NCBI GenBank assembly: GCA_947477885.1
Contig: CANJUD010000003.1
Coordinates: forward strand, 215,774 to 279,773
DNA length: 64,000 nt
Origin: Bacteroidota bacterium
Lineage (GTDB): Bacteria; Bacteroidota; Bacteroidia; UKL13-3
Direction of reading: 5' to 3'
In this document: positions 1 through 64,000 of the stretch, one piece after another
How positions within the stretch are numbered: the stretch's first letter is position 1
How the letters are laid out: each line of letters starts with the position of its first letter
Program-made: the position numbers and the translations under genes
Notes under the pieces: model-generated
Seen by the model: the letters and a program-made list of their open reading frames with translations, nothing else
Told to the model about the DNA's origin: nothing
Database searches by the model: none

Positions 1-125
1 TTGGGATATGATATTTAGTAAACAGTAATCAGTAGTCAGTAATCAGTTGCTGCCGCCAGATTTTTTTAGTTGTTGGTAAATAGTGGTCAGCAGCTAGTAT
101 CAAGTATATCAGGCGTCACCCTTTC
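1..125. repeat. Heptamer-based intergenic repeat element (CAGTAAT/CAGTAGT tandem units, GTGGTCAG and GGCGTCACC core)
   Basis: Tandem 7-nt units cagtaat-cagtagt-cagtaat-cag at 22-48; related to elements at 23080-23170 and 39664-39745 (gtggtcagt / ggcgtcagc motifs). Confidence 0.5.
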
Positions 126-146
126 ATCATTCTACTTGATACGGTT

Positions 147-506
147 TTAATCATTCACAATAAATAAAAGCGAATTATTTATTTTATACCTTACTTCGGC
201 ATAGTTGCCAACCAAATGATCTTCAATAGTGATTTTCTTTTCCAATCGTTCGGTAATTTTATTATATATAACACAACGGCCAATTCTTAAACACTCTGCA
301 ATCTGAGGCAACATTCTGATTGAAAGATTATATTCATCAGCAATCTTGTTCGCCCTTACAATCCTTTTTCCTGTGTCGTTGGCAAGGGCTTTATATAGTA
401 TTTTATCATCCTTTAATTCGGGATGTTCCTTTACCCAAATGGCAAATGGCTCAATAAAATATTTCATGGGCGTGAATAATACAAATGTATCTGTTTCCAG
501 CATCAC
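147..506 (-). CDS. hypothetical protein (119 aa), no family recognised
   Basis: Intact ORF on minus strand; immediately flanked on 3' side by heptamer repeat element; overlapping +strand ORF 346-666 judged spurious. Confidence 0.4.
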   Translation of the reverse strand: MMLETDTFVLFTPMKYFIEPFAIWVKEHPELKDDKILYKALANDTGKRIVRANKIADEYNLSIRMLPQIAECLRIGRCVIYNKITERLEKKITIEDHLVGNYAEVRYKINNSLLFIVND

Positions 507-690
507 ACAGGTTTTTAATGATATTCTTAAAGCAACTGAATCAAGTAATTTCTTTTCAATTGTTGTAATTTCAGTTTGTGCTTTTGATGCAAATGATATA
601 ATAAAAAATTATAGTGCTAAGAGTATTGAAGATGTTTTATTCATAATGTTAATTTTATTGCATTAATTTGCATCTACAAATTAAATACAA

Positions 691-1878
691 ATGAAATTAA
701 AAAGCGCCATACTATTTTTCACATTGTCATTTTCATTTGCCCATATTTTTGGACAATTACCTAGTTTCACTTTCCCCATGCAGGGAACACTAGGGAAAGA
801 TTTTTATATTGTAAATCATGTAGACCAAAATTTGACTGCTAATAAATACAAGGATTTTAACTGCGGAACCAAAAGTTACGACGGACATTTAGGTACCGAT
901 TTCGTGCTGAGAAGTTTCAGACAAATGGATAGCGGGGTAAATGTATTGGCAGCAGAAGCGGGAACTGTTATTGCAGTGATGGATACTTTTTATGATAGAA
1001 ATAAAGCAGGCAATAGTTTAGGTTTCGGAAACTATATATGTATAAAACACCCAGGAAAATATTTTGGCTATTATGGTCATCTTAAAACCAAATCTCTTAA
1101 AGTAAAAGTGGGCGATATAGTAACCGCTGGGCAAGCCATAGCTTTAGTGGGCAGTTCTGGAAATTCCACCGACCCACATGTGCATTTTGAAGTATGGTAT
1201 GATAGTACTTCACTCATTGACCCATTCACAGGAACTTGCCAATCACTAGGCGGACTATGGAAATCGCAACCAGTTTATGATACAACTCATGGTATTATAG
1301 AAACTGGATTGATAAATTTGGTACCAACTGTTGATATATTAAGAGAACGCCCTGCAAGCAAAACTATATATTATACCAACGATTCATTTGTATGCTACTG
1401 GGCTCTGGAAAAAGGCGTTCACCCGGGCGATAGTAGCCGCATCGTTTGGCTTGATCCACTGGGCAAATTGTATTATACTTATTCATTTAGCCACAATACA
1501 CAAGACTATTGGTATTACTACTTTTTTACGTATATAAACAAACCGAAAGTAGCAGGAATTTATAGTTACAAATATTATTATAATAACAAACTAAATGATA
1601 TAGGAGAATTTGAAGTAAAGTCAACTGTAAATAGTGTAGAAAATATTGAAAACAAACTTCCAATTAATATACTATATTTACCAGATGTTATTATTGTAAA
1701 TATGGAAAATAATATAACTGCCAATTATTCCTTATACGATTTAGCAGGTAGACTTATATATAATAACTCGACAAAAAATAATCAAATTATTCTTGAAAGA
1801 AATATATATAAAGGTTTCTATATATTAAATATACAATCGGGGGATTGTAGCAGGGCAGTAAAGTTGGTGTTTGAATAG
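691..1878 (+). CDS. Secreted M23 family metallopeptidase with T9SS C-terminal sorting domain
   Basis: N-terminal signal peptide (MKLKSAILFFTLSFSFAHIFGQ); M23 motifs HLGTDF ... GSSGNSTDPHVHFEVW; C-terminal ~80 aa with Por_Secre_tail-like pattern (YSLYDLAGRLIY...GFYILNIQSGD...VKLVFE). Confidence 0.8.
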   Translation: MKLKSAILFFTLSFSFAHIFGQLPSFTFPMQGTLGKDFYIVNHVDQNLTANKYKDFNCGTKSYDGHLGTDFVLRSFRQMDSGVNVLAAEAGTVIAVMDTFYDRNKAGNSLGFGNYICIKHPGKYFGYYGHLKTKSLKVKVGDIVTAGQAIALVGSSGNSTDPHVHFEVWYDSTSLIDPFTGTCQSLGGLWKSQPVYDTTHGIIETGLINLVPTVDILRERPASKTIYYTNDSFVCYWALEKGVHPGDSSRIVWLDPLGKLYYTYSFSHNTQDYWYYYFFTYINKPKVAGIYSYKYYYNNKLNDIGEFEVKSTVNSVENIENKLPINILYLPDVIIVNMENNITANYSLYDLAGRLIYNNSTKNNQIILERNIYKGFYILNIQSGDCSRAVKLVFE

Positions 1879-2023
1879 ACCTCTTTTATAATTCAAATTC
1901 AACTCTCATTGTCACGTCGAATTTATTTCAACATATGATTCTTGGCTCATTTTGCCAGTAAATAATTCTTTGCTCGGTAAGAGGGTCAAAAAAAGCTTTA
2001 AAAACTGATAGATTCAGAAAGTT

Positions 2024-2980
2024 TTACTTCAACTCCAAAAGCCCCTGCCCAAGGATATATCCTTCACAATACAATTCAAATTTATATTTACCTTTCTTGA
2101 AATCACCGGCACGTTTGTAATAGATTGAAATTATTTCACTGTTATTGGTGAAATCGATTGATTGTTTGGTAGTATATATACTTTCTTGCCCGGCATATTT
2201 AAAGGTGCCTGAGCCAGCTTGGTCATCTTTGATGGCTACACCATCAGGTCCAAATATTTTAACATATACATCTTTGCGGTTGCGGTCGGCCACTGCATTG
2301 CGGGCAAATCCGAATGAAATTTTTAGCTGTTCGGCTTTTGATGCCTTGGTAGTTTCTTGTTCTTTCCCACCACTCCTTATTCTAATTGCTAAGGCTGATA
2401 TGTTAACAGCCTCTAATATTTTTGCATTTTCTAAATCGCTTATTGCTTTACGTTTCTCGCCATCTAATTTATCCTTATCAGTTTCTAAAGTTTTAACGGA
2501 TGCTTTTAGTTCTGTATTTTCTTTTTTAACTTCATTCAATTCAACCAGTTTTTCGTCGAGTTCTTTCTTAGTCTTTTCGTAATAATACTTAAACTTATCA
2601 TACATCTCCATAGCACGTTCATAATCTTTCTTGCTCAAGTTTTTCGAATTCAATAAGCCTTGAATTTCGTTGGCCATATTATATAGCTCTGAGTTCTTTT
2701 TATCAATAACCCCATTTAATGAATCATTGATTCCACGGTAAGTTTCTAATTCTGCTTTAGCATTTGAAAGTAGTTTTTCCAAATCTGCACGTTCTTTTTT
2801 CACATCCATCAAATTGCTTTGCTCGGTTTCCAAAGCTTTGTCAGTATGAAGATACATATATAACAAATAGCCGTTCATCCCCAATAGAAACAGGATGATT
2901 AAGATATATACCAATCTATTAGACTCCTTTTTACGTTCGGGTCTAAAGTTGGCTGGACTTGGTTGTTGGTTATTTTCCAT
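2024..2980 (-). CDS. hypothetical single-pass membrane protein with long coiled-coil region
   Basis: N-terminal hydrophobic segment LVYILIILFLLGMNGYLLYMYL, then K/E-rich heptad-like region (~180 aa), C-terminal globular domain. Confidence 0.55.
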   Translation of the reverse strand: MENNQQPSPANFRPERKKESNRLVYILIILFLLGMNGYLLYMYLHTDKALETEQSNLMDVKKERADLEKLLSNAKAELETYRGINDSLNGVIDKKNSELYNMANEIQGLLNSKNLSKKDYERAMEMYDKFKYYYEKTKKELDEKLVELNEVKKENTELKASVKTLETDKDKLDGEKRKAISDLENAKILEAVNISALAIRIRSGGKEQETTKASKAEQLKISFGFARNAVADRNRKDVYVKIFGPDGVAIKDDQAGSGTFKYAGQESIYTTKQSIDFTNNSEIISIYYKRAGDFKKGKYKFELYCEGYILGQGLLELK

Positions 2981-3102
2981 AATACGTGTTATATAATACT
3001 TAGATATGCAAAATTAAACGATTTGTTCATATTAAAAACAAAAGCTATTGTTATTACGTGGACATCCTAGTCTGTTGTGTCTGAAAAAATGCTCATTGTG
3101 GG

Positions 3103-3248
3103 AATTACGAATTTTCAATTACGAATTACGAATAGTGAGCATCAAGTGGTTGGTCATGGTTCGACTACGCTCACAACCACAAACACAGGCAGTCGCATAA
3201 CCATCTAGCATCAGCCAATTCGTAATTGAAAATTCGTAATTCGTAATT
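3103..3248. repeat. MITE-like palindromic element: ~31-bp terminal inverted repeats built from AATTACGAA units around a ~80-bp core containing GGTTCGACTACGCTCAC
   Basis: Left arm aattacgaattttcaattacgaattacgaat (3103-3133), right arm aattcgtaattgaaaattcgtaattcgtaatt (3217-3248); core motif tggttcgac(t/a)(c/a)cgctcac recurs at 15455 and 30876; partial copy of arm at 12203-12245. Confidence 0.6.
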
Positions 3249-3250
3249 GA

Positions 3251-4732
3251 TTAGTCCATTGCTTTCAACTCGCTCACCAATTTGGTAAGGGCTGACTTAG
3301 CATCGCCGAATAGCATGGAGTTTTTTGGATTATAGAACAGTTCGTTTTCAATACCTGCATAACCCGCATTCATACTACGTTTGTTCACTATAATATTCTT
3401 GGCATTCTCTACATCGAGAATAGGCATACCAAATATGGGAGAAGCGGGATCATTATGAGCAGCAGGATTTACCACATCATTTGCTCCTACAACCAGTACA
3501 ACATCTGTGTTTGAAAATTCAGGATTGATTTCTTCCATCTCAACCAACTTGTCATACGACACATTTGATTCGGCCAATAGTACATTCATATGACCCGGCA
3601 TACGACCAGCAACTGGGTGTATTGCGTATTTAACTTCCACACCGCGTTCTTCTAATATAGTCTCCAATTCATGTATTACATGTTGTGCTTGAGCTACTGC
3701 CAATCCATATCCAGGAACTATAATAACTTTCTTTGAATAATTCATTAAAACAGCAGCATCTGTTATAGAAATTTCTTTGATATTCCCTGTAAGTTCACGA
3801 CCTGCAGCAGCACCCTTACTGCCAGCACCAAATGCTCCAAATATAACATTGCTTAGTGGGCGGTTCATTGCTTTACACATAACCAAAGTTAATAATGTTC
3901 CAGCAGAACCAACTAATATTCCACCGGTTAACATAGCTTTGTTATTATACATAAATCCACCGCACGCTGCGGCTAGTCCAGTAAATGAGTTTAGTAAAGA
4001 TATTACAACGGGCATATCTGCACCACCGATTGGTAGTACGAACATGACACCATATAATAATGCAGCTGCAAATAATAAATACACATGCATGTTACCTTCT
4101 ACATTTCCGTTCACAATTAAGAATGCATATACAAACAAACCAAGCATTAATATATTATTGGTAATATTATATTGTGGCAAACGGATAGGTTTGTTTAAAG
4201 TGCCATTTAATTTAGCCCAAGCTATAATAGAACCTGCAAAAGAAACAGAACCAATGACAAGACCTGCCATTATCATTGCAAGTTTTGCAGTATGACTCAT
4301 GCCACCTTGGTGTGCCATATTTTTTAACATTTCAACTAGGCCAGATAAATCCATTCCTCCTTCTGGTGTAACAGGCATAACTTGATGCCCCATGTGTTGA
4401 AATTCAATCAATGAAATTAATGCCGCACAAGCACCACCCATACCATTAAATATAGAAACGAGTTCGGGCATTTTTGTCATTTGTACTTTTTTGGCAGTCA
4501 TCCAACCCGCAATGGTTCCAAGACCTATAGCAGATAGAATTAAAGTATATATTATTGGTTGAACTTTTTCATCGTGGATGATGATAGTTCCGAGTATGGC
4601 CAAGGTCATTCCGAAGCATGCAATAAGATTCCCTTTTCTAGCAGTTGCTGGATGGGATAACATTTTAAGTCCTATTACGAAAGTAACAGATGCAACTAAG
4701 TAAATGATGTCGAGTAAATATTGTGTGTTCAT
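3251..4732 (-). CDS. pntB: NAD(P) transhydrogenase subunit beta
   Basis: 493 aa polytopic N-terminal membrane domain plus C-terminal NADP(H)-binding dIII domain (GYGLAVAQAQH...VVGANDVVNPAA...); typical PntB N-terminus MNTQYLLDIIYLVASV. Confidence 0.9.
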   Translation of the reverse strand: MNTQYLLDIIYLVASVTFVIGLKMLSHPATARKGNLIACFGMTLAILGTIIIHDEKVQPIIYTLILSAIGLGTIAGWMTAKKVQMTKMPELVSIFNGMGGACAALISLIEFQHMGHQVMPVTPEGGMDLSGLVEMLKNMAHQGGMSHTAKLAMIMAGLVIGSVSFAGSIIAWAKLNGTLNKPIRLPQYNITNNILMLGLFVYAFLIVNGNVEGNMHVYLLFAAALLYGVMFVLPIGGADMPVVISLLNSFTGLAAACGGFMYNNKAMLTGGILVGSAGTLLTLVMCKAMNRPLSNVIFGAFGAGSKGAAAGRELTGNIKEISITDAAVLMNYSKKVIIVPGYGLAVAQAQHVIHELETILEERGVEVKYAIHPVAGRMPGHMNVLLAESNVSYDKLVEMEEINPEFSNTDVVLVVGANDVVNPAAHNDPASPIFGMPILDVENAKNIIVNKRSMNAGYAGIENELFYNPKNSMLFGDAKSALTKLVSELKAMD

Positions 4733-4740
4733 GGTGTAAT

Positions 4741-5197
4741 TTCTAAATTCTAAATTCTAATTTCTAAATTTATTTTGTTTGATTATTGAGTGCTTTTTTA
4801 TATATAGCTCCAAAAATGGTTTGAATTTCTTGGGCTTCTTTAATTAATTCAAGTCTTGATTGATCGACAGTTGTATTTTCGATATCCAACTATTTCAACC
4901 ATAGTATCGACTCTTTCGTTTCTTTTTTACATATTCTAATTTTCATCAAAAAATCCTTTTCACCTAATTTCTCGTTGGCCTCTATATAATTTGCAGCTAC
5001 TGAACCAGACGATCTTACTAGTTGTTTTACATCTTCTTTATTCCAAATATTTACTTCTATCTTCTTTACAAAAGCTCTAATGCTTTTAGCAAAATAAAAT
5101 GTCCTTTCTTCTAAATTATATATCTTTTTATTTTCGCTTTCAATTTGAGAATGTAGCATATCGAAAATTAGAATTTAGATATTAGAATTTAGAATTT
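4741..5197. mobile_element. Inverted-repeat-flanked insertion carrying a four-helix-bundle (TIGR02436-like, formerly 23S rRNA IVS) gene
   Basis: ~30-bp imperfect inverted repeats made of TTCTAAA heptamers: ttctaaattctaaattctaatttctaaattt (4741-4771) and aaaattagaatttagatattagaatttagaattt (5162-5195) bracket the single gene exactly. Confidence 0.5.
4770..5159 (-). pseudogene. four-helix-bundle protein gene interrupted by an in-frame TAG (4890-4892); ORF track shows only the N-terminal 89 aa
   Basis: 89-aa product (…NLEERTFYFAKSIRAFVKKI…RSSGSVAANYIEANEKLGEKDFLMKIRICKKETKESILWLK) matches the first three helices of the family. Reading through the TAG in the same frame adds LDIENTTVDQSRLELIKEAQEIQTIFGAIYKKALNNQTK, the expected fourth helix, ending at TAA 4770-4772. 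Confidence 0.55.
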
Positions 5198-5201
5198 TTT
5201 G

Positions 5202-5510
5202 CTATTTTTTCTTCTTAAACATTTCCAACATTCTGTCAGTAACAACGAAACCTCCCACAACATTTAGTGTTCCAAGCACTACAGCTAAAAACCCTAAAAC
5301 TAGTGAAAGAATGTTGTCAGGGTCAGTATGTAACATTACATATATAGCACCAATAATTACAACACCATGTATCGCGTTAGCGCCTGACATCAATGGCGTG
5401 TGCAGCACTGCGGGCACTTTTCCTATTACTTCTATACCCACAAATACCATGAGTATAACGATGTAAAACATTTGTATGTTGTTACCGATAAAATTTATTA
5501 CTGAATTCAT
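5202..5510 (-). CDS. pntA: NAD(P) transhydrogenase subunit alpha part 2 (small membrane subunit)
   Basis: 102 aa, three predicted TM helices, typical PntAB sequence …IVILMVFVGIEVIGKVPAVLHTPLMSGANAIHGVV…; sits between pntAA and pntB. Confidence 0.85.
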   Translation of the reverse strand: MNSVINFIGNNIQMFYIVILMVFVGIEVIGKVPAVLHTPLMSGANAIHGVVIIGAIYVMLHTDPDNILSLVLGFLAVVLGTLNVVGGFVVTDRMLEMFKKKK

Positions 5511-5513
5511 ATT

Positions 5514-5903
5514 TTATTTATTTTCTATTTTATTAATTAAGTCTTCTATATCTCTTCTAAGTTTTGGAAAATCATTTTTAATAGTATAATAAACCGTTGA
5601 ATAATCGACTCCAAAATATTCATGGATTAATATATTTCTTATGCCTACTATTATTCTCCAATCTATCTGTTTATTTTCTTGTTTTAATTCTTCTGTTATT
5701 CTGGCTGATGCTTCTCCTATGTTCTCTATTAATTTTTGCAAGGCCAACTTAAGTATGTAGTCTTTTAGAAACTCTTCTTCTGCTAATTCTCCAAGAATAT
5801 CAATAGAATCTTGGGAGTACTGAAGAATATGTCTAAGTCTTGCTATATCACCCAGTTTTCCTTTCATATATAAGTCTTTTTTCTTCGTGAATATATGGTG
5901 CAA
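5514..5903 (-). CDS. hepT: HepT-like (DUF86) toxin of HepT/MNT type II TA system
   Basis: Rx4HxY motif (RNILIHEY) near C-terminus; ~115-129 aa; overlaps upstream MNT gene (alternative start at 5867 gives 20-nt overlap). Confidence 0.75.
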   Translation of the reverse strand: MHHIFTKKKDLYMKGKLGDIARLRHILQYSQDSIDILGELAEEEFLKDYILKLALQKLIENIGEASARITEELKQENKQIDWRIIVGIRNILIHEYFGVDYSTVYYTIKNDFPKLRRDIEDLINKIENK

Positions 5904-6150
5904 TATATTTTGACAATCCTTTATCTGACAATAAATCTATTTCTAATTTCAAATCATTAGAAAGTTTTAATTTCATATTTGCAAAATCAAAAAGAGATAC
6001 TTTAGCTAACTCATCCAACTCGACCAAAACATCTAAATCACTTCCAGCCACTTCTTCGTTTCGTGCGTACGAACCAAACACATAAGCCTTTTTCACGGGC
6101 TGTGTTGCAAAAAAGTTCTGTAATTTCAATTGCTGCTCTGCTGTTATCAT
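5848..6150 (-). CDS. mntA: MNT-family nucleotidyltransferase antitoxin
   Basis: GSx10DxD motif (FGSYARNEEVAGSDLDVLVE); ~100 aa; likely start MITAEQQ at 6148-6150, 2 nt after pntAA stop; upstream extension in ORF track overlaps pntAA and is rejected. Confidence 0.75.
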   Translation of the reverse strand: MITAEQQLKLQNFFATQPVKKAYVFGSYARNEEVAGSDLDVLVELDELAKVSLFDFANMKLKLSNDLKLEIDLLSDKGLSKYIAPYIHEEKRLIYERKTG

Positions 6151-6152
6151 AA

Positions 6153-7256
6153 TTATGATTTCAATATATTCCCACCATGACAAATCAAAGTGCCCTTCGT
6201 AATCTCTTCTTCCATTTCCCATTTAAAGCCATCTTTGGTAGCAAGGTATTGTAAAAAAGTACTGAGGTTTTTTGCGTATAGTTCGCTGGCATTGGTGGCA
6301 AGTGAACTGGGCAAGTTTGTAGTACCAATTACATATACTCCATGCTTAAATACGATTTCATCGGCTTTTGAGATTTCGCAATTGCCGCCTTGTTCGGCTG
6401 CCATGTCCACTATTACTGAGCCGTACTTCATCATTTTCACTTGCTCTTCGCTGATTAATAATGGAGCTTTACGGCCTGGAATTAATGCGGTTGTGATTAC
6501 TAAATCAGCTTGCGATAAAGATTTGTTTACGGCTTCTTTTTGTTTCTGCTGATATTCTTCCGAAACTTCTTTGGCATATCCTCCTTCGGCTTTCACGCCA
6601 TCTGATTTTACTTCTATGAATTTGGCTCCCAAACTTTCTGCTTGCTCCTTGGTTTCTGGTCTCACATCTGTTGCTTCTACTTGTGCACCAAGGCGTTTGG
6701 CAGTTGCTATTGCTTGCAATCCTGCTACACCAATTCCAAAAATCAAAACTTTTGAAGGTGTAATTGTTCCCGCTGCAGTCATCATCAGTGGGAAAATTTT
6801 GGTCATGTGATTTGCTCCCAACAACACCGCTTTGTATCCCGCCAAATTGCTTTGACTACTTAAAACGTCCATACTTTGTGCTTTTGAAATACGTGGAATG
6901 GCATCCATTGAAAATGATGAAACACCTTTGCCATTAAGCTTCTGCACTAATTCAGAATTTGACAAGTGGTACATCAAACTGAAAGTGATTTGTCCCGATT
7001 TCAATTGAGAAATCTCATCATCGCCAAATGGGTTCACCTTGGCCACCACATCTGCCTCACTAATCAGTTGGCTTTTGTCAGTAACCACTTTTGCTCCCGC
7101 AGATTCGTACAATGGGTCTTCGAATGATGAGGCTGTACCCGCACCACTTTCGACTAAAATTTCGAATCCGTTTTTGATTAACTGCCCTGCCACAGTGGGC
7201 GATAGAGCTACCCGTTTTTCTCCGGGCTTTGTTTCTTTGAGTATTCCTATTTTCAC
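6153..7256 (-). CDS. pntA: NAD(P) transhydrogenase subunit alpha part 1 (dI, alanine dehydrogenase/PNT domain)
   Basis: 367 aa; Rossmann GxGxxG (IFGIGVAGLQA); N-terminus MKIGILKETKPGEKRVALSP typical of PntAA. Confidence 0.9.
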   Translation of the reverse strand: MKIGILKETKPGEKRVALSPTVAGQLIKNGFEILVESGAGTASSFEDPLYESAGAKVVTDKSQLISEADVVAKVNPFGDDEISQLKSGQITFSLMYHLSNSELVQKLNGKGVSSFSMDAIPRISKAQSMDVLSSQSNLAGYKAVLLGANHMTKIFPLMMTAAGTITPSKVLIFGIGVAGLQAIATAKRLGAQVEATDVRPETKEQAESLGAKFIEVKSDGVKAEGGYAKEVSEEYQQKQKEAVNKSLSQADLVITTALIPGRKAPLLISEEQVKMMKYGSVIVDMAAEQGGNCEISKADEIVFKHGVYVIGTTNLPSSLATNASELYAKNLSTFLQYLATKDGFKWEMEEEITKGTLICHGGNILKS

Positions 7257-7299
7257 CGATATTCTTTTTTTAATACAGGTGCAAATTAAATAGGTAATT

Positions 7300-7345
7300 G
7301 ATAGAAATAGAAGTTTATTTTTTTAGTAGTTAGTAGTCTTTAGTC
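7300..7345. repeat. Heptamer-type intergenic repeat (TAGTAGT units)
   Basis: ttttagtagttagtagtctttagtctgccgaggcgg… resembles the element at 1-125. Confidence 0.35.
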
Positions 7346-7485
7346 TGCCGAGGCGGATGTCTATGCTTACAGTGGGTTTTTTACGATCGCAATTTTCCAT
7401 AAGTTTATAACTTTGGGAGAGTTAAAGTTTTGAGGGAAGTATTCGTAAGCTATATATTTGCCGTGAAAAAATTTAAATAAAACCA

Positions 7486-7920
7486 ATGAAAAAAATATTT
7501 ACTTCTGCATTGATATTGTCAACTATCCTAGTTCTATCTTGCTCTAAGACAAAAACTTTAGCTAACAGATTAGAAGGAACTTGGAATATTGATAAACGGG
7601 AAACTGTTAACGGTGCCCAACAAAAATCGGATGCCAATATTGGAACTTTTGAATTTAAAAGTGATGGAACCGGGACTATGACTATCAAAACTGTTTATAA
7701 TAATTATACAAATACCTCTGTAAATACTTTTTATTGGAGCAATACAGCAAGCACACTCACACTTATTATGGGAAACAGCATCAAATATTTCCAAGTGCTT
7801 GCCAACGAATCGAAGAAACAAGTATGGGAAGAATCCTTCACTAATACCAATTCGAGCAGTAGCGGAGGAACTCCGACCACTACTACTAATTCTGAGAAAT
7901 ATACTTTGAGTAAGAAATAG
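7486..7920 (+). CDS. lipoprotein, lipocalin-like, hypothetical
   Basis: Signal peptide with lipobox (ILVLSCSK); 144 aa; T/S/N-rich tail. Confidence 0.6.
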   Translation: MKKIFTSALILSTILVLSCSKTKTLANRLEGTWNIDKRETVNGAQQKSDANIGTFEFKSDGTGTMTIKTVYNNYTNTSVNTFYWSNTASTLTLIMGNSIKYFQVLANESKKQVWEESFTNTNSSSSGGTPTTTTNSEKYTLSKK

Positions 7921-8045
7921 TTGGGGGAGTAGAAAGACTAAAGACTTTCGTTCCGTCGGCTGATCCCGAATAAGATTCGGGAAGACGGCAATTGATACTT
8001 TATACCTTATACTATCTACTTTATACTTTTGTCTTTCCTCTTTTG
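7921..8045. repeat. Intergenic repeat element, inverted copy of the element at 22545-22650
   Basis: tatactttataccttatactatctactttatac is the reverse complement of agtataaagtagatagtataaggtataaag at 22556-22586; also the hairpin tcccgaataagattcggga, shared with 30825-30845. Confidence 0.55.
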
Positions 8046-8056
8046 TCTTTCCTCTT

Positions 8057-8803
8057 TTATTTCCTATGTATCACACCCGCAACTGCTTGTGCGGTAGGCA
8101 TAATGACGATATCATTTATATTTACATGCGGAGGTCGGTTGATGACGAATAGGATTGCTTCGGCTACGTCAGTTCCTACCAAACTTTCAAAACCTAGATA
8201 TACTTTTTTGGCTCGTTCTTCATCGCCATGGAAACGAACAATAGAAAACTCGGTTTCTACAGCACCTGGATGTATAGCTGTTACTTTTATTGGGTGCGGC
8301 AATAAATCTATACGCATCGTTTTGTTAAGCATGTCTACTGCGGCTTTTGTTGAGCAATAAACATTTCCATTAGCATAAGCTTCTTTAGCGGCTATAGAGC
8401 CTATGTTTACAATATGTCCACTGCCCCTCTCCACCATCGCCGGAAGGACTGCACGTGTTATATATAATAGTCCTTTTATATTGGTATCTATCATAATTTC
8501 CCAATCATCGATATCGCCTTTGTCAATGGTGCTCATGCCACTTGCAAGGCCCGCATTGTTTATGAGTACATCTATATGCTTCCATTCGCTTGGCAAATTT
8601 TGTATGGCACCAAAAACAGCAGCTCGGTCTCTCACATCCAACTTTATTATCATAGTTTCTGTAGGCAAATGCTTTGCAAGTTGCTGTAATCTATCTTCTC
8701 TGCGGGCTGCAAGTATGAGTCGGTAACCTTCCTTGGCCAATAGTATTGCGGTGGCCATTCCTATTCCTGATGATGCCCCTGTGATTAATGCTGTTTTGTT
8801 CAT
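8057..8803 (-). CDS. SDR family NAD(P)-dependent oxidoreductase
   Basis: TGASSGIG cofactor motif at N-terminus; YxxxK (YCSTK) catalytic motif; 248 aa. Confidence 0.85.
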   Translation of the reverse strand: MNKTALITGASSGIGMATAILLAKEGYRLILAARREDRLQQLAKHLPTETMIIKLDVRDRAAVFGAIQNLPSEWKHIDVLINNAGLASGMSTIDKGDIDDWEIMIDTNIKGLLYITRAVLPAMVERGSGHIVNIGSIAAKEAYANGNVYCSTKAAVDMLNKTMRIDLLPHPIKVTAIHPGAVETEFSIVRFHGDEERAKKVYLGFESLVGTDVAEAILFVINRPPHVNINDIVIMPTAQAVAGVIHRK

Positions 8804-8885
8804 GAAGTAATTGTTTCTATATTTGCCGAATTAAAAAAATAATTGCTGCAAAAGTAGCATCTAACTAAAACTAATCATTACAACC

Positions 8886-9602
8886 ATGAAAAAACTATTT
8901 ACTATCTTATTTGCTGCCATTTTGTTTGCAAATTTTGCCCATGCACAATGCTCGGTTGATACCAATTTGAAAGCCGCGGGATTTAAACCAGACACTATCC
9001 CGCATGCCACAGAACTAGCAGCATACAGTCAAGTGATACAGTTTAAATTCCCAACAGACACAAACATATTTTCGCAGAAAGTAACCTTCGATTCGCTTAC
9101 CATTAAAGCTATTGACAGTCTCCCAAAAAGTATAACTTGGCAATGCGGTAAAGCTAGCTGCACCTATATGGGTGGCGAAAATGGGTGTCTTACGTTATCT
9201 GGAACTCCGCCTAATGGTTCAGCTGGGAAATATAAAATGATTATTACAGTAACCGCACACTTTCCTCTACCTTCACCTTTTGGTTATAAGCATCAAGACT
9301 TTACCAATAATTGGAATTTTTACGTGGATGGCGGAAACGCTATATTTGAACCTGCGTTTACAAATCATCTCATTGCTTCTCCAAATCCATTCGATCAACA
9401 AGTTGCTTTAGATATTAATAGTTTGAATACCGAGAAAAGTCGTTTACAGATTTATGATATACAAGGCAAAGAAGTATATAATATAAATATACAATTGGCA
9501 CAAGGAAATAATAAATATATTATAGATACCAAAACTTGGAATTCGGGATTATATATTATAAAAACAAATGGTGCCTTTGCTGGCAAAATTGTTAAAATGT
9601 GA
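8886..9602 (+). CDS. secreted protein with T9SS C-terminal sorting domain, hypothetical
   Basis: Signal peptide MKKLFTILFAAILFANFAHAQ; C-terminal Por_Secre_tail-like LQIYDIQGKEVY…GLYIIKTNG…KIVKM. Confidence 0.7.
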   Translation: MKKLFTILFAAILFANFAHAQCSVDTNLKAAGFKPDTIPHATELAAYSQVIQFKFPTDTNIFSQKVTFDSLTIKAIDSLPKSITWQCGKASCTYMGGENGCLTLSGTPPNGSAGKYKMIITVTAHFPLPSPFGYKHQDFTNNWNFYVDGGNAIFEPAFTNHLIASPNPFDQQVALDINSLNTEKSRLQIYDIQGKEVYNINIQLAQGNNKYIIDTKTWNSGLYIIKTNGAFAGKIVKM

Positions 9603-10516
9603 TCAACACTTTCGAGGTAACTATATTGGGGTGTAGCTCGGCAAGCCCCACGCCTGATAGACATCCATCGTCGCAACTTGTTAATATAAATAACCAATAT
9701 ATATTAATTGATTGCGGCGAAGGTACCCAAAATCAGATATTCAAATACCATATCAAATTTAGTCGTATTTCTAAAATACTGATTAGTCATTTGCATGGGG
9801 ATCACTTTCTGGGATTACCTGGTTTGTTATCTACACTAAGTTTAAATGGAAGGATTGAACCACTTGATATTATTGGCCCTCCCGGACTGCAGCCTTTTCT
9901 TGAATATTTTTGTAAAGTATCGGAAACACATATCAAATTCCCGCTAAATTATATAGAAACTAATATGTATGGATTGCAACAAATTTTTACTTGCGATAAA
10001 TATGATATATATAGTTTTCCCTTAAAGCATAGAATAACCTGTACTGGTTTTATGATAAAGACCAAAGCAGGTCCGCGTAAAATAAACAAAGCCGTTTGCG
10101 ACAAATATGAAGTACCATTAACTGCATACAATAGTCTAAAAGCGGGCGAAGATTATGCTATGGAGTCTGGCCATATTGTAGAGAATAAAATACTGACCTT
10201 GGACCCACAAGAAGGGAAAGCATATAGTTATGTTTCGGATTCTATATATGATGAAGAAATTATACAGTATGTGCAAGACAGTGATTTGTTATATCATGAA
10301 TCAACCTTTTTGCACGAGATGCTAGAACGAGCCAATGAAACGTTTCATACCACTGCTTTGCAAGCAGGTGCTATAGCAAAAGCTGCATCAGTAAGTAAAT
10401 TAATTATCGGGCACTTTTCTGCACGTTACAAAACATTGGAACCTTTGGTAGAAGAAGCCCGCACCGAGTTTATGAATACCGACTTAGCCTTGGAAGGATT
10501 AACCTTCGCCGTATAA
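9599..10516 (+). CDS. rnz: ribonuclease Z (MBL-fold tRNA 3' processing endonuclease)
   Basis: HxHxDH motif (SHLHGDH) and LIDCGEGTQ, ~305 aa typical short-form RNase Z; 4-nt overlap with upstream gene. Confidence 0.8.
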   Translation: MINTFEVTILGCSSASPTPDRHPSSQLVNINNQYILIDCGEGTQNQIFKYHIKFSRISKILISHLHGDHFLGLPGLLSTLSLNGRIEPLDIIGPPGLQPFLEYFCKVSETHIKFPLNYIETNMYGLQQIFTCDKYDIYSFPLKHRITCTGFMIKTKAGPRKINKAVCDKYEVPLTAYNSLKAGEDYAMESGHIVENKILTLDPQEGKAYSYVSDSIYDEEIIQYVQDSDLLYHESTFLHEMLERANETFHTTALQAGAIAKAASVSKLIIGHFSARYKTLEPLVEEARTEFMNTDLALEGLTFAV

Positions 10517-10758
10517 TGAATACTATTGACTTACCAGAATATACCAAAAACCAACTCGCCCTGCGTAACGGACAAGACAAACCTGAAGTATGGATTGCCT
10601 ACAAAGGATTAATATATGATGTTACCCGCAGCCGCCTGTGGATGAATGGCAAACACTACGAACACTGGGCTGGACAAGACCTAACGCCTGAGCTGAAAGA
10701 TGCACCGCATACGGAGACGGTGTTTGATAAGTTTGAGGTGGTGGGGAGGTTGGTGTGA
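10516..10758 (+). CDS. cytochrome b5-like heme/steroid-binding domain protein
   Basis: 80 aa; overlaps rnz stop by 1 nt; pattern …LALRNGQDKPEVWIAYKGLIYDVT…W.NGKH… typical of the small cyt-b5-like family. Confidence 0.55.
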   Translation: MNTIDLPEYTKNQLALRNGQDKPEVWIAYKGLIYDVTRSRLWMNGKHYEHWAGQDLTPELKDAPHTETVFDKFEVVGRLV

Positions 10759-10764
10759 ATCTTA

Positions 10765-10878
10765 GACATTGCACGAATCCGTCATGCTGAACTTGTTTCA
10801 GCATCCATAGGAAATGGAAGAGATGCTGAAATAAATTCAGCATGACTTAGCGGACAGCATGACGCGGCGGGCAGCATG
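10765..10878. repeat. Cluster of CAGCATG-based hairpins (two tandem stem-loops tgctgaa/ttcagca)
   Basis: gtcatgctgaacttgtttcagcatcc … gatgctgaaataaattcagcatgac … gacagcatgacgcggcgggcagcatgtcg. Confidence 0.45.
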
Positions 10879-10953
10879 TCGTCGGCGCAATACCAAATTC
10901 TTCTTTCACAAGTCACAATTGTCAACCATATTTGCAAACCAAATACATATAAT

Positions 10954-12201
10954 ATGTTCGATAATTATAATTACACCGTAGCCGATAGATTTATCCGCTA
11001 TGCAAAAATTGACACACAGAGTGACCCACAGTCAACTTCGTTTCCATCAACCGAAAAGCAAAAAGATTTACTAAGGATTTTGGCTGAAGAATTAAAACAA
11101 ATTGGTTTGGCTGATGCTCATATGGATGAGTGGGGATATGTATATGCTACCCTGCCCAGCAATACCGATAAGCAAGTGCCCACTATATGTTTCTGCAGTC
11201 ATGCAGACACAGCTCCCGATTGCAGCGGCACGAATGTGAACCCTCAGGTGCATAAAAATTATCAGGGTGGAGATATTATATATATTAATAATCCTGATTT
11301 GATTTTAAAGACCGTTGAGAGTCCGCATTTGTTGGATAAAATTGGCCATGACATTATAACAACAGATGGTACAACTTTATTAGGAAGTGATGACAAATCT
11401 GGCGTTGCATGTATTATGGATGCAATACATTTTTTGGTGAATAATCCGCAGGTAAAACATGGCACTATAAAAGTATTATTTACCCCCGACGAAGAAGTGG
11501 GACGTGGTGTGGAGCATGTAGATGTGGCCAAAGTAGGAGCTGAGTTTTGTTATACTTTAGATAGTGGAGATGCGGGTTGGTTTGAGGATGAAACCTTCAG
11601 TGCAGATGGTGCAAAAGTTATCATACATGGTGTGAGTATTCATCCAGGATATGCGAAAGATAAAATGGTAAATGCAATGCGAGTTGCGGGTCATTTAATT
11701 GCCCGTTTGCCCTTGAACAGATTATCTCCAGAAAGTACAGAAAACAAAGAAGGATTTGTGCATTTGGTTCGCATGAGTGGCAGTGTAGAAAAAGCAGAAC
11801 TGGATTTTATTGTGCGTGATTTTGATGATCATTTATTAAAACGCCATGGTGAAGAACTATATAATATATGTGAAACCGTAATCAATGAATTTCCGGGAGC
11901 AAAAATGGAATTCAGTATTACCGAACAATATAGAAATATGAAAAAAGTATTGGACCAGTTTCCGCAAGTGAGTCAGTATGCACGCGAAGCTATAGAACGC
12001 ACGGGACTTACTGTTACACAAAAACCTATACGTGGTGGTACTGATGGCTCACGCTTGTCGTATATGGGTTTGCCGTGCCCCAATTTGTTTGCCGGCGAAC
12101 AAGAAATACATTCACTAAAAGAGTGGGTAAGTATACAAGATATGCAAAAAGCGGTTCAGACTGTTGTGCATTTGTGTTGTATTTGGGAGGAGCGAAATTA
12201 A
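10954..12201 (+). CDS. pepT: peptidase T (tripeptide aminopeptidase, M20B)
   Basis: N-terminal RFIRYAKIDTQSDPQS, metal-binding HADT and GSDDKSG motifs; start chosen at MFDNYNY (the track's upstream extension runs into the repeat cluster). Confidence 0.85.
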   Translation: MFDNYNYTVADRFIRYAKIDTQSDPQSTSFPSTEKQKDLLRILAEELKQIGLADAHMDEWGYVYATLPSNTDKQVPTICFCSHADTAPDCSGTNVNPQVHKNYQGGDIIYINNPDLILKTVESPHLLDKIGHDIITTDGTTLLGSDDKSGVACIMDAIHFLVNNPQVKHGTIKVLFTPDEEVGRGVEHVDVAKVGAEFCYTLDSGDAGWFEDETFSADGAKVIIHGVSIHPGYAKDKMVNAMRVAGHLIARLPLNRLSPESTENKEGFVHLVRMSGSVEKAELDFIVRDFDDHLLKRHGEELYNICETVINEFPGAKMEFSITEQYRNMKKVLDQFPQVSQYAREAIERTGLTVTQKPIRGGTDGSRLSYMGLPCPNLFAGEQEIHSLKEWVSIQDMQKAVQTVVHLCCIWEERN

Positions 12202-12289
12202 ATTACGAATGGGGAATCACGAATTACGATTTTTGCGCTATCAATCTCTCTGCATTTTTGGAAAGAGAACCAATATATAATACAGATAG

Positions 12290-14410
12290 ATGCAAGAGAC
12301 TGCACTTAGAATAGTTTCCGAGCAGAATCATATTTCTGTTGCACAGGCAAAAGCTATCGTCAAATTATTGGACGACGGCTGCACAGTTCCGTTTATTTCC
12401 CGCTACCGCAAAGAAGCAACGGGCGGACTCGATGAGGTTATTGTTGAGCAAGTGAGGTTGGCACAAATTAAATTTAATGAATTAGAAAAACGGAAAAATA
12501 CGATACTTGAAACTATTAAATCGAACAACCAGCTTACTGCAGAATTAGAACAAAAAATATTGAACTGCTGGGATTCTGCTTTGCTTGAAGATATATATTT
12601 ACCTTATAAACCCAAACGCAAAACGAGAGCATCCGTAGCCCGAGAAAACGGATTGGAACCCCTAGCATATTGGCTTCAAAAAGAATTACCTTTTGATATA
12701 ATTTTAGAAGCAAAAAAATATATTTCCGATAAAGTAAAACATACGGATGATGCATTGCAAGGTGCAAGAGATATAATAGCCGAGCGAATTAACGAAAACG
12801 AAAAAGCACGAGCAACAATTAGAACGCAGTTTGAGAAATACGCTGTTATATATTCTAAAGTTGCCAGAGGAAAAGATACGGTAGAGAGTAAATTTAAAGA
12901 TTATTTTTCATCGAATGAAAGTTTGGCCAAATGTCCCTCACACAGACTCTTGGCCATGTTCAGAGGAGAAGAAGAAGGGGTTTTAAAACTTTCTATTGAG
13001 CCCGACAACGAAAAAAGTATACAACGACTGGAATATTTATTTCAACGTTCAAATCATGCAAGCAGTAAGCAAATTTTATTAGCGATTACTGATTGTTATA
13101 AAAGATTATTGGCACCATCTATCGAAACCGAATTTCGAGCCTTAGCAAAAGCCCGTGCCGATGAGGATGCGATTAAAGTTTTTGCAAGAAATTTGAATCA
13201 ATTATTATTATCATCGCCTTTAGGCAATAAACGCGTGCTGGCTATCGACCCAGGTTTTCGTTCGGGCTGCAAAGTGGTTTGCTTGAACGAGGAAGGAAAA
13301 CTTTTGGCTGATGATATTATATATCCGCACGAACCACAGAAGCAAATACAAAAAGCAGAAGAGGCTATTATACATTTAGCAAAAAAATACAATATAGAAG
13401 CAATAGCTATTGGCGATGGAACTGCGGGCAGAGAAACAGAAACTTTTATTAAAAATATAGTTTTTGAAAATGTACCAAATATCTATATGGTGAACGAAAA
13501 CGGTGCTTCTATATATTCTGCTTCCGATATTGCCAGAGAAGAATTTCCTGATAAAGATATTACTGTTCGTGGTGCTGTATCTATTGGCCGCCGCCTTGCC
13601 GACCCACTTGCAGAGCTTGTTAAGATTGATGCAAAATCCATTGGTGTAGGTCAATACCAGCACGATGTAGATCAGAATAAACTGAAGCAAAGTTTGGATA
13701 CGGTGGTAGAAAGTTCGGTGAATCATGTGGGCGTAAATTTGAATACTGCCAGTAAAAGTTTGCTTACTTATGTTTCGGGATTGGGACCGCAACTCGCACA
13801 AAATATTATCACATTTAGGAACGAACATGGAGCGTTTGCTACCAGAAACCAACTGAAAAAAGTTCCGCGTTTGGGCGAAAAAGCATTTGAACAATGTGCA
13901 GGTTTTTTAAGAATTCCACAGGCAAAAAATATTTTGGACAATACCGCAGTGCATCCCGAAAGTTATTATATAGTGGAACAGATGGCTGCTGATATGCAAT
14001 GCTCCATCGCTGAACTGGTAAAGGATGAGAACGTTCGCAAAAATATTGTTCCTGAAAAATATATAAACGACAAAACAGGAAAGCATACAATAATTGATAT
14101 ATTAAAAGAACTTGAAAAACCCGGAAGAGACCCACGCGAACCGCTTCAAAATTTCTCCTTCTCCGATGCTAAAAGTCCGGAAGATTTACGACCTGGAATG
14201 ATATTGCCTGGCATTGTAACAAACATCACACAGTTTGGATGTTTTGTAGATATCGGCGTGAAGCAAGATGGGATGGTCCATGTTTCACAAATGGCTGATA
14301 GATTTATAAAAGACCCTAATGATATAGTGAAATTAAGACAGGTGGTGCAAGTAAAAGTGATTGAGGTTGATATGGGGAGGAAAAGGATCGGGTTAAGCCT
14401 TAAAATTTAA
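12290..14410 (+). CDS. tex: Tex-like transcription accessory protein (YqgF/HhH/S1 domains)
   Basis: 706 aa; N-terminal …VPFISRYRKEATGGLDE…, C-terminal S1 domain (GMILPGIVTNITQFGCFVDIGVKQDGMVHVSQMAD). Confidence 0.9.
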   Translation: MQETALRIVSEQNHISVAQAKAIVKLLDDGCTVPFISRYRKEATGGLDEVIVEQVRLAQIKFNELEKRKNTILETIKSNNQLTAELEQKILNCWDSALLEDIYLPYKPKRKTRASVARENGLEPLAYWLQKELPFDIILEAKKYISDKVKHTDDALQGARDIIAERINENEKARATIRTQFEKYAVIYSKVARGKDTVESKFKDYFSSNESLAKCPSHRLLAMFRGEEEGVLKLSIEPDNEKSIQRLEYLFQRSNHASSKQILLAITDCYKRLLAPSIETEFRALAKARADEDAIKVFARNLNQLLLSSPLGNKRVLAIDPGFRSGCKVVCLNEEGKLLADDIIYPHEPQKQIQKAEEAIIHLAKKYNIEAIAIGDGTAGRETETFIKNIVFENVPNIYMVNENGASIYSASDIAREEFPDKDITVRGAVSIGRRLADPLAELVKIDAKSIGVGQYQHDVDQNKLKQSLDTVVESSVNHVGVNLNTASKSLLTYVSGLGPQLAQNIITFRNEHGAFATRNQLKKVPRLGEKAFEQCAGFLRIPQAKNILDNTAVHPESYYIVEQMAADMQCSIAELVKDENVRKNIVPEKYINDKTGKHTIIDILKELEKPGRDPREPLQNFSFSDAKSPEDLRPGMILPGIVTNITQFGCFVDIGVKQDGMVHVSQMADRFIKDPNDIVKLRQVVQVKVIEVDMGRKRIGLSLKI

Positions 14411-14453
14411 TGATTGAATGAGGGGTGATTGAATGATTTTATCACTCCTTAAT

Positions 14454-15359
14454 TTATCTGTTCCAAAAATGAGGAAACTTCCCGGGATATAAATTGATTC
14501 CAGCACTTATATATATTTGATTTGTGTTCACAGATTTCATAGTCCCTTCTGTTACATCGAATTTGTGGTTCTTGGTTCTGCGTAAATCATCTACACCAAA
14601 AAAGTATGCATATCTATATCCTATTTTCAAATATAATAAATTGGTATTGCCATCTAACTTAAATTCTGGATTGATTCTGATACTATGTGCATGGTCGGGC
14701 GAATATTCAGCATATATATTGAATCTATCATATATAAATGTTTTTATAAATTTGATATTGATTCCATACCACGATCTGTTTCCTTTTATATAAGTGCCGG
14801 AGCCCATAGTGTCTCTACCCAACAGTGGATACTCATTATTGGCAATCTCGTTTGCGAAGGCCATTCCACTATTTTCATACCGGTACTGCACGCCCATAGC
14901 AATGCGGTATTTGTTATTAAAAAACGATTGAAACTTTGAAAGTACCCATGAATGTCCCACAGCAAACAAAGGAGCAAAGCTGGCTCTTCTGTCAGTGTTT
15001 ATAGCTTTTACTGAATATTCATTGAGCTTGTCTTTTTTCAGATTAACTAAATTACTTATAAAACCAAAATCCATAAAAAAATGATTGTATAAATTATTGC
15101 TTTCAAAACTTATTGTCGGCAATCTATTCGACCCGTATGAATCCCACGGAACGTCAGCGGCAGTGGGTTCTACAAATGTATGTATATAACTATATCCCAC
15201 TTGATATTTGGCATCGTGAATGAATGTTTTTTGAATAAAGTTTCCCATCTGCCCGCATAGCAGGTGATGGCAAAATAAAAACAATATGATAGTAATAACT
15301 CTGGGCAATTTATTGGTATACTTTGAATGCGAAGATAAGTCTACACTTATAAAAAACAA
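14454..15359 (-). CDS. hypothetical outer-membrane beta-barrel-like protein
   Basis: 301 aa; N-terminal hydrophobic leader; alternating aromatic/hydrophilic beta-strand patterns (YLKIGYRYAYFFG). Confidence 0.45.
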   Translation of the reverse strand: MFFISVDLSSHSKYTNKLPRVITIILFLFCHHLLCGQMGNFIQKTFIHDAKYQVGYSYIHTFVEPTAADVPWDSYGSNRLPTISFESNNLYNHFFMDFGFISNLVNLKKDKLNEYSVKAINTDRRASFAPLFAVGHSWVLSKFQSFFNNKYRIAMGVQYRYENSGMAFANEIANNEYPLLGRDTMGSGTYIKGNRSWYGINIKFIKTFIYDRFNIYAEYSPDHAHSIRINPEFKLDGNTNLLYLKIGYRYAYFFGVDDLRRTKNHKFDVTEGTMKSVNTNQIYISAGINLYPGKFPHFWNR

Positions 15360-15367
15360 TATAGCGA

Positions 15368-15480
15368 CAAATTGTATGTTTTATATAGTCGAAGTGCCGC
15401 CCTGAGCGCAGTCGAAGTGCCGCCCTGAGCGAAGTCGAAGGGTGGTTCGTGGTTCGACTCCGCTCACCATCTCACAACCC
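15368..15480. repeat. Intergenic repeat element: 22-bp direct repeat agtcgaagtgccgccctgagcg x2 plus core ggttcgactccgctcacca
   Basis: cgaagtgccgccctgagcgcagtcgaagtgccgccctgagcgaagtcgaagggtggttcgtggttcgactccgctcaccatc; gagcg…cgaagtgaagtcgaaggg also at 51900-51940. Confidence 0.55.
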
Positions 15481-15801
15481 AGCATCTCACGCAGCTTCAC
15501 AAACACATCAATAATTTTGATGCTCATTTCTATGGCTCTGCCACTTTTCAAAACATTGGATAACATTAAAACTACATGTTCTGTGAAGGCATAGGGCAGG
15601 TATTTCATGCTCATCTTTGGTCAATTCGAACATAAAGTGGGGTGGGAACCTTTAAAGATTACTATTTACCTGTTCCTTCAAACGCTTGGTTTTCACATCA
15701 TAAAGTTCAGCTAAATCATTATCCAACATTACTTTGTGCCCTCTGATATAATATGTCTTATTGATGATTAGTTCTTCCGATTTTACGATTGATTTTGACA
15801 T
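15381..15801 (-). pseudogene. ORF6N-domain (KilA-N-related) gene remnant
   Basis: From ATG at 15799-15801 the product is MSKSIVKSEELIINKTYYIRGHKVMLDNDLAELYDVKTKRLKEQVNSNL, a canonical ORF6N N-terminus. A TAA follows at 15652-15654. The next motif, RFPPHFMFELTKDE, is in the same frame. …YLPYAFTEHVVLMLSNVLKSGRAIEMSIKI… lies in another frame (track ORF 15381-15614), and its C-terminus is a translation of the adjacent repeat. Confidence 0.6.
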
Positions 15802-16105
15802 ATATTTCTAGTTTTTTAATAATACAAACCTAAACTAGAATTTCTCTAAGGTTGCAAAATGTAACCTTAGAAGTTTAGACAATGAGTGAACAGGATTATC
15901 AACAATGCAGACTGTCAGTATGAGTTTATCGAAGACGGCGTTCGGAGGAAATTGTTAGAATAGTATTATATAAAAAGGAACATCTAGTTTGTCGCCCTTC
16001 GATAATCCCGAATAGTCGGAACAGGATGACAAACTTCCGTTGCAGCCTTATATGATGTAGACGTTGAATGTCCTGAAAATTTAAAACTTGAAATTATATA
16101 ATTGT

Positions 16106-16408
16106 TCATACTATATCGCTTATTTGCTTTCCATGTTTGATATGATAAATAACAAGATTCGTTTTATTTTGCCTGAAAGCAAAGACCCATTTTTTGTCAA
16201 ATGTGGCACAACGTAACTTGCGTTTTGCCCAAGCCCTGTTTCTACAAATGGTGTGGGCAGATGGTTTCTTAGCTAATGCGATACCGAAATCTATCATTTT
16301 GTTAGCGTAGTTTCGTGCAGTTTCCGGCATTTTTATTTCCTCAGAAAGATACGCTGTCAATTCACTAATACTTTTCCTTGCCAATGGACCAAATAAAACT
16401 TCACTCAC
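16106..16408 (-). CDS. putative RelE/ParE-superfamily type II toxin
   Basis: 100 aa; pattern …KWVFAFRQNKTNLVIYHIKHGKQI at C-terminus resembles ParE/RelE; 4-nt overlap (ATGA) with upstream small gene. Confidence 0.45.
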   Translation of the reverse strand: MSEVLFGPLARKSISELTAYLSEEIKMPETARNYANKMIDFGIALAKKPSAHTICRNRAWAKRKLRCATFDKKWVFAFRQNKTNLVIYHIKHGKQISDIV

Positions 16409-16629
16409 ACAAGTCCTTTCTTTTTATATGATTCATCCAAGGCATCCAAAAATTCTTTCCTGAATTGCTCAGCCGAAATAGTGCCTTCTTCTTCAGTTTC
16501 AGGATCTACCTCTTCTACTTCTTCGGGCTTGTAGCCACCTTCCTGTATTTGCTTCAAGAGAATTTTTCCTCCAGGTGTTTGGTCATTTATACGAAATAGG
16601 TGTGTCATACTGCAAATATAACAAAACAT
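16405..16629 (-). CDS. putative antitoxin partner (small acidic protein), family not recognised
   Basis: 67-74 aa, acidic C-terminal half (EEVEEVDPETEEEG); translationally coupled to downstream toxin-like gene. Confidence 0.4.
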   Translation of the reverse strand: MFCYICSMTHLFRINDQTPGGKILLKQIQEGGYKPEEVEEVDPETEEEGTISAEQFRKEFLDALDESYKKKGLV

Positions 16630-16737
16630 CCCAAAATAAAAAAGGCCAACTTTTCAGTCGACCTTTTTCAAAAGTATTATATTCTTTCTATATAACCTGT
16701 GGTTGGTGAAAACACACAACCACAAGCATCATATATA

Positions 16738-19590
16738 TTATGCTTCAGCGTAAGCCTCCGTAGGAATACATGTACATATCAAATTCCTGTCGCCATGTGT
16801 ATTATTAATACGCCCTACTGATGGCCAGAACTTGCGGTCTTTTACCCACGCTAATGGGAAAGCTGCTTTCTCGCGGCTATATGCATGTGTCCAATCGTTG
16901 GCTATTAATACACCTGCAGTGTGCGGTGCATTCTTTAATACATTATCATGTTTGTCGGCAGCACCGGTGGCGATTTCGTCTATTTCGTTTTTGATAGAAA
17001 TTAGTGCTTCGCAAAAACGATCTAACTCTGCTTTTGCTTCGCTTTCTGTGGGTTCTATCATAAGCGTTCCAGCAACAGGGAAACTTACCGTAGGTGCGTG
17101 GAAACCGTAGTCTATTAGGCGTTTGGCAATATCTTCTACTTCTACACCTAAGCTATGTTTATATTTACGCATGTCCACAATCATTTCGTGGGCACAAGTT
17201 CCATTGGTTCCTGTATATAATATATCAAAATGTTTTTCTAATAAACACTTCATATAGTTTGCATTGAATATGGCATAACGTGTGGCATCTGTTAAACCTT
17301 TTTCGCCCATCAAACGAATATATATATAACTTATCAATAATATACTTGCACTACCCCATGGTGCAGCAGAAACTGCTCCAGCACCTTCTCCTATGGAGAG
17401 GGCGGGGGTGAGGCCCATATCAACAACTGCATGTCCTGGTAAAAACGGAGCCAAGTGGCTACGCACACCGATAGGTCCCATACCTGGGCCACCGCCACCG
17501 TGAGGAATACAGAAAGTTTTATGCAAATTCAAATGGCACACATCGGCACCTATGGCAGCAGGACTAGTTAATCCCACCTGTGCATTCATATTCGCTCCAT
17601 CCATATATACTTGTCCGCCATGCTCGTGAATCATATTACAAATATCTATAATAGTTTCTTCGAACACACCGTGTGTACTTGGATAAGTTACCATTAAACA
17701 CGCCAAATTATCTTTATATTCAATGGCACGGGCACGCAAATCTTCTACATCTATATTACCATGTTCGTCGGTTTTTGTAACCACTACTTTCATACCCGCC
17801 ATTACCGCACTGGCAGGATTGGTACCATGTGCCGATGATGGAATCAAGGCGATGTTTCTGTGACCTTGTCCGATAGATTGCAAATAAGCACGAATAACTA
17901 ATAGTCCAGCATACTCACCTTGTGCACCTGCATTGGGTTGTAATGATATCGCATCAAAACCTGTTACTTCTTTAAGTTGATGTTCGAGTTCTTCAAATAT
18001 TTGCGAGTAGCCTGCTGCTTGTTCGCGTGGAGCAAACGGATGCAGTGCACCAAACTCTGGCCAGCTAACAGGAATCATTTCGGTGGTTGCATTCAATTTC
18101 ATGGTGCAACTTCCCAAAGCTATCATACTATTTGCTAAAGAAAGGTCTTTCAATTCTAATGATTTTATATAACGAAGCATTTCTGTTTCGCTATGATATA
18201 CATTAAAATTTGGATGGGTTAGATATTCAGAAGTACGTTTTAGATTTCCAGAGATGTCGCTCTTCGATGAACTCAGAGTGACAGATTTATTTTTGACTTC
18301 AGAAAATATAGAAACTATATCATTCAAATCTTTCGAGGTTACAGTTTCATCCAAAGCTATATATACTTTGCCATTATCATATCTGAAATTGATTTGCAAT
18401 TTTTCGGCAGCAGATTTAATTTGGTTGGCATCGGCATCCACACATATAGTATCGAAATAATTTTTGCTTGGAACTATATATCCCAAATCCGTTAATGCTT
18501 TTGCAAGTGATGCAGCATTATTATATATATTTTGTGCAATAGTTTTCAATCCTTCTGGACCATGATATACTGCATACATGGCAGCCATATTTGCCAACAG
18601 AACTTGGGCAGTGCATATATTAGAAGTTGCTTTTTCGCGGCGTATATGTTGCTCGCGAGTTTGCAATGCCATGCGCAAAGCACGGTTGCCTTGTGCATCT
18701 ATGCTCACACCAATTAATCGACCTGGCATATTGCGTTTATATTCATCTTTAGTTGCAAAAAATGCTGAGTGCGGACCACCGTAGCCGAGCGGTACACCAA
18801 AGCGTTGCGAAGATCCAACAGCTACATCAAATCCCATTTCACCGGGTGATTTTATTATAGTTAATGCCATTAAATCGGTAGCAGCAACTGTATATATTCC
18901 GGCAGATTTTGCTTTGGCACAAAAATCAGAATAATCAGAAATTTCGCCATGTACATTTGGGTATTGTAATAGTGCCCCGAAGAAACCCGCATCGAAATTA
19001 AATTCAGAAGCTTCGCCAAAAACGAGTTCGATCCCTACAGGTTCGGCACGGGTAATTAATACATCTTTTGTTTGCGGGAAAACATCATTCGCGATAAAAA
19101 ATTTATTTTTATCATCTCCAGCTTGTGCGTGCAGCATGTGCATTGCTTCAGCAGCTGCAGTTCCTTCATCGAGCAAAGATGCGTTTGCAATTTCCAATCC
19201 TGTGAAATCGCAAACCAAAGTTTGATAGTTCAACAAACTTTCCAAACGACCTTGGGCAATCTCGGCTTGGTATGGTGTATATTGTGTGTACCAACTTGGG
19301 TTCTCAAAAATATTACGTAAAACAACAGTTGGTGTTAAGGTGCCATAATATCCCATTCCTATATAACTGCGGAACACTTGGTTCTTGGCAGCTGTTGCTT
19401 TCAACTCGGTTAATAAATCGCTTTCACTAATAGGTGCCGGCAAATTCATCGGCTGCTTGCGGCGTATATGAGCCGGAATTGTTTTGTTGATTAATTCATC
19501 TACACTGCTCATACCAAGGGTTTTTAGCATTTCGGCAGTTTCTAGAGCATTAGGGCCAATGTGGCGTTGTTGGAAATTTTTGTCAGACAT
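16738..19590 (-). CDS. gcvP: glycine dehydrogenase (decarboxylating), single-chain P-protein
   Basis: 950 aa; N-terminal [13 protein letters not shown]…, PLP-lysine region …[25 protein letters not shown]…. Confidence 0.95.
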
Positions 19591-19746
19591 TTTTGTGATT
19601 GATTTTTACGAATGATATTGAAATACCTCCTTGAATAAAAGGGAGACAAAATTAATCAAAAAATAGTGGATTTTTATAGGGGTGTGAAAAAATATTTGTG
19701 TCGGTTATTATACCCTGTGGTTGGACCGCATAGCAACTTACTACTG

Positions 19747-20292
19747 TTATTTTGGGAAGCCCATTTTTGTTGCTAATTCAACCATGTCGTCAACTAGTGT
19801 GAGACTATCTGGAACCTTGGCAACTGTTTCATATATTTCAGGCCAGGCATTGGCATATCTAATCAATACAAAGTCATTTGCTAAATAATCAGCTCCAACA
19901 AATCCTTTCTTTATCTCCTTTGCTCCTGCTTTATAATATATACTGGTCACATAATCATTGATAGCACGATAAGATCTGCACCCTTTTACTGGTTCGCTGA
20001 ATAAATGTGCTCTAATATAAGAATAATTATTTTTTAACAACAAACTTTGCGTAGTAAATGTTAAAATAAAGAAGACAGCTAAGCTACCCGAAATTGCAAT
20101 AAATACCTTTTGAAAGGTGCGGTCTTTGTTGGAATAATAAATAGTTATTCCTAATACCCATGATATAAATCCCAAAATAATAAAGAATACAGTTGGCATA
20201 TAATCGTTTATCCACCAATTGAAATAGGTAAGTAAAAAACCACCTATGAAAAGCACAAATCCTATTATTCTTAATCTGCGGGTAATACTCAT
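19747..20292 (-). CDS. hypothetical membrane protein (3 TM + soluble domain)
   Basis: 181 aa; three N-terminal hydrophobic helices. Confidence 0.5.
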   Translation of the reverse strand: MSITRRLRIIGFVLFIGGFLLTYFNWWINDYMPTVFFIILGFISWVLGITIYYSNKDRTFQKVFIAISGSLAVFFILTFTTQSLLLKNNYSYIRAHLFSEPVKGCRSYRAINDYVTSIYYKAGAKEIKKGFVGADYLANDFVLIRYANAWPEIYETVAKVPDSLTLVDDMVELATKMGFPK

Positions 20293-20312
20293 TACAGGCT
20301 ATAAGAAATATA

Positions 20313-21833
20313 TTATATCTCCTTCAGAAACTTAACCCAATCTTCTGCAATTTTTCCTTTTAACACCCGCGGAAATTTAACTTGGGCTCCACCCTTTCCT
20401 TGAGCTTCGAGAAAATTATTAAAAACTTCATTGGGAAGATAAGTTACATTCATGCGTGTTAAAGCATGGGTGCGTTCAACTATATAGTCATCATTAAGCT
20501 CTCCCAATTTTGCATCCAATTTTTGTTTATACAACTCCGTATCAAAGGGTTTATTACTTCCTACATACCAATCGTGACCCAAAGGTCCATCATTAGTTAC
20601 GCCAATTACGCAAAACTCATTGCTGATCAGACCCATTTCATTGCTCACAAAATTAAATGCATCATTCATATTTTCTACAGAAAGATGCTCGCCACAAAGA
20701 CTTAAAAAATGTTTGGTGCGTCCCGTTATTTTTATTTCAACGTGTTTAAGGGAAGAAAACCTGATGGTATCGCCAATTAAATACCGCCATGCACCTGAAC
20801 AAGTTGTAATTACCAATGCGTAATCAACACCTTCTTCTACTTCCATTAAAGACAATGCTTTGGCATGAGGCAACATATTTCCATCGCCATCGAAATTATC
20901 ATCATTAAAAGGAACAAATTCATAATAAACCCCATTATTTAATAGCAATCGCATACCACTAACATAGGGTCTGGCCTGAAACGCTAAAAAGCCTTCGCTG
21001 GCTAGATATGTTTCCCAATAGTTTAGCGGCTTGCCACACATGGCATCTATGCTTTTGCGATAAGGCTCTACCGATACGCCACCCCATATATAAACGGTAA
21101 GGTTGGGCCAAATATCATGTATTGATTTTAAATTGTATCTTTGGATAATTCGCTCAAATAATAATTTAATCCAAGCAGGAACACCTGCTATAGTTCCAGG
21201 ATCCCAATTGGGTGCATTTTCTATGATATCTTCAATTTTAGAATGCCAATCTTTTAATGCTCTAATCTGCGGTTCGGGCTTGGTATAGGGCTCAAACCAA
21301 AAAGGCACATTGCCAGAGGTGATCCCGCTAAGGTCGCCACTAAAATTTATTCCATTAAATTGCAAGGTTGTGCTCCCTCCAATCATTATATAATGTTTAT
21401 TAAGGACTCCCGTTGGAATTTCTTTACAGCGGGCAATTCTCATAAGTTGTCTGGCACTGCCCCTAGTTATAAACTTAATGGTATTTTTGGTAACAGGTAT
21501 GTATTTACTAGCCCCTTCGCTGGTGCCACTACTCAAGGCGAAATATTTCATTTTACCAGGCCATGTTACTGATTCTTCGCCAGCATAAGCTTTTTGCCAC
21601 CAGGGATTCATGGTAGAATAATTTGATAAAGGTACTTTTTCCTTAAATAGCCCAAACACATTGTCATTAAATACAATGTCCGAAAAATGGTAAAATTGCC
21701 CAAATTGTGTATTCCCCGCTTTCAACAATAACTTTTTCAAGGTTCGTAATTGTGAAGCGTGTGCTCGCTCAATAGGGTTTCTGTTCCTATTGCCAGTAAA
21801 GGCTTTTTTAACAATTTGGGTTAAACTTGACAT
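20313..21833 (-). CDS. GH3 family (auxin-responsive GH3-like) adenylate-forming protein
   Basis: 506 aa; N-terminal …RAHASQLRTLKKLLLKAGNTQFGQFYHF… and overall length typical of bacterial GH3 homologues. Confidence 0.65.
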   Translation of the reverse strand: MSSLTQIVKKAFTGNRNRNPIERAHASQLRTLKKLLLKAGNTQFGQFYHFSDIVFNDNVFGLFKEKVPLSNYSTMNPWWQKAYAGEESVTWPGKMKYFALSSGTSEGASKYIPVTKNTIKFITRGSARQLMRIARCKEIPTGVLNKHYIMIGGSTTLQFNGINFSGDLSGITSGNVPFWFEPYTKPEPQIRALKDWHSKIEDIIENAPNWDPGTIAGVPAWIKLLFERIIQRYNLKSIHDIWPNLTVYIWGGVSVEPYRKSIDAMCGKPLNYWETYLASEGFLAFQARPYVSGMRLLLNNGVYYEFVPFNDDNFDGDGNMLPHAKALSLMEVEEGVDYALVITTCSGAWRYLIGDTIRFSSLKHVEIKITGRTKHFLSLCGEHLSVENMNDAFNFVSNEMGLISNEFCVIGVTNDGPLGHDWYVGSNKPFDTELYKQKLDAKLGELNDDYIVERTHALTRMNVTYLPNEVFNNFLEAQGKGGAQVKFPRVLKGKIAEDWVKFLKEI

Positions 21834-21902
21834 CTATGAATTCATTTACTAAACTAGCAAACTTAAGCTGCAAATTAAATGATAATTGTCAATAGAAAAA
21901 AA

Positions 21903-22541
21903 TTAGGACTGCAAAAAAGGATTATTCAGCTTCTCAAACCCAATATTGGTGGGCTCTCCGTGCCCGCTAAACACTTTACAATCATTAGGTAAAGCAAATA
22001 GTTTATTTTTGATAGAGTTGATTAAAGTATCATAATCACCACCCTGCAAATCGTATCGGCCTATACCCTGATGGAACAACACATCTCCTTGGAATATTTC
22101 ATTGGTAGTTTTATTATAATACCCTAAATGCCCAGGAGCATGGCCTGGCAAAAACAAAACTTCCAGATTTGTTTCCCCAAAATTAAGAATATCTCCTTCG
22201 TTCAAATATATATAATCAGCAACCGGCATCGTTAAATTAAAACCCATAGAAGCGGCCCACTGTATGCTATGTTCCATGGTCGCTATATCTATTTTGTTTA
22301 TATATACTGGCAAGTTCCATTTGCCTGTGCAGTAGCTTACGCCTAGCACGTGGTCGATATGCCCATGGGTGAGGACAATTTTTTCTGGAATTAAATGATT
22401 GTCGACAATAAAATCAGAAAGTACTTTTTCCTCACTGGGTTTGCTGCATCCTGGGTCTATTATAATACATTGTTTGGTATCGTCCCACACTACATAAGTG
22501 TTTTCGGAAAAGGGGTTGAAGGTGAAGGAATGGTGGTGCAT
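21903..22541 (-). CDS. MBL-fold metallo-hydrolase (hydroxyacylglutathione hydrolase-like)
   Basis: HxHxDH motif (LTHGHIDHV); 212 aa. Confidence 0.8.
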   Translation of the reverse strand: MHHHSFTFNPFSENTYVVWDDTKQCIIIDPGCSKPSEEKVLSDFIVDNHLIPEKIVLTHGHIDHVLGVSYCTGKWNLPVYINKIDIATMEHSIQWAASMGFNLTMPVADYIYLNEGDILNFGETNLEVLFLPGHAPGHLGYYNKTTNEIFQGDVLFHQGIGRYDLQGGDYDTLINSIKNKLFALPNDCKVFSGHGEPTNIGFEKLNNPFLQS

Positions 22542-22544
22542 TTT

Positions 22545-22650
22545 TGGGGCAAAAATAGTATAAAGTAGATAGTATAAGGTATAAAGACTTTCCAGTTGGT
22601 AGTATGCTGTTGGCGGTAGCTTAAACCGAATGGCACTGACTCCTGCCTAA
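22545..22650. repeat. Intergenic repeat element (inverted copy of the 7921-8045 element, with gccg/accgaatggcactgac core)
   Basis: agtataaagtagatagtataaggtataaagactttcc…accgaatggcactgactcc; core shared with 39700 (gccgtatggcactgac) and 23113 (gccattcggcgtcagt). Confidence 0.55.
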
Positions 22651-22653
22651 CGT

Positions 22654-23022
22654 TTACTCAATCCTCAATTCAGTAATCAAAAAACTACCTGAATTACTTT
22701 TCATGAGAATATATACTTTGTAAATTCCTGCTGTGGTTTCTAGTTTTCCATTGATGAATTTAGTAGCGGGGTCGCTCACGCCTTTGCGGGCGATGCTAAA
22801 ATTACTAGGTTTGCTTTTAGAGAAGAAATCTTTCATAATCATCTCTGCCTGGGTTTTGCTATAGGTTTCTTCTTTGCCCATAATACTCAACTCAATCGAA
22901 TTGTTAAAACTTGTGGTAAGCTCAGATGCATTTCCTTCTTTCATGTTGCGGGCGATTTTATCATTCAAATCCTCTGCAAACATTGATATGAGGGCAACAA
23001 AAGCTATATATATTATTGGCAT
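22654..23022 (-). CDS. hypothetical secreted protein (possibly DUF4783-like)
   Basis: Signal-peptide-like N-terminus MPIIYIAFVALISMFA; ~122 aa; family name is from memory only. Confidence 0.4.
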   Translation of the reverse strand: MPIIYIAFVALISMFAEDLNDKIARNMKEGNASELTTSFNNSIELSIMGKEETYSKTQAEMIMKDFFSKSKPSNFSIARKGVSDPATKFINGKLETTAGIYKVYILMKSNSGSFLITELRIE

Positions 23023-23079
23023 GTGGTTTATTTTTCTTGCTTGCAAACTTAGCTAAAATTATGCCGAAAAAAAAACTCA

Positions 23080-23170
23080 AGTAGTCAGTGGTCAGTAAAC
23101 AGTGGTCAGTGCCATTCGGCGTCAGTATGCAGGCGTCAGCTACTGTTTACTGTTTACTGACCACTAGCCC
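23080..23170. repeat. Heptamer-based palindromic repeat element (TAGTCAG/TGGTCAG/TAAACAG arms around ggcgtcag core)
   Basis: gtagtcagtggtcagtaaacagtggtcagtgccattcggcgtcagtatgcaggcgtcagctactgtttactgtttactgaccactag: arms are reverse complements. Confidence 0.6.
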
Positions 23171-23197
23171 GTATTTTTGCACATCAATAACACGACC

Positions 23198-24733
23198 ATG
23201 AATGATAAAGTAATGCTAATGATACTCGATGGCTGGGGCAAGGGTCAGGCTTATGAAGGCAATGCGATAGAGCTAGCGAAGAATAAATTTGTGGAAGGAT
23301 TGGCCAATCATTATCCGATGTCGTATTTGCAAACAAGCGGCGAAGCTGTGGGATTGCCTGATGGGCAAATGGGAAATAGCGAAGTAGGACATTTGAATAT
23401 TGGTGCTGGCAGAATTGTATATCAGCAATTGGAAATTATTAATAAAGCTTTTCGTGAACATCAAGTTGCTGCTATTCCCAGTTTTGCAAATGCAATAAAG
23501 TATGCCAAAGAAAATAAAAAAGCATTTCATTTATTGGGCTTGGTAAGCGATGGTGGCGTGCATTCATCGATGGACCATTTGATGGGATTGTGTGATATAT
23601 TAAAAGATAGTGGAATTGACAGTATATATATTCATGCATTTACCGACGGTAGAGATACAGATCCAAAATCTGGAAAAAAATATATACAAACTATTAGCGA
23701 ACATATACAATCCGCCGCGGCAAACAATATAAAACTTGCAACTATTATAGGACGCTACTATGCCATGGATCGCGACAAACGATGGGAACGCGTGAAACTT
23801 GCATACGACTTATTGGTGCATGGAAAAGGAACTATATATAATAATCCGACTGAAGCAATTGAAGCATCATATAACAATAATATTACCGATGAATTTATAC
23901 AACCCATTGTGCTAAGTAACGATGGGGTAAATCCGATTGCGACCATCAAAGATGGAGATGTGGTATTAATGTTTAATTTTCGCACTGACCGTGGTCGTGA
24001 ACTCACGCAGACACTTAGCCAGCAAGAATATCCTGAGTTTGATATGAAACCTTTGGATTTACATTACCTCACCATGACTATATATGATGAGACTTATAAA
24101 AATGTAGAAACACTTTTTCATAATGATGATTTGGTGATGACACTTGGAGAAGTATTACAACAAAATAACAAGAAGCAAGTTCGCATTGCCGAGACAGAAA
24201 AATATCCGCATGTTACTTTCTTTTTCTCTGGCGGCCGTGAAAAGCCATTTGATGGAGAGACACGCAGAATGTGCCAGTCACCTAAAGTTGCTACGTATGA
24301 TTTGCAACCAGAAATGAGTGCGGAAGATATAAAAAATGCAGTGCTTGATGTGATACAAAATGATGCTGCTGATTTTATTGTAGTTAATTTTGCAAACCCA
24401 GATATGGTAGGTCATACTGGAGTATTACCAGCAGTAATAAAAGCTGTAGAAAAAGTAGACGACTGTGCCCGCCAAATTGTAGAACAAGCCACCACCAAGG
24501 GCTGGAACCTCCTTATCACCGCCGACCATGGCAATAGTGAGTATATGATAAATCCTGATGGTTCTCCCAATACTGCACATACAACTAATGATGTTCCTAT
24601 ATATTTATTAGCAAATAACAAAGATATAAAACTACACAATGGGAAGTTGGCTGATATTGCTCCCACAGTTTTACAATTGATGCATTTGGAGCAACCGATT
24701 GAGATGACAGGTGTGAGTTTGTTGGACATTTAA
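23198..24733 (+). CDS. gpmI: 2,3-bisphosphoglycerate-independent phosphoglycerate mutase
   Basis: N-terminal MILDGWG, Ser nucleophile region GNSEVGHLNIGAGR, C-terminal ADHGN; ~510 aa. Confidence 0.95.
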   Translation: MNDKVMLMILDGWGKGQAYEGNAIELAKNKFVEGLANHYPMSYLQTSGEAVGLPDGQMGNSEVGHLNIGAGRIVYQQLEIINKAFREHQVAAIPSFANAIKYAKENKKAFHLLGLVSDGGVHSSMDHLMGLCDILKDSGIDSIYIHAFTDGRDTDPKSGKKYIQTISEHIQSAAANNIKLATIIGRYYAMDRDKRWERVKLAYDLLVHGKGTIYNNPTEAIEASYNNNITDEFIQPIVLSNDGVNPIATIKDGDVVLMFNFRTDRGRELTQTLSQQEYPEFDMKPLDLHYLTMTIYDETYKNVETLFHNDDLVMTLGEVLQQNNKKQVRIAETEKYPHVTFFFSGGREKPFDGETRRMCQSPKVATYDLQPEMSAEDIKNAVLDVIQNDAADFIVVNFANPDMVGHTGVLPAVIKAVEKVDDCARQIVEQATTKGWNLLITADHGNSEYMINPDGSPNTAHTTNDVPIYLLANNKDIKLHNGKLADIAPTVLQLMHLEQPIEMTGVSLLDI

Positions 24734-24867
24734 TATATATACAAGGTGCAAGTGAAGAATGAAGCCTGAGGAAAAATTTTGAAACAAATTCTGGATTTCA
24801 AATTACTTCTCTAGCCTGAAGTAGGAGCCAAAGCAATGATCCCGAATTTTAATAGAGAAAGATAGGG

Positions 24868-25779
24868 TCAAATCCGCTCAATCCCCATCAACACATACTT
24901 CTTCTCCTGAGCAAATAAACTCGGATTGATGATATTTATATTCTTCTCCAATTTTCCATCAATCTCCGGCAAAGACTTTTCTATCATATAATAGAGCCCT
25001 GGATTTTTTACTTGTATTTTATCAACTATAAAATCCTTCACGGGTAAGCCAATCTGAGTAGCCCACATATATATATAAGCAATGGTAGGAAGTATATGGG
25101 GTGTTATATTTTCTTCTAAAGTCATTTTAAAACCATGCTCGGCTAAAAGGGTGTTAAATGATTCCCAATCGTGTCCACTTTTTTCATGGGCTTGGCCTAA
25201 TCTGAAATAGTCGCAAGCTATCCATTTGCCGCCAGGCTTCATAATTTTATCTATAATAGGTAATGCGGTTTTTAAATCTAAATATTGTAGTGATTCTGAC
25301 GTAATCACTGTTCCAAATTGTGCTATATAATTATCGGAATCAATATCTTCAAATTTACAGTGTAACACATCATTGGGGTAGGTTTGCTTGATATGATTAA
25401 TCTGGTTTATGTCGGGTGTTAGTCCTATGGCCCTAAGTTCACTTTCATTCATTAGTTTCAATAATCCGCCCATACCACAACCTACGTCTAATATTAAATT
25501 GGTTTTGTCCGTAATTAGTTCCACTAATTTTTCTGCATATCTTTTTTGGGCAGTGTAGAAAATATTTAGACTAATATCTTCGGGCAATGTATTGGGATTG
25601 TCATAATAGCCATAATGTAAAAAATCGCCTTTAAGTACTTTGCCATACAGCTTTAATTGGGCGTCGTTTTCATGCCGGTGTCCCCTTTTCTTATTGCGCT
25701 GTAGCTTGAGTACTTTGTATAAATGATTTGGGTATAATGCCCGCTTTAGTATATTTTTAATTATATTGTTCTTAGCCAT
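24868..25779 (-). CDS. class I SAM-dependent methyltransferase
   Basis: Motif I LDVGCGMGG; 303 aa; 8-nt overlap with ribD. Confidence 0.7.
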   Translation of the reverse strand: MAKNNIIKNILKRALYPNHLYKVLKLQRNKKRGHRHENDAQLKLYGKVLKGDFLHYGYYDNPNTLPEDISLNIFYTAQKRYAEKLVELITDKTNLILDVGCGMGGLLKLMNESELRAIGLTPDINQINHIKQTYPNDVLHCKFEDIDSDNYIAQFGTVITSESLQYLDLKTALPIIDKIMKPGGKWIACDYFRLGQAHEKSGHDWESFNTLLAEHGFKMTLEENITPHILPTIAYIYMWATQIGLPVKDFIVDKIQVKNPGLYYMIEKSLPEIDGKLEKNINIINPSLFAQEKKYVLMGIERI

Positions 25780-26836
25780 GTATATAAGTTTTTAAAATGT
25801 CGCCTGAAATATTCTCGGTGTAGTTGGGTTCGTGATTGATGAACGGGGCTTTCAAGCCAGTATGATACGTTTTTTGTGGAGCAGTAAATACCTTGGTTTC
25901 GTCCCAAATATTTTCGGATATAAAAGTTTGTAATACCATTCTGCCGCCTTCTACTAAAACAGATTGTATACCTCTATTATATAATACTTCCAAAGTTTGT
26001 TTGGCAGCCCCTATAGAAAAATCAATATATATAAATTCTACATTTTCTTTTTCCCAATGGTTGTTGCTGCGAAAATATTGATCCACCAAAATTAGGGTAG
26101 GAGTGGTGCCATCAAATATATGTAAATTCGATTCCAATTTTAATTGGGGATCCCACACGACACGCACCGGGTTTTTTCCTTCCCAATGCCGCACATCCAA
26201 AGTTGGGTTGTCATTTAATGCGGTATTAGAACCCACTAATATCGCACCATGACAAGCACGATAGCGATGCACCTCTCGCACTGAATACTGATTACTAATA
26301 TATCTTAGCGATTGATAATTGGGGTCACGCATTTGCGGAGCGATAATATCATCCGCAGTTTGGGCCCATTTAAGCGTAACGAAAGGTCTATTTTTCTGAT
26401 GAAAACAATTGAATCTTTTATTTAATTCCAAAGCCTCCTTCTCACATCCGCCGCGGCGGACCATAATAGTTTCTATACCTGCACCTTTTAGTTTTTCTAT
26501 TCCTTTTCCTGCTACCAATGGGTTTGGGTCTTGCTGGGCTATAATAACTTGTTTGAATTTTTTCTCAATAATCAAATCTGCACAGGGCGGTGTTTTGCCG
26601 GTATGCGAACAAGGTTCCAAATTCACATACAAACTGCATTCATTAAATTTGTCAAATCCTTGCAGTTTGTTGATGGCATCCACCTCGGCATGGTTACCGC
26701 CATATTGGTGGTGAAACCCCTCCGCAATAATCTTCCCCTCATGCACAATTACGCAACCCACCATCGGGTTTGGTTCTACCAGCCCCTCGCCATTGGCGGC
26801 TAGCTGCAAGCATCGTTTCATATAGGTTTCGTGCAT
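25772..26836 (-). CDS. ribD: bifunctional riboflavin biosynthesis deaminase/reductase RibD
   Basis: CMP/dCMP deaminase zinc motifs HAEVDAI … EPCSHTGKTPPC; C-terminal RibG reductase domain. Confidence 0.9.
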   Translation of the reverse strand: MHETYMKRCLQLAANGEGLVEPNPMVGCVIVHEGKIIAEGFHHQYGGNHAEVDAINKLQGFDKFNECSLYVNLEPCSHTGKTPPCADLIIEKKFKQVIIAQQDPNPLVAGKGIEKLKGAGIETIMVRRGGCEKEALELNKRFNCFHQKNRPFVTLKWAQTADDIIAPQMRDPNYQSLRYISNQYSVREVHRYRACHGAILVGSNTALNDNPTLDVRHWEGKNPVRVVWDPQLKLESNLHIFDGTTPTLILVDQYFRSNNHWEKENVEFIYIDFSIGAAKQTLEVLYNRGIQSVLVEGGRMVLQTFISENIWDETKVFTAPQKTYHTGLKAPFINHEPNYTENISGDILKTYIHG

Positions 26837-26994
26837 GGGGACAAAGATAGCGAAATGTGTGAAGTTTTTTGGTGGGAAAATTAGGAAACTATATATATAA
26901 TTTCTTTATATATGATAATAGTGCAAGAAAAATTTATTGCGATGTCACAATTCATATTATCATACTTTAATATAATAAACATTATATATTATAC

Positions 26995-28029
26995 TTAAAA
27001 CAACTGCGCACTATTTCCCCTATGCGGCATAATCCCCAAATGCTTATAAGCAAGTTCTGTCGCTTCTCGGCCACGGGACGTTCGCATCAAAAATCCTTCT
27101 TGTATTAAAAAAGGTTCATATACTTCTTCTATAGTACCTGCATCTTCACTTACTGCAGTGGCAATTGTATTTAATCCCACAGGTCCGCCTTTAAATTTTT
27201 CTATAATAGTGGTAAGGATTTTATTGTCCATTTCGTCGAGGCCATGTGAGTCTACATTGAGTGCATCCAAAGCCATTTGGGCAATTTCAAAGGTTATAAT
27301 ACCATCGCCTTTCATCTGGGCAAAATCTCTCGTACGTCTCAACAAAGCATTCGCAATACGTGGGGTTCCCCTGCTGCGTTTTGCAATTTCGTGAGCGGCG
27401 GTATCTACTATTTGTGTTTTCAAAATTCCTGCACTGCGTTTCACAATTGTGGTCAATAATTTCACATCATAATATTCCAACCGGGCATTGATACCAAACC
27501 GGGCACGCAATGGAGCCGTTAACAAACCAGAACGGGTGGTCGCACCAATCAACGTAAACGGATTAATACTAATTTGTATAGAACGGGCATTGGGGCCACT
27601 TTCCAGCATGATATCAATTTTATAATCTTCCATGGCCGAGTATAAATACTCTTCCACCACGGGACTTAATCTATGTATTTCATCAATAAATAATACATCG
27701 CCTTGTTCTAAATTGGTAAGTAGTCCAGCCAAATCGCCGGGCTTTTCTATAACAGGTCCTGAAGTAATTTTTATGCCTGCACCCAATTCATTTGATATAA
27801 TATGTGCTAGTGTAGTTTTGCCCAATCCCGGAGGCCCGTGCAACAATACATGGTCGAGTGCCTCACCACGCAGGCGGGCAGCACCCACAAATATTTTTAG
27901 GTTTTCAATTGTTTTATCTTGTCCGCTAAAGTCGCCAAAAGCTTGGGGGCGGAGTACTTTCTCCAGCTCCCGCTCGGTATTGTCTAAATCATCTTCGTCG
28001 GCACTAAGGTTGGGGTTACGCATGAGCAC
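26995..28029 (-). CDS. ruvB: Holliday junction branch migration helicase RuvB
   Basis: Walker [10 protein letters not shown], …DEIHRL…, sensor/arginine finger regions; 344 aa. Confidence 0.95.
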
Positions 28030-28043
28030 GCAAAGTTAATATA

Positions 28044-28074
28044 GGATTCGGGATTCAGGATTCAGGATTCGGGG
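28044..28074. repeat. Tandem heptamer array GGATTCG-GGATTCA-GGATTCA-GGATTCG
   Basis: Directly read; reverse-complement heptamers CCCGAAT x3 occur at 31048-31070. Confidence 0.6.
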
Positions 28075-28119
28075 ATAGGTAGCAGATATTTTTACATTAG
28101 TTATCCGCATTTCGCTGAT

Positions 28120-28290
28120 TTTAATATTTCGTCCCTACGGGACTTATGCCGTGTTGGACGTTTCTCGTTTCTACCAATATTTCGTCCCGATGGGACTTTA
28201 ATCGACATATACATAGTCCCATCGGGACGAAATATTGGTAGAATTAAGATTTGAGTTAGTATTAAAGTCCTGTAGGGACGCAATATTGAA
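28120..28290. repeat. Nested palindromic element: four ~25-bp units AATATTTCGTCCC-NN-GGGACT (2 forward, 2 inverted)
   Basis: units at ~28124, ~28176 (forward) and ~28213, ~28263 (reverse complement); unit 2 vs 3 nearly perfect 28-bp inverted repeat separated by 14 nt; each unit internally palindromic (gtccc..gggac). Confidence 0.65.
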
Positions 28291-28306
28291 TAGTCAAAGA
28301 AAGAAG

Positions 28307-29047
28307 TTATTTCAACCCCTTCACTAACAAATCCACAATATGAATCGCCTTCACATGTAAATTATTTTTCTTGATATAAGAATCTAAATGCATGAGGCAA
28401 CCACCATCGGTGCAAACCAAAAATTCAGCACCAGTATCCATTACATGTTTTAATTTTTCTTCGGCAAGAGCAACAGATAATGGTTCAAACTTAACAGCGA
28501 ATATTCCACCGAAACCACAGCAAGTATCATAGTCTTTCATTTCAACAATCTCCAAACCTTCTACTTGGCCGAGCAGTTTGCGGGGCTGATCAAATATTTT
28601 ACAATCACGCATCCCTTTGCAATTATCTAGTAATGCAACGCGTGTATTAAAGGTAGCTTGCAATGGCGGATTATGCAGAACATCAACCCAAAATTCAGCA
28701 AAATCGAAAAATATTTTCTGTAGATTTTTACTAGGATTGTGAACGGAAGTATTCTCAAACAAAGTATTATAGGAGCTGCGAACCATTGACACACAGCCCG
28801 ATGAAGCTGCTACCATATAATGTCCTGCAATTTGTTCTCCGATTAATTTTTCTCCAACTTCTTTCGCATCATCCCAGAAACCGGCATTAAAAGCGGGCTG
28901 ACCACAGCAAGTTTGTTCGGTATTATAATGCACTTCACAACCTGCAAGCTCCAAAAGTCGTTTCATGTTAAAGCCCGTCTCAGGCCAAAACTGGTCTATA
29001 TGACAAGGCACAAATAAATCGACGTGTATGGTTTTATCTTTTTGCAA
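28307..29047 (-). CDS. (Fe-S)-binding protein with two CCG cysteine-rich domains (LutA/GlcF-like)
   Basis: Cys motifs CCGQPAFNAGF … CCGFGGIFAV; 246 aa. Confidence 0.75.
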   Translation of the reverse strand: MQKDKTIHVDLFVPCHIDQFWPETGFNMKRLLELAGCEVHYNTEQTCCGQPAFNAGFWDDAKEVGEKLIGEQIAGHYMVAASSGCVSMVRSSYNTLFENTSVHNPSKNLQKIFFDFAEFWVDVLHNPPLQATFNTRVALLDNCKGMRDCKIFDQPRKLLGQVEGLEIVEMKDYDTCCGFGGIFAVKFEPLSVALAEEKLKHVMDTGAEFLVCTDGGCLMHLDSYIKKNNLHVKAIHIVDLLVKGLK

Positions 29048-29200
29048 GCCGCGAAAATAATGGTTAATTATTAATTATTAATGGTTAATGGTTAATGCCA
29101 TGCGGCAGTGTTGCGTTGCGACATTAACCATTAACCATTTATAATTCATCATTTATAATTCATCATTTATCCTTCATCATTAACCATTATTTTTGCCGCC
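29046..29200. repeat. Heptamer-based palindromic element (GGTTAAT arms around gccatgcggcag core; TTCATCA/TTTATAA units)
   Basis: ggttaattattaattattaatggttaatggttaatgccatgcggcagtgttgcgttgcgacattaaccattaaccat…; core gccatgcggcag also at 30850; ggcattaaccattaaccat also at 51869. Confidence 0.6.
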
Positions 29201-29204
29201 CTTT

Positions 29205-29669
29205 ATGATTCGCATTATCCTCCAAAATAAACTCGTTCGCAAACTAATCAAGTTTGGAATAGTAGGTGCAGCATCGTTTGTGGCGGGTTATATAACCTAT
29301 GCAGTGCTGTGCGAATTGCACTTGATGGTCTATCATGATGTAAAGAAATACTATCTTATTTATCAAGTTGTTGGCAGCATTGTAGGTTTATTTGTGAGCT
29401 ATGCGGTCAATAAAAACTGGACTTTTAGGCATCAGACTCAAAAGAAAAAAAGTTATTTTGGGAGATTCGCATTGGTGTATGCAATCGGTTTCCTTATTAA
29501 TATCGCACTGGTATACTATTTCGTGGATATAGCAGATTATTTGCCTGCTTACTTGCACAAAAACAGGTTGTTCGTGGCTCCCATCTTTGCAACAGTGATT
29601 AGTTCAGGTGTCAATTTCTTGGCAAGCAATAAGCTGGTTTTCAAAGTAGAGGATGTGGAAGACGAATAA
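29205..29669 (+). CDS. GtrA family membrane protein
   Basis: ~155 aa, four TM segments, N-terminal K(L/F)xKFGIVGAASFV typical of GtrA-like proteins; track ORF begins at TTG 29193, ATG at 29205 preferred. Confidence 0.65.
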   Translation: MIRIILQNKLVRKLIKFGIVGAASFVAGYITYAVLCELHLMVYHDVKKYYLIYQVVGSIVGLFVSYAVNKNWTFRHQTQKKKSYFGRFALVYAIGFLINIALVYYFVDIADYLPAYLHKNRLFVAPIFATVISSGVNFLASNKLVFKVEDVEDE

Positions 29670-29683
29670 TCAAAAAAACATTT

Positions 29684-29712
29684 TTTTATAAAGGTTAAAG
29701 CCCTATTTTTGC
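29684..29712 (+). promoter_or_regulatory. putative Bacteroidota sigma-A promoter (-7 TAnnTTTG box TATTTTTG) for rplS
   Basis: tatttttg at 29704-29711, ~24 nt upstream of the rplS ATG. Confidence 0.35.
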
Positions 29713-29734
29713 ACTCCCAAATTTTAAGCTAATC

Positions 29735-30082
29735 ATGAGCAATTTATTAAAAATCGTAGAGCAAGAATTTTTAAAGACAGACCTTCCATCATTCAAGGCT
29801 GGCGATACCGTAGCGGTATCGTACAAAATTAAAGAGGGCACCAAAGAGCGTATCCAGTTATACCAAGGTGTGGTTATCCAACGCCGCAACAGTGGTCTTA
29901 ACGAAACTTTTACAGTTCGTAAAATTTCAAATGGTGTAGGTGTTGAGCGTATTTTCCCAATACACAGTACCAATATCGAAAAGATAGAAGTGATGAGTCG
30001 TGGTAAAGTAAGACGTGCCCGTATCTTCTACCAACGCGGACTTACCGGCAAAAAAGCCCGTATCAAAGAAAAGAGAGGTTAA
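29735..30082 (+). CDS. rplS: 50S ribosomal protein L19
   Basis: 115 aa; highly conserved L19 sequence (…[29 protein letters not shown]…RRARIFY…). Confidence 0.95.
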
Positions 30083-30103
30083 TCCCCAAAAACATTATAT
30101 ATC

Positions 30104-30137
30104 AGGCTGTCCATACAAACGACAGCCTTTTTTATTT
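30104..30137 (+). terminator. rho-independent terminator after rplS
   Basis: aggctgtc-catacaaac-gacagcct stem-loop followed by tttttatttt. Confidence 0.7.
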
Positions 30138-30163
30138 TAATATTTAACAGTTAGATTTTTTTA

Positions 30164-30805
30164 ATGGATAAGAAAAAAGTATATATCATACGTCACGGAG
30201 AAACGGATTTTAATAAAAAGAATATCGTGCAAGGCAGCGGTGTAGATAGCGATTTGAATGATACTGGACGTGCACAAGCACATTCGTTTTTCAAAAGTTA
30301 TAGAGAGGTTCCGTTTGATAAAATATATATATCTCAATTAAAACGTACCCGCCAAACGGTGCAACATTTTATTGATGGAGGTATTCCTTTTGAAGAATTG
30401 CCAGGGCTTAATGAAATAAGCTGGGGCATTCACGAAGGATTAGAACATAATAAAGAGTTCGATAACGAATATTGGAAACGTGTAAAAGAATGGCGTGAAG
30501 GACATTTGCATATCAGAATCACTGGTGGCGAAAGTCCGCTAGAACTTGCAGCTCGCCAAGAACCCGCAATAGAATATATATTTTCGCAAACCCAAGAAAA
30601 AACGATTTTAATATGTATGCATGGCCGTGCATTAAAATCTTTTCTTTGCCTTATTCAAAACATGGGTCTCCAGCACATGGACGACCACGATCACAGCAAT
30701 ACAGGGTTGTATCTTTTTGAATACGATAGCGAAAAATTCAACCTCCTCAAAACCAACGACCGTAGCCATTTAGATGGGTTAGGGGTATTGGAAGACCTTA
30801 CTTAG
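30164..30805 (+). CDS. histidine phosphatase family protein (phosphoglycerate mutase-like)
   Basis: RHGETDFN motif at N-terminus; 213 aa. Confidence 0.75.
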   Translation: MDKKKVYIIRHGETDFNKKNIVQGSGVDSDLNDTGRAQAHSFFKSYREVPFDKIYISQLKRTRQTVQHFIDGGIPFEELPGLNEISWGIHEGLEHNKEFDNEYWKRVKEWREGHLHIRITGGESPLELAARQEPAIEYIFSQTQEKTILICMHGRALKSFLCLIQNMGLQHMDDHDHSNTGLYLFEYDSEKFNLLKTNDRSHLDGLGVLEDLT

Positions 30806-31072
30806 GATTCTGGACTCAGAACTCAGTCCCGAATAAGATTCGGAAGGGGCCATGCGGCAGATAGAAGTCAGTCATGGTTCGACTCCGCTCACCACGGCAT
30901 CCGTAATCAGGCGTCAGCCAAATCGTAAATCGTAAATCGTAAATCTTGCGTCAGCCCCCAAATCCCGAGGGATGACACTGTTATATAAGAGGAAAAGCAA
31001 AAAACAAAAACCCCAACGGGGTGATATTATATAAACTGGCGTCAGCCCCGAATCCCGAATCCCGAATCCCAT
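30805..31072. repeat. Composite intergenic repeat region: GGATTCT/GGACTCA units, cccgaataagattcgg hairpin, gccatgcggcag and ggttcgactccgctcacca cores, (AAATCGT)x4, (CCCGAAT)x3
   Basis: All read directly; shares separate modules with elements at 3103, 7950, 15455, 28044, 29075. Confidence 0.6.
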
Positions 31073-31107
31073 TTCCTCCCTTATATTTGCTTCAAATAAA
31101 TACCACC

Positions 31108-32097
31108 ATGAAAAAAGTTCTATATATTTTGTCTGCTGCTTTATTGATAAGTGCTTGCAATAAAAAATCAGACACAAACGTAGTTACGGATCCAAATCAA
31201 CTTATGGATTGGAGTAATATTACCCGAGCCGATTTGGAAAAAATACAAATTTTCCCAACCGACCATCCTTTAAATACCGATATTTCTGCAAGTGTATTGG
31301 ACCCCAATTCTGCTGCTATTATTGCAGCTATTGGCGGCACAGGCTTGCATCCCGATTTTGGAAGTGGCACCTGGCAGGGTGCTCCCATTGGTATACCTTT
31401 TTCTGTGGTTTCAGGAAGCCAAGCTAAAGTACCTATTACTTTTAGAGCAAATAGTTATGATGGAAATTACGGTAACGAAAGTGAACCAGGTCCTTATCCT
31501 GTTCCTTTAACTGCATCAATTGAAGGTAATGGAAATGGCGATAGCCATGTATTGACCGTGGATTTGCAAAACAAAGTATTATATGAAATGTATAACGCAA
31601 CACAAGTAGGAAGTGGTTGGGAAGCATCATGCGGTGCGGTGTTCGACCTCAAAACAAATACCTACCGCACAGAGGGATGGACCTCGGCCGATGCAGCAGG
31701 ACTGCCAATTTTACCTTGCTTAATAAGATATGATGAAGTGGCTTCTGGTAAAATAGATCATGCTGTCCGTTTCACTTTGAGTAAAGCAAAAGTATATAAA
31801 GGCTACGTAGACCCTGCCCACCACAAAGTTAATGGAACTGGAGCACTAGGTGCTTCGTTACCCATGGGTGCTCGACTCAGATTAAAATCAACTTTCGATA
31901 TCAGCACCTATTCAGCAGATATGCAAGTGATATTAAAAGGGATGAAAGCCTACGGTATTATATTGGCCGATATCGGTTCAGATATGTTCATTAGTGGAGC
32001 ACCCGATTCACGATGGAATGACACCGATTTACAAAACCTCAAAAAAATAAAAGCCACCGATTTTGAAGTAGTGAAATTGGGAACGATTAAGCAGTAG
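31108..32097 (+). CDS. hypothetical lipoprotein
   Basis: Signal peptide with lipobox MKKVLYILSAALLISACNKK; ~329 aa; track ORF start 31021 lies inside the repeat region and is rejected. Confidence 0.6.
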   Translation: MKKVLYILSAALLISACNKKSDTNVVTDPNQLMDWSNITRADLEKIQIFPTDHPLNTDISASVLDPNSAAIIAAIGGTGLHPDFGSGTWQGAPIGIPFSVVSGSQAKVPITFRANSYDGNYGNESEPGPYPVPLTASIEGNGNGDSHVLTVDLQNKVLYEMYNATQVGSGWEASCGAVFDLKTNTYRTEGWTSADAAGLPILPCLIRYDEVASGKIDHAVRFTLSKAKVYKGYVDPAHHKVNGTGALGASLPMGARLRLKSTFDISTYSADMQVILKGMKAYGIILADIGSDMFISGAPDSRWNDTDLQNLKKIKATDFEVVKLGTIKQ

Positions 32098-32177
32098 CAC
32101 TAGTAACTTTCCGAAATTTTTAAACTTTTGGAAAGTTATAGAATAGTGTAATCAGTTGATAGAGTTTTAATAATACA

Positions 32178-32690
32178 TGAATAAGGGAAAATTTAATTTC
32201 CTTTTAGGGTAAAGAAAAAATACCTCTATATAACAATAGTATTTAATTTTATTCTTTTATCAGCATCGGCTCAGCAAAATTTTAGTGTAAGGACAGGATT
32301 CGATTAGGCTGGATCTACCATGAACTATCATTTTATACGCGAAGGAAATGTATTGCAAAAATATGGTGGCAATACAGCACAACTTGTGTTCCCGATAAAA
32401 CTGCAATATAGCATTAATCAAAAATGGGGATTGAACTTGCTTATCAAATAACTCATTATACAATTGGTGCCGAAAATTATAAATATAAGAAACAAAATGG
32501 ATTTGTAGGTGGTGGCGATGATGATGTAGTTTCCTTAAACCTGAATGGAGGATTGGTCCTAAATGACTATAAATTAACATCCTATAAAAATATAATAGAA
32601 GTGACCTTAAATCCCGGTGAAAAAAATTTGGTATTATGCGAAGGGTTGAAGAAACCCTGCTCGGTTGCTATCAGTTTTGATGACTGACAC
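32178..32690 (+). pseudogene. possible decayed outer-membrane beta-barrel (porin-family-like) gene
   Basis: MNKGKFNFLLG then stop; further fragments in two frames (…SASAQQNFSVRTGFD*…LVFPIKLQYSINQKWGL…, …GGGDDDVVSLNLNGGLVLNDYKL…) resemble OMP_b-brl signal peptide and strands; multiple stops and a frameshift. Confidence 0.3.
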
Positions 32691-32794
32691 AAAATAGAAA
32701 AACTAGCTATCGATTCTGATTAAAAAAAATCGAGCGGTGTGCAGATAAATTATGTGCATTAGTTGTATTTAGTGTTCTATAAATATTCATAAAA

Positions 32795-32828
32795 AAAGCC
32801 ACCCCAAAACGGAGTGGCATTTTTTTAA
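32795..32828. terminator. bidirectional rho-independent terminator (A-run, gccacccc/ggagtggc stem, T-run)
   Basis: aaaaaaagccaccccaaaacggagtggcattttttt directly downstream of the giant minus-strand gene stop (32849). Confidence 0.6.
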
Positions 32829-32848
32829 GTATTAGATACTAAATTTTA

Positions 32849-35800
32849 TTACTCAGTCTTACTCAATTTGATTACTGAATTGCTGTTTTGTCCTGTAATA
32901 CGAATCATATATAAACCAGCTGCATATTTACCACCATCAATAGTGAGTTGTTGTTTGCCACTTTCTTGTTTACCATTATATAATGTTTCAACCAAGTTGC
33001 CTTGTATATCATATATGTTCACATTTATATAATCGCCTTTGGTTAATGTATATTGCAAGGTACTTTGTGTATTAAAAGGATTGGGCATTACACTAGCTGC
33101 AAAAGTGTTTTGCTCAGCTGCTGTTATACCTGTAATGTTTAATGATTGTATAATTGTTTTGCTACACCCTGCTCCTGTTGTTACTGTTAAACTTACTTTG
33201 TAAGTGCCAAAAGTAGAATATGTGTATATTGGGCTTTCTTGGGTGTTTTGTCCACCATCGCCAAAATCCCATTTATAAGATCCTTGTCCAGTTACAGTTG
33301 GTGTAAATTTAATAGAGTTCACCACTTGGCTTACCCATGCGGAGGTAAATGAAGCATCGGGCATCGGGTTTATGGTGGCCATCACGGTATCAGTTGCGGT
33401 ACATCCATTAGCATTAGAAACAGTAATTGTAAAAGTACCGGTTTTTACGGGTGTGAAATAATTCCCAACACTCATCACTACGCCCGTGCTCACATCTTTC
33501 CAAGCATAACTAGCATATCCTTGCGCTACAAAGAACGAATCAACACTTCCTACGCAATAAGTTCTATCTGGTCCTGCATTTACAGATACTGATGAAGCAG
33601 TAAGCGTTACCGAAGCACTATCAACGCAACCTTGTGGTGAAGTAACAATTACTTGATAAGTTCCTGCGGCAGTAGCATTATATATTTGTGTGGTAGCTCC
33701 TGTACTCCAGCTATAAGAACTTTGTCCGCTGCCAGCATCCAATGCTAATGGACCTCCATTGCAAATATATCTGTTAGCACCTAAACTCACTGTAGGTAGC
33801 GGGTTAATAGTTACGGCAATAGTATCTGTAGCTTTACATCCATCAGCACTTACAACATCAACTATAAATGCACCGGTACCGACATTTGTCAAACTAATAG
33901 TTTGTGTGGTTGCTCCTGTATTCCATTTGAATGATTTGTTATTTCCAGCATCTAATGTTACCATATTTCCAAAACAAGTTGTTATGTCATTTCCAAAATT
34001 AGTAGTTGCTTTTACTATAGTTATGTTAATGCTATCTACACCAGTACATCCTCCATTGTCAACAACAGCAACATAGTAAGTACCAGTTTGGTTTACCGTA
34101 ATTTTTTGACTAGTATCACCTGTGTTCCATAAATAACTTGTCAAACCTGAGCCCGCATCGAGTGTGGTATTGAATCCAACACAAACATTTTGATCGGCAC
34201 CAAGCGTGAAATTAGCAGGTTGCTTTCTGATAAGTTCAGCAGTATCGGTAGCAGCACATCCATCACTATTTGTAACGGTGGCATAATATAAACCAGGAGT
34301 TGTAACTGTTATTTTACGGGTGGTATCACCTGTATTCCATAAATAACTAACATATCCAGCACCTGCATCAAAAGTAGCTGGCCCTCCATTACATATAGCT
34401 GTGTCATTACCTACAGAAACACTAATGGTTGATGAACCGATATTAATAGTGTCAGTGTTTACGCAACCTGATCCACTTTTATAAGTAACATAATAAGAGC
34501 CTGGAGTAATTATGCCAATAGAACTGGTAGTGTCTCCTGTGTTCCACTCATAGCTAAAATATCCTCCACCAGGGCTAAGAGTTAAAATTGAATTAGAACA
34601 AAGCAATTTGTCTTTACCTAGGGCACCAGTATTGTCATTGTCTGCAATTAATATAGTATAGTCTTCAGCTTCGCCACTACCAAATTGTGTACATGGATCA
34701 CCACTGGCAATTGTTCCAGCATTTGAACGAGAACGAATTCTTATTCTGGTGTATCCCAATTTTGCATTACAAGGTATGGTAATATTTACTGAGTCATTGG
34801 CATTTGCATTGATAGCATTACCGCTACTATAAAATTCGTTTGCATCAAACGTGCTGTTTTGATTAAAGTCTATCCATGCTCCAAAAACTTCTGCAGCACC
34901 AGAGGCGGTCATCTTCAGTTCATATTTACTTCCTTTTAATACAGTAGTCACAAAAGAAGAGATGGGATAATTAGTAAAGCGATTTGATGTGCCACTAGTG
35001 CAACCGCTATTCACGTTCTTGATGGTATTAAAATATACACTTTGTATAAATTGTTGACCACATCCACCTTGGAAAGAAGGAAGACAATAAGTAAGTAATA
35101 CCGAACGAGAGCCACTTGGAGTGGTAACCGATGGTGTATCCATTATACTGTTTATTTTCATGCTCACACATTCGGCATCAATTAAATCATTTCCAGTAGC
35201 TGCGGCATTGATATCATATACTAACCAGAACCAGTTGGTATCAGGTGATAGTGCCACAGAGCCTGTGAATGTGAAAGTAGAAGTTAACGCAGTGATTGTA
35301 TTGCCAACTTTAGTCATGTTTGCAATATTGAAAGTTTTACTACTGCCAGATGAATATAAACGTGCATTAACAATATCGCCTGTAATACTTGTGCTGCCAG
35401 TTGCATTAAAGGTCATATCAGTAAGGTTAACTGAAGCTCCTTGGTTCATTACCACAGCAACCGTCAATACTTGGTTTCCAGTAGATGCAGCTACCACCGG
35501 AGTAGTGTCTTTATGCATCGCAACAGCATCTTTAAAAGTCATTAAAGCAGCAATTTTTCTGTTCCCTGAAGGTGCAGTTACTTCAGGCATATAAGTTTTA
35601 TTTGAAACCTTAAATGAATCGCAAACCACATCTACATAATCGCCATTGGTGGCTCCTGATTGTATATCATAACTCACCCAAAAATAGTTTATACCTACTG
35701 CCATATTGGTAGTGCCCGTAAAATGCATGGCTCCACTAGGTGATGTTAGGGTGCTGCCAAATTGAGTAGTTGTTTTAAAAGTATCAACGGCACCTGTATA

Positions 35801-37870
35801 CCACATTTTTGCATTGGTAATATCCGCTGATGCGTTGGTACTTCCACTGGTTTGCATATAAAAGTCAGTCGCTTGTGGTGTGCTGGCACAATTAGATGCC
35901 ATCATTTTTATTTTCACAATTACATTGCTTGTCGAACCACCAGCAACATCAGCTGTGCTAGCTGTAACAGTAGTTTTTTGGAATACTTGTGAATCGGTCA
36001 CATATATAACATAGTCTTCGCACTCACCTGATCCAAATTGGGTACAAGCATCGCCCGATCCATTTTGTGACCCAAAACCTGTTGCACGAGAACGTACGCG
36101 AATCTTTGTCCAACCTTTGGTAGCAGAACAAGGTATAGTAATAGTTTTTGTGGTACTTGCACCTGCGTTTAATTGGTTATTTGTATGCACTTGAGTCCAC
36201 TCGCCTGCATCAAACGTTCCATTTTGGTTCCAGTCGCCCCAAAAAGAATATAGCTGGTTAGCGTTGCTATTGGTAACAGAAAGATCATATGCATTTCCTT
36301 TATTTACATAAGTAAAATAAGAAGATTGCGGATAATCATTATATGCATTCGCAGTTAAACTTGAGCAGCCACTTTTGGTATTTGAAATACTACCAAAAGT
36401 TACGGCATCAATAAAACTAGTACCACATGCACCATGAACAGGTACGCAGTAGTTATTTAATATATATCTTTCTCCAGCAGGGTTTCCAACTGTAGGATAT
36501 TGGGTTGTACCATTAATACTCACACTATCCAAAATAGCATCAACCGAATCGCCTAAAGTTGCACCTGCGGCGATATCATAAGTAATCCAAAAATAATTGG
36601 TTCCTGGTTGCAGGTATACCAAACCATTCATCAGCACCGAGCCATTAGGGCTATTAATAGTAGTACCAAATTTACCCAATGTTGAATCGAAATAAGAAGT
36701 ATTGCCAGTATAATATATACGTGCTCTGGCTATATCAGTAGATGCATTGGTGCAACCGCCAGTGTGAAATGCTAAGCCAGTAAGAGGAACTTGAGCACCG
36801 CTAGAACTCATATCAACTTCAATCCCAATTATTTCATTATTATAACTGCCTTTACCTACCTGGCCAGTTGTATATTGTGTCGCGTTTAAGCTATTAAATG
36901 TCATAGGTGCAGCAATAACACGTTTGCCTTTGGGAGCTGTTATTGATGGAGTATCTAGTGCAGTATTAGCTTCAATAGTTAACACCTCAGCGTCTAAACT
37001 ATTTCCAATCGTTGCTGATGAAGAAACATCTACCGCAAGCCAAAAATAATTGGTATCCCTCGACAAATTTTGATTGCCAGTTATGGAAAAAGTAGAACCA
37101 GGAGATGATAGTGAACCAAATGAAACTGTAGTGTCAAATTGATTGGTATTGCCTGTATAGAATACCCTTGCGTTGGTTATATCTGTGGTATCTGAGGTGC
37201 CATTTAAGTTAAAATTAATTTGCGATAAGTTCAATGTATCTGAACATCCAGCAACAAAAACTTTAAGACAAAGGAGTTCTTGGTAGCTCATTCCTTTACC
37301 AACATTATAAGTATTATATTGTGTAGCGAGTGAGGAACCGACATGCAAAGGATTGTCAAGCAAAGTAATATTATAGTCTTGTGTTTCACCAAAACCATAA
37401 GTAGCACAAGATGCCATATTGGTATTGTTGTTATTAAACATATTTCGAACACGCATTCGAGTTTTCCCTAATTTAGCTCCGCACGGCACACTGAAGTTAA
37501 AAGAACTTCTAGTAGCATTGGTGGGCATATTGTTCATTTGAATCAATTTTTCCCCAGCATCTACAAAGTCTCCATCTGAATTAAAATCAATCCAAACTGC
37601 CATGCTATTTGAATTGTTATTAGTACCTGGACTAATAAACATTTGATAAGAGTTTCCAATAAATATGGAAGTGGTTTTTGTTGTGTCGTAAGTGTAATAG
37701 GGATTGCCAGAAGCACCTGTGCTATCAAACAAGGAATCTAGCAACACAGTAGTAGTGTAAACACCAAATCCAGTTCCATTGGTATACTGGGGTTGGCAAT
37801 AAGTTTGGGCTTTAGCCCCGTAATTGAAAAGAAAAACTAGCAGTGTAGAAACACCCAAGAATACTTTCAT
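32849..37870 (-). CDS. giant secreted adhesin-like protein (~1674 aa): GEVED-like domains, six tandem SprB-type ~45-aa repeats, PKD domain, T9SS C-terminal sorting domain
   Basis: Signal peptide MKVFLGVSTLLVFLFNYGAKAQT (start at 37868-37870; upstream extension in track rejected). Three FGSGE(C/A)EDY motifs. Repeats …SYxWNTGDTTxxI…GxYxVxVxxxxGCxxTDTI… occur six times. PKD-like KFTPTVTGQGSYKWDFGDGG…YTYSTFGTYKVSLTVT. C-terminal Por_Secre_tail (…YINVNIYDIQGNLVETL…GLYMIRITG…). Confidence 0.8.
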   Translation of the reverse strand: MKVFLGVSTLLVFLFNYGAKAQTYCQPQYTNGTGFGVYTTTVLLDSLFDSTGASGNPYYTYDTTKTTSIFIGNSYQMFISPGTNNNSNSMAVWIDFNSDGDFVDAGEKLIQMNNMPTNATRSSFNFSVPCGAKLGKTRMRVRNMFNNNNTNMASCATYGFGETQDYNITLLDNPLHVGSSLATQYNTYNVGKGMSYQELLCLKVFVAGCSDTLNLSQINFNLNGTSDTTDITNARVFYTGNTNQFDTTVSFGSLSSPGSTFSITGNQNLSRDTNYFWLAVDVSSSATIGNSLDAEVLTIEANTALDTPSITAPKGKRVIAAPMTFNSLNATQYTTGQVGKGSYNNEIIGIEVDMSSSGAQVPLTGLAFHTGGCTNASTDIARARIYYTGNTSYFDSTLGKFGTTINSPNGSVLMNGLVYLQPGTNYFWITYDIAAGATLGDSVDAILDSVSINGTTQYPTVGNPAGERYILNNYCVPVHGACGTSFIDAVTFGSISNTKSGCSSLTANAYNDYPQSSYFTYVNKGNAYDLSVTNSNANQLYSFWGDWNQNGTFDAGEWTQVHTNNQLNAGASTTKTITIPCSATKGWTKIRVRSRATGFGSQNGSGDACTQFGSGECEDYVIYVTDSQVFQKTTVTASTADVAGGSTSNVIVKIKMMASNCASTPQATDFYMQTSGSTNASADITNAKMWYTGAVDTFKTTTQFGSTLTSPSGAMHFTGTTNMAVGINYFWVSYDIQSGATNGDYVDVVCDSFKVSNKTYMPEVTAPSGNRKIAALMTFKDAVAMHKDTTPVVAASTGNQVLTVAVVMNQGASVNLTDMTFNATGSTSITGDIVNARLYSSGSSKTFNIANMTKVGNTITALTSTFTFTGSVALSPDTNWFWLVYDINAAATGNDLIDAECVSMKINSIMDTPSVTTPSGSRSVLLTYCLPSFQGGCGQQFIQSVYFNTIKNVNSGCTSGTSNRFTNYPISSFVTTVLKGSKYELKMTASGAAEVFGAWIDFNQNSTFDANEFYSSGNAINANANDSVNITIPCNAKLGYTRIRIRSRSNAGTIASGDPCTQFGSGEAEDYTILIADNDNTGALGKDKLLCSNSILTLSPGGGYFSYEWNTGDTTSSIGIITPGSYYVTYKSGSGCVNTDTINIGSSTISVSVGNDTAICNGGPATFDAGAGYVSYLWNTGDTTRKITVTTPGLYYATVTNSDGCAATDTAELIRKQPANFTLGADQNVCVGFNTTLDAGSGLTSYLWNTGDTSQKITVNQTGTYYVAVVDNGGCTGVDSINITIVKATTNFGNDITTCFGNMVTLDAGNNKSFKWNTGATTQTISLTNVGTGAFIVDVVSADGCKATDTIAVTINPLPTVSLGANRYICNGGPLALDAGSGQSSYSWSTGATTQIYNATAAGTYQVIVTSPQGCVDSASVTLTASSVSVNAGPDRTYCVGSVDSFFVAQGYASYAWKDVSTGVVMSVGNYFTPVKTGTFTITVSNANGCTATDTVMATINPMPDASFTSAWVSQVVNSIKFTPTVTGQGSYKWDFGDGGQNTQESPIYTYSTFGTYKVSLTVTTGAGCSKTIIQSLNITGITAAEQNTFAASVMPNPFNTQSTLQYTLTKGDYINVNIYDIQGNLVETLYNGKQESGKQQLTIDGGKYAAGLYMIRITGQNSNSVIKLSKTE

Positions 37871-37974
37871 TTTTGATTTTGTAATCATATTAGTAAAAAG
37901 ATTAGTAATTTTAAAGAGATGCGAATAAAAGACATTTTTGTCAAAAAATACCCAAAATAATATCTTTTTTTTTG

Positions 37975-38010
37975 TAATTTTTTTTAGGGCTTTGTTTTTG
38001 TAGGTTTGCA
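37975..38010 (+). promoter_or_regulatory. putative sigma-A promoter for pruA (-7 box TAGGTTTG, upstream TTTG)
   Basis: ggctttgtttttgtaggtttgcacaaaattaaaataacagcaaaATG; TAnnTTTG at ~37996-38003. Confidence 0.35.
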
Positions 38011-38031
38011 CAAAATTAAAATAACAGCAAA

Positions 38032-39660
38032 ATGAACGGTTTTTTCAAAATCCCAACACCTATTAATGAGCCCATTTTTCCTTATGCACCAGGCACTACA
38101 GAACGCAAATTATTAAAAGAAGCATTGGCTGATGCACGGTCGAAAACTTTAGATATACCCATGTATATAGGAGGTAAAGAAGTGAGAACAGGAAATACAA
38201 AAGATATAAATCCTCCGCATGACAAAAATCACAAACTGGGTCATTTCCATCGAGGTGATGCTTCACATGTGCAACAAGCAATCGATGCAGCCCTTGCTGC
38301 TAAAGCCGATTGGGAGAATATGCCTTGGGAACAGCGAGCTGCCATATTTTTAAAGGCTGCTGAATTATTAGCCGGACCTTATCGCTATAAATTAAATGCG
38401 GCTACTATGTTGGGTCAATCGAAAAATGCTTTTCAAGCCGAGATTGATGCTGCCTGCGAGATGATAGACTTCCTTCGTTTCAATGTAGCTTTCATGAGCG
38501 AGATATATAGCGACCAACCGATTTCATCAAAAGGGATTTGGAACAGAATAGAATACAGGGCACTTGAAGGTTTTGTATTCGCACTCACACCATTTAATTT
38601 TACTGCAATTGCGGGCAATCTTCCTGCCTCGGCAGCTATGATGGGAAATGTAATAGTATGGAAACCGGCCTTTACGCAAATATATGCAGCCAATGTGCTC
38701 ATGGAGATTTTTATAGAGGCGGGTGTGCCCGCAGGTGTTATCAATTTGGTATATGCAAGTGGCCCTGAGACAGGTGATATAATTTTTAAACATCCCGATT
38801 TTGCAGGGATACATTTTACGGGTTCAACAGGTGTGTTCCAAAATGTATGGAAACAAATTGGTGATAATATACAAACATATAAAAGCTATCCCCGAATAGT
38901 AGGCGAAACAGGTGGTAAAGATTATATAATGGTGCATCCATCAGCAAATGTTGATGTGGTGAGAACGGCAATCGTTCGTGGTGCTTTCGAGTTCCAAGGG
39001 CAAAAATGTTCAGCAGCATCGCGTGCATACTTACCCAAAAGTTTATGGACTAAATTAGAAAAAGAATTAATCGCAGAAGTTAATAATATAAAAGTAGGAC
39101 CTGTTGAAGATTTTACCAATTTTGTGAACGCAGTAATTGATGAAAAAGCTTTCGATAAAATTGCAAGCTATATTGATGGTGCCCATGCCGACCCCAATGT
39201 GGAAGTAATCGCAGGCGGCACTTATGATAAATCGCAAGGATATTTTATTAAGCCAACTATTATTCTTACGCAAAGCCCAAATTCGATAACCATGTGCGAA
39301 GAAATATTCGGACCTGTGCTCACTATATATATATATGATGATGAAAAATTTGAAGAAACATTACATATATTAGATAATACATCTCCTTATGCATTAACTG
39401 GTGCTGTGATATCGCAAGACCGTTATGCGATAGAATTGGCAACAAATATATTACGTCACTCAGCAGGCAATTTTTATATAAATGATAAACCTACGGGAGC
39501 GGTAGTAGGTCAGCAACCTTTCGGCGGCGGACGTGCAAGCGGTACAAATGATAAAGCAGGAGCAAAAGTGAATCTATTACGTTGGTGCAGTATGCGTACT
39601 ATAAAAGAAACATTTACCCCTCCCACAAATTATACCTACCCTAATTTCAGCGAAGAATAA
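38032..39660 (+). CDS. pruA: L-glutamate gamma-semialdehyde (1-pyrroline-5-carboxylate) dehydrogenase
   Basis: 542 aa aldehyde dehydrogenase; catalytic region FEFQGQKCSAASR and VGETGGKD; N-terminal extension typical of P5CDH. Confidence 0.8.
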   Translation: MNGFFKIPTPINEPIFPYAPGTTERKLLKEALADARSKTLDIPMYIGGKEVRTGNTKDINPPHDKNHKLGHFHRGDASHVQQAIDAALAAKADWENMPWEQRAAIFLKAAELLAGPYRYKLNAATMLGQSKNAFQAEIDAACEMIDFLRFNVAFMSEIYSDQPISSKGIWNRIEYRALEGFVFALTPFNFTAIAGNLPASAAMMGNVIVWKPAFTQIYAANVLMEIFIEAGVPAGVINLVYASGPETGDIIFKHPDFAGIHFTGSTGVFQNVWKQIGDNIQTYKSYPRIVGETGGKDYIMVHPSANVDVVRTAIVRGAFEFQGQKCSAASRAYLPKSLWTKLEKELIAEVNNIKVGPVEDFTNFVNAVIDEKAFDKIASYIDGAHADPNVEVIAGGTYDKSQGYFIKPTIILTQSPNSITMCEEIFGPVLTIYIYDDEKFEETLHILDNTSPYALTGAVISQDRYAIELATNILRHSAGNFYINDKPTGAVVGQQPFGGGRASGTNDKAGAKVNLLRWCSMRTIKETFTPPTNYTYPNFSEE

Positions 39661-39663
39661 TAT

Positions 39664-39745
39664 AGTAGTCAGTAAACAGTGGTCAGTAATCAGTGGCTGA
39701 CGCCGTATGGCACTGACTACTGTTTACTGACCACTGTTTACTAAA
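39664..39745. repeat. Heptamer-based palindromic repeat element (AGTCAGT/AAACAGT/GGTCAGT arms; gctgacgccgtatggcactgac core)
   Basis: agtcagtaaacagtggtcagtaatcagtggctgacgccgtatggcactgactactgtttactgaccactgtttact. Confidence 0.6.
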
Positions 39746-39758
39746 ATAAAAATATAAA

Positions 39759-40370
39759 ATGAAGATACTTTGCGTTGGTCGAAATTATTCTGAGCATATA
39801 AAAGAGCTGCAAAATGAAGTGCCCGAAAATCCGGTTATATTCATTAAGCCCGACAATGCTGTGCTAAGGCCAGGCTATGATTTTTACTATCCTGATTTTT
39901 CAAAAGATATACATTATGAGTTGGAGTTGATTGTAAAAATAAATAATACGGGTAAACATATATTACCGCAGTTTGCACACAAGTATTATGATGAAATTGC
40001 ATTGGGAATTGATTTCACAGCACGTGACTTACAAAACGATTTGAAGAAGAAAGGCTTACCTTGGGAGCTTGCCAAAGGCTTTGACATGAGTGCTGCTATT
40101 GGCGATTTTGTAAACAAAAGTAAGTTTGAAGATTTGCAAAAAATAGAATTCACCTTATATAAAAATGGCGAGAAAAAACAATTGGGCAATACTGCAGATA
40201 TGATATATAAAATAGATGAACTCATTGCGTTCATGTCACAATATTTCATGTTCAAAAAAGGGGATATTGTATTTACGGGAACGCCAGCAGGGGTGGGGCC
40301 TGTGCAGATTGGCGACAAACTAGAAGGGTATATATTCGACCAGAAAAATTTGGAAGTATTGATTAAATGA
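39759..40370 (+). CDS. fumarylacetoacetate hydrolase (FAH) family protein
   Basis: 203 aa; N-terminal KILCVGRNYSEHIKEL, C-terminal GDIVFTGTPAGVGPV. Confidence 0.75.
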   Translation: MKILCVGRNYSEHIKELQNEVPENPVIFIKPDNAVLRPGYDFYYPDFSKDIHYELELIVKINNTGKHILPQFAHKYYDEIALGIDFTARDLQNDLKKKGLPWELAKGFDMSAAIGDFVNKSKFEDLQKIEFTLYKNGEKKQLGNTADMIYKIDELIAFMSQYFMFKKGDIVFTGTPAGVGPVQIGDKLEGYIFDQKNLEVLIK

Positions 40371-42031
40371 AAAAAAACATATTTTATATAGGTATAGTTT
40401 TTTTTCTGCTAAGTAATCATATCGTTTTTGCTCAAAATTCATATCCGCAATATTATTTTCGTTCACCCATCGATTTACCCATATATCTTTCGGGAGGCTT
40501 TTGCACTTTGCGAAATGACCATTTCCATGCGGGCATAGATATTACAACCTATGATATAGAAAATATGCCAGTGATGGCTGCAGCCGATGGTTGGGTTTCA
40601 CGTATTAAAATATCTCCTTTTGGATACGGCAAAGCGTTATATATTGATCATCCCAATGGTTATACAACGGTATATGGACATTTAAATTCTTATACTGATG
40701 CTATAGGGAAATATGTAAAAGATATTCAATATGCTAATCAAAATTTCGAGATGGATATATTTCCCAAGAAAGGTGAACTTGTTGTGGTAAAAGGACAATT
40801 AGTTGCATTGAGCGGAAATACTGGAGGATCATCGGGTCCGCATATTCATTTTGAAATTAGAGATACAAAAACAGAAGAAATTATTAATCCAGTTTTGTTT
40901 GGGATTGATGTGAATGATACTATCGCTCCTGAAATAAAACAAGTGGCGATTAATAGAATATATAAAAGAGATTTCAATGCTAATAAAACGCTTGCAGTAA
41001 TCAATTATAATGATAAAAACTCTGACACCGTATTTATTCCCGAAGGCTCAGTAGGTATTGATGCAGTAGTAAATGATTATACTACTTTTAAAGTAATTCC
41101 TTTCAATCCTTATGAGATTAATTTATATATTAATAACGAGAAATATTATACTTGCAAATTTGAAAAATTTTCGTTTGATAAATCCAAGTATGTAAATGCC
41201 CATCTCAATTTTGCCAATTGGTGGAACTATGGAATTAAGTATCAAAGATTATATAAATTAAGTTCGAATCAATTATATTTTTACCAAGCCAAAAATGACG
41301 GTGTGTTTGATGTAGAGGTAAATAAAATGTATCATGTAAAAATTGAAGCAATAGATTTGGCGGGCTTTTCAAAAGAATTTGAATTTAATATATTTGGTAT
41401 TGCTGATACTGTAAAATATTCTATTATTACCATGGACTCAGTTAAAGCAAAGACCTATTGCGAACTTACTTTTTTAGAAAACAACCTAAGTATTCCCGAT
41501 GATATAGAAGCCAGTGAATTGGGGAATGGGAAGGTGAAAGTAAAATACAAACATTCTGATTTGCCAATCACATTTATTAAGCCCTGTAATTTGGCAATTA
41601 ACTATAATGGCAAAACCTTGCACAGTAAATCTTCATTGTATTATATTGATTATAACAAAAATATTATATATGCTGGGGGCTTTTTGCATAAAGATGGTAG
41701 GGTGTCAGCAAGTATTTCAAAACCTGGTATTTATTTTATTGGCGAAGATTTACAAAATCCTATTATAAAACCCCTTAATATCAATAAGAAAAGTCATATA
41801 AAAGGGAAGCATTTAAGTTTTAAAATTATCGATAAACTTAGCGGTATTGATAAATACAATTTATATATAAATAATGAATGGGTATTGGCAGAGTATGATG
41901 CCAAAAGTGATATGCTTACTTGCTTTTTTGATGCCAGTACACCAAATGGTAAAGCAACTGTAATTTTAAAAGTGGCGGATAAAGTAGGGAATGAAAATAT
42001 ATATACTAAAAAAGTATATATTAAGTATTGA
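40367..42031 (+). CDS. M23 family metallopeptidase with long C-terminal beta-rich extension
   Basis: HFHAGIDI … GHL … SGPHIHFEIRD motifs; signal peptide; 554 aa. Confidence 0.8.
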   Translation: MKKNIFYIGIVFFLLSNHIVFAQNSYPQYYFRSPIDLPIYLSGGFCTLRNDHFHAGIDITTYDIENMPVMAAADGWVSRIKISPFGYGKALYIDHPNGYTTVYGHLNSYTDAIGKYVKDIQYANQNFEMDIFPKKGELVVVKGQLVALSGNTGGSSGPHIHFEIRDTKTEEIINPVLFGIDVNDTIAPEIKQVAINRIYKRDFNANKTLAVINYNDKNSDTVFIPEGSVGIDAVVNDYTTFKVIPFNPYEINLYINNEKYYTCKFEKFSFDKSKYVNAHLNFANWWNYGIKYQRLYKLSSNQLYFYQAKNDGVFDVEVNKMYHVKIEAIDLAGFSKEFEFNIFGIADTVKYSIITMDSVKAKTYCELTFLENNLSIPDDIEASELGNGKVKVKYKHSDLPITFIKPCNLAINYNGKTLHSKSSLYYIDYNKNIIYAGGFLHKDGRVSASISKPGIYFIGEDLQNPIIKPLNINKKSHIKGKHLSFKIIDKLSGIDKYNLYINNEWVLAEYDAKSDMLTCFFDASTPNGKATVILKVADKVGNENIYTKKVYIKY

Positions 42032-42416
42032 TTTCTTCCAATAAAGTTTTAAGCCTACCAGTGTCTAAAGGTTTGTCAAACACTCCTTTTACTATGGAGT
42101 ATTTGGCTGCTTTCTCAAAATCTTTTTGGTCGGCTGTACTTGATAGTATGATAATAGAAATAGGTTTGCTCAGCACCGATCCAAAAGATTGTATATAACT
42201 ATCTAAGAAATCGAAACCGCTCATGGTTGGCATGTGTATATCTAATAAAATTACATCAGGAAGGTGTTGGTCTTCAGTTTTTATAGTAAGCAAATGAGAT
42301 AATGCGTCTTTAGCTTCCAAAAATGTAAGTACACTGGTGGATAAGCCTGCATTGTCAAGCAACCTAGAGGTTACATAAAGTTCAATCTCGCTATCGTCTA
42401 TTAATAAAAACTTCAT
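42021..42416 (-). CDS. response regulator, stand-alone receiver (CheY-like)
   Basis: LLIDDSEIE…ILLDIHMPTMSGFDFL…; 131 aa; 4-nt overlap with upstream hybrid kinase. Confidence 0.8.
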   Translation of the reverse strand: MKFLLIDDSEIELYVTSRLLDNAGLSTSVLTFLEAKDALSHLLTIKTEDQHLPDVILLDIHMPTMSGFDFLDSYIQSFGSVLSKPISIIILSSTADQKDFEKAAKYSIVKGVFDKPLDTGRLKTLLEEINT

Positions 42417-43522
42417 GCTTCAATGTTTTGTTTCGTGGGTATTTCTAAAATAAATTTTGTACCAATATTGGGTTTCGATTCTATTCTAATTTGTGCTCCT
42501 ATTTTATTTAATGCTTCTTTTACTATATATAATCCAATACCTGAACCTGAGTTCTGCCTAGTAGCCCTATAAAACATTTCAAAAATTCTTTTCTGATCCT
42601 CTTCGTCTATGCCTATCCCGTTGTCTTCAAAAATTAATGTTGCTTTTTTTGAGTCTGTGGTATCGCATGTAAAAATAATATGCTTATTGGTAATTTCACT
42701 CCTTTGAAATTTAATGGCATTAGTAATCAGGTTATTAAAAATTATTTTAATTCTAAATAAATCACCCATCCAGGGTTCGTTTTGGTTGGTATTAATTACA
42801 AAATTGATTGCTTCTGCACCAGGGTAGTATTGGAATTGCTCGAAAATATCCCTAGCGATTTCTTTAAAATCAATAGGTTCAATCACGGTTTCTTGTTTGT
42901 TGTTTTTAAAATAGGAAATCAAGTTCAAATTGAATGCGTCCAATTGGTTCACACTCCTCTCAATTAAACTAAAATAATGCTTCACCCTGTCATCAATACC
43001 TTCCATTTCAGCGACTTTAATGATGCCAATAATGGAACGAAGCGGAGCACGCATATCATGAGAAGCACTGTATACAAAGCGGTTTAATTCTTCATGTGCT
43101 TTTTCCAATTCGTCTTGTTTAAACTCAAGCAACGCATTATTCAAATAATGTTCGTGTGCTATTCTAATAGTTGACAAAACCTCGTCTTCGTTGAGTGGTT
43201 TAAATAAATAGCTAAATATTTTTGCTTTGTTGATTCCTTTAACAGCTGCTGCAAAATCGAAAAATGCAGTGAGAAGAATTTTTACAGGACGGGGATATTC
43301 TTCCCTGATATCATCTAAAAAATCAATACCATCATCTTCACCCAATTTAAGATCGGCCACCACAATCTGGTATTCTTCTTCCTTTAGCAAAGCATAAGCC
43401 TCACTAACCGATAAACATCCAATTACCTCATATTCTTTACGAAGTATAGCTCTTAAACCTGTAATGTTGTGTGGTTCATCGTCAAGGTATAAAATTTTTG
43501 GTTTGTTTTCAGGTGGCTTCAT
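42413..43522 (-). CDS. hybrid REC-HisKA-HATPase protein (receiver fused N-terminally to histidine kinase)
   Basis: REC (KILYLDDEPHN…VVADLKLGEDDGIDFL), H-box SHDMRAPL, HATPase N/G boxes (LITNAIKF…DNGIGID…GSGIGLYIV). Confidence 0.8.
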   Translation of the reverse strand: MKPPENKPKILYLDDEPHNITGLRAILRKEYEVIGCLSVSEAYALLKEEEYQIVVADLKLGEDDGIDFLDDIREEYPRPVKILLTAFFDFAAAVKGINKAKIFSYLFKPLNEDEVLSTIRIAHEHYLNNALLEFKQDELEKAHEELNRFVYSASHDMRAPLRSIIGIIKVAEMEGIDDRVKHYFSLIERSVNQLDAFNLNLISYFKNNKQETVIEPIDFKEIARDIFEQFQYYPGAEAINFVINTNQNEPWMGDLFRIKIIFNNLITNAIKFQRSEITNKHIIFTCDTTDSKKATLIFEDNGIGIDEEDQKRIFEMFYRATRQNSGSGIGLYIVKEALNKIGAQIRIESKPNIGTKFILEIPTKQNIEA

Positions 43523-45624
43523 TCTTGTTTCAAAGGTATGGAAATTTTAAATAAAGTTCCAAAATTATTATTCGACAGGACATTAATTTGTCCTTTGTGC
43601 ATTTCTATAATGCTATATACTATTGATAGTCCTAGCCCTGTGCCGTCACCAACAGGTTTTGTGGTGAAGAATGGTTCAAATACTTTACCCAAATAACCCT
43701 CATCTATACCTGGGCCATTATCACTAAATTCAATATATAGATTGTTCTCATCACTATAAGTTTTTATTTTTATTTCTTGATTTACAATACTTTCTTTAGC
43801 TTTAGTGAGTGCATAAATTGAATTATTAAGAATATTCATAAATACTTGATTCATTTTACCTACAAAACATTCCACTAAAGGCATTTCTCCATATTCTTTT
43901 ACTATGGTAATACTACCCATTTGAGTCTTCAATAACATTAAAGTAGAATCAATTCCTTCATGCACATCTGCTAGGCGCAGCGATTGTTCATCAACACGTG
44001 AAAATGATTTGAGCCCTTTTACAATTTCCGCGGTTCTTTCTGCTCCATTTTGTATAGCATCGAACAACTGCGGGATTTCTTCTTTCAAATAATTGAAATC
44101 ATATTTTTCTTTGATTTTAACTAGCTTTGCTACCATATCTGTATCTCCCAAATTTGAAAACAAGGTTTCCGACTCATGAACTATATTCATTAGTTCATGC
44201 ACATCACGTTTCAATGGTTTGATATTGGAACTCACAAAATTTATGGGATTATTGATTTCGTGTGCGATACCCGCCGTGAGCTGACCCAGCGACGACATTT
44301 TTTCGTTGTCAACCAGTTTTGTTTGGGCTAGTTTTAAGTCGCCCAAAGTTTTATTTAGTTCAGAAGTTCTTTCTTTAACCTGATGCTCCAACAGCACATT
44401 TTGTTCTGCCAAAATCTCTTCATTTAATTTGGATACTCTCACTGCTTCTGCCTGCGATATTTCTTTTTCAATTCTATATTGTCTTATTTTATCGCCCAGT
44501 GCAAATGATAGAAGTGTTACCTCTATGGCTGTACCTATTTGCAATGCATAATTGGTGAAATTATTATGCTCAAGTACACCCACATCTCTTAATATATATA
44601 CTACCAATGCTAAAATTAGGCTAGTCCAAGATATCAGAAAATAATTTGCTGAAGGAATTTTCTTTCTAACAGCAACAAGGCTGACAACAAATAAATAAAT
44701 AGGGCTTAGTCCCAATACATTCCTTGCGCAATTAAAGGCAGCTGCCCGAGAATAAAACAAAGTGATTGCCATGATAAGAACCAGCAATCCCAAAAGAACT
44801 TTACTAATCTTATGAAGTATGGGTATATTTTCTTTGACGTTCAAAAATTTATTGGCAAATATTATCCCAGTTATGTTTACAAGGGGGGTAAATAAAAGCA
44901 AAGCATATTGTGTAAGCCATAAATTATCGGGCCATAATACTACGTTGCCATAACCTTCGAGAGCAAGCTGTGTAATGATGAGCACAGCCATATATACTGA
45001 ATAATATAGGTATATTTTGTCTTTAACTGTAAAGTATATAAAAAAATTATAGAAAAGCATGATCATCAGCATTCCATAATAGATACCCAATAGCAAGTTT
45101 TTGGCAAATCGATCCTCAACAAATTTGTTGAGGCTATTAAGTTTAAGGTCAAGCTGTAAAGTGCTGATGCTGGTTATTTTTATATAATAATCTGATGTAT
45201 CATCTATTACTTCAAATACAGGAATATTACATTTAAATTGTCTTTTACTTAATGGAATTCTTTCACCGGAAAGCACGGAGTCAATAACGCCATTTTTAAC
45301 TTTATATAGTATAATATCATTTAATATAGGTTGGTCATATACCAACAAAAGCTTTTTATATTCTGAATAGTTTTTTAATTGAAACTTGAACCAAAAACTA
45401 TAATTGGTAAGTTGTAGGTTTGGAATATCAAATTGACTCGAAATTTTTTGGTCAAATGCGATCTTCATCACATCTTTTATTTGCATTGATTGGTTAGAAT
45501 CAATATAATAATCTACTTTTTTACTAATGTTTAATTCGGTTTCATTGTGTTCAAAAACTATTTGTGCAGATGCAGAGGTGCCAAAATACGTTATTGCTAA
45601 AATGATATATAATCTTAATGTCAT
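43519..45624 (-). CDS. 7TMR-DISM sensor histidine kinase
   Basis: Signal peptide, ~180-aa periplasmic 7TMR-DISM_extracell_2-like domain, 7 TM helices, H-box GIAHEINNPINFV, HATPase (NNSIYAL…DNGPGID…GTGLGLSIV); 701 aa. Confidence 0.8.
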   Translation of the reverse strand: MTLRLYIILAITYFGTSASAQIVFEHNETELNISKKVDYYIDSNQSMQIKDVMKIAFDQKISSQFDIPNLQLTNYSFWFKFQLKNYSEYKKLLLVYDQPILNDIILYKVKNGVIDSVLSGERIPLSKRQFKCNIPVFEVIDDTSDYYIKITSISTLQLDLKLNSLNKFVEDRFAKNLLLGIYYGMLMIMLFYNFFIYFTVKDKIYLYYSVYMAVLIITQLALEGYGNVVLWPDNLWLTQYALLLFTPLVNITGIIFANKFLNVKENIPILHKISKVLLGLLVLIMAITLFYSRAAAFNCARNVLGLSPIYLFVVSLVAVRKKIPSANYFLISWTSLILALVVYILRDVGVLEHNNFTNYALQIGTAIEVTLLSFALGDKIRQYRIEKEISQAEAVRVSKLNEEILAEQNVLLEHQVKERTSELNKTLGDLKLAQTKLVDNEKMSSLGQLTAGIAHEINNPINFVSSNIKPLKRDVHELMNIVHESETLFSNLGDTDMVAKLVKIKEKYDFNYLKEEIPQLFDAIQNGAERTAEIVKGLKSFSRVDEQSLRLADVHEGIDSTLMLLKTQMGSITIVKEYGEMPLVECFVGKMNQVFMNILNNSIYALTKAKESIVNQEIKIKTYSDENNLYIEFSDNGPGIDEGYLGKVFEPFFTTKPVGDGTGLGLSIVYSIIEMHKGQINVLSNNNFGTLFKISIPLKQE

Positions 45625-46319
45625 TTTCTTGGCACTACCTTAATACGGCAATTCAAAACAAGATCGCCTTTTGGGCCATTTGCATGATGGACTTGTTCTG
45701 GATTATTCCTTAATGATAATATTCCCTCACGGTACTTTGGGTCAGCATACTCCAGTTCGATAGGGTCTTTTATGATGGTTGCAGTAGCCAATAAATTTTC
45801 CTTTGGATAATAGAATGTACCATTATTGCCCAATGAACGTATGACCTCGAATCCAGCATTTCTAGCATTTTTTAATGATGGTGGTGAACACAAAGCAAAA
45901 AGTGATTTTAAGTTTAACATGGGGCAAATGGCCACAGAAACTTGACCTAAGAAAATACTTCCAATGCCATGTCCTGCAACTTCTTTCGAATTCCATAAAC
46001 CACAAAATTCTGCGGTTTCATGGTGCTTAAATTGTCTAATAACATCATATATTTTTGGGTCTTTTTCCATTACCGCAGCTTCAATAGGCAAACTTTGGCT
46101 AGGTGTAAAAATTTGTATGCGTCCCCCACCCAATGCCTTATCCTCATTCTCATCTTCAAACAATATAATGTAATTGTCTGGATTGTATCGCCAATCTTTT
46201 TGGGTGGAGGTTACTCTAGTAACACCATACACTTTAAGCACCTCGGCATACCCTGCTATAAACTTATCAGTAGACATGGCATCGTCAATAGGTCTGAAAA
46301 CTTTTACATTTGCTATCAT
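45621..46319 (-). CDS. GNAT-fold acyltransferase-like protein (232 aa), first gene of the kinase operon
   Basis: GNAT motif A-like AEFCGLWNSKEVAGHGIGSIFLG and motif B-like KNARNAGFEVI; unusual ~100-aa N- and ~80-aa C-extensions; 4-nt overlap with downstream 7TMR-DISM kinase. Confidence 0.45.
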   Translation of the reverse strand: MIANVKVFRPIDDAMSTDKFIAGYAEVLKVYGVTRVTSTQKDWRYNPDNYIILFEDENEDKALGGGRIQIFTPSQSLPIEAAVMEKDPKIYDVIRQFKHHETAEFCGLWNSKEVAGHGIGSIFLGQVSVAICPMLNLKSLFALCSPPSLKNARNAGFEVIRSLGNNGTFYYPKENLLATATIIKDPIELEYADPKYREGILSLRNNPEQVHHANGPKGDLVLNCRIKVVPRK

Positions 46320-46837
46320 TATAATATTTTAACTGATAATCTTTAACGCCTCATTGCAATCTTTTCATTAGACGTTGTTTTATTTTTTATTGGGTTTAAA
46401 TACGCTATTAATAAATTGAGTTTCGTATGATTCGGATTTTATAAGTGTCCATTTTTTCAGAATGTATTTTTCCTGTTTATAGGGTTTTTATGGGTTTGAA
46501 TCTGGTTTTCCATAAATGTTGAAGCAGCAATCGGTTGGTCAGCATAACTCTCTTTTTTGAGCCACAGCCTAGCATCTTCTGCAGTTTTGCCTGCTTCTAT
46601 TCATGCATTATTATGGTGCTTGTTACATACAATGATACCTATAAAAATTGAATAGATTACAGCTGTTAAATCATTGTTGAAAAGAAGCCAGTTTTTAAAA
46701 TTACTTCAATTGTCATTCATAAAAGCATACCTATGTTATTTGAAGTTTTCTAACGTGAAAACGCATTTATTTTAAACTTTTGGAAATTTTATTCTTGCAC
46801 ATTTTTAAAATTCTAATAAATTGCAGGCGAATTTAGG

Positions 46838-47380
46838 ATGATGGACTCAGAAATAAATACCCCCAAAATAAAGATATTATATGTTGATGATGAGCCAGGA
46901 AATCTTATTGGCTTCAAATCGCATTTTCGAAAAGACTATGATGTCCATACTTATGATTCTGCTTTAAAAGCATTAGAAGAATTGCATTTGCATGACTTTG
47001 CCATGGTGATTACAGACCAACGAATGCCTGAAATGACCGGTGTAGAGTTTCTTGAAAAACTGGTTGCAATAAATCCCGAACCTGTTAGGGTGCTGCTTAC
47101 AGGATATACTGATTTTACTGCACTAGTTGATGCTATTAATAAAGTGAATATATTTCAATACCACCAAAAACCTTGGGACGAGAACCAGATGCTTACTACC
47201 ATTAAACAAGGTACGGAGGTGTTTTTTTTAAGACGTGAACGTGTGAGGTTATTGGAAGAAGTAAAATTAAAGAACGAACAATTGGAAATAAAAAATGAGG
47301 AATTGGCCGACATGAATAATGAGTTGGAAAAGGTAAACGGGCAATTGGAGTTCCTATTGAGACAGCAATTGCTTTCTTAA
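46838..47380 (+). CDS. response regulator receiver with C-terminal coiled coil
   Basis: REC domain closely paralogous to the REC of the hybrid kinase (KILYVDDEPGNLIGF…VITDQRMPEMTGVEFL); C-terminal heptad-rich EEVKLKNEQLEIKNEELADMNNELEKVNGQLEFL. Confidence 0.75.
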   Translation: MMDSEINTPKIKILYVDDEPGNLIGFKSHFRKDYDVHTYDSALKALEELHLHDFAMVITDQRMPEMTGVEFLEKLVAINPEPVRVLLTGYTDFTALVDAINKVNIFQYHQKPWDENQMLTTIKQGTEVFFLRRERVRLLEEVKLKNEQLEIKNEELADMNNELEKVNGQLEFLLRQQLLS

Positions 47381-47401
47381 TTTATTTTAATATACATATA
47401 A

Positions 47402-47848
47402 ATGCAATTACAGGTAGGGCAAAAAGCACCCACATTTAAAACTACCAGCGAAAAAGGTGAAACTGTATCCCTTTCCGATTACAAAGGTAAAAAATTAGTA
47501 TTATACTTCTATCCTAAAGACGATACCCCAACATGCACCATTGAGGCTTGCGACTTGCGTGACAATTACGAAGGTTTTAAAAGCAAAGGCTACGAAATAC
47601 TGGGAATTAGCATGGATACTGAAAAAAAACATGCCAAGTTTATCAAAAAATTCTCACTCCCCTTTTCGCTTCTGAGCGATGTGGAACACAAAATAATTTC
47701 TGACTATGGCGTATGGGGTGAGAAAATGCTCTTTGGTCGCAAATACTTGGGGATTATCCGCACCACTTTTGTGATAAATGAAAGCGGTATCATTGAACAA
47801 ATCATTGAAAAAGTTGATGCCAAAAACCACTCGGCACAAATTATATAG
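47402..47848 (+). CDS. bcp: thioredoxin-dependent thiol peroxidase (Bcp/PrxQ)
   Basis: Peroxiredoxin motif FYPKDDTPTCTIEACDLRD; 148 aa. Confidence 0.85.
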   Translation: MQLQVGQKAPTFKTTSEKGETVSLSDYKGKKLVLYFYPKDDTPTCTIEACDLRDNYEGFKSKGYEILGISMDTEKKHAKFIKKFSLPFSLLSDVEHKIISDYGVWGEKMLFGRKYLGIIRTTFVINESGIIEQIIEKVDAKNHSAQII

Positions 47849-47940
47849 CAATATTGCTGTAAATTAGTCCCAAACTATACACCCAAGATTCATTATTATA
47901 ATAAGATAAAAATATGCTGAAACGAATATATACCTTTTAG

Positions 47941-48483
47941 CCTCAATATGAATGTCTTAAATATTTAAAAAGAAAATTCGGCAATAAAATTAAATTGGTG
48001 CCAATGGGATTAGGACCCAAAGTAGAAGAAAAAACGATGTTCATATCAGATGCTCACACTATTTCTACATTTTCTGAAGATTTTATTTCTACTACACAGA
48101 ATAGTGGCAGATTCAGACAATATAATTGGAATGTGAAACGCCAAATTAAAATGACCACCCTCGATAATTTGATTAGTAAATTTGGCTTGCCTCAATTTAT
48201 TAAAATTGATGTGGAGGGATTTGAAATAGAAGTATTGGAAGGACTAACCAAAGCAATAAATACTATATCATACGAATACGCAGTGCCTGAGCAAACCGAC
48301 AATGCAGTGCTATGTTTACAAAGAATCATGGAAATTTCTGATAATAAAGTTTCTTGCAATTACTCCATTGGCGAAAGCATGAAATGGGCTTTAACAGAGT
48401 GGCGAACCCCTGAGCAAATGATTGCTGAAATCAAATCGCAAAAGTTTACCGATAAGGGCTTTGGATATATATATAAAGTATAA
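47941..48483 (+). pseudogene. FkbM-family methyltransferase, N-terminally truncated
   Basis: C-terminal FkbM signature …FIKIDVEGFEIEVLEGL… present; frame opens right after a stop at 47938-47940; no SAM-binding N-terminal half; only a TTG start at 47995. Confidence 0.5.
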
Positions 48484-48515
48484 TAAGTAAGATATTTATA
48501 TATATTAATTTTATC

Positions 48516-48552
48516 CAATAGAATATATAAAAAAAGTCTCTCAGGAATGAGA
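48516..48552. terminator. bidirectional rho-independent terminator
   Basis: aaaaaaagtctctc-aggaat-gagagactttttttat between convergent genes. Confidence 0.7.
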
Positions 48553-48632
48553 GACTTTTTTTATATCAAAATAAAAGTGTTGTGATAATGCCTTTGGTTG
48601 GTCTTGTGACCAACCAAAATAAGAGCTGTTCC

Positions 48633-50543
48633 TTATTTTACTACCACTATTTTATTAGTAGTGGTGGTATTGCCGCATGTGGTATTACTATAATATATAC
48701 CTTCTGGTAATTGTGCAGTATTTATGATAATATAATTTTGTCCTGCAGCCAAGTTTTGTTTGCCGGTTGTATAAACCATTTTGCCTGTAGCATCATATAA
48801 GTTACATATTACATCAGCAGTTTTTATAAGTGATATAGATATAGTAGTCATTTCATGTGCAGGGTTGGGGAATACAGATGCTGTAAATGTTTTTTGTTCA
48901 ACATTGTATATAGCAGTAGGGTCAAGCACTTTGCTGTAGTCAGTATTTACGGGATCCCAATTACACCAACCTTTTGTCCAGTCGTCATTAGTGGTTTGTG
49001 TGCCAGAAAATGCACCTATATAATTTACTTTATCGAAGAAGGGGTTAGATAATTTAGGGCTGCTTGATGGCACAAAATCTGGAGCATTATAGTTTGCAAA
49101 CCAATTAGAAGTATCGGTATTAATTGCCATGCTTGCTTTAAAAGGATATACTTTTCCATTGCCAAATGGATCAGCGGATGCAAAATGCGACTTGTCGGTC
49201 ATATATGCTGGGAGGGCTTTACTATTATAGCAAATCACTGAACTGCTGGTGGGAACAAAGTTAGGATTAACCAAGTTGAATGGGCTTTGTAGCTTTAAAC
49301 CATTTTGTGCATTTGCATATATCTTATTGCGATGTTTGCTTTCTTTTAACCAAGAGAAAGGCCCGTCATAAACTCCAAAAGGAGTTCCTGTAACTGTATC
49401 AGCACTTGCAGTAGTAGGGGTTAAATTTCGTGCACCATTTATTACGTACATTATTTCTTTTTGAGCAGGACTTCCTCCTGATGGAATACCTGCAATTGCC
49501 ACACCTGATATCTCCAATAAAGAGTCTTGTATATTAGCTACAGTTGAACCAAACGAAGGCGAAGACTCATCAATCAATATACCTGCAGGGTAACCTATTA
49601 GCAAACTGTTTAATATACTCATGCTGCTTCCTCTGCGTATGTGTGCAGCAGCAACAAATTGTGGATCATAAGCTGTAGAACTTGGGCTCACAAGTGGTCC
49701 AACAGCAGTTACGTTAGCAAATATGGAACGGTTGAGACCACTGGTATCGCCGGCCAAACCGGTTTTGGTGCCAGCTAAATAGCTATCACTCTCGAAACAC
49801 TTACTGCCCGATTGGTCAGCAGCATAAGGATCGCGTAAAGACACCAAAAATTGATTTTTTCCTTTGTAACCAGCATCATTATCGAAATCGTCATCCCATC
49901 CTCTATACGAAACAAGGTATTTAGCATTTACATTTCCGCCAAACCATTCGTAACTATCATCGCCACTATATGATACTTGAATATGATGAATTGTTGTAGC
50001 TTCACCCACACCGCAAAGTGTAAGTCCGTTTACTTCGTTGTTGGGAGAGAAAGCAATACCGCCAAATTCAATACGTACATAAGTTAATATACCTGAATTG
50101 TCCTGTGCATTAGTACCGCCATATAAACTACGAGGCCCGCCTTCTACCTGTGCTTGACCTGCGGTCCAGTTGGTAGGAGCACTGCCACATATAATAAGCC
50201 CGCCCCAGTCGCCATAACTGCGATTGCCTGCTGCTTGGTTACTTGTAAAAACAATTGGGTTTTTTAGCGTGCCGGCACACATAATTTTTGCACCACGCTC
50301 AATAATCAAAGTGCCTTTGGTGTTTTTGTCACCTTTAATAATAGTTCCTGGTTCAATTGTGAGTGTTGTTCCAGAGGTAACATATACATACCCTTTAATT
50401 AAGTATTGTTTATTGTTGGTCCAAGTAACGTCTGAACTAATACTGTCCTGCTGGGTAACAACAGTAACTTGTGCATTGGTAACAATTGCTGATAATCCGA
50501 TGCACAGGAATATCGCAAGCATGATTAATTTGTGTTTTTTCAT
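48633..50543 (-). CDS. secreted hypothetical protein (636 aa) with T9SS C-terminal sorting domain
   Basis: Signal peptide MKKHKLIMLAIFLCIGLSAIVTNAQ; C-terminal Por_Secre_tail-like (FTASVFPNPAHEMTTISISL…GIYYSNT…KIVVVK). Confidence 0.7.
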   Translation of the reverse strand: MKKHKLIMLAIFLCIGLSAIVTNAQVTVVTQQDSISSDVTWTNNKQYLIKGYVYVTSGTTLTIEPGTIIKGDKNTKGTLIIERGAKIMCAGTLKNPIVFTSNQAAGNRSYGDWGGLIICGSAPTNWTAGQAQVEGGPRSLYGGTNAQDNSGILTYVRIEFGGIAFSPNNEVNGLTLCGVGEATTIHHIQVSYSGDDSYEWFGGNVNAKYLVSYRGWDDDFDNDAGYKGKNQFLVSLRDPYAADQSGSKCFESDSYLAGTKTGLAGDTSGLNRSIFANVTAVGPLVSPSSTAYDPQFVAAAHIRRGSSMSILNSLLIGYPAGILIDESSPSFGSTVANIQDSLLEISGVAIAGIPSGGSPAQKEIMYVINGARNLTPTTASADTVTGTPFGVYDGPFSWLKESKHRNKIYANAQNGLKLQSPFNLVNPNFVPTSSSVICYNSKALPAYMTDKSHFASADPFGNGKVYPFKASMAINTDTSNWFANYNAPDFVPSSSPKLSNPFFDKVNYIGAFSGTQTTNDDWTKGWCNWDPVNTDYSKVLDPTAIYNVEQKTFTASVFPNPAHEMTTISISLIKTADVICNLYDATGKMVYTTGKQNLAAGQNYIIINTAQLPEGIYYSNTTCGNTTTTNKIVVVK

Positions 50544-50884
50544 TGTTTTGATTGTTATTTAATTGGTTTTTTTAAGACTTATTATATAGATGCAAAACAA
50601 TTACCTTTGAGTTACCTCAGTGTATACATGGAGTTATGAAAGAGTTAATAGTTGATTATGGGAATGTGAATAACTGTAGTTTCAATATTAAATGTTAAGG
50701 ATTGTAATTAAAATATTGTATATTTGCGGGCTTAGTATTATATCTACTTATAATATTAAAAAAAAGGCTTTAGCTCGTATTTCACTTTAGAAAAACTATT
50801 GCTTTGCACACATAACACAAACGTAACCCACGCGTAATAGCCTATTCACATTATTGTAATAATATTGCGGCAACAAAATATACT

Positions 50885-51568
50885 ATGAACAATAATATAA
50901 CCCACAAAATATTGGTGGTAGATGATGAACCAGATATTGTTGAATTTATTTCATACAATCTCATCAAAGAAGGATATAGGGTAGAGACAGCGACCAATGG
51001 CAAAGAAGCTATTGAAAAAACAAAAACATTTATTCCCGACTTAGTTTTATTAGATCTGATGATGCCTATACAAGATGGTATAGAAACATGTATTCAATTG
51101 CGTGAACTGCCTGAGATGAAAGGGAATTTTATTGTATTTCTCACTGCACGTAGCGAAGAATATTCTGAGATTAGTGGTTTCAATGCAGGTGCTGATGACT
51201 ATGTGGCAAAACCCATTAAGCCCCGTTTATTATTAAGCAGACTAAAAGCAATCCTACGTCGCAAAACCACTTTAAAAGAAACGGAAGCTTTGGATGTGGC
51301 AGATATTATAATAGATAGGGAACAGTTTATGGTCTTCCGAGGTTCTGAGAAAATACAACTTGCACGCAAAGAATTTGAACTATTATATTTACTGGCATCT
51401 AAACCTGGTAAAGTATTTAACCGCGAAACCATATTAGAAAAGATATGGGGTGATGATGTATTGGTAATCGACCGCACCATTGATGTGCATATCCGCAAAA
51501 TCCGCGAGAAATTAGGCGATGATTATATCGGTACAGTTAAAGGCGTCGGATATAAGTTTGATAAATAA
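50885..51568 (+). CDS. OmpR/PhoB-family response regulator (REC + winged-helix), no adjacent kinase
   Basis: REC (KILVVDDEPDI…LLDLMMP) and C-terminal trans_reg_C (…IDRTIDVHIRKIREKL…GVGYKF). Confidence 0.85.
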   Translation: MNNNITHKILVVDDEPDIVEFISYNLIKEGYRVETATNGKEAIEKTKTFIPDLVLLDLMMPIQDGIETCIQLRELPEMKGNFIVFLTARSEEYSEISGFNAGADDYVAKPIKPRLLLSRLKAILRRKTTLKETEALDVADIIIDREQFMVFRGSEKIQLARKEFELLYLLASKPGKVFNRETILEKIWGDDVLVIDRTIDVHIRKIREKLGDDYIGTVKGVGYKFDK

Positions 51569-51635
51569 TCCCCAATACACTCCAAAATTATTTTTAATTA
51601 ACTAAAGGCTCAAGCTATATTTGCAGCCGAGTTTG

Positions 51636-51717
51636 CCCACATGGTGGAATTGGTAGACACGCCACCTTGAGGGGGTGGTTCCGAAAGGTGTAGGAGTTCG
51701 AGTCTCCTTGTGGGCAC
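51636..51717 (+). tRNA. tRNA-Leu (anticodon GAG), class II with long variable arm, CCA not encoded
   Basis: Acceptor GCCCACA/TGTGGGC, D-arm GTG-GAATTGGTAGA-CAC, anticodon stem CCACC/GGTGG with loop TTGAGGG, variable arm TTCCGAAAGGTGT, T-arm AGGAG-TTCGAGT-CTCCT. Confidence 0.85.
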
Positions 51718-51860
51718 TATATATTTAATGATTTGTAGAAATGTGATTGAATGACTTGTTCTATGTAATTCCCACTGCAACCTATACAAATATTCTTGTC
51801 AATTTTTATATGGCTCCAGCCGACGAGTGTCAGATTTCAGAAAAACAATTCGCTTAAATC

Positions 51861-51945
51861 AGCCGTATGGCATTAACCATTAACCATTTTTACCCTGAGC
51901 AGCCCGCACTGAGCGACAGCCGAAGTGAAGTCGAAGGGAACCATT
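51861..51945. repeat. Intergenic repeat element (ggcattaaccattaaccat arm; gagcg…cgaagtgaagtcgaaggg core)
   Basis: Shares motifs with 29046-29200 and 15368-15480. Confidence 0.5.
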
Positions 51946-51947
51946 AA

Positions 51948-52475
51948 TCAAGGCTGTATCGTTAGCACCACCCTGTATTTTCCACTCTTTTCTTTAGTAA
52001 GAGCCACCTCTACACTTATTCCGCTAATCATATCTTCTTTCTCATAAGCAATAAACCGATATATTTGGTTGGTCTCTTCTTCAGGTTCTGTAACAAAAAC
52101 CCAACCCTCCAAACAAATTTCGGCAGTGGGTAAAAACTTCGAATAAGCTTTGGTAGCTTCTGAGCCATTAAAGGTCTCGGCTATAGTTGCTACATATTTG
52201 CAATGCGGCCCATCTGCAATTATTTGGGCACTGCTTGTGCCACGCACCAATGATGTAGCCTGATATGCATTGGTGTACTTCATTGGTTTCTTAGCTCCTC
52301 TAATGCTTTTGAATTGTGTTCTGGAGGCATCAATTACTTTCCATATGGATTGGCAGCCATATTTTTTCGCAACGCTATCAGGTATTTCTCCCTGCACTGT
52401 TTGTGCTTTGCATGGTGTGCCAATTATAAAAAACAATGCAACAAATGAATATATAAATCCTTTCATTACTTGCAA
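51948..52475 (-). CDS. hypothetical secreted protein (175 aa)
   Basis: Signal peptide MKGFIYSFVALFFIIGTPCKAQ. Confidence 0.5.
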   Translation of the reverse strand: MQVMKGFIYSFVALFFIIGTPCKAQTVQGEIPDSVAKKYGCQSIWKVIDASRTQFKSIRGAKKPMKYTNAYQATSLVRGTSSAQIIADGPHCKYVATIAETFNGSEATKAYSKFLPTAEICLEGWVFVTEPEEETNQIYRFIAYEKEDMISGISVEVALTKEKSGKYRVVLTIQP

Positions 52476-52625
52476 ATAACTAAGATAAAAACCAATGTTG
52501 CACGCACCTTCGATACTTTTTTTCCATATCCACTTTTTCTTGTGTCCAAAAAAAACGAATCCATCTTGGTTTGTGTGGGTTCAGATTGCATATATTTGCC
52601 CTAGAAAATATATTCTTATTAAGCA

Positions 52626-55316
52626 ATGAAACGACTTAGAAAAATCGCAATTATACTGTTTGTTGTTATAGGTATTTTAATAGCTATTCCATACGTTTTT
52701 AAATCTAAAATTGTAAACCTCATAAAACAGGAAGCAAACAAGCATTTGAATGCCACCCTCAATTTTGATGATGATATCAGTATTGGTTTGTTGCGTTCAT
52801 TCCCTTATTTGTCAATTGGTATCGACAATCTCAGTTTGGCCAATAAAGGTGAATTTGCAGGTGATACGCTCATATCTGCCAAATATATATATATTAAAAT
52901 GGACTTGATGAGTGTGTTTGCTGGGGATGAAATTTCTATAAAAACCATCCACCTCAATCAGCCGCGTATTAATGCAAGGGTGCTGCAAGATGGCCGTGCC
53001 AATTGGTCGATTACCTTGCCGGATAGTTCGAAAAAACCTGATGACACTACCTCAAAATTCAAAATGAAACTGAAGGAGTTAACTATAGCAGATGGTTATT
53101 TAGTATTTGATGATAAACAATTAGGTTTTTATACAAAGGCTGAGCACATGGACCATACTTTGTCAGGCGATTTTACACAAGACCAGTTTGATTTGGATAC
53201 AAAAACAAGTATAGCAAATTATACAATGGCTTATGGCGGTATGAGTTATTTAAGTAACGTGAAAGCCAGTTTCGATGCTTTGATTGACATGGACATCAAA
53301 AACTTTGCATTCAAATTCAAAGAAAATAAAATCAATATCAATGCACTTCAATTTGGATTAGATGGAACTTTTGCGATGCCTGGGGATGACCTAAAAATGG
53401 ATTTGAAATTAATATGCAAACAAACAGAATTCAAAAATATATTATCATTAATTCCTGGCATATATAAAACCAGTTTCGATCAAGTAAAAACAAGTGGACA
53501 AATGGCATTCGGTGCGAATATAAAAGGTATATATAATGATAAGCAAATGCCAGCATTTGGAGTGGATTTAAAAATAAAAAATGCATCATTTGCCTACCCA
53601 AGTATGCCTACAGACGTGCGAAATATTAATTTAGATTTAAATATAAAAAATCCAGATGGAGTTCCCGATCATACTATTATAAATTTACCTTCTGCTCATG
53701 CTGAGATTGGCAAAAATCCGTTTGATATGAAATTGGTTTTACAAACTCCTGTTAGCGATGCACAGATCGATGCACATATAAAAGGTATCATAGATTTGGC
53801 AGAAATTGCAAAGATAGTTCCCCAAGAAAAAGGAACAGAAATGCAGGGTATATTAAAAGCAGATTTGGCTGCAAATGGCCGCATGAGTAGCATCACCAAC
53901 AAGCAGTATGATAAGTTTAATGCAACAGGCAATTTAGAAATTAATAATTTTATATATAAGTCCACTTCATTAAAACAACCCATAAATATACAAAAAATGA
54001 ATTTAGGATTTACACCGCAATATGTAAATCTAGAGCAATTCAAATGTACTTTTGGAACAAGCGATATGGAAGCAAGTGGGAAATTAGAAAATTTCTTAGC
54101 TTATATTTTTAAGAATGATATTATAAAAGGTAAGCTCGATATTAAATCAAATTATTTTAATTGTAATACCTTCTTAAGCAATGATGCAAAAGACAATAAA
54201 GCTCCACAGCCGAAAGATACTGTGCCTTTGGAAGCATTCTCATTGCCTGTTAATATAGATTTTACCCTTAGTGCTAAAGCCAAAGAAGTATTATATGATA
54301 ATCTTTTGCTCAACAACACAGTTGCAGTTTTATTATTACATAGTGGAAGATTAACCATAGAAAGTATGGAGTCTGGACTGATGGGTGGGAAGGTGAAAAT
54401 GGAAGGTTATTATGATGCAAACAATATGGCAAAACCAGAAATGAATTTCCATATCAAAATGAAACAAATGGATATCGGGCAGATATCAAAATATTGTAGT
54501 ACCATAAAAGCATATGCTCCAATAGCAGATTATATAACAGGGAATTTTAATGCAGACTTTATCGCAAATGGAAGTTTGGACAAACACCTAAAACCGCAAC
54601 TAGGTACACTAACTTCAATAGGAGATTTTGATTTGCCTAGTTTTAAAATCTCAGGCTTCGAACCTCTAAATAAAGTAGCTGAAGCAATACAACGAAATGA
54701 TTTAAAACAGCTAGCAGTGCAAAAACTACAAATGTGGTTTAGTATTAAAGATGGCAAAATATATTTAGCACGAGGATTCCAAACTGATTTGAGCGGCAAT
54801 ACTTTAAAAGTAGAAAAGGATGGGTATACTACTTTAGATAAAAATATAAATTATAATATGGTAATGGAAATTCCCCGCAATCAGTTTGCACAGGTTGATG
54901 CGGAGTTGAGTAGTTTATTAGACCAAGCAAAGAAGCAAGGAATCAATATCGATATTGCACAAAAAATTCCTGTTAATATTTCGATGACAGGAACTGTTAC
55001 AAAGCCTATTGTGAAGGCAAGTATGAAAGAAGCAAAAGCAAAATTTGTTGATGATATTAAGAGTCAACTAAAAGGTTATATAAACCAGAAAAAAGATGAA
55101 TATATAGACAAAGGAAAAGCCGAGCTCGATAAACAAAAGAAAGCTGCAGAAGAAAAAGCAAAAGCGGAAATTGACAAAGCCAAACAAGCCGCCGAACAAA
55201 GGGCAAAAGAAGAATCAGACAAAGCCAAGAAAGCTGCCCAAGACGAATTGAACAAACAAAAACAAAACGCCAAAGACAAAGTCAAAGATGCGATAAAAAA
55301 TAAATGGAAATTATAA
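52626..55316 (+). CDS. AsmA-family large membrane-anchored protein with K/A/E-rich C-terminal tail
   Basis: N-terminal TM anchor KIAIILFVVIGILIAIPYVF, long beta-rich periplasmic region, C-terminal ~90-aa KAEIDKAKQAAEQRAKEE coiled coil; 896 aa. Confidence 0.6.
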   Translation: MKRLRKIAIILFVVIGILIAIPYVFKSKIVNLIKQEANKHLNATLNFDDDISIGLLRSFPYLSIGIDNLSLANKGEFAGDTLISAKYIYIKMDLMSVFAGDEISIKTIHLNQPRINARVLQDGRANWSITLPDSSKKPDDTTSKFKMKLKELTIADGYLVFDDKQLGFYTKAEHMDHTLSGDFTQDQFDLDTKTSIANYTMAYGGMSYLSNVKASFDALIDMDIKNFAFKFKENKININALQFGLDGTFAMPGDDLKMDLKLICKQTEFKNILSLIPGIYKTSFDQVKTSGQMAFGANIKGIYNDKQMPAFGVDLKIKNASFAYPSMPTDVRNINLDLNIKNPDGVPDHTIINLPSAHAEIGKNPFDMKLVLQTPVSDAQIDAHIKGIIDLAEIAKIVPQEKGTEMQGILKADLAANGRMSSITNKQYDKFNATGNLEINNFIYKSTSLKQPINIQKMNLGFTPQYVNLEQFKCTFGTSDMEASGKLENFLAYIFKNDIIKGKLDIKSNYFNCNTFLSNDAKDNKAPQPKDTVPLEAFSLPVNIDFTLSAKAKEVLYDNLLLNNTVAVLLLHSGRLTIESMESGLMGGKVKMEGYYDANNMAKPEMNFHIKMKQMDIGQISKYCSTIKAYAPIADYITGNFNADFIANGSLDKHLKPQLGTLTSIGDFDLPSFKISGFEPLNKVAEAIQRNDLKQLAVQKLQMWFSIKDGKIYLARGFQTDLSGNTLKVEKDGYTTLDKNINYNMVMEIPRNQFAQVDAELSSLLDQAKKQGINIDIAQKIPVNISMTGTVTKPIVKASMKEAKAKFVDDIKSQLKGYINQKKDEYIDKGKAELDKQKKAAEEKAKAEIDKAKQAAEQRAKEESDKAKKAAQDELNKQKQNAKDKVKDAIKNKWKL

Positions 55317-55352
55317 TATATTTTATCACAGAACAATAATATATAATACCCA

Positions 55353-58007
55353 ATGAAAAATCTCCGTTACCTCATCATATTATTACCCCTTATTCAGTCC
55401 TGTTTTTTGTTTAATAATAGCAAAAAAATAAACAAGCAAAAAAATAAAATCTTATGGAATTATAAAGATACATTGGCTGCAGTAAAAATACAAGCCGATG
55501 AAGAGGAACAAAAATCGAAAGAAATAACGGAAGTACCTGCAAGGGAAACTGATATTATACACATGGATTTATCCCTCAGTTTCGATTGGGAAATAGAAAC
55601 AGTGACAGGAGAGTGCGTATTAGAATGTGCTCCTTATGCGGAGTGGGTGGATACCTTGGTGCTTGATGCACGTAGGTTTGATATTAGTAGCATTTCTATT
55701 TCTACTAATTATGATATTTTAGGAACACTTCCAAGTGGACTCGATTCCAAAATACATCCTACCACTTTCACCTATCCCGATTCAGAACAACTGCATATAT
55801 ATATACCGAGAATGTATAAAAATGAATTTAGTTCATATAGAATTCATTTAAAATATAAAGCTAATCCTAGAGAAACAACTAACCAAAAAGGAATGGCTAT
55901 AAGTAGCGACAAAGGATTGTATTTTATTAATTCTAAAAATAAATATATAGACCGTCCAAGGCAATTGTGGACCCAAGGAGAAACAGAGCATAATCATAAT
56001 TGGTTCCCTACTATTGATCATCCCAATGAGAAAATAACACAAACTATAACACTAACTGTAGATAGTAATTTAACTACTTTGTCAAATGGCAGACTTACTA
56101 ATTCATATAATAATGGTAATGGCACACGCACTGATAGGTGGCAACAGTCGAAACCTCATTCTACTTATCTGGCAATGTTGGCAATAGGGAATTTTGCAAG
56201 GGTGCATGATGAATGGGTTTATCCTAGTGCTGGATTTGGCAATATTTGTGCTGTCGATTATTATATGGAACCAGAATTTGCTCCGTATGCAAAAACTATA
56301 TTTGGCAACACAAAAGAAATGCTCACTTATTATAGTGATGTTTTAGGTGTTCCTTATGCCTGGGATAAATATGCACAAGTAGTCGTTCGCGAATATGTAT
56401 CGGGTGCTATGGAGAATACATCAGCAACTCTGCACGGTGAGTTTTTGAACAGAACACCACGCCAATGGTATGATAATAATTCAGAAGATGTAATCTGTCA
56501 CGAACTGTTCCACCAATGGTTTGGCGATTTGGTTACTTGCAAATCGTGGCATCATATATCATTGAATGAATCTTTCGCAACCTTCGGAGAAATATTATGG
56601 CACGAGCATAAAAAAGGAATGGATGCTGCACAACTCAAGTTCCAAAATAATTGCAAAGCAGGAATAAGAACAGACCAATTTAAAAATGTGCCGCTCATTC
56701 GCAAAACGTATGAAATACCAGAAGAAGTTTTTGATGGAATTAGTTATCCCAAAGGCGGAGCTATTATACAAATGCTCAGGCACGAATTGGGTGACAAATC
56801 TTTCTTTAAAGGATTAAATATATACCTTACAAAAAATGCCTATAATAATGCAGAGGCACACCAACTCCGCTTGGCCTTTGAGGAAGCTAGCGGACGTGAT
56901 TTGAATTGGTATTTCAACCAATGGTATTTTGCTCCAGGTCATCCAAAAATTACGGCTGAAGTTGCTTCAGAAAGTACGGCAAAAGAATATATATTAAACT
57001 TGTCTCAGAATGGTTATAAACTCAATGAAGAATTATTCCCTTATCGTTTGCCCCTGCAAATTGGATTTGTAGTTAATGGAAAATTGGAGATAAGGAATGT
57101 ATTAATAAATTCATATTACCCAAATTTAAAATTCCAATTTGATACCATGCCCGATGCTGTTTTGTTTGATCCAAATCAGCTACTATTGGCAGAATATGAT
57201 TTCAAACAAACATCCAAAACCAGCACAACTTTATTGAAGGCAGCAAATACTTATGCTCAAAAATCGCACTGCCTCGATTTATTAAAGGAAACAGAATTGG
57301 AACTGTTTGAAGAGGGAGACAAGCAAACAACCATAGATCAATTATTATTATACGCACAAGATATAACATTCCTAGAAAGTGCCACTGCAGTTAACTTACT
57401 TGATAGATTAGAAAAAAAGGAAGACCGCGCAAAAATATATAATAGTATGTACACGCTAGCAAATTCCGATTCACGCAAAAATGTACGCAAAGAAGCACTC
57501 GAATTTTTAAGTAAGGAGCCTTCTGATAAACTTATTCCGCTATTACAAAAATTAATTTTTGATACCAGTTATACTATACAAAGCAACGCCTTTAAACTCT
57601 ATTTACAGCTGGATTCATTAAGTGCTTTCAATGCTGTAAAACACCTACTAGGCAAAGATAATGACATGATAGAGAAATCAAACTTGCTTTCACGTTTATC
57701 TGATTATAAGTTCAAAGAGGTGGGAAATTATTACATAGCTGCTATGCAATCGAATTCCTATAAATTGTTAGATGAATTTGCAGCAGGTGCTTGCATGTAT
57801 TTAGAATGGTGCACTGACAAAGAGGAAGCAACGAAGCTATTAGACGAACTCGAAAAACTTCATGATAAACCTGTAAAAAAACTCGATGCAAATATTAAAG
57901 ACAGCATCAAAGAACTATCAAAAAGTACATCATTAGCTACAACAAATACTACTGAGTATTATATCAATCAAAGATGCAAAGAAATGCTGGACAAATGGGG
58001 AAAGTAA
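55353..58007 (+). CDS. M1 family zinc metallopeptidase (aminopeptidase N-like) with C-terminal helical-repeat domain
   Basis: Gluzincin motifs GAMEN and HELFHQWFGDLVT…x18…NESFATF; signal peptide; 884 aa. Confidence 0.8.
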   Translation: MKNLRYLIILLPLIQSCFLFNNSKKINKQKNKILWNYKDTLAAVKIQADEEEQKSKEITEVPARETDIIHMDLSLSFDWEIETVTGECVLECAPYAEWVDTLVLDARRFDISSISISTNYDILGTLPSGLDSKIHPTTFTYPDSEQLHIYIPRMYKNEFSSYRIHLKYKANPRETTNQKGMAISSDKGLYFINSKNKYIDRPRQLWTQGETEHNHNWFPTIDHPNEKITQTITLTVDSNLTTLSNGRLTNSYNNGNGTRTDRWQQSKPHSTYLAMLAIGNFARVHDEWVYPSAGFGNICAVDYYMEPEFAPYAKTIFGNTKEMLTYYSDVLGVPYAWDKYAQVVVREYVSGAMENTSATLHGEFLNRTPRQWYDNNSEDVICHELFHQWFGDLVTCKSWHHISLNESFATFGEILWHEHKKGMDAAQLKFQNNCKAGIRTDQFKNVPLIRKTYEIPEEVFDGISYPKGGAIIQMLRHELGDKSFFKGLNIYLTKNAYNNAEAHQLRLAFEEASGRDLNWYFNQWYFAPGHPKITAEVASESTAKEYILNLSQNGYKLNEELFPYRLPLQIGFVVNGKLEIRNVLINSYYPNLKFQFDTMPDAVLFDPNQLLLAEYDFKQTSKTSTTLLKAANTYAQKSHCLDLLKETELELFEEGDKQTTIDQLLLYAQDITFLESATAVNLLDRLEKKEDRAKIYNSMYTLANSDSRKNVRKEALEFLSKEPSDKLIPLLQKLIFDTSYTIQSNAFKLYLQLDSLSAFNAVKHLLGKDNDMIEKSNLLSRLSDYKFKEVGNYYIAAMQSNSYKLLDEFAAGACMYLEWCTDKEEATKLLDELEKLHDKPVKKLDANIKDSIKELSKSTSLATTNTTEYYINQRCKEMLDKWGK

Positions 58008-58166
58008 AGTAAGTGTGAGCTTCATCCTGATAACTTATCGGGGCCGCTGGCTTATCAAGTGGAGTGTTTGTGTTGCCATTATGGTGCATTGGTTGTTTCC
58101 ACCCCGATGGCCTAAGAAAAAATATCTGTGTAAATCTGTGCTATCTGTGAGAACTAAACTTTAATA

Positions 58167-60977
58167 TTACAACATAAACTTCACCCCAAAAGTATAATAA
58201 GGCCCCCTGCGAAATTTCATAATTAATTTGTCGCTGCCATTACGACTAAAATGACCATCATTATTCGTATCTTGAACTAAGAATACAGGATTATTAAGAA
58301 TATCTTGAGCCCCAATATTTAAGGAGAATCTTTTATTTAATCTTTGTGATACTGTAATATCAATTGTATGACGAGATAGTTCACCAATATTAGGATATTG
58401 CAAAGTGCCTAACAAAAATATTCGTGGTCCAAATACATTATATAATAAACTAACTTGTAAACCATTGCTATCATTTTGATAATATAATCCAGAATTAATT
58501 ATATAGGGTGACTGACCTTGTAATTGTGTTTTATTGGCTTGGTTAATGGTATTGCTAATATATAAATGACTTTGAATTAGAGATACATTTCCAACCACAT
58601 TTAAATTAGCTAGTTGTTTGCAACGTATTGATTTTCCTATACTGCCCATGTTTTTTCTGAAATCAATTTCTACTCCTTGTGTATAGGCCCAGTCACCATT
58701 TACAAACGAGAATGACCTGCTATCACTTCCTGAACTAAGAATAATTTGCTGTATAGGATTTTTAAAATATTTATAAAATGCACCTACTTGCACAAAGTCA
58801 GAACCTTTGCCATATAATTCATAACGCAAATCAAAGTTTTGAATAGTCGCTACCTTTAATATATTTCCATTTGGGAACAACACAGTATTAAATAAAGAAC
58901 CATAAGTGCCCGCACTAAAATTAAAATCATAAAAGAAGAATGGCGACCATTCGCGAAACTCAGGTCTGTTCAATGTTTTACCATAAGCTACACGAAGCAA
59001 TGATTGTTTGCTAAAGTTATAAGCCATATTGAAGGAAGGCAGCCAAAACTTGGTGATAATTTTAGGACTTATACTATCTTGATTTAATCTACTTTGTAAA
59101 GCCTGTTTATTATATTCATATCTGAGACCACCAACCACTTTTATTTTTTTGCTTACCTGTACGTTTAGCATTCCATAGCCTGCAAATAAATGATTTTGTG
59201 CTTTGTATTTATCCGATGGGCTTGTTATTTCATCCAGTTTAAATCCATTGGGAGTTCCTATATTTTGTAGGTCAAAAATTTGCTCAATAGGCAGGCGTGT
59301 TAATGTTTGAGCAGCAGCACCAGGTTTTATTACATACCCCAATACACGTGCTTCGAATGAACGGTCTTTAAGTTCTATATATCCACCTGTGCTTGCCTCA
59401 TAAGCCATGCCTTTAAAAGTGTTTTTATATTTTAAACTCTGAGAAACGGAATATATATTTTCTTTTAAAGTAGAAAAAAATCGGCCACCACCATTTACAA
59501 AATCGACCACGTTGGCTACCGAAGCTTTATACATACTATCAGGAGCCATGCGGTCTTTTACATATCTAATTCTTCTTAAATCGGGGTCATTGCGATATAT
59601 CTGCGAATAGCCCAAAGTCCAATCATAAATTAGCTTGTCATTATTCCATTTATGATTGCCAGTGAGCTGGCCTGTATAAGTTGTTTTCGATTGATATGAA
59701 TACTGATACGAACGCTCATTGGGGCCATCCATCAAATTACTACTGCGCACTACTGTTTGTTGGATACCAGTTTGGTTAAGCAAATTTTTGAATTCAATGC
59801 GGTGGTTGCTATTAAACTTTATTGCAAAGTTTTCCAATATATTCAGCCTAACAGTTTGCGTACTTTGCTTATCCATTAGATCTAATGTTTTTGAAACCGA
59901 ATCCCAATCTTGTCTTTGTATATTAAATACAGTATTAGTATTTGAATAATTAATTCCGAAAATATTTCCCAATTTTATTTTCCCAATATTTCCCAATTTA
60001 TTAAAATTAAAATTGAATCGTGTATCGGGCATTGCTTTTTGTTCTTGCTTGGCCCAATTGCTGTTGAATGATTTGGTTTCTGATTCTATATTCTGATCAT
60101 ATTTTGATATATATTCATTTAACCCTTTAGGAAGCTTACGTTGCCCATAGTCGAAGCCCAGCCAATCAGTATTACTTTTGGTATTATAATCAAACATATT
60201 ACCTGTACTTCCGGTGCGGTAAGAACTTTTAAAATCGATTGACATACTTGTTTTTTCGGGAAATGCTTTGGTATATATTTTTACCATTCCACCAGCAAAG
60301 TCAGCTGGCAAATCGGCAGATGGCGTTTTGTATATCAATATCCGGTCAATAAGTCCTGCGGGTATAATATCAAACGAAAATGCTTTTTTATCTGTTTCTG
60401 AACTTGGTGCACCTGCATCGTTCAACCATACAGTATTATAACGATCATTCAATCCGCGAATCATGATAAATCTGTTTTCTATAATGGTGACACCCGGAAC
60501 TCTTCTCACCACTTCTGATGCATCGCGGTCTTGTCCTTTTTGTATTTGGCTGGCTGATATACCACTTACTATATTATCACTACGCTTCATCTCTAATACT
60601 ATTGCAGCTTCAGTGTTTTTAGCTCGTGTGGCAGTTACTTTAGCACCTTTTAATTGCTCAGGTTCTGCTGCTTCTAATTGTACTTTTAACTCACTGGTAT
60701 TATTTGGATAAACTGATACTGCCACAGTTTTGGTTTTATAATTACCAACTATAAATTCCAAACCATAATTACCTGAATCCAAATTGGTAAACACAAATCC
60801 TCCATCTTTATCTGAAAGGGTGCTGAGTTTCTTGCCCTTTACACTAATATTTACTCCTGATAGAATTTCGTTTGTTTTCAAATCAGCGACAATACCATTT
60901 ATTTGCCCTTTCTGAGCAAGTGCATTGAAGGTAGAAAATAATAAAAAAACAATGACTGACAAGTATTTAGGAACCAT
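58167..60977 (-). CDS. TonB-dependent outer-membrane receptor with N-terminal carboxypeptidase-regulatory-like domain
   Basis: Signal peptide MVPKYLSVIVFLLFSTFNALAQ, CarboxypepD_reg-like GQINGIVADLKTNEILSGVNISVKG…, plug region (IVSGISASQIQKGQDRDASEVVRRVPGVTI…), ~930 aa barrel; start chosen at 60975-60977. Confidence 0.75.
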   Translation of the reverse strand: MVPKYLSVIVFLLFSTFNALAQKGQINGIVADLKTNEILSGVNISVKGKKLSTLSDKDGGFVFTNLDSGNYGLEFIVGNYKTKTVAVSVYPNNTSELKVQLEAAEPEQLKGAKVTATRAKNTEAAIVLEMKRSDNIVSGISASQIQKGQDRDASEVVRRVPGVTIIENRFIMIRGLNDRYNTVWLNDAGAPSSETDKKAFSFDIIPAGLIDRILIYKTPSADLPADFAGGMVKIYTKAFPEKTSMSIDFKSSYRTGSTGNMFDYNTKSNTDWLGFDYGQRKLPKGLNEYISKYDQNIESETKSFNSNWAKQEQKAMPDTRFNFNFNKLGNIGKIKLGNIFGINYSNTNTVFNIQRQDWDSVSKTLDLMDKQSTQTVRLNILENFAIKFNSNHRIEFKNLLNQTGIQQTVVRSSNLMDGPNERSYQYSYQSKTTYTGQLTGNHKWNNDKLIYDWTLGYSQIYRNDPDLRRIRYVKDRMAPDSMYKASVANVVDFVNGGGRFFSTLKENIYSVSQSLKYKNTFKGMAYEASTGGYIELKDRSFEARVLGYVIKPGAAAQTLTRLPIEQIFDLQNIGTPNGFKLDEITSPSDKYKAQNHLFAGYGMLNVQVSKKIKVVGGLRYEYNKQALQSRLNQDSISPKIITKFWLPSFNMAYNFSKQSLLRVAYGKTLNRPEFREWSPFFFYDFNFSAGTYGSLFNTVLFPNGNILKVATIQNFDLRYELYGKGSDFVQVGAFYKYFKNPIQQIILSSGSDSRSFSFVNGDWAYTQGVEIDFRKNMGSIGKSIRCKQLANLNVVGNVSLIQSHLYISNTINQANKTQLQGQSPYIINSGLYYQNDSNGLQVSLLYNVFGPRIFLLGTLQYPNIGELSRHTIDITVSQRLNKRFSLNIGAQDILNNPVFLVQDTNNDGHFSRNGSDKLIMKFRRGPYYTFGVKFML

Positions 60978-61224
60978 ATTGTATATATTTAAAAGCATTA
61001 CAATTTTAAGATTTTATGTTACTGTAATGTTTCCTATGTTTTGCTTTTATGTTACCATTATGTCAAAAACTATAGCAAATGAAAATTGTGAAATGCCGAA
61101 TTTTTTAGGGCATTAAAGAAATATAAAAAAAATGCAAAGCAGGTAAATGTAAAATTTTCAGCTAGCCATTCAATCAATTCGGTTGTCTTGGTATAAATTT
61201 GCTACAAAATAATTAGGCTAGGGT

Positions 61225-64000
61225 ATGAAAAAATATTTACTTTGTTTCTTTCTATTTTCATTTTCGTTTATTGCATACAGTCAAATAGTTGTTAAAGATG
61301 GTATAAACATTTCAGGAGATTGGACCCTATGGCAAAATCCTCCTGCAAACAAAATCAATTTTGCCAGTGATAGCGAAGTAACAGGTGGTGGGGTGCACCT
61401 AATTCCCAGAACCTTGCGCCGATATCATACTACATTCTATGTGGATACTTTGGCTAGTGCCGATACTTCGGCAGGTAACTACAATTTCTATTTTAGCAGT
61501 GGTCCAAGCTCAAATCCTTCGCAGCACAGATGGGGTGGGGTAGTGCCGGTTAAAACAGATTCCATTATGAGCTACACACTCGGAGGTTCGGCAGGAGCCA
61601 ATCAGATATACGTATATGATGGGAGGTGGTACACAGTCAATTTTGAGGATAAGGGTTATTATGATACCAAAGCCATATTTATGGAAACAAAATCTAAACC
61701 TGTCACCATTGATTCAGTACAACAAATGACGCCGCATATTAAAGAGTATACCAATACTTATATTGGCGTTTATCTGAGTGACACGCCTTTATATGAAGAA
61801 AAAATATATATTCGGTTTACCACAAATAAATGGGCTAGCTCACTAGTATCCATTGTAAATATGGACCAAGACACTGGATATGCCTATCTTCCAGGCTCTG
61901 CTGCTGGTAGCGAAGTTGAATATTATATCTTCTCATCTACACTAACCAATATTATAAAGGATTTCGATTTGTCGACAATAAACTATAATAATAATAATGG
62001 GTCTAATTATAAATACACAGCACAGTCAAGTGTATTATATACTGATTCATTAATAGGTAAAGCATTATGCCCCGGCAAGAGTATCGATATCCCTTTTGTT
62101 TCGTACGACCAATATAATAGTGGTAATAAATTTACACTTCAGTTATCCGATTCTGCGGGCAGTTTTTCCAATCCAATAAATATTGGTTATCTCACTTCAG
62201 CTAAGCCAGATACTGTTACTTGCAGTATTCCTGCTAATGCAATTCCAAGTAAGCACTATAGAATTAGGGTAATCGCTAGCAATCCCATAGATACAGGCTA
62301 TGACAATGGGGTAGATTTAGAACTTAGCGGCGCCCTAGCTCCTAAATTATTTGCAGCTGGCAAAACAAATATTTGCCAAGGTGATTCTGTGAAACTATCA
62401 GAAATTTCTTATACAGGCAACACATATCAATGGAGACTTAATGGATACGATATAATAGGTGCAACAGATTCATTCTATTATGTTTCTGCAAGTGGAAATT
62501 ACAAAGTAATAATATCCAATCCGTGCAGTATTGATAGTTCAAATTCAATTAATGTAAGCAGTATTTCATTGCCGAATATACAAATACAGTCAACAGGCGG
62601 CACCAATATTTGCTTGGGTGATTCTATAAAACTTAATGGCAATCAACCCAGTGGAACAACTTTACAGTGGTTCAAAAATGGGGTTAGTATAAGCGGACAA
62701 ACAGATACTATATATTATGCAAAAAGTATAGCATCGTATTATATGATTGCAACTGCAACAAATGGTTGTCAATCGGTATCGAATTCAATTACACTCTCTC
62801 TGCAAAGTGCTTGTAGTAATATATATGCCGCAGAAGGATTGAATATGCCAGGCCAATGGAGCAATTGGTCAAACCCGCCAAGCCAGAAAAATTTAGCATC
62901 GCAACTGCAATCGGGAGGCAGCATTAATTTGATAAGTCAAAGCTCTAAGCGATATCATACCACATTTTATATAGATTCGAAAAGTGGAGCAGATACCAGT
63001 GGCGGCACCTACGATTTTCTATTTACCAGTGGGTCTGCATCCAATTACAATCAATACCAATGGGCCAATGCCAATGTGATATTAGATTCGTTGCAAAACT
63101 ATACTTATGGTAGCAGCACTAATAATAATATTACTGTAACTGATGGCCATTGGTACACTATGAATTTTCTAGATAAAGGTTATAATAATACCCAAGCAGT
63201 TTTTATGGAAACCCCATCGCTACCTGTTACCATAGATAGCGTTTGGCAAACCCCGATAAATGTATATAATAACAATTTGGTGAATGTAGGAATTAAAACC
63301 AATAAAACGCCATCAACCAATGAATATTTTTATATCAGATATTCAAATAACTATTGGCAAACATCTACTATTTCATCTTTACAAATGAATGGAAATATGG
63401 GCAATGCAATAATCCCTGCCCATCAAGCTGGCGACACTGTGAGATATTATGCGTTCTCATCTACCAAACCCAATTTATATAATTACTACGAAATGTATAC
63501 CCTTAATATAAATAATAATAATGGGTCTAATTACAATTATATAGTCAAACAACAATATATAAATACGGATGCAATTTCAACAACTAGTTTTTGTTCGGGC
63601 GATAAATTAAATATCACTTTCAAAAGCGGACAGTTTAATGGTAATAATACATACACCGTTCAATTGTCAGATGTATCGGGAAGTTTTGCTAGTCCTGTTA
63701 ATTTGAATAAGTTAAACGATTCTTTCCCTGCCACAATTAATGTTCAAATCCCGATTGCTACTGCAGCGGGAAGTGCCTATCGCATCAGGGTAGTTGGTAG
63801 CAGTCCAGCTATAAGTGGGAATGATAATGGAACAGACTTAACTATCAATCCAGCTCCCAATCCAGTTATAAGTAAAAGCGGTAAAGTATCTTTCTGTGTG
63901 GGCGATTCAGTAATATTAAGTATTAGTTTAAAAAGCGGAGAGAGTGTGCAATGGAAGAAAAATGGTAATGCTATTTCAGGTGCAACCACTGCAAGTATTG
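61225..64000 (+). CDS. large secreted repeat protein, 3'-truncated by window end (>925 aa); tandemly duplicated ~500-aa module with Cys-containing Ig-like repeats
   Basis: ATG at 61225 with signal peptide MKKYLLCFFLFSFSFIAYSQ; no stop to window end, and the track shows no competing long ORFs at 61200-63776. Paired motifs RRYHTTFYVDTLASADTSAGNYNFYFSSG / KRYHTTFYIDSKSGADTSGGTYDFLFTSG and YRIRVIASNPIDTGYDNGVDL / YRIRVVGSSPAISGNDNGTDL. CxGDSVxL…YQW..NG..I.GAT repeats. Confidence 0.65.
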   Translation, partial: MKKYLLCFFLFSFSFIAYSQIVVKDGINISGDWTLWQNPPANKINFASDSEVTGGGVHLIPRTLRRYHTTFYVDTLASADTSAGNYNFYFSSGPSSNPSQHRWGGVVPVKTDSIMSYTLGGSAGANQIYVYDGRWYTVNFEDKGYYDTKAIFMETKSKPVTIDSVQQMTPHIKEYTNTYIGVYLSDTPLYEEKIYIRFTTNKWASSLVSIVNMDQDTGYAYLPGSAAGSEVEYYIFSSTLTNIIKDFDLSTINYNNNNGSNYKYTAQSSVLYTDSLIGKALCPGKSIDIPFVSYDQYNSGNKFTLQLSDSAGSFSNPINIGYLTSAKPDTVTCSIPANAIPSKHYRIRVIASNPIDTGYDNGVDLELSGALAPKLFAAGKTNICQGDSVKLSEISYTGNTYQWRLNGYDIIGATDSFYYVSASGNYKVIISNPCSIDSSNSINVSSISLPNIQIQSTGGTNICLGDSIKLNGNQPSGTTLQWFKNGVSISGQTDTIYYAKSIASYYMIATATNGCQSVSNSITLSLQSACSNIYAAEGLNMPGQWSNWSNPPSQKNLASQLQSGGSINLISQSSKRYHTTFYIDSKSGADTSGGTYDFLFTSGSASNYNQYQWANANVILDSLQNYTYGSSTNNNITVTDGHWYTMNFLDKGYNNTQAVFMETPSLPVTIDSVWQTPINVYNNNLVNVGIKTNKTPSTNEYFYIRYSNNYWQTSTISSLQMNGNMGNAIIPAHQAGDTVRYYAFSSTKPNLYNYYEMYTLNINNNNGSNYNYIVKQQYINTDAISTTSFCSGDKLNITFKSGQFNGNNTYTVQLSDVSGSFASPVNLNKLNDSFPATINVQIPIATAAGSAYRIRVVGSSPAISGNDNGTDLTINPAPNPVISKSGKVSFCVGDSVILSISLKSGESVQWKKNGNAISGATTASI

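Follow-up and report, generated by a model that had tools for sequence, protein, structure and literature searches.

Heptamer repeats of the general kind considered here have already been described in cyanobacteria, in Beggiatoaceae and in a few Bacteroidetes (PMC4679880, PMC2670836). The cyanobacterial STRRs (short tandemly repeated repetitive sequences) are intergenic tandem 7-nt units, and their inverted arrays can pair into hairpins, as at hupS-hupL (PMC2670836). MacGregor (2015) recorded TAACTGA and other heptamer direct repeats in Beggiatoaceae, Cyanobacteria and five Bacteroidetes, counted 169 direct sets but a single indirect one in the genome chiefly studied, and proposed translational regulation (PMC4679880). 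What, then, are we to make of a stretch of DNA from a freshwater, Chitinophagaceae-like genome of the Bacteroidota in which such repeats are built into palindromes round common cores?

The window (by which we mean the whole 64-kb stretch of DNA analyzed here) holds about 15 element loci, all of them intergenic, and the family of intergenic DNA hairpins that they reveal, with arms of tandem 7-nt units round short shared cores, is real. We read it as REP/BIME-like and cyanobacterial-STRR-like repeats, not as a classical MITE. To the fuller proposal, a lineage-wide, non-coding palindromic repeat family that acts at the DNA level and is closest to REP/BIME elements and the cyanobacterial STRR hairpins, we would give about an even chance.

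The analysis covered about 71 kb of the source genome itself. Tandem repeats were detected with TRF, and Markov shuffles served as the null for perfect period-7 runs. The window has period-7 arrays at about 20 sites, which adjoin or coincide with nearly all of the coordinates listed earlier in a first-pass annotation, and 11 perfect period-7 runs against 0.05 in the shuffles; among the other periods between 4 and 12, none gives more than two perfect runs. Across 218 kb of the lineage, TRF finds 53 period-7, 23 period-14 and 4 period-21 arrays (median length, 31 nt), with every other period at 15 arrays or fewer, and 55 of these 80 lie outside long open frames, that is, in about 10% of the sequence. 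The cores GCCATNCGGC, GCGTCAGC and TTCGACTNCGCTCA each have five copies, all intergenic, where 0.25, 0.47 and 0.00 are expected, and no shuffle reaches these counts. A 7-nt tandem unit, intergenic and far above chance, is what defines an STRR-type repeat, and it is what we find.

The full element has two inverted arms, each of about four to five tandem heptamers (~31 nt), round a short, asymmetric core, GCCATNCGGC then GCGTCAGC(C). The best-defined type reads (AGTNNNC)~4 – GCCATNCGGCGTCAGC – (NACTGNN)~4; exact core-type copies number 2 in the 64-kb window, with 7 further stretches in two large sequence collections. A core of 16-21 nt is common to the copies and the arms vary freely: the units seen are AGTNNNC, AATTACG, TTCTAAA, AATGGTT, TAAGGNN, AAATCGT and CCCGAAT, and one core is found with TAAGGNN, AATGGTT, AAATCGT and CCCGAAT arms as well. 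Arm length is 31 nt in 14 of the 27 CAGTNNN arms. Some cores have an extra module, TTCGACT-N-CGCTCA, and one element has a gene. Between co-directional genes, the elements take up the whole spacer between one gene's stop codon and the next gene's start codon, leaving gaps to the ORFs of -15 to +53 nt, mostly -4 to +7.

The first-pass annotation had described at least 15 loci as inverted heptamer arms round cores; the enrichment of arrays and cores bears this out, but only about 6 of the 15 are two-armed hairpins, the others being one-armed, mosaic or of other repeat families. Strong heptamer-armed folds are confined to four stretches, 3101-3250, 23076-23170, 29048-29197 and 39660-39748 (z -6.6 to -8.0 against shuffles). 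The first of these hairpins, directly 3' of the pntB stop (3102-3248), has arms (AATTACG)~4.6 at 3102-3133 and (ATTCGTA)~4.6 at 3217-3248, with a 26-nt inverted repeat that is 100% complementary (dG -53.2, z -6.6) and an 83-nt core holding TTCGACTACGCTCA (3160-3173) and GCATCAGCC (3208-3216); relative L013 has a homologous copy at 5872-5991. The core-type hairpin at 23080-23166 (plus strand), (AGTNNNC)4AGT - GCCATTCGGCGTCAG[TATGCAGGCGTCAG]C - (TACTGNN)n, has a core with a 14-nt internal duplication (dG -44.1, z -7.2). Its counterpart at 39664-39742, with core GCCATACGGCGTCAGC on the minus strand and a 96% inverted repeat (dG -43.7, z -7.7), fills the gap that separates the aldehyde dehydrogenase gene from the FAA-hydrolase gene. 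Between divergent genes, 29048-29199 is a nested hairpin, (AATGGTT)n - GCCATGCGGCAGTGTTGCGTTGCGA - (CATTAAC)n plus 14-nt units (dG -52.5, z -8.0), whose outer stem is formed by a conserved pair of flanks, GCCGCGAAAATAA / TTATTTTTGCCGC.

Four one-armed or mosaic stretches (1-125, 22545-22653, 30806-31075 and 51858-51947) fold no better than their shuffles. At 14-120, between convergent genes, a single arm (AGTNNNC)4AGT (17-47) is joined by the degenerate reversed core TGCTGCCGCC, GTATCAA-type units and CAGGCGTCACC. The mosaic at 22555-22641 combines the 30-nt module of 7998-8027 with the half core ACCGAATGGCACTGAC, and that at 30806-31072 strings together CCCGAATAAGATTCGG, GCCATGCGGCAGATAG, GGTTCGACTCCGCTCACCA, CAGGCGTCAGCC with (AAATCGT)3.7, GCGTCAGCC, and GGCGTCAGCC with (CCGAATC)3.4, of which 30975-31045 is the sole part shared with relative L027. 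After tRNA-Leu, the one-armed 51862-51945 has GCCGTATGGC and (ATTAACC)2.6, then degenerate CTGAGCG..GTCGAAGGG modules. A further mosaic between convergent genes, 7921-8058, folds moderately (z -3.1) and holds a CCCGAAT-AAG-ATTCGGG mini-hairpin in CCGTCGGC..GACGG, the 22557-22586 module and (CTTTTGTCTTTCCT)2; in L017, the site carries other modules. Smaller arrays are the short, degenerate TTAGTAG TTAGTAG TCTTTAG TCT followed by GCCGAGGCGG (7321-7356), within a stretch of about 100 nt missing from the orthologous spacer of L017; a degenerate one-armed array of AATTACG units (12203-12231); and a one-armed (GGATTCR)4 array (28043-28074), which is the CCCGAAT unit of 31047-31070 read on the opposite strand. 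At 15387-15470, TGAGCG-N-AGTCGAA / TTCGACT-N-CGCTCA modules recur with a 23-nt period (2.3 copies) before an inverted copy, GGTTCGACTCCGCTCACCA, and a leftover ORF beside an ORF6N fragment reads through the array. The repeat at 10781-10878 is of a different, non-heptameric type, a 25-nt-armed palindrome GTCATGCTGAA..TTCAGCATGAC with 17-nt direct repeats (z -6.4).

That loci mix and match modules, as first proposed, holds up well: stretches of 17-40 nt are common to separate loci, namely 7998-8027 with 22586-22557 (30/30), 23086-23125 with 39736-39697 (38/40), 29080-29106 with 51888-51862 (26/27), 15450-15469 with 30875-30894 (20/20) and 7964-7980 with 30827-30843 (17/17). Because 28050-28074 likewise matches 31070-31046 (23/25), GGATTCA and CCCGAAT, once listed as separate units, are one unit on opposite strands. 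Some early counts must be lowered: the ggcgtcagc-type core, put at six copies or more, has four exact copies of GGCGTCAGC plus variants; the third of three supposed copies of ggttcgactccgctcacca, at 3157, is a diverged one; and the second of two copies of CCCGAATAAGATTCGGG is a 16/17 match.

The best-defined core type also occurs in five lake-metagenome contigs and one Chitinophagaceae MAG, at non-orthologous sites, and the repeats are the only DNA-level similarity of these sequences to the window. Related genomes, too, carry the family at non-orthologous sites, so the objection that the cores might occur only in this window falls away. Elements at non-orthologous sites of different genomes are 80-93% identical, and one combination of TAAGGNN arms and core stands at several unrelated loci. 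Exchange or remodeling among close relatives is very rapid: unrelated elements replace one another between orthologous flanks that are about 85–99% identical. At the CCG/GtrA spacer, the whole element differs between the window and L027 and the flanks are ~98% identical, a recent turnover that agrees with the early impression of a recently active family. Directly 3' of pntB, the window, L023 and L017 each have a different element. The aldehyde dehydrogenase/FAA-hydrolase spacer has CAGTNNN arms in the window and L027, TAAGGNN arms with the window's core in L029, and TAAGGNN arms with the core inverted and expanded in L031.

Other elements stay put. The hairpin 3' of pntB is kept in four of the genomes compared, where its unit is AATTACG, ATTTACG (right arm of 24 copies), AATTATG or AATTGTG, uniform on both arms within each genome. 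Some hairpins are old and site-stable, with concerted evolution of the unit, and the length of time for which the pntB and PF05635 sites have kept theirs shows that vertical inheritance, not movement, accounts for much of the pattern. All of the orthologous sites compared already held an element, none being an empty site with clean junctions; insertion itself was therefore never observed.

How might such a family be maintained? Slippage in 7-nt steps, with correction from arm to arm, would keep the arrays uniform on both arms, and the unit could therefore drift between genomes, as concerted evolution would have it; against this, the three samples of the same strain are 100% identical and show no slippage polymorphism. 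Recombination between the inverted arms could flip the core. Copies of whole arm-and-core units would pass from one locus to another, entering hairpins or spacers already there, and such copying would replace the resident element and leave the junctions inspected free of any duplicated flank. The core would be the likeliest recognition site for a putative trans-acting factor.

Suppose instead that nothing moves, that these are purely local simple-sequence repeats made by slippage in each spacer, and that the cores are separately arisen copies of a functional motif, for protein binding or termination, say. Units that stay at one site and drift there over deep divergence, one array grown to 24 copies and a core insert of exactly 14 nt all suit this account, and heptamers have been reported as the commonest class of long simple-sequence repeat in many bacteria (Mrazek 2007, as related in PMC4679880). 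CAGTNNN-armed hairpins with other loops also occur in unrelated GC-rich viral contigs, and arm similarity may therefore reflect, in part, a shared mechanism and not copying. We nonetheless think purely local slippage improbable: it does not lead one to expect identical composite stretches of 30 to 40 nt at unrelated loci, 80-93% identity between non-orthologous sites of different genomes, a whole element swapped between ~98% identical flanks or TAAGGNN arms with the same core at several unrelated loci.

The proposed mobile family might also consist of the gene-less derivatives of hairpin-bounded cassettes, whose PF05635 (Avd-like) or GIY-YIG forms would be autonomous and act in trans. One element does bracket a gene, as had been claimed: inverted (TTCTAAA)/(TTTAGAA) arrays at 4737-4770 and 5165-5197 flank a PF05635 (four-helix) gene (4770-5159, minus strand) within the pntA-pntB operon, with an in-frame TAG after codon 89. 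An intact 129-aa orthologue exists in L023 and others in L025 and L152, all with arrays of the TTCTAAA-type unit on both sides, which makes four genomes where inverted heptamer arrays enclose the gene. A different palindromic repeat brackets the GIY-YIG genes of L023 and L025, and L017 has a gene-less version of it 3' of pntB. The arrangement resembles 23S rRNA intervening sequences, which are hairpin-bounded inserts that can carry the PF05635 ORF family. Yet the close PF05635 homologues whose DNA was compared are all at one site, pntA-4TM/pntB, and their shared operon position makes them look vertically inherited; for another homologue, P0123, the recorded gene neighborhood is a different one. 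The window copy, moreover, is a pseudogene, its TTCTAAA arms differ from those of the core-type elements, and we know of no nuclease or strand-transfer activity in PF05635. A cassette origin is therefore, to our minds, quite unlikely.

The name MITE/REP-like, given at first, survives in its second half, for these are dispersed, modular, palindromic intergenic repeats; the MITE half finds no support, since no duplicated flank was seen at the junctions read by eye and the inverted termini are only heptamer arms. Classical MITEs would be IS deletion derivatives moved by a DDE transposase, with the arms as terminal inverted repeats, and the inverted arms, small size (80-150 nt) and dispersed intergenic positions, together with an IS bearing a DDE_Tnp_1 domain in L029, do recall them. 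We regard this as very unlikely all the same. No direct repeat was evident by eye at the ends of 10 core-type copies or in 5 orthologous comparisons, replacement occurs at exactly the same junctions, and the arms differ freely round a conserved centre, which is the reverse of a MITE. There is no parent IS in the window for the variable arms to match, and copies that as MITEs should be nearly identical share only the 16-21 nt core. The window has no transposase, HUH/Y1, reverse transcriptase or integrase gene, and neither it nor the relatives' loci compared have a RAYT (Y1 transposase) gene.

The elements behave as DNA-level palindromes and not as structured RNA. The arms of the best-defined type covary: 78% of cells pair in register against 16-55% with the partner slid, and the pairs with a change in both partners number 13, where shuffles give 6.4 (0 of 500 as high). 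Each core-type copy folds at -26 to -46 kcal/mol. The transcribed strand is favored neither by core orientation (3 forward, 5 reverse) nor by fold stability (the sense strand folds better in just 5 of 15 hairpins, p = 0.18), hence the DNA-level reading; no sign of selection on the RNA strand was found. Where an element is transcribed, the RNA would fold into a stem-loop of great stability (about -26 to -57 kcal/mol), which could serve as a 3'-end barrier or an operon-internal processing site. Least probable of all is that the family consists of strand-specific structured RNAs (cis-regulatory elements, terminators or small RNAs) and owes its sequence to RNA function, for although the folds are very stable, elements stand immediately behind stop codons and ahead of start codons, and cyanobacterial heptamer repeats have been proposed to affect transcript stability or translation (PMC2670836; bioRxiv 10.1101/2022.06.06.494920), core orientation is random relative to transcription, the sense strand has no stability advantage, G.T and A.C arm mismatches are about equal (26 and 29), divergent and convergent gene pairs also have elements between them, no U-tract terminator was called at elements in the 22-41 kb stretch scanned, and Rfam gave no family at gathering scores, only generic hairpin matches at E <= 5.

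Of the known systems, the 23S rRNA intervening sequence resembles one locus, the cassette at 4737-5197, where a hairpin-forming inverted repeat brackets a PF05635 gene; but this cassette lies in an mRNA operon, between pntA-4TM and pntB, and not in a 23S helix, its stems are heptamer arrays, and its gene is vertically conserved at the site. With REP/BIME/REPIN elements, as portrayed in PMC3337134 and the bioRxiv RAREFAN paper, the family shares dispersed extragenic palindromes, mosaic modules in both orientations and long vertical persistence alongside within-genome dynamics. Unlike REPs and REPINs, it has stems of variable tandem heptamers (~31 nt) in place of a single conserved palindrome of 20-40 nt, conserves the loop and not the stem, and has no GTAG-type head and, in the sequence examined, no RAYT gene. 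The small dispersed repeats (SDR) of Nostoc (Elhai et al. 2008, Genome Res 18:1484) are reportedly conserved units of 21-27 nt that nest in other repeats, heptamer arrays among them, and for which mobility has been argued; our core of 16-21 nt, set between heptamer arms, looks analogous, although sequences and phylum differ.

CAGT is common to the STRR units CCCCAGT and CAACAGT and to the CAGTNNN units of the window. STRRs, like the window elements, are intergenic 7-nt tandem arrays that pair as inverted arms (PMC2670836), but the window elements are in Bacteroidota, outside the heterocystous cyanobacteria, their units are not the named STRR units, and their core recurs in a Chitinophagaceae MAG. 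A scan with (CCCCAGT)3 gave direct arrays only. What may set the window family apart is the asymmetric loop core GCCATNCGGC + GCGTCAGC, held across arm families, together with an arm length regular at ~31 nt. MacGregor's heptamers are likewise intergenic arrays, often abutting start codons, with indels in 7-nt steps between strains, arrays missing from a close relative's orthologous spacer and mixed heptamer types in one spacer (PMC4679880), whereas the window family is defined by inverted arms, shared cores and module exchange. On its other strand, TAACTGA is TCAGTTA, which contains CAGT like the window units. Could one putative enzyme system, working across phyla, build, homogenize and relocate palindromes of 7-nt units, with CAGT-type heptamers and the 16-nt core GCCATNCGGCGTCAGC as recognition sites, hairpin loops or spacers as targets, and PF05635/GIY-YIG gene-carrying hairpins as perhaps its autonomous forms? 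We think it unlikely, but, if it were so, these elements, the cyanobacterial STRRs and the Beggiatoaceae TAACTGA arrays would be products of one mechanism.

The first-pass annotation had claimed a MITE- or REP-like family of heptamer-repeat elements at 15 or more intergenic loci, and in substance the family is real. In the window, which is about 36% GC and carries the usual Bacteroidota housekeeping genes and cargo genes for type-IX secretion, TRF reports period-7 arrays at about 20 sites matching the loci claimed; there are 11 perfect period-7 runs where shuffles give 0.05, and perfect runs of any other period from 4 to 12 number at most two. Across 218 kb of this lineage's DNA, periods 7, 14 and 21 together account for 80 TRF arrays (median length 31 nt) and every other period for 15 or fewer, and 55 of those 80 fall outside long open frames, in about 10% of the sequence. 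The three cores that we counted in the window are far above chance and exclusively intergenic, each with five copies: GCCATNCGGC against 0.25 expected, GCGTCAGC against 0.47 and TTCGACTNCGCTCA against 0.00. When only intergenic DNA is compared, separate loci have modules in common that match at up to 30 of 30 and 38 of 40 nt. What had been overstated is the architecture. Among the loci claimed, four are strong heptamer-armed hairpins (z from -6.6 to -8.0) and one is moderate, but four others fold no better than shuffles and two are repeats of other types.

What does a well-formed element look like? The best-defined type, which we call core-type, has AGTNNNC/CAGTNNN arms, and a scan of metagenome and genome collections with GTCAGTGCCATNCGGCGTCAG gave seven stretches of it, from source organisms of 36-38% GC. 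All seven are built alike: an (AGTNNNC)n AGT arm leads into GCCATNCGGCGTCAGC, and the inverted array follows, with all four bases occurring at the core's free position N. On either strand the arms read inward, and 14 of 27 arms have a length of 31 nt. Copies differ in arm composition, yet every one of them folds at -26 to -46 kcal/mol. In an alignment of ten copies, in-register pairing holds in 78% of cells (16-55% with the partner slid), and the pairs covary: those changed on both sides number 13 against 6.4 in shuffles, a count that none of 500 shuffles equaled. The same core is also found with TAAGGNN, AATGGTT, AAATCGT and CCCGAAT arms, and GCGTCAGC(C) stands immediately before an array in one-armed elements as well. 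Because one core goes with differing arms while folding is kept, the loop is the conserved part of the element and the stem is the variable part. The closest titled genome with a core-type element is a Chitinophagaceae MAG, and two JGI metagenome samples supplied the other copies. In BLAST searches neither the core-type element nor the TTCGACT module matched a plasmid or phage, and a viral scan with GCCATNCGGCGTCAGC gave at least 120 matches, of which those listed are chance, GC-rich (mean GC 0.62), apparently coding and in no case flanked by inverted arms.

Three tests (mismatch types, core orientation and strand fold stability) give no sign of a strand-specific RNA. Mismatches of the G.T and A.C types are equal (26 vs 29), the core lies either way in co-directional gene pairs (3 vs 5), and of 15 hairpins only 5 fold better as the transcribed strand (p = 0.18); Rfam has no match at gathering thresholds and, at E <= 5, only generic hairpins, such as miRNA precursors. 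In co-directional gene pairs the elements fill the spacer: the distance to the ORF on either side ranges from -15 to +53 nt and is mostly between -4 and +7. They also lie between divergent and convergent pairs. At operon junctions, so stable a stem-loop could plausibly serve as a putative exonuclease block or RNase III target. A reading as transcription terminators was rejected, no U-tract terminator having been called at the elements in the 22-41 kb stretch scanned. The tRNA-like look of the GGTTCGACTCC... module can be dismissed: its T-stem could form two base pairs only, its pairing partner is rather an inverted copy of itself, and no tRNA is called there by ARAGORN. (Separately, ARAGORN places a tRNA-Leu(gag) at 51635-51717; the Rfam scan at gathering thresholds listed nothing, tRNA included.)

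How these elements change was read from syntenic loci in relatives whose flanking proteins are 97%, 93%, 91%, 84% and about 70% identical and whose element-free spacers align at about 90%. At the aldehyde dehydrogenase/FAA-hydrolase spacer, the relative's locus L027 has the same element as the window with six point differences; L029 keeps the window's core and orientation on TAAGGNN arms; and L031 has TAAGGNN arms around a core that is inverted and expanded by a 21-nt insert, a variant that L015 also has, at an unrelated locus. Around the CCG/GtrA spacer, the flanks of the window and L027 are about 98% identical (including GCCGCGAAAWTAA and TTATTTTTGCCGC), and the roughly 130 nt inside them are unrelated heptamer hairpins. 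Directly 3' of the pntB stop, where flanks are the same in all three, the window has an (AATTACG)-armed hairpin; L023 has an (ATTTACG)/(AAATCGT)x24 element with two TTCGACT-type modules and two CAGGCGTCAGC motifs; and L017 (6515-6660) has an unrelated, gene-less palindrome with the ends CGTCATTGCGAGC...GCTCGAAATGACG. No duplicated flank is evident at any junction read by eye, and the window contains no gene for a transposase, reverse transcriptase or integrase; the MITE half of the original proposal, in its classical sense, does not describe this family.

Replacement is one of two behaviors of the spacers that carry elements. A heptamer hairpin 3' of pntB persists in the window, L023, L152 and L025 (it is absent from L017 and L018), and its unit (AATTACG, ATTTACG, AATTATG and AATTGTG, respectively) is uniform on both arms within each of the four genomes. 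At 8085-8195 of L023, one arm of this site runs to about 24 tandem AAATCGT copies and the opposite arm to three or four units, and arrays can therefore grow very asymmetrically. A strain-level comparison of three samples, which are 100% identical, showed no 7-nt length polymorphism. Arrays of (TTCTAAA) around a PF05635 gene are likewise kept in four genomes, whose PF05635 proteins are 67-94% identical to the window copy.

That gene (Avd-like, "23S rRNA intervening-sequence protein"; 4770-5159, minus strand) sits inside the pnt operon, an odd position that it occupies in at least four genomes. The window copy has an in-frame TAG after codon 89; the L023 orthologue (94% identical) is intact at 129 aa. 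We considered it as mobile cargo and rejected the idea: all homologues with retrievable DNA share the one operon position, and the gene thus looks vertically inherited. A further homologue, P0123, is recorded in a different gene neighborhood, on the record only and apart from the retrievable set. Nearby, a nucleotidyltransferase/HepT toxin-antitoxin pair (5514-6150) is a seamless insert between pntAA and pntA-4TM that is found in L023 and not in L017, L018, L025 or L152. Inverted repeats also stand on both sides of small genes for GIY-YIG nucleases in L023 (9270-9780; CGTCATTGCGAGGAGC...GACGAAGCAATCTCC type) and in L025 (1915-3200; another multi-copy palindromic repeat).

The window has other repeats and relics. 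Between ruvB and a CCG-domain gene, 28120-28290 holds a 26-29 nt unit, AATATTTCGTCCC-NNNN-GGGACTT, in four copies, two of them direct and two inverted; it is a separate REP-like palindrome family in whose place L027 has unrelated sequence. The 518-nt "spacer" at 46320-46837 is a C-terminal relic, frameshifted, of a 759-aa ThiF/nitroreductase-domain gene, of which L029 and L031 have an intact copy at the same position; a look-up of the protein encoded at 46838-47380 found none on record. A decayed region at 15381-16629 contains a 49-aa ORF6N fragment (15652-15801) and a pair of small ORFs that overlap each other (16106-16408 and 16405-16629), neither with a Pfam match. Its 77-aa ORF (15381-15614) runs into a TTCGACT-N-CGCTCA repeat array and is one of the spurious ORFs that such repeats create; the repeats probably break short-read assemblies as well.

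Both behaviors, replacement and persistence, are compatible with a family of palindromic repeats that operates as DNA. The data show the anatomy, the covariation, the absence of strand bias and the two patterns of change; beyond that, we infer that slippage in 7-nt steps and correction of one arm by the other would keep the arrays turning over, that recombination between arms may flip the loops and that whole units may now and then be copied into hairpins or spacers already present, a step with which the nested structures at 29048-29199 and in L027 agree. The comparative evidence is unusually informative. Arms are regular (about 31 nt), the loop core is defined with one free position, a single spacer holds graded states among relatives (one element with point changes, its core on other arms, its core inverted, or an altogether different element), and at one site the concerted evolution of the unit across the two arms is clean, all of which makes this an unusually tractable heptamer-repeat case in which a core binder, the 7-nt step and replacement via hairpin copying become testable.

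How far does the plan extend? The 19-mer module GGTTCGACTCCGCTCACCA occurs in eight IMG/VR viral-collection contigs (GC 0.39 to 0.58) against a chance expectation of roughly one, on a rough estimate of the collection's size; it pairs with inverted CTGAGCGGAGTCGAAGG-like partners as a hairpin in five of the eight, and several copies directly adjoin a start codon. Inverted-arm (CAGTNNN)n hairpins with other loops occur in further contigs of that collection (L160-L168; 55-68% GC), one of them, in L167, separating a stop codon from the ATG that follows; hairpins with heptamer arms thus extend beyond this lineage. CAGT is part of the cyanobacterial STRR units CCCCAGT and CAACAGT, and also of the Beggiatoaceae unit TAACTGA, which is TCAGTTA on the other strand; there are hints here of a heptamer-hairpin mechanism common across phyla.

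Knowledge of tandem heptamer repeats goes back to about 1990 for cyanobacteria and to 2015 for a few other phyla. Intergenic arrays are described from cyanobacteria, Beggiatoaceae and five Bacteroidetes, along with indels of 7 nt and with arrays that one close relative has and another lacks (PMC4679880); cyanobacterial STRR hairpins lie between genes, function unknown (PMC2670836); and a part in regulating nearby promoters and translation has been suggested (bioRxiv 10.1101/2022.06.06.494920). No mechanism or function is described in the literature that we searched. Our comparison with STRR architecture, a scan with (CCCCAGT)3, returned direct arrays only. Full-text searches gave zero occurrences of TTCGACTCCGCTCA, TGAGCGGAGTCGAA, CGTCATTGCGAG and CTCGCAATGACG and only unrelated primers for shorter core strings, and a literature search found no published REP-like or heptamer elements in Chitinophagaceae. 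The elements are a variant of a known heptamer-repeat phenomenon, with cores for which we found no published description, and although they lack the defining features of REPs, REP/REPIN systems are their nearest mechanistic analogue.

Follow-up and report, generated by a model that had tools for sequence, protein, structure and literature searches.

What are a putative toxin-antitoxin (TA) pair and a four-helix-bundle (4HB) gene doing between the subunit genes of a transhydrogenase operon, and do they take part in transhydrogenase (Pnt) function or are they exchangeable cargo? The question arises from a 64,000-nucleotide stretch of a Bacteroidota contig, called the window here. The original prediction placed six genes on the minus strand in the order pntAA, mntA, hepT, pntAB, 4HB gene, and pntB, an order that the open reading frames (ORFs) of the window and the family assignments bear out. 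The features are the following:

6153..7256, minus strand: pntAA, NAD(P) transhydrogenase alpha subunit, dI domain; 367 aa, GTG start
5848..6150, minus strand: mntA-like minimal nucleotidyltransferase (MNT), putative type VII antitoxin; 100 aa, GSx10DxD intact
5514..5867, minus strand: hepT-like HEPN RNase, putative toxin; 117 aa from ATG, RNILIHEY (Rx4HxY)
5202..5510, minus strand: pntAB, membrane part of the alpha subunit, 4TM; 102 aa, ends in TAG
5164..5197, strand not assigned: upstream inverted-repeat arm with AAATTCT-type heptamers, between the pntAB stop and the 4HB ATG
4770..5159, minus strand: 4HB/23S rRNA-IVS-protein family gene (PF05635, TIGR02436); in-frame TAG at 4890-4892, codon 90
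4738..4771, strand not assigned: downstream inverted-repeat arm, overlapping the 4HB stop codon and ending 5 nt before the pntB ATG
3251..4732, minus strand: pntB, beta subunit; 493 aa, PF02233, 589 bits
3102..3248, strand not assigned: second heptamer inverted repeat with GAATTAC units, directly after the pntB stop

Taken together, pntAA, pntAB, and pntB make up an ordinary split transhydrogenase operon. The pntAA product matches AlaDh_PNT_N/C (PF05222, PF01262; 4.6e-69) and scores 419 bits against NF006942, exceeding the cutoff of 383 bits, while pntAB matches PNTB_4TM (7e-32) and pntB matches PNTB (1e-176). The G+C content of the inserted cassettes (0.26-0.30) is below that of the pnt genes (about 0.33-0.44). 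The gene arrangement is not a chimera: identical PntAB was read on 24 contigs, all of which, apart from the one shown, are listed as similar places with mostly shared neighbour proteins, and the sister contigs L096, L097, and L184 are syntenic with the window.

The region from pntAA to pntB is likely carried on a single transcript, as previously proposed, because the junctions are tight or overlapping. The pntAA TAA (6153-6155) is followed after 2 nt by the MNT ATG at 6150, the MNT stop (5848-5850) lies within hepT, with a 20-nt overlap, and the hepT TAA (5514-5516) is followed after 3 nt by the pntAB ATG at 5510. The hepT ORF (5514-5903) opens at a TTG, and the true start is most likely the ATG at 5867, which is also chosen by the gene caller. 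Each of the four pnt operons found to bear a TA pair has comparable junctions (-4 to +5 nt, ATGA overlaps), L065, L079, and L096 among them. From the pntAA start to the pntB start, the coding strand has no match to the Bacteroidota -7 motif TAnnTTTG, and no terminator-like sites were found between the operon genes. There may be an internal promoter within pntAA or hepT, since the strict motif likewise fails to pick up the promoter of the operon itself, ahead of pntAA.

The identification of the TA pair by motif stands on careful reading, both GSx10DxD (G26-S27-x10-D38-L-D40) and Rx4HxY (R77-NILI-H82-E-Y84) being intact in the translations. The MNT protein matches the NTP_transf_2/Polbeta profile (6e-13) and PDB ID 1WOT (E 5e-7), and the HepT protein matches the HepT-like family (PF01934; 4e-22), whose RN..H.Y profile aligns with the R-x4-H-x-Y104 of Shewanella oneidensis HepT (PDB IDs 5YEP/6M6U). 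In the characterised family, the tyrosine of Rx4HxY is AMPylated by MntA and the RNase thereby kept inactive, and Class I HepT/MntA modules, which are defined by both motifs, proved toxic, and open to neutralisation, in tests covering bacteria and archaea (PMC7641770). We consider the pair in the pntAA-pntAB spacer a putative HepT/MntA-type (type VII) TA module, with toxicity and AMPylation predicted from sequence. The NCBIfam equivalog cutoffs for MntA and HepT (60 bits) are not reached (44.5 bits for MNT and 34.7 bits for HepT).

Two close relatives, L096 and L184, carry a different MNT/HepT pair at exactly the window's slot, with flanks that are 85-100% identical. Nucleotide identity between L096 and the window is 83-97% across pntAA, 30-57% from 6144 to 5727, and 50-70% over the part of hepT that comprises the motif and the 3' end (5726-5547), and is back at 77-98% from 5546 onwards. 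On the left, the breakpoint lies in the two final codons of pntAA (AAATCA versus AAGAGT, a synonymous difference), and on the right it lies within the terminal ~45 nt of hepT. L184 has the L096-type pair despite flanks up to 100% identical to those of the window. The HepT of the window comes from a rare subfamily numbering 23 homologs, of which the next best is 48% identical, whereas the HepT of L096 and L184 belongs to a separate, abundant subfamily with 1611 homologs. The TA cassettes are under purifying selection (dN/dS between L096 and L184 of 0.04 for MNT and 0.13 for HepT). Their dS (0.23-0.42) is lower than that of the flanking pnt genes (0.72-0.85); the cassettes were therefore shared more recently than the flanks. 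The nearest species representative, L002 (PntB 84% identical), has neither insert and short empty spacers, so that the insertion, for which such a comparison had been proposed, proves lineage-specific. Where filled and empty sites were compared, neither a target-site duplication nor a recognisable footprint of transposition was seen.

The second insert matches the 23S_rRNA_IVP family (PF05635; 1.3e-9) and the TIGR02436 four helix bundle (3.5e-16). What the original prediction took for a single gene at 4770-5159 is a nonsense-mutated copy, in which the TAG splits the ORF into 89 aa and a 39-aa remainder. An intact 129-aa ortholog (P0024), which is 95% identical and matches PDB ID 2RLD, has TTG at this position. 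In this genome TAG is read as a real stop, pntAB being terminated by it as well, and its occurrence in the 4HB gene is not an assembly error, because the truncated 89-aa product (P0028) is present on 17 contigs. A PF05635 gene lies between pntAB and pntB in 6/77 other species representatives and in 8 of roughly 72-77 metagenome loci, about 10% of the sampled Bacteroidota pnt operons. L184 is without the element and has a 32-nt spacer instead. The identity of the 4HB proteins follows that of PntB (Spearman 0.51, p = 2e-6), and the gene has a dN/dS of 0.095 and a dS of 0.24, compared to 0.60-0.94 for the flanks. Purifying selection held across PntB divergences of 65-97%, which argues that the 4HB gene is not merely junk, and the label "selfish hitchhiker" may be too dismissive for it.

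A 34-nt inverted repeat (4738-4771 / 5164-5197), overlooked in the original prediction, brackets the 4HB ORF, the whole element measuring about 460 nt. The repeat pairs are 34 nt and 85% complementary (I1) and 26 nt and 96% complementary (I2), and the AAATTCT-type heptamer occurs 6 times versus 1.1 expected. The MFE fold and the centroid fold agree in having the stem close the ORF (z = -3.3). At other loci, 13 of 22 4HB genes have a flanking repeat score of 15 or more, versus 0.5% of 597 control ORFs. The arm units vary by locus (AAATTCT, AAATTCG, AAATCCG, and GATTTAGTGAATTAGTGATT), with the arms within each locus remaining complementary. The element thus resembles the layout of a 23S rRNA intervening sequence (IVS) placed in an mRNA spacer. 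The repeat after the pntB stop is 26 nt and 100% complementary (I8), with an 89-nt G+C-richer loop and a fold z-score of -5.3, and is 98-100% conserved in L184 but not conserved in L096. It probably represents either the operon's 3' hairpin or a relative of the 4HB element without an ORF.

Cassette replacement and presence/absence occur among close relatives, and the cargo looks interchangeable and dispensable for Pnt, because near-conspecifics carry the other TA pair or lack the 4HB element. We favour, with a probability of about 0.6, the reading that both inserts are exchangeable promoter-less cassettes that are not part of Pnt function or regulation. Each of the two intercistronic spacers would hold one such small cassette. 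The TA pair would be transcribed by read-through from the pnt promoter, its translation would be coupled to that of the adjacent genes, and the stem flanking the 4HB ORF would be an expected RNase III substrate in the polycistronic RNA, with the ORF apparently knocked out recently by a TTG-to-TAG mutation. The cassettes may persist because imprecise deletion would harm an operon under strong selection, the TA pair being additionally retained by addiction. Spread and replacement among related lineages could proceed via homologous recombination in the highly conserved flanking pnt genes.

A related possibility is that the pntAA-pntAB spacer is a small hotspot where HEPN/MNT abortive-infection modules are swapped under phage pressure, the pnt operon merely giving constitutive transcription and conserved recombination arms. 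The slot holds two unrelated MNT/HepT alleles in nearly identical backgrounds, and the cassette dS is low, a pattern typically seen where defence loci undergo balancing or diversifying turnover. The MNT matches the PADLOC candidate system PDC-S09 (4e-17; 2e-25 for the L096 MNT), but the HepT of the window matched no PADLOC model and no further defence genes were found nearby. Defence islands, previously named as the usual location, are not where the HepT relatives are mostly found: of six contexts sampled, five have the relative pointing the same way as a housekeeping gene (argS, carA, an ADH-MaoC gene, a CCG-domain gene, or a radical-SAM gene), with distances that range between a 4-nt overlap and 66 nt, and only one is a TA cluster. 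We regard the phage-driven slot as unlikely in its own right; it largely overlaps the cassette reading, the selective agent being the sole difference.

Alternatively, the operon might have recruited the TA pair, perhaps together with the 4HB gene, for its regulation, with HepT RNase activity or ATP use by MntA tuning pntAB/pntB expression or tying growth arrest to the redox state. The window, L065, and L079 represent three deeply separated lineages and all have members of one rare HepT subfamily in the pntAA-pntAB spacer, which could reflect a selected association with pnt, and all MNT/HepT pairs within about 850 kb of pnt loci are in this spacer (Fisher p = 0.009). The conserved translational-coupling junctions and the purifying selection on the TA genes fit such a role as well. 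However, in the Bacteroidota sample the pair occupies the spacer in only 2/71 other species representatives and 0/73 metagenome loci, being missing from 69/71 and 73/73, respectively. This rarity upholds the earlier view of the arrangement as unusual for the TA pair, though not for the 4HB gene with its share of about 10%. Furthermore, near-conspecifics have the other-subfamily pair with pnt unaltered, and the closest HepT relatives adjoin unrelated genes (argS, carA, CCG-domain, and radical-SAM). Regulatory recruitment seems decidedly improbable, and the suggested tie of transhydrogenase expression to TA dosage is not supported, near-conspecific relatives having a different pair, or no 4HB gene, in this operon.

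It is very improbable that the MNT and HEPN proteins form a two-subunit housekeeping nucleotidyltransferase (catalytic MNT with a HEPN substrate-binding partner), with the 4HB gene as an ordinary small operon gene, as the scores below the equivalog cutoffs and the frequent tight linkage of relatives to housekeeping genes, atypical of TA islands, might suggest, because both TA-specific motifs are intact, including the tyrosine AMPylated in Rx4HxY, and presence/absence and allelic replacement among close relatives are unlike a housekeeping enzyme.

Among known systems, the TA cassette resembles S. oneidensis HepT/MntA (SO_3166/SO_3165; PMC7641770) in the MNT gene lying upstream of, and overlapping, the HEPN gene, in the domains (PF01909 and PF01934), and in both motifs, with the acceptor tyrosine aligned to Y104. 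It differs in having no upstream intergenic region of its own, being 2 nt and 3 nt from enzyme subunit genes, in its scores below the equivalog cutoffs and its sparse HepT subfamily, and in the alternative alleles that occupy its slot in sister genomes.

The 4HB protein shares family and fold class with bAvd, the PF05635-like four-helix-bundle accessory protein of diversity-generating retroelements (PMC10053308), but its gene has pntAB and pntB as neighbours, without an adjacent reverse transcriptase or template/variable repeat pair. The heptamers are similar to the TAACTGA repeats of Beggiatoaceae, Cyanobacteria, and Bacteroidetes, intergenic short arrays of 7-nt units a few nucleotides before start codons, for which a post-transcriptional role was proposed (PMC4679880). 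Whereas those repeats are direct only, the units of the window (AAATTCT, GAATTAC, and others) are arranged as inverted pairs, which flank an ORF or fold into hairpins.

The closest parallel to the 4HB element is the 23S rRNA IVS with S23p/PF05635 of Coxiella burnetii and Leptospira (PMC4990558). The Coxiella IVS has 428-444 nt and a 28-bp terminal-repeat stem, contains the S23p ORF, and is excised by RNase III (PMC4990558); the 4HB element has about 460 nt and a 34-nt stem, and its RNase III processing is predicted. In both cases, a stem encloses a single PF05635 ORF, the distribution is sporadic, and the ORF is prone to decay, by nonsense mutation here and by reductive evolution in Coxiella (PMC4990558). 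Unlike the IVSs in 23S rRNA helix 9, 25, or 45, the 4HB element resides in an mRNA intercistronic spacer, its arms are tandem AAATTCT-like heptamers, and purifying selection acts on its ORF across Bacteroidota, where the divergence of the ORF parallels that of the host operon.

The pnt operon is arranged on the minus strand as the original prediction described it, with six reading frames whose coordinates were confirmed and whose assignments are all supported by Pfam and NCBIfam:

6153-7256, minus strand: pntAA
5848-6150, minus strand: MNT nucleotidyltransferase gene (mntA), also identified by its motif
5514-5903 (ORF; probable ATG at 5867), minus strand: HEPN/HepT gene (hepT), also identified by its motif
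5202-5510, minus strand: pntAB
4770-5159, minus strand: PF05635/TIGR02436 four-helix-bundle (4HB) reading frame
3251-4732, minus strand: pntB

The three pnt genes are co-directional and encode a split proton-translocating transhydrogenase, composed of dI (AlaDh_PNT N and C), a 4TM alpha-C piece, and the PNTB beta subunit. The junctions are as tight as had been stated, with 2 nt between pntAA and mntA, a 20-nt overlap where mntA adjoins hepT upstream (the ATG at 5867 is also chosen by the public gene call), and 3 nt between hepT and pntAB. An assembly chimera can be dismissed, the same neighborhood being found on contigs with an identical PntAB and on syntenic sister contigs. Of 24 contigs examined with the identical PntAB, all apart from the one displayed are listed as similar places, with mostly the same neighboring proteins. 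The window also corresponds to contig CANJLS010000003.1 of the metagenome-assembled genome GCA_947475885.1. For annotation, an apparent "interruption" of an operon in Bacteroidota metagenome-assembled genomes can be genuine and not a misassembly.

The operon is very probably a single transcript, and this part of the earlier interpretation stands. Neither a Bacteroidota -7 motif nor a terminator-like site turned up within the operon, which is weak evidence because the strict -33/-7 Bacteroidota pattern also misses the operon's own promoter, giving no match even upstream of pntAA. A sigma-70 promoter and terminator scan, uninformative for Bacteroidota, gave no sites above those of shuffled sequence.

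By domain and motif, the toxin-antitoxin (TA) pair is a genuine member of the HepT/MntA family (type VII, Class I HEPN/MNT), with putative toxicity and AMPylation. HepT matches PF01934 (4.2e-22), and its Rx4HxY motif, combining the RNase site and the acceptor tyrosine, reads R77-NILI-H82-E-Y84 and is invariant in alignment A1. A phmmer search of the window HepT against the PDB gave no match, and the family profile was required to align the motif to RNIAVHDY of the crystallised Shewanella HepT (5YEP/6M6U), in which Y104 is the residue poly-AMPylated by MntA (PMC7641770). MNT matches PF01909 (9e-12) and PF18765 (6e-13), aligns to PDB 1WOT, and carries GSx10DxD as G26-S27-x10-D38-L-D40. Both motifs are present in the translations as they had been quoted, and Pfam and NCBIfam confirm the assignments. 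The scores for NF047751 (HepT_toxin, 34.7 bits) and NF047752 (MntA_antitoxin, 44.5 bits) miss the equivalog cutoff of 60, which marks the pair as a family member and not an equivalog of the characterised pair. No further MNT, HepT, or 4HB copy was found in the 64-kb window by tblastn and HMM searches.

The most informative result of the comparison is that the pntAA-pntAB spacer is a polymorphic TA slot. The close sister contig L096 is syntenic with the window, with pntAA 83-97% identical in nucleotides, and its slot is occupied by a pair (MNT of 91 aa, HepT of 121 aa) with no relation to the window pair at the DNA level. Nucleotide identity falls to 30-57% over 6144 to 5727 and amounts to 50-70% over 5726-5547, which covers the hepT motif and 3' part; from 5546 on it is back at 77-98%, in pntAB, the 4HB element, and pntB alike. 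The breakpoint on the left falls within the final two pntAA codons, which are synonymous but different (AAATCA versus AAGAGT), and that on the right within the final ~45 nt of hepT. A second sister contig, L184, is closer to the window than L096: parts of its pntAA, pntAB, and pntB, and of the sequence downstream, are 98-100% identical, and it carries the L096-type TA pair. The window HepT belongs to a sparse subfamily (23 homologs, the next best being 48% identical) that includes the slot occupants of two further pnt loci, L065 and L079; the HepT of L096 and L184 is from another Bacteroidota subfamily, an abundant one with 1611 homologs. The pair shared by L096 and L184 is under purifying selection (dN/dS of 0.04 for MNT and 0.13 for HepT), and its dS of 0.23-0.42 is lower than the 0.72-0.85 of the flanking pnt genes, on small counts of 11-22 synonymous differences. 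The lower dS points to cassettes shared more recently than their flanks, which would imply that they were exchanged through recombination within the conserved pnt genes. The pair takes up the spacer almost to the nucleotide in each of the four TA-bearing operons, with junctions of -4 to +5 nt and several ATGA overlaps.

Nothing specific on TA modules inside metabolic operons was found in the searched literature, and the allelic replacement of a TA cassette in a fixed intra-operon slot is new in the sense that no description of it was found there. A type VII TA pair can exist without a promoter region of its own, inside the operon of an obligate enzyme complex, where it is apparently translationally coupled and can be swapped allele for allele in near-identical genomes. 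The slot offers a clean natural system for studying TA retention and exchange, including the question of whether core genes serve as recombination arms.

The premise that such pairs usually lie in defence islands fails for the window HepT group. Of six sampled contexts of HepT relatives, a single one is a TA cluster, with ParE, PIN, and MazE. The relatives in the remaining five run in the same direction as housekeeping genes, with spacings between a 4-nt overlap and 66 nt; they lie upstream of argS-ileS, 1 nt before carA, 14 nt downstream of an ADH-MaoC gene, in a 4-nt overlap with a CCG-domain gene, and 22 nt after a radical-SAM gene. From these five contexts, lodging against core genes seems to be a habit of the group.

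A scan with one genome per species yielded 80 Bacteroidota pnt loci, 72 of which have the pntAA-pntAB-pntB trio, most of the others being truncated at a contig end. The pntAA-pntAB spacer has a median length of 46 nt and the pntAB-pntB spacer one of 39 nt. The comparison of this interval among related Bacteroidota, which had been suggested as a check, indicates that the inserts are lineage-specific, the nearest species representative (L002, PntB 84% identical) having neither. The supposed uniqueness of the arrangement does not hold. A canonical PF05635 gene lies in the pntAB-pntB spacer of L003, L006, L039, L048, L060, and L079, a PF05635 gene in the pntAA-pntAB spacer of L015 (with a fragment there in L003), and MNT/HepT pairs in the pntAA-pntAB spacer of L065 and L079, so that L079 has the whole window arrangement. 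On the PntB tree the inserts are scattered, each having close relatives without an insert. A second, independent sample of 80 metagenome loci, in which the window's own clade is not sampled (best PntAB identity 83%), served as a second frequency sample only and not for TA-slot allele diversity; it added eight 4HB genes in the pntAB-pntB spacer and one in the pntAA-pntAB spacer, and 0 of 73 pntAA-pntAB spacers held a TA pair. When every ORF in the 851 kb of the first sample was scanned with HMMs, just two 4HB genes lay outside pnt spacers, and all MNT/HepT pairs detected were in the pntAA-pntAB spacer. The Fisher tests of spacer association (p = 7e-5 for 4HB, p = 0.009 for MNT/HepT) overstate the case, because shared ancestry makes the events non-independent.

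Other small genes occupy the same region. In L006, whose second spacer contains a 4HB gene, a different 122-aa ORF without annotation match (L006:4771-5139) fills the pntAA-pntAB spacer. In one clade of pnt operons this spacer holds a conserved 120-aa family without a Pfam match (L011:5187-5549, L024:5306-5668, L038:5275-5637, L042:676-1041; motif FY..L..F.QEAK.C.YWYERSLEYE). Its resemblance to 4HB proteins is only suggestive, with an hhalign probability of 79% over 27 columns only and no flanking inverted repeats. A 144-aa gene between the SDR gene and pntAA (window 7486-7920, plus strand) is also found in L184 and is absent from L096, and downstream of DUF8428 L096 has a GIY-YIG gene in place of the window's M23 peptidase. 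Both differences represent further small-gene turnover around the operon.

The observation as a whole is real but needs correction, and the 4HB gene departs from its description in two respects. First, its frame is broken by an in-frame TAG at 4890-4892, which is a true stop because pntAB itself ends in TAG; a stop-codon reassignment is rejected on the same ground. The truncated 89-aa product (P0028) is found on 17 contigs and the 95%-identical intact ortholog (P0024, 129 aa) has TTG at this codon, indicating a recent nonsense mutation and not an error. Second, a 34-nt inverted repeat (4738-4771 / 5164-5197), composed of AAATTCT-type heptamers, brackets the ORF with 85% complementarity over 34 nt or 96% over 26 nt. 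A distance of 5 nt separates the upstream arm from the 4HB ATG and likewise the downstream arm, which overlaps the 4HB stop, from the pntB ATG. The repeat encloses the ORF in both the predicted MFE and centroid RNA folds (z = -3.3), and there is no 4HB-associated direct repeat besides the heptamers. Family membership is clear from PF05635 (38.6 bits, cutoff 33.8) and TIGR02436 (59.4 bits, cutoff 24), and the intact ortholog matches the Bacteroides structure 2RLD. To our knowledge, the function of the PF05635 family has been uncharacterised ever since the ORFs of intervening sequences (IVS) were described.

Flanking inverted repeats are a specific property of 4HB genes. A flanking repeat score (ungapped complementarity; control 99th percentile 12) of at least 15 was obtained for 13 of 22 4HB genes elsewhere, versus 0.5% of 597 control ORFs. 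The arm sequences vary between loci (AAATTCT, AAATTCG, AAATCCG, GATTTAGTGAATTAGTGATT), with both arms complementary at each locus, as would be expected for a stem under selection. Repeats and ORF appear and disappear jointly, as the empty sites of L018 and L184 show, the latter having a 32-nt spacer instead of the element. Filled and empty sites (L015 versus L018/L013, L039 versus L037, window versus L184) revealed no target-site duplications, and classical transposition is therefore not supported.

In databases, the nearest relatives of the window 4HB lie for the most part in the same pnt spacer (P0024, P0035, P0046, P0063), with at least one found elsewhere (P0026). Among pnt-resident copies, 4HB identity follows PntB identity (95/97, 94/97, 88/92, 82/92, 73/80, and so on; Spearman 0.51, p = 2e-6). 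Together with a dN/dS of 0.095 between the window and L096, this makes the element look like an old operon resident, which selection has preserved in many lineages and which others have lost. Its dS of 0.24 in the same comparison, against 0.60-0.94 for the flanks, again makes the element younger than its surroundings. The literature searched yielded nothing specific linking four-helix-bundle/IVS proteins to flanking heptamer inverted repeats, and to that extent the long-term residence in an mRNA operon of IVS-type PF05635 elements, with their inverted heptamer arms, is new.

Heptamer repeats also occur without an ORF. Immediately downstream of the pntB stop, GAATTAC heptamers form a perfect inverted repeat of 26 nt (3102-3133 / 3217-3248) around an 89-nt G+C-richer loop (fold z = -5.3). 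This hairpin is 98-100% conserved in L184, and its conservation does not extend to L096; it may represent the operon's 3' hairpin or a relative of the 4HB element that lacks an ORF. Scanning the entire window with Rfam at gathering thresholds produced no matches, so that the window has no rRNA and neither the heptamer hairpins nor the 89-nt loop belongs to a known RNA family. Intergenic 7-nt tandem arrays are found at 17-47, 7995-8058, 23067-23178, 28043-28070, 29048-29199, 30920-30945, 31047-31070, 39664-39742, and 51871-51888, with units including AGTAATC, ATACTTT, AGTGGTC, TAATGGT, AAATCGT, and CCCGAAT; several form inverted pairs making hairpins, and similar arrays occupy pnt spacers of other Bacteroidota without a 4HB gene, for example, in L037. 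A palindromic element, GTCATGCTGAACTTGTTTCAGCATC / GATGCTGAAATAAATTCAGCATGAC, at 10781-10846 recurs nearly verbatim in the pntAA-pntAB spacer of the distant locus L013 (L013:5620-5650), which suggests a REP-like family common to Bacteroidota. Near-perfect 22-29-nt palindromes (TTCTACCAATATTTCGTCCCGATGGGACT and variants), another repeated hairpin family of the genome, cluster at 28123-28288. The 23-nt tandem repeat AGTCGAAGTGCCGCCCTGAGCGA (2.3 copies, 15387-15440) has the words ACTTCGACT and TCGCTCAG in common with a hairpin at L002:5505-5530, where the pntAA-pntAB spacer is empty, and the two may represent another dispersed repeat family.

We propose that the whole unit is transcribed from upstream of pntAA, with mntA, hepT, and pntAB translationally coupled and HepT held AMPylated by MntA. 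RNase III would cut the 34-bp stem and thereby detach 4HB-pntB from the upstream portion of the transcript. More speculatively, ribosomes that would otherwise unwind the stem immediately ahead of the pntB start may also be kept away by the premature TAG. The cassettes would be retained because only their precise deletion is harmless, the TA pair additionally by addiction, and they would move between lineages via homologous recombination in the pnt arms.

A reading of the pntAA-pntAB spacer as a defence slot is compatible with everything seen, including the match of MNT to the PADLOC candidate PDC-S09, and differs from this explanation in the selective agent only. The functional link originally drawn between TA dosage and redox metabolism is not upheld, the TA cargo being rare and interchangeable among relatives. 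Regulatory coupling of TA and Pnt is weakened by this but stays in consideration because members of one HepT subfamily occupy one spacer in three deep lineages. Rather improbable, in our estimate, is a more far-reaching combination, in which the 4HB elements and heptamer arrays are autonomous "mRNA intervening sequences" and the pntAA-pntAB spacer is a dedicated HEPN/MNT exchange slot. The former would be RNase III-processed modules living in operons, with the pnt operon as a long-standing Bacteroidota host, and the 4HB protein would bind its own repeat stem, controlling processing and the translation of the downstream pntB; HEPN/MNT modules would be moved between species via recombination in the conserved pnt arms. 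If true, this would be a new way for small accessory genes to colonise and travel through core operons and would give a first functional handle on the IVS/Avd-like protein family outside diversity-generating retroelements (DGRs). That the pair comprises nucleotidyltransferase proteins with a non-TA role is unlikely given its TA motifs.

With the known HepT/MntA type VII system the window pair shares a PF01934 protein with Rx4HxY and an upstream PF01909 protein with GSx10DxD, but it stays below the equivalog scores of the characterised pair. PF05635 is also the family of the Avd proteins of DGRs (PMC10053308), from which the 4HB gene differs in having no adjoining reverse transcriptase or TR/VR pair, its neighbors being pnt genes, DUF8428, an M23 peptidase, and an SDR gene. 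The layout of the 4HB element matches that of the Coxiella 23S rRNA IVS, which is 428-444 nt long, has a 28-bp terminal-repeat stem and a decaying S23p ORF, and is excised by RNase III (PMC4990558), RNase III processing of the 4HB element being putative. Both have a stem of terminal inverted repeats enclosing a PF05635 (S23p / 23S_rRNA_IVP) ORF, whereas the 4HB element lies in mRNA between pntAB and pntB and not in a 23S helix (9, 25, or 45). The rRNA-IVS layout, an ORF in a long terminal stem, is now linked to recurrent copies in mRNA spacers (about 20 loci examined), which are under purifying selection and have stems complementary at each locus, making their function testable in a simple operon context.

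Follow-up and report, generated by a model that had tools for sequence, protein, structure and literature searches.

A four-helix-bundle gene between complementary heptamer arms at a transhydrogenase operon junction, and its in-frame amber codon

What kind of element is a short gene that lies between two complementary arrays of heptamers, exactly at the junction of two cistrons of a housekeeping operon, and is the in-frame TAG that interrupts it a mutation, a recoded codon or an error? We studied such a locus in a 64,000-nt stretch of Bacteroidota DNA (hereafter the window, meaning the whole stretch), where a gene for a four-helix-bundle (FHB) protein occupies the spacer between pntAB and pntB. 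The locus bears on standing questions about the function of the S23p family, whose domain has been called functionally uncharacterised (PMC4990558, PMC11270868), and about the origin and mobility of bacterial intervening sequences (IVSs). Our main reading, to which we give a probability of about 70%, is that positions 4738-5197 of the minus strand form a single ~460-nt, horizontally exchanged element of the IVS type in an mRNA spacer, here in decay. The joint claim that this is a discrete exchanged FHB cassette and that its TAG is a true nonsense mutation we regard as very likely.

A family gene inside the transhydrogenase operon

The minus-strand ORF (5159..4890) starts with an ATG at 5159 and runs for 89 codons to a TAG at 4892-4890, past which the same frame stays open for 39 codons (LDIENTTVDQSRLELIKEAQEIQTIFGAIYKKALNNQTK) up to a TAA at 4772-4770 (Table 1). 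By profile HMM, the 89-aa product matches TIGR02436 only over profile positions 3-73 of 109 (48.9 bits), in line with the original prediction that it comprises about three helices of a protein of this type. When the downstream codons are fused to it, the resulting 129-aa sequence matches positions 3-107 of 109 with 59.4 bits (cut-off 24), and this alignment, which had been proposed as a check, bears out the idea that the 39 codons supply the last helix. The fused sequence also passes the Pfam family PF05635 (23S_rRNA_IVP; 38.6 bits versus a cut-off of 33.8), and by sequence the fused frame belongs to the TIGR02436/PF05635 (S23p, 23S_rRNA_IVP) family over the whole domain. The 39-aa tail alone is too short for a profile score.

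Table 1 Features of the cassette and of the surrounding operon (positions in the window)
Feature	Position	Strand	Basis or remark
pntAA	7256..6153	-	
MNT-HepT toxin-antitoxin pair	6150..5514	-	between pntAA and pntAB; Pfam NTP_transf_2, HepT
pntAB, small membrane subunit of NAD(P) transhydrogenase (PNTB_4TM)	5202..5510	-	Pfam; upstream of cassette
5' (upstream) arm	5164..5197	-	homologous to 5' arms of FHB genes in other phyla
Truncated FHB ORF, 89 codons, helices 1-3	4893..5159	-	profile match; helices from P0001 AlphaFold2 model
In-frame TAG, codon 90	4890..4892	-	TTG (Leu) in sister lineage
Untranslated remnant: 39 in-frame helix-4 codons and original TAA (4770-4772)	4770..4889	-	profile match to 107/109
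3' (downstream) arm, heptamers complementary to 5' arm	4738..4771	-	overlaps TAA
pntB, transhydrogenase beta subunit	3251..4732	-	Pfam; downstream of cassette

For the fold, we modelled P0001, the intact protein of the sister lineage, with AlphaFold2; the model has a mean pLDDT of 90 and four helices (residues 16-32, 41-62, 67-90 and 96-128). The best PDB matches of this model were 2RLD (TM-score 0.82 on the target), 2GSC and 4DWL, with 8UBE and 8UB7 also found; 2RLD, with five chains, belongs to the S23 ribosomal protein family and comes from Bacteroides thetaiotaomicron, and 4DWL and the cryo-EM entries 8UBE and 8UB7 are the DGR protein Avd. P0001 is predicted to be an up-down four-helix bundle like the solved members. 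With the helices taken from this model, the TAG falls at the end of helix 3, and the window product loses helix 4.

The cassette lies inside a proton-translocating NAD(P) transhydrogenase operon in which all genes are on the minus strand. Both internal junctions of this pnt operon are occupied here. The cassette contained no terminator-like site, and a promoter scan, covering sigma-70 promoters only, returned 20 against 18.8 expected. A contig of assembly GCA_947475885.1 matches the locus at 100% identity, and the sister lineage carries the label of a Chitinophagaceae MAG. Among the 80 nearest PntAB relatives (metagenome sequences, 67-83% identity), the gap between pntAB and pntB is mostly between -14 and about +85 nt, and in the closest relatives the two genes overlap by 1 nt. 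Since the junction is tight or overlapping in most of them, the insertion site is usually empty; an FHB gene, 43-59% identical to that of the window, occupies it in about 10 of the 80. The pnt junction also holds 17 of the 80 best genomic FHB relatives, and P0046 and P0023 are likewise found there. In the metagenome locus L108, an intact FHB gene sits in the other junction (pntAA|pntAB), and heptamer arms in pntAB|pntB surround an FHB remnant so weak (TIGR02436 E = 0.012) that it stays below the cut-off. The G-type pnt-site cassettes of L022 and L043, tested as possible independent insertions derived from a different cassette lineage, were equidistant in protein identity (0.63-0.65).

Arms, stem and cassette-limited exchange

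On the gene strand, the 5' arm consists of about five heptamer units (AAATTCT, AAATTCT, AATATCT, AAATTCT, AATTTTC), begins 4 nt past the stop codon of pntAB and leaves 4 nt between its end and the FHB ATG, and the 3' arm ends ~6 nt before the pntB ATG. The inverted repeats of TTCTAAA heptamers that the original prediction had seen around the gene were recovered as tandem units of this type, with the arms now set at 4738-4771 and 5164-5197. These are 34 nt long and 85% complementary, and a shift of the register by one heptamer gives arms of 26 nt that are 96% complementary; ORF starts and arm ends were fixed by simple rules, and the ungapped repeat scoring leaves room for register ambiguity. 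Joined by a short loop, the arms fold with -25.7 kcal/mol (z = -7.9) into a predicted stem of 17 bp, a mismatch and 8 bp, which is A/U-rich and of modest energy, and the same outer stem is present when the whole 496-nt region is folded. In the sister lineage, the corresponding stem is a perfect 27 bp (-33.5 kcal/mol), and relative to it the 3' arm of the window carries three substitutions that weaken the pairing. A terminator hairpin was ruled out by the loop of 392 nt, and an integron cassette by the lack of an attC or integrase pattern and by the presence of arms at both ends.

Across the 64-kb window, a two-unit probe (TTCTAAATTCTAA), matched exactly or with one mismatch, occurs only in the two arms. 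At up to two mismatches, the probe gives 14 matches versus 6.6 expected, a number that none of 100 shuffles reached. Period-7 tracts and heptamer hairpins are frequent in the DNA of the window, but they are built from other units. The gene-less heptamer hairpins have GC-rich loops that, by eye, do not resemble the A/T-rich FHB gene, and we do not claim an FHB-cassette origin for them.

We then compared 80 GTDB-genome loci encoding close relatives of the window protein, all of them MAG or metagenome contigs, from Bacteroidota, Verrucomicrobiota, Planctomycetota, Lentisphaerae, Kiritimatiellales, several Patescibacteria and others. In a first scoring, 55 of the 76 scorable loci had a bracketing stem score of at least 14, a value that hardly any shuffled-flank control exceeded with its best score; a second scoring gave 34 loci with stems of at least 20, on which the medians of distance and length are based. 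The consensus 5' arm is approximately AAATYCN AAATYCN AATATCN AAATYCN AAACAAA and is followed by ATG; the 3' arm has the complementary sequence. From locus to locus, the arms are homologous and keep the order of their units, about five of them over a median length of ~34 nt. All units of one element share the base at position N (and partly that at Y), which is complementary in the opposite arm, while it differs between elements, being T, G or C.

This complementarity was maintained through change, with the reservation that all shuffle-based statistics given here are inflated by the relatedness of the loci: the dominant unit is complementary between the arms in 27 of 38 loci (permuted partners: mean 7.2, maximum 15 in 1000 trials), and two-sided changes affect 18 of 34 pairs in 23 anchored mini-stems, amounting to 97 cells versus 46 +/- 5 in shuffles, where 0 of 500 reached 97. 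The covariation score of the 23 anchored stems was 0.288, compared to 0.098 or less for slid partners. As these stems had been selected at 22 or more of 34 matches, with six pairs serving as anchors, the percentage of paired positions is inflated and the two-sided changes are not. The type of unit follows the nearest neighbour of the FHB protein in 39 of 44 loci, and the arms therefore travel with the gene and not with the site.

The placement of the elements is similarly regular. In 53 loci the two neighbouring genes share the strand of the FHB gene, and in 4 they both lie on the opposite strand. In the 34 loci with strong stems, the median distance is 7 nt from the upstream stop to the 5' arm and 12 nt from the 3' arm to the next start codon, and the median element length is 486 nt; in many loci the FHB start codon follows directly after the 5' arm.

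To ask how far the cassette shares its history with the operon, we used third-codon identities between the window and its sister L001, which are 0.908 for the FHB gene and 0.736, 0.641 and 0.680 for pntAA, pntAB and pntB. The difference between FHB and pnt divergence is significant (Fisher p = 1.3e-8), and the block of low divergence stops at the arms. The pnt genes of a third lineage, L005, are equally distant (third-codon identity ~0.7 for all pairs), and its FHB protein is only 76% identical. The common ancestor of the window and L001 cassettes is thus more recent than that of their host genes, and the exchange was confined to the cassette; a short gene-conversion tract instead of an insertion could account for its low divergence. 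The 3' heptamer array measured 258 nt in one sample and 194 nt in another that encodes an identical FHB protein. This FHB subfamily had no match among the viral contigs scanned, so we have no phage vector to report. The proposal of a discrete mobilised cassette is upheld by a site that is empty in most relatives, by an arm-bounded block less diverged than its pnt flanks, and by homologous genes with homologous arms in many phyla. The sequence features that the original prediction described were all confirmed; it had mentioned neither the surrounding pnt operon, nor the kinship with 23S rRNA IVSs, nor the lack of target-site duplications.

Readings of the arms and of the amber codon

The element is an S23p/Avd-family FHB gene between inverted arms of about five heptamer units each, and it lies in the sense orientation exactly where the pntAB and pntB cistrons meet. 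In the mechanism that we propose, the cassette would be transcribed together with the pnt operon, and its arms would pair in the transcript as a stem of ~25 bp from which the ORF is looped out. The base of this stem would bring the upstream stop and the downstream start within ~10 nt, and the insertion may be tolerable to the host because the stem would keep the stop of pntAB near the start of pntB. By analogy with the intervening sequences of 23S rRNA, the stem may also be a substrate of RNase III. That the arms act as an RNA stem, either processed by RNase III or preserving the coupling of the cistrons, is the function we tentatively favour, at odds a little short of even. The mismatches in the stems number 53 G:U and 53 A:C, with a weak trend towards G:U in the best stems only. 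As G:U mismatches do not exceed A:C, the complementarity carries no RNA-specific signature, and it could equally be explained by DNA hairpins or by one protein that binds both ends. Array lengths that change as if by DNA slippage likewise count against a reading in terms of RNA alone.

The arms could instead act on DNA, as terminal inverted repeats or single-stranded hairpins served by a transposase or recombinase encoded elsewhere, in which case the cassette would be a non-autonomous MITE-like or hairpin-dependent element, with an RNA role possibly coexisting. Several observations fit such a reading: relatives differ in whether the site is filled, exchange is confined to the cassette, the arms move together with the gene, the stems have no excess of G:U, and array length varies within populations, as with DNA slippage. 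However, we found no target-site duplication in 34 elements, where the longest word shared outside the arms averaged 3.44 nt versus 3.36 +/- 0.14 for permuted partners, and no recombinase, transposase or reverse transcriptase in or near the window element. Arm length and unit number also vary freely, which would be unusual for transposase binding sites, and the 53 to 4 sense bias speaks against it as well, though selection for expression of a promoter-less gene could yield the same bias. Taken together, we consider action on DNA unlikely, though a serious rival.

Another reading makes the heptamers putative binding sites of an FHB homopentamer, one unit per subunit in the manner of TRAP, for the control of its own translation or for the marking of RNA. 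The protein might bind one heptamer per subunit because the arms have about five units (median ~34 nt, in conserved order), solved relatives are pentameric (the five chains of 2RLD and the homopentamer of Xanthomonas S23p, PMC4990558), and Avd belongs to a reverse-transcriptase complex of RNA and protein (8UBE, 8UB7); the FHB start codon right after the arm in many loci and the unit type that tracks the protein clade would agree with this. That link between unit type and clade, however, is fully confounded by common descent, the arms of the window persist despite a truncated protein, and heptamer hairpins exist that have no gene, all of which leaves such binding a rather improbable explanation. 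A broader and similarly doubtful speculation is that FHB cassettes, the S23p-ORF IVSs of 23S and 16S rRNA and possibly the gene-less hairpins form one widespread, hitherto unrecognised class of elements, which would settle where a looped-out stem does no harm, at cistron junctions and the tips of rRNA helices, and in which an FHB pentamer would recognise the ~five arm units and help the element to spread or persist, perhaps through RNA in the way that Avd acts with reverse transcriptase.

The state of the window copy itself can be read from the TAG. The original prediction had left a sequencing error, a nonsense mutation and a read-through site as options. We excluded a sequencing error: the exact 89-aa product was called on at least 24 contigs (the index lists 38 blocks of the collection), and the TAG is therefore real. 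In the sister lineage (L001, L002, L004), the same cassette at the same site reads TTG (Leu) at codon 90, which one T-to-A change turns into TAG; the sister FHB protein, P0001, is 129 aa long and 94% identical. Across the family, this position is almost always Leu, which together with the sister TTG favours a recent nonsense mutation. Differences between the window and its sister comprise 11 synonymous and 3 non-synonymous changes before the TAG and 2 synonymous and 4 non-synonymous changes after it, a contrast in the direction expected under relaxed constraint that is not significant (Fisher p = 0.12); the latter include an Asn-to-Thr change at a position that is Asn in most relatives. From these comparisons, we conclude that the TAG most probably represents a recent, fixed TTG-to-TAG mutation in a copy that is starting to decay.

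The remaining option, that the TAG is read through or recoded and a full-length protein is still made, drew no support from our results and appears very improbable. The 39 codons past the TAG have indeed stayed open and continue to fit the family profile, but the cassette differs from its intact sister by only ~6%, so that an open tail is expected by chance and is uninformative; the TAG codon serves as a stop elsewhere (closing 3 of the 33 long open stretches in the window), no suppressor tRNA was found within the window, and the changes after the TAG lean to the non-synonymous side. The window copy of the exchanged cassette is an ordinary decaying pseudogene, with helix 4 removed and three mismatching substitutions in its 3' arm. 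Finally, that the arms are generic low-complexity or simple-sequence DNA flanking the gene by accident can hardly be credited, for although other period-7 tracts are frequent in the window and arrays of heptamers are known from intergenic DNA of Bacteroidetes and Cyanobacteria (PMC4679880), the TTCTAAA-type unit occurs only at the two ends of the gene in 64 kb, the other tracts use other units, contrary to the ubiquity that was to have undone the original prediction, and complementary homologous arms of this unit family accompany the FHB gene in Verrucomicrobiota, Planctomycetota, Lentisphaerae, Patescibacteria and others.

Relation to known systems

The architecture of ORF, stem and heptamers is common at the cistron junctions of ordinary operons in many phyla, and the findings point to operon junctions as safe harbours for selfish modules. 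FHB cassettes offer a large comparative data set and simple experiments. In the literature searched, which left most subscription journals outside, the only paper linking the S23p/TIGR02436/PF05635 family to heptameric repeats is the one on Coxiella (PMC4990558). We found no description there of a cassette outside rRNA, a result that with incomplete coverage does not prove novelty.

Avd (4DWL, 8UBE, 8UB7) shares the four-helix-bundle fold and the superfamily with the FHB protein, and its pentamer works with nucleic acid and a reverse transcriptase, whereas the sequence identity to Avd is ~10-12%. Unlike in a DGR, no reverse transcriptase, template repeat or variable repeat adjoins the cassette, and because its neighbours (PNT subunits, NTP_transf_2, HepT) include no reverse transcriptase, we do not classify it as a DGR. 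MITEs and REPINs resemble the cassette in being small, in having terminal inverted repeats and no transposase gene, and in being present or absent at a given site. In contrast to them, the element carries a conserved protein gene, has arms of tandem units in variable number and shows a strong sense bias inside operons; this orientation bias and the lack of the target-site duplication that marks DNA transposons and MITEs (34 elements) set it apart from a MITE-like element.

The cyanobacterial STRR heptamers are intergenic heptamer repeats. Direct-repeat arrays of the heptamer TAACTGA occupy intergenic regions in Bacteroidetes, Cyanobacteria and Beggiatoaceae, and they are described without any linked gene; neither 'four helix' nor 'intervening sequence' turned up in a term search of the paper (PMC4679880). 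Such arrays are like the arms of the cassette in their period of 7, their position in spacers and often near start codons, their hypervariable length and their absence from the same spacer in close relatives, but the window has two complementary arrays that bracket a specific gene family.

The closest parallel is the IVS in helix 45 of the Coxiella burnetii 23S rRNA, which has 428 nt, an S23p ORF in its loop and a 28-bp stem that is cleaved by RNase III in vitro, with RACE ends in mid-stem, and which carries 2-3 tandem GACAGAT heptamers just upstream of the ATG, their number varying among strains (PMC4990558). IVSs with an S23p ORF are also present in Leptospira and other bacteria. The Coxiella ORF is under reductive evolution, and horizontal IVS transfer among Leptospira species is cited in the same paper (PMC4990558). 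The host of the window element differs in being an mRNA cistron junction (pntAB|pntB) and not an rRNA helix. IVSs are inserted in 23S rRNA helix 9, 25 or 45, within pre-rRNA; Rfam gave no match in the window at the gathering score and none in 2900-5400 at E-values up to 5, and no rRNA was found near the 20 related loci checked. Because it lies outside rRNA, the element is not an IVS in the strict sense. The heptamer also differs (AAATTCT versus GACAGAT), purifying selection acts on the FHB gene in the sister lineages (11 synonymous versus 3 non-synonymous changes before the TAG), and RNase III cleavage, which was shown for Coxiella, is proposed for the window element by analogy only. In other respects the two correspond closely: in the window element and its relatives, as in an IVS, the termini are complementary and yield an extended stem whose loop holds the ORF, and the Coxiella IVS and the FHB cassette have in common a PF05635-family ORF, a similar size (428 nt versus ~460 nt in the window, with relatives at a median of 486 nt), terminal inverted repeats with a stem of ~25-28 bp, tandem heptamers in variable number directly upstream of the ATG, and an ORF that is prone to decay and lies in sense within the host transcript, as would be the case here.

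Heptamer repeats at the pnt operon

The gene-less hairpin next to the operon (Table) has arms built of the unit AATTACG around a GC-rich centre of 89 nt, versus arms of ATTTACG in the orthologous hairpin of the sister lineage; a single-base change has been propagated to every unit of both arms. The 3' arm in the sister lineage has also grown to ~18 copies of AAATCGT. Arm growth is likewise seen in the cassette itself, as in the third close lineage (L005) the 3' arm has lengthened into an array of 14-nt periodicity (TAGAATTTAGATAT...), long enough to reach the end of the L005 stretch. This expansion demonstrates the instability of such arrays, and offers a reason why contigs may break at them.

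Heptamer repeats or hairpins of 75–136 nt without a gene occupy the pntAB–pntB spacer of several relatives, and their units are mutually unrelated (e.g., TAGTATG, AATTTGA, AGGTACA, and ACTGTTT). The pntAB–pntB junction has been colonised repeatedly by period-7 repeats.

Table. Locations of heptamer repeats and of the toxin-antitoxin pair in the window and in related stretches (L handles).
Feature	Stretch	Coordinates	Strand	Place
Heptamer-armed hairpin without gene	Window	3102-3248		Directly downstream of pntB
Sister-lineage counterpart of this hairpin	L001	7912-8190		Orthologous place, downstream of pntB
Expanded 3' arm of cassette	L005	3385-3598		
Gene-less heptamer repeats	L099, L117, L120, L128, L090, L106			pntAB–pntB spacer
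MNT (NTP_transf_2) + HepT toxin-antitoxin pair	Window	5514-6150	minus	Inside pntAA–pntAB junction
Period-7 tracts	Window	17-47, 23067-23178, 28042-28074, 29048-29199		
Period-7 tracts (continued)	Window	30917-30949, 31043-31076, 39664-39742		

The toxin-antitoxin pair between pntAA and pntAB

The second internal junction of the operon that hosts the cassette is filled by the MNT-HepT pair; the same junction measures 10–150 nt in most PntAB relatives. When the window is compared with the sister lineage, DNA identity of the pair is only 46–54% versus 86–90% for the flanking pnt genes; the module has either been replaced or is very fast-evolving.

Period-7 tracts and palindromes across the window

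Period 7 is uniquely enriched among tract periods in the window, with six strict runs compared to none for periods 5, 6, and 8–11 and none in shuffled sequences. Several of these tracts fold as hairpins with short GC-rich centres (units such as AGTGGTC/AGTAAAC and AATGGTT), and many directly adjoin GGCGTCAGC, a motif matched 11 times versus 3.7 expected.

Smaller palindromes were also observed. At 28123-28288, a palindromic repeat of ~22–29 nt (AATATTTCGTCCCNNNGGGACT...) is present in at least three copies, including a perfect inverted pair of 29 nt, and these copies look like REP-type elements; similar small palindromes are nested within heptamer arms in two related stretches (L164 and L017). 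An inverted repeat of 25 nt (GTCATGCTGAACTTGTTTCAGCATC / GATGCTGAAATAAATTCAGCATGAC) lies at 10781-10846; it is 92% complementary and encloses a loop of 16 nt.

Among known systems, the period-7 tracts of the window resemble the cyanobacterial STRR-type heptamer arrays. They are also like the TAACTGA-type heptamer arrays known from Cyanobacteria and Bacteroidetes (PMC4679880).

Follow-up and report, generated by a model that had tools for sequence, protein, structure and literature searches.

A probable decayed N-acyl amino acid and oxazolone biosynthesis cassette linked to a phosphorelay in Bacteroidota

Why should a gene for an acyltransferase-like enzyme overlap a run of genes for histidine kinases and receivers? 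This question is raised by a locus within the 64,000-nucleotide stretch of Bacteroidota DNA analyzed here (the window), for which an earlier sequence-only reading had proposed an autoinducer-like circuit, with an enzyme that could make an acylated small molecule co-translated with the sensor that might detect it. All five open reading frames (ORFs) of that reading, four on the minus strand and one on the plus strand, lie exactly where it had put them (Table 1), and the four minus-strand ORFs do overlap by 4 nt, with an ATGA start/stop at all three junctions and no terminator-like sites inside the operon. We consider it reasonably probable that the locus represents, in decayed form, a cassette found across the Bacteroidota, in which an N-acyl amino acid/N-acyl oxazolone biosynthetic pair is joined to a multi-kinase phosphorelay.

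Table 1. Features of the operon, the spacer and the divergent gene (window positions).
Feature	Position	Strand	Remarks
X232 (232 aa)	45621..46319	-	GNAT-superfamily acyltransferase-like enzyme
7TMR-DISM sensor histidine kinase (701 aa)	43519..45624	-	PF07696 5.7e-21, PF07695 9.8e-49, PF00512, PF02518
REC-HisKA-HATPase kinase (369 aa)	42413..43522	-	Pfam REC 2.5e-16, HisKA, HATPase 6.1e-24
Stand-alone receiver REC131 (131 aa)	42021..42416	-	Pfam REC 1.2e-13
REC + coiled-coil protein (180 aa)	46838..47380	+ (divergent)	Pfam REC only, 4.3e-18
Decayed 3' remnant (almost certain pseudogene) of the Rv1355c family, TrzS/OxzB-type ThiF-nitroreductase oxazolone synthetase	46332..46687 (~360 bp)	-	tblastn
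Deletion scar, ~100 bp without counterpart	46684..46783	.	replaces ~1.9 kb (L001 5720-7617)
Retained divergent control region	46784..46837	.	common to the operon and the divergent REC gene

Pfam upheld the domains that had been assigned to the operon's three signalling proteins. The 701-aa kinase is built from a signal peptide, a DISMED2 periplasmic domain, seven transmembrane helices, a coiled coil, and HisKA and HATPase domains (Pfam order 7TMR-DISMED2, 7TMR-DISM_7TM, HisKA, HATPase_c), and its H-box reads HEINNP, with H455 as the histidine. Receiver aspartates are found in the REC proteins of the cassette, and the 369-aa protein, which keeps both D57 of its receiver and H155 of its H-box, reads as a soluble kinase of the second tier, under the control of its N-terminal receiver. 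The best NCBIfam match of the divergent 180-aa protein is the N-terminal REC and linker of a NosR-family response regulator (5e-45), and its REC is, as had been claimed, clearly paralogous to that of the REC-kinase (36.5% identity over 156 aa, E 2e-28, REC-kinase residues 7-148). This paralogy spans REC and linker, the 180-aa protein ending where the H-box would start; its family has a conserved C-terminal motif, QLEFLLRQ(Q/K)L(L/I)S, visible in three of the related loci compared here (L001, L011 and L025). REC131 is only a distant relative of these two RECs. The cassette also lacks an output domain, as the sequence-only reading had noted: by Pfam it encodes no DNA-binding or enzymatic effector, and neither an exporter nor a transcriptional output is encoded in it. 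Directly 3' of the divergent REC gene, a peroxiredoxin gene (Bcp) is found in the window's clade.

The 520-bp region between the operon and the divergent gene had been described as gene-free, and this description fails. The spacer holds a frameshifted, stop-riddled relic of the 3'-terminal ~120 codons of a gene of the Rv1355c family, which, judged from its sequence, is almost certainly a trzS/oxzB-type pseudogene. With the 759-aa protein of L001 as tblastn query, residues 638-749 matched window positions 46687-46346 (42% identity, 1e-17) and residues 708-759 matched 46478-46332 in a different frame; the relic has stops in all three frames, and its DNA is 71% identical to the 3' end of the L001 gene (69-71% over the L001 and L002 comparisons). 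The flanking blastn blocks pair window 47499-46784 with L001 5013-5719 and window 46683-45649 with L001 7618-8662, and the segment deleted between them corresponds to residues ~6-637 of the ThiF-nitroreductase protein. In a second, sister lineage (L082), where the gene is likewise reduced to a relic, the spacer is of identical length (518 bp). The retained control region extends ~17 nt into the ancestral ThiF-nitroreductase reading frame, and the 54 spacer nt adjoining the start codon of the REC/coiled-coil gene match L001 and L002 at 90-93% identity; in L001, 35 nt separate the two divergent start codons. With such a relic in the spacer, the four-gene operon reads as a decayed five-gene operon, and because the pseudogene had been overlooked, so had the identity of the pathway and its degraded state in this organism. 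Despite the loss of the ThiF-nitroreductase gene, X232 and all four signalling genes are intact and under purifying selection: since the partner was lost X232 has evolved with a dN/dS of 0.081 (at dS 0.34), the spacer meanwhile being 78% identical with 10 gaps.

The related loci show what the ancestral partner would have been, an Rv1355c-family ThiF-nitroreductase enzyme encoded beside X232. In L001, L011 and L016 the gene is intact, upstream or downstream of X232, and scores 620-777 bits on the NCBI curated model NF005901 ("Rv1355c family protein", cut-off 476 bits). Across 80 loci the X232 neighbor is ThiF plus nitroreductase (NTR) in 38, ThiF only in 31 and an FAD-linked oxidase in 8, with 3 cut off by contig ends; a ThiF-X232 fusion protein (P0234, in L086) stands alone, with no two-component genes nearby. 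Rv1355c is TrzS and Rv1356c is TrzA, both reconstituted in vitro (Kleetz et al., JBC 2025, PMC12856293), as were OxzA and OxzB (de Rond, Asay & Moore; bioRxiv 10.1101/2020.06.11.147165). TrzS and OxzB perform an ATP-dependent cyclisation of N-acyl amino acids, followed by desaturation to oxazolones (PMC12856293; bioRxiv 10.1101/2020.06.11.147165); N-acyl-Trp intermediates build up in the culture supernatant and the oxazolones are retained in cells (PMC12856293). The authors of the trzAS study remark on a resemblance to acyl-homoserine lactones (AHLs) and on the adjacency to c-di-GMP genes (PMC12856293), which we re-observed in L091 and L092.

Like TrzA-TrzS, the N-acyl tryptazolone pathway of Mycobacterium tuberculosis and other mycolata (PMC12856293), the Bacteroidota loci combine an Rv1355c-family gene with an adjoining acyltransferase of ~230-250 aa that has no Pfam model, and have signalling genes nearby, c-di-GMP enzymes in mycobacteria and a phosphorelay in Bacteroidota. 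They differ in that the acyltransferases can barely be aligned, in that the Bacteroidota gene order is variable and the partner can be ThiF by itself, an FAD oxidase or, as in the window, a pseudogene, and in being tied to histidine kinases instead of GGDEF/EAL proteins. The tyrazolone/phenazolone pathway OxzA-OxzB of Pseudoalteromonas rubra and other Proteobacteria likewise pairs an N-acyltransferase with a ThiF-nitroreductase di-domain enzyme, and a signalling role has been proposed for it (bioRxiv 10.1101/2020.06.11.147165), but there the two genes form an operon of their own, described from alpha-, beta- and gammaproteobacteria. That paper reports no kinase linkage or Bacteroidota members, with 0 occurrences of "Bacteroidetes" or "histidine kinase".

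X232 itself matched no Pfam or NCBIfam model, but its confident AlphaFold model has the GNAT fold that the sequence-only reading had called. The closest folds are the N-acyl amino acid synthase FeeM and LuxI-type AHL synthases (PDB 2g0b, 1ro5, 3p2h, 6wn0, 5w8a), with ~175 residues aligned, among them the N-terminal extension of these enzymes; the closest matches are not protein acetyltransferases. X232 does not belong to these families at the sequence level. The suggested LuxI likeness holds for the fold only, and by profile the LuxI comparison is not significant. With TrzA, hhalign gave marginal homology (E 0.002 over 164 co-linear columns, probability 13.6%), and hmmsearch against a Rhodococcus TrzA homolog gave E 0.15. 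Under the X232-TrzA alignment, independently predicted secondary structures are in register (Q3 0.66 vs 0.23-0.32 in shifted registers) and 7 residues invariant in both families coincide, whereas shifted controls average 0.37 and never exceed 3. The X232 family also has invariants that TrzA lacks (C106, N110, S111 and the NGTFYYPKE motif), so its substrate or chemistry may differ, and by inspection the post-beta4 loop EVAGHGIGS resembles the GNAT pyrophosphate-binding motif, suggesting CoA rather than ACP as donor. We predict that X232 is the Bacteroidota counterpart of TrzA/OxzA/TyzA, and consider it likely to be an N-acyl amino acid synthase. With an ancestral neighbor of the TrzS/OxzB family and an enzyme resembling TrzA, the idea of an acylated small molecule is much better grounded than when it was proposed. 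Among its best 150 representatives X232 is specific to Bacteroidota. The domain also occurs in fusions with TIR, LRR and Mrr-type nuclease domains, which hints at roles beyond metabolite synthesis.

The gene combination is co-conserved in Cytophagales, Chitinophagales, Sphingobacteriales and one Flavobacteriales MAG. The DISM kinase gene follows X232 in 66/71 loci, the REC-kinase is present in 69/70 and the divergent REC/coiled-coil copy in 66/66; the stand-alone receiver occurs in 38/69 and is absent from Cyclobacteriaceae. Even distant members from Flavobacteriales and Sphingobacterium (E~1e-38 to 1e-82) retain the cassette, and the DISM kinase is likewise present in the divergent loci L095 and L096. 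The order of the genes varies between loci, and the 4-nt overlaps are specific to the window's clade, the gap between the X232 and kinase genes being 50-250 nt elsewhere. None of the ~80 cassettes encodes a DNA-binding response regulator. We found no account in the literature of X232 in combination with these three partners, the 7TMR-DISM kinase, the REC-kinase and the divergent REC/coiled-coil protein.

In this organism, where the partner gene is dead, the pathway would end at the N-acyl amino acid. The X232 product or a derivative would be functionally coupled to the co-transcribed 7TMR-DISM kinase, which would autophosphorylate on H455 and serve as phosphodonor for the receivers of three proteins, the REC-kinase, the lone REC and the divergent REC/coiled-coil protein; the phosphorylated REC-kinase would then work as a second, gated kinase. 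With no DNA-binding or enzymatic effector in the cassette, the relay would act through protein-protein contacts. A similar logic is found in LuxM/LuxN, AinS/AinR, CqsA/CqsS and LqsA/LqsS, in which the gene for a signal synthase neighbors, or shares a transcript with, that for a polytopic membrane histidine kinase feeding a multi-step relay, and this is the logic of the circuit first proposed here. Their synthase and receptor families are, however, unrelated to those of the cassette, where a ligand-receptor pairing is only inferred and no Hpt protein or terminal DNA-binding regulator can be seen. The Pseudomonas aeruginosa kinases RetS and LadS share the DISMED2 periplasmic domain, 7TM region and kinase core, and belong to multi-kinase networks whose kinases modulate each other. 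They are hybrid kinases with C-terminal receivers that act on GacS, whereas the 701-aa kinase lacks a receiver, and the REC-kinase that comes after it is a separate protein; we know of no link between RetS or LadS and a lipid-synthesis gene.

Does the kinase detect the lipid, or govern it? An autoinducer-like loop, in which the 7TMR-DISM kinase would sense a self-made lipid and not just control or accompany its synthesis, is a tentative proposal, although the conserved pairing and the enzyme evidence make it more plausible than before; the reverse wiring, with the kinases controlling lipid production, is equally compatible with the data. Less likely, in our estimate, is a relay lying upstream of the chemistry. 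The kinase would then respond to an outside stimulus, such as envelope stress, antibiotics, or a surface or carbohydrate signal, and the acyltransferase, together with any oxazolone synthetase, would simply be a co-regulated output whose lipid protects the cell or acts on membranes and does not feed back on the kinase. DISMED2 (PF07696) is classed as a carbohydrate-binding-like extracellular module, a function drawn from RetS/LadS, and the position of Bcp after the divergent REC gene in the window's clade fits such a role, as do the induction of oxazolone production by sub-lethal antibiotics in Proteobacteria, the tie of the M. tuberculosis tyz locus to oxidative-stress resistance and the mostly cell-associated state of oxazolones (PMC12856293). 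Against it, the ~80 cassettes without a DNA-binding response regulator make a simple local transcriptional loop not evident, and the enzyme genes lie nearest the promoter of the transcription unit that also carries the kinases, not in a separate target operon. The tailoring enzyme moreover varies (ThiF-NTR, ThiF alone, FAD oxidase or none) while acyltransferase and relay are constant, which looks more like signal diversification than a fixed protective lipid.

Two other readings concern X232 itself. It could be no metabolite synthase at all but a regulatory protein acyltransferase or ligand-sensing module acting on the kinase or receivers, for example by REC lysine acylation, and so tie the relay to the acyl-CoA pool. 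Its strict co-occurrence with the relay, the overlapping, stoichiometric translation that it shares with the kinase in this clade, its TIR, LRR and Mrr-nuclease fusions, as expected of a sensor or regulatory domain, and its continued purifying selection after loss of the ThiF-NTR partner are all consistent with this. We nevertheless judge it improbable, given closest folds that are small-molecule N-acyl synthases and not protein acetyltransferases, a near-universal neighbor acting on N-acyl amino acids, a ThiF-X232 fusion away from two-component genes, and a sole X232-kinase "fusion" (P0261) that looks degenerate or mis-assembled. Least credible of all is a true LuxI-type AHL synthase, by which the cassette would be a Bacteroidota AHL quorum-sensing system. 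X232 has no PF00765 match, hhalign against a LasI/TofI/BjaI/RpaI profile gives a probability of 1.5%, and the LuxI beta4 motif E-x-S-R reads E-F-C-G; the partner enzyme, furthermore, requires the free carboxylate of an N-acyl amino acid, not a lactone. The fold-neighbor list does not discriminate here, since TrzA, a demonstrated N-acyl-Trp synthase, shares it.

If X232 is an N-acyl amino acid synthase, as we favor, its products would belong to the precursors of the recently discovered "oxazolone" lipids, and the linkage to kinases offers a testable lead on the purpose of these lipids.

All five open reading frames proposed in the sequence-only reading were reproduced exactly, including the overlaps between the minus-strand genes, which have an ATGA start/stop at all three internal junctions, and Pfam matched the domains called for the 701-, 369-, 131- and 180-aa proteins (table below). 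These 4-nt overlaps are confined to the clade of the window. The 7TMR-DISM kinase HK701 comprises DISMED2, 7TM and a HisKA/HATPase core, with all four Pfam models above their gathering thresholds, an HEINNP H-box at H455 and an N-terminal segment that is signal-peptide-like. H155 is in place in the REC-kinase REC-HK369, and the three receivers of the cassette have their aspartates (D57, D59 and D60). The receiver of the divergent REC/coiled-coil protein REC-cc is indeed paralogous to that of REC-HK369 (36.5% identity over 156 residues including the linker, E = 2e-28); the lone receiver REC131 is only distantly related. The coiled coil of REC-cc ends where the H-box of the paralogous kinase begins, and its tail, QLEFLLRQ(Q/K)L(L/I)S, is conserved.

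Coordinates of the operon, the divergent receiver gene and neighbouring features in the window
Feature	Position	Strand	Product
M23-peptidase gene	40367-42031	+	
Lone REC (REC131)	42021-42416	-	131 aa; Pfam REC alone
REC-kinase (REC-HK369)	42413-43522	-	369 aa; Pfam REC, HisKA, HATPase_c
7TMR-DISM kinase (HK701)	43519-45624	-	701 aa; Pfam 7TMR-DISMED2, 7TMR-DISM_7TM, HisKA, HATPase_c
X232, acyltransferase-like	45621-46319	-	232 aa (ORF map)
Remnant of ThiF-nitroreductase gene	46687-46332		aligns to residues 638-759 of the L001 partner, in two frames
Divergent REC/coiled-coil (REC-cc)	46838-47380	+	180 aa; Pfam REC alone
Bcp-type peroxiredoxin gene	47402-47848	+	
FkbM-type methyltransferase, 5'-truncated	47995-48483		162 aa; TTG start
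Beta-helix protein	48633-50543		636 aa; T9SS C-terminal sorting domain
OmpR-type response regulator	50885-51568		REC, Trans_reg_C

A promoter and terminator scan found no terminator-like sites within the operon, and sigma-70-type promoter matches occurred at chance level (31 versus 27.7 +/- 5.7). The Bacteroidetes -7 motif TAnnTTTG was absent from the spacer between X232 and REC-cc, and an Rfam search of this spacer gave no match. At the other end, the 3' ends of the lone REC gene and the convergent M23-peptidase gene overlap by 11 nt (42021-42031), leaving no space for an intergenic terminator. The Bcp-type gene lies in the same orientation as REC-cc, 21 nt downstream of it, an order seen in the close relatives L001, L002, L081 and L082 only and not in the Dyadobacter or Cyclobacterium loci. 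Beyond the cassette, the beta-helix protein and the OmpR-type regulator are conserved in L081 and L082, two close relatives. There is a second deletion nearby (window 47849-48483 versus L001 2766-4496), where the truncated FkbM-type methyltransferase has a 256-aa ortholog in L001 and the DUF268/Methyltransf_23 gene that lies between the FkbM-type and Bcp genes in L001 is missing.

The first gene of the operon, X232, had been called GNAT-like from sequence motifs; the fold was borne out by modelling, and profile searches did not confirm it. X232 matched no family in Pfam or NCBIfam at E<=0.1 and nothing among the PADLOC models or PDB sequences, as a single sequence or as a profile, and sub-threshold Acetyltransf_1 matches were seen in some distant relatives only. 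An AlphaFold2 model built from a 64-sequence alignment (pLDDT 91.9, pTM 0.90) has the mixed alpha/beta GNAT fold, in the order beta1-alpha1-alpha2-beta2-beta3-beta4-alpha3-beta5-alpha4-beta6, and Foldseek placed LuxI-type AHL synthases and FeeM at the top ranks. Its fold is closest to FeeM and the AHL synthases (FeeM 16.8, LasI 16.5, TofI 15.7, PA0115 15.3), and a model of the TrzA family of N-acyl amino acid synthases gave 16.1, 15.6, 14.5 and 13.8, respectively, in the same comparison. The fold of TyzA, also an N-acyl amino acid synthase, has been reported as closest to these same proteins (PMC10404671). Between beta4 (102-110) and alpha3 (120-130), X232 carries the stretch E113-V-A-G116-H-G118-I-G120-S, in which G116, G118 and G120 are invariant and which, on inspection of the pattern, resembles the GNAT pyrophosphate loop (Q/R-x-x-G-x-G/A). 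The family is a coherent set of ~230-aa "hypothetical proteins". A word-indexed search gave 458 matches, and when 1.84 billion representatives were searched exhaustively with a profile, 570 representatives at 50% identity were found (445 at E<=1e-10); the named members that were looked up are all from Bacteroidota.

The catalytic and SAM-binding residues of LuxI proteins are, in LasI numbering, R23, F27, W33, D44, D47, R70, E101, S103 and R104. X232 has possible equivalents for the beta3 Arg (R67) and beta4 Glu (E104) only, and the LuxI beta4 motif E-x-S-R is replaced by E-F-C-G. No Pfam match to PF00765 (LuxI) was obtained, and hhalign against a profile of LasI, TofI, BjaI and RpaI (four authentic sequences from the PDB, fetched with a LasI sequence as bait) returned a non-significant probability of 1.5%, so X232 was rejected as a LuxI protein by sequence. 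TrzA was likewise without a significant hhalign match to this profile.

The TrzA family used for comparison was taken from a Rhodococcus plasmid locus, where the gene order (EAL, TrzA, ThiF-fusion gene, GAF-GGDEF-EAL) is the published layout and thus confirms the identity of TrzA. When X232 was aligned to this family, hhalign gave E = 0.002 over 164 co-linear columns, yet a probability of only 13.6%, and hmmsearch gave E = 0.15. Independently predicted secondary structures agreed across the alignment (Q3 0.66, versus 0.23-0.32 for shifts of >=15 residues). At seven positions a residue invariant in one family falls on the same invariant residue of the other (G64/G86, G65/G87, R67/R89, E104/E129, G156/G181, Y171/Y193 and P172/P194), against 0.37 on average and at most 3 in shifted-register controls, which are lenient because hhalign optimises the true register. 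Other invariants, namely C106, N110, S111 and NGTFYYPKE, are specific to the X232 family and have no TrzA counterpart. X232 is thus very probably the enzyme that makes N-acyl amino acids in a pathway of the oxzAB/trzAS type, as a predicted rather than demonstrated member of that synthase family. Its relation to TrzA would be that of a distant homolog or of a protein from the same FeeM-like branch of GNAT enzymes.

Two further candidates, a Streptomyces "GNAT family protein" paired with ThiF at L090 and a 164-aa neighbour at L088, were rejected as X232 relatives, since neither matched the X232 profile. At L090 (3929-5727, on a plasmid of Streptomyces sp. NBC_01471) the gene of a ThiF-only protein, homologous to the N-terminal half of Rv1355c, overlaps by 4 nt that of this 211-aa GNAT protein, which is unrelated to X232 in sequence; this suggests that the GNAT acyltransferases recruited by ThiF-type cyclases differ from phylum to phylum. 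Within the X232 family there are fusions to TIR, leucine-rich repeats and an Mrr-type restriction-endonuclease domain as well as a tandem duplicate (P0149, P0147, P0232, P0133; L087), and P0147 has His in place of the otherwise invariant Cys106. TIR, LRR and Mrr-type architectures are typical of conflict and defence proteins, and given these fusions and the duplicate the role of X232 may not be purely biosynthetic. Reading X232 as a defence system on this basis was rejected and stays a caveat, as PADLOC recognises the TIR, Mrr and E1 parts and never X232.

We then looked for the gene combination elsewhere. With one genome scanned per species, 294 X232 relatives were found, and 80 loci were analysed, with X232 setting the orientation, tblastn used for scoring and loci having enough flank as the denominators for each component. 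The divergent REC/coiled-coil gene was present in 66/66 loci and the REC-kinase in 69/70; the 7TMR-DISM kinase was found in 66/71, the misses lying beyond the search range, and the lone REC in 38/69. The combination is therefore not specific to this strain, being kept across at least four Bacteroidota orders, and the cassette is retained even with very divergent X232 members, those of Sphingobacterium and of a Flavobacteriales MAG. The putative synthase and the kinase, which form one transcription unit in the window, stay linked in the 66 loci and in these divergent members. The Cyclobacteriaceae cassettes consistently carry, 1.5-5 kb upstream of the REC/coiled-coil gene, a PorX-like REC+PglZ response-regulator gene with genes for TsaE and alanine dehydrogenase after it (L040 2956-4509, with equivalent matches at ~2950-3310 in all Cyclobacteriaceae loci). 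An apparent X232-kinase fusion, P0261 (L094 4001-6694), joins X232 minus its first ~35 residues to a 7TMR-DISM kinase without signal peptide in an otherwise normal cassette; it was rejected as Rosetta-stone evidence because both of these segments are missing and it stems from one metagenomic contig, and the locus is probably degenerate or mis-assembled.

In most loci X232 has a partner gene directly adjacent. It encodes a ~760-aa protein that combines a ThiF/E1-like domain with an Acg-type nitroreductase domain, and in L001, L011 and L016 this protein scores 620-777 bits on the curated NCBI "Rv1355c family protein" model (NF005901, cut-off 476). A full ThiF-nitroreductase gene lies upstream or downstream of X232 in 38/80 loci, and the ThiF half only in 31/80 (Cyclobacteriaceae, Algoriphagus); the short Cyclobacteriaceae neighbour was considered as the nitroreductase half and rejected, as it is the ThiF half. 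A FAD_binding_4 oxidase takes the place of the ThiF-nitroreductase in 8/80 loci (Chitinophagaceae, Flavipsychrobacter), and in 3/80 the neighbour is lost to a contig end. A ThiF-like cyclase, with or without a nitroreductase-type oxidase, stands beside X232 in 71/80 loci, and in P0234 the two form a natural ThiF-X232 fusion, solitary in its genome and with no two-component genes nearby.

The window itself has lost this partner. The 518-bp spacer, which the sequence-only reading had taken to be gene-free, holds the remnant of a fifth gene of the ThiF-nitroreductase type: only residues ~638-759 of the L001 partner are left (42-50% identity, E 1e-17), frameshifted and with stop codons in all three frames, and tblastn found no intact trzS-type gene within the 64-kb window. 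About 1.9 kb of the two closest relatives (X232 80-89% identical) corresponds to ~100 unmatched bases here. Identity to the relatives is 90-93% in the 54 bp beside the divergent REC gene, a stretch that takes in the opening codons of the lost gene, and 69-71% in the remnant. This deletion is real and not an assembly artefact, as at least 24 contigs from independent samples encode exactly this X232 protein (e.g. GCA_947475885.1) and a second lineage, L082, with a 94% identical X232, has the same spacer. When the two deletion-bearing lineages are compared, dN/dS is 0.081 for X232 (at dS 0.34), 0.13 for the 7TMR-DISM kinase, 0.12 for the REC-kinase and 0.04 for the REC/coiled-coil gene, as against 78% identity with 10 gap openings in the spacer, indicating that X232 and the relay remained functional well after the partner was lost.

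The enzyme pair itself is of a known kind. N-acyl oxazolones were first found in 2020-2021, and their biosynthesis has since been solved in Proteobacteria and M. tuberculosis; there Rv1356c (TrzA) is an acyl-CoA:tryptophan N-acyltransferase encoded next to Rv1355c (TrzS), the partner, which converts N-acyl-L-tryptophan to N-acyl tryptazolone and requires ATP and O2 to do so (PMC12856293). The known producers of N-acyl tyrosines belong to three phyla, Bacteroidota not among them (PMC12479983). The physiological role of oxazolones has been called "a major unresolved question" (PMC12856293), and signalling is speculated on in the oxazolone papers. Members from Bacteroidota and a link to kinases are both absent from the key oxazolone papers, and our literature searches returned no publication on the X232 family or its 7TMR-DISM coupling, nor on the enzyme pair in Bacteroidota. 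The "unorthodox" kinase pathway RgzAB of Flavobacterium johnsoniae has a GAF-HK-REC-Hpt architecture, unlike and unrelated to the X232 cassette. In Mycobacterium haemophilum (L091) and Mycolicibacterium thermoresistibile (L092), trzA-trzS is flanked by EAL and GAF-GGDEF-EAL genes, so that the link between pathway and signalling recurs in a second phylum with another kind of signalling protein.

We propose that X232 would N-acylate an amino acid, with acyl-CoA as the likely donor in view of the putative pyrophosphate loop. In most Bacteroidota the neighbouring enzyme would convert the product to an oxazolone, whereas in the window it would stay an N-acyl amino acid; in both cases the phosphorelay would be functionally tied to the X232-derived lipid. 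The nature of this tie can be read in two ways. The kinase might perceive the self-made lipid as its putative receptor, which we consider possible, at somewhat less than an even chance. This reading is favoured by the constancy of acyltransferase and relay beside a variable tailoring enzyme, which they have outlasted in the window, and by the lack of a locally encoded DNA-binding regulator; it is also favoured by the build-up of N-acyl-Trp intermediates in culture supernatants while oxazolones remain in the cells (PMC12856293). Alternatively, the kinases would answer an external stress and the lipid would be a co-regulated output; antibiotics are reported to induce oxazolone production and the Mtb tyz locus is reportedly linked to oxidative stress, and we regard this reading as possible too, if slightly less probable than the first. 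The output of the relay must go through protein-protein contacts of its single-domain receivers. REC-cc may, speculatively, dock onto the kinase dimerisation helix, given where its coiled coil ends and its conserved tail.

Taken further, lipid perception by the kinase would make the cassette the first pathway dedicated to perceiving N-acyl amino acid/oxazolone lipids and an autoinducer-type communication system across Bacteroidota, with X232 as synthase and the 7TMR-DISM kinase as receptor, a proposal we hold only tentatively and judge less likely than not as a whole. Lineage-specific tailoring (ThiF-nitroreductase, ThiF alone, FAD oxidase or none) would then diversify the signal, the window lineage would be a natural "signal-switched" variant using the untailored N-acyl amino acid and, by extension, the oxazolones of mycobacteria and proteobacteria would act as signals too.

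The cassette would extend the oxazolone-type pathway to a fourth phylum and defines an unannotated acyltransferase family of ~570 representatives at 50% identity with no Pfam model. Its near-obligate operonic tie to a 7TMR-DISM multi-kinase relay provides a concrete candidate receptor or regulator and opens the function of oxazolones and N-acyl amino acids to direct testing. Cultivable carriers (Dyadobacter, Cyclobacterium, Algoriphagus and Sphingobacterium) would allow a direct test of the signalling hypothesis, and the window, with its tailoring enzyme lost and its acyltransferase and relay kept under selection, offers a ready comparison that could show whether acyl amino acid or oxazolone is what counts for the relay. 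The chemistry of cell-cell signalling in Bacteroidota is poorly understood, and a positive result would close a real gap.
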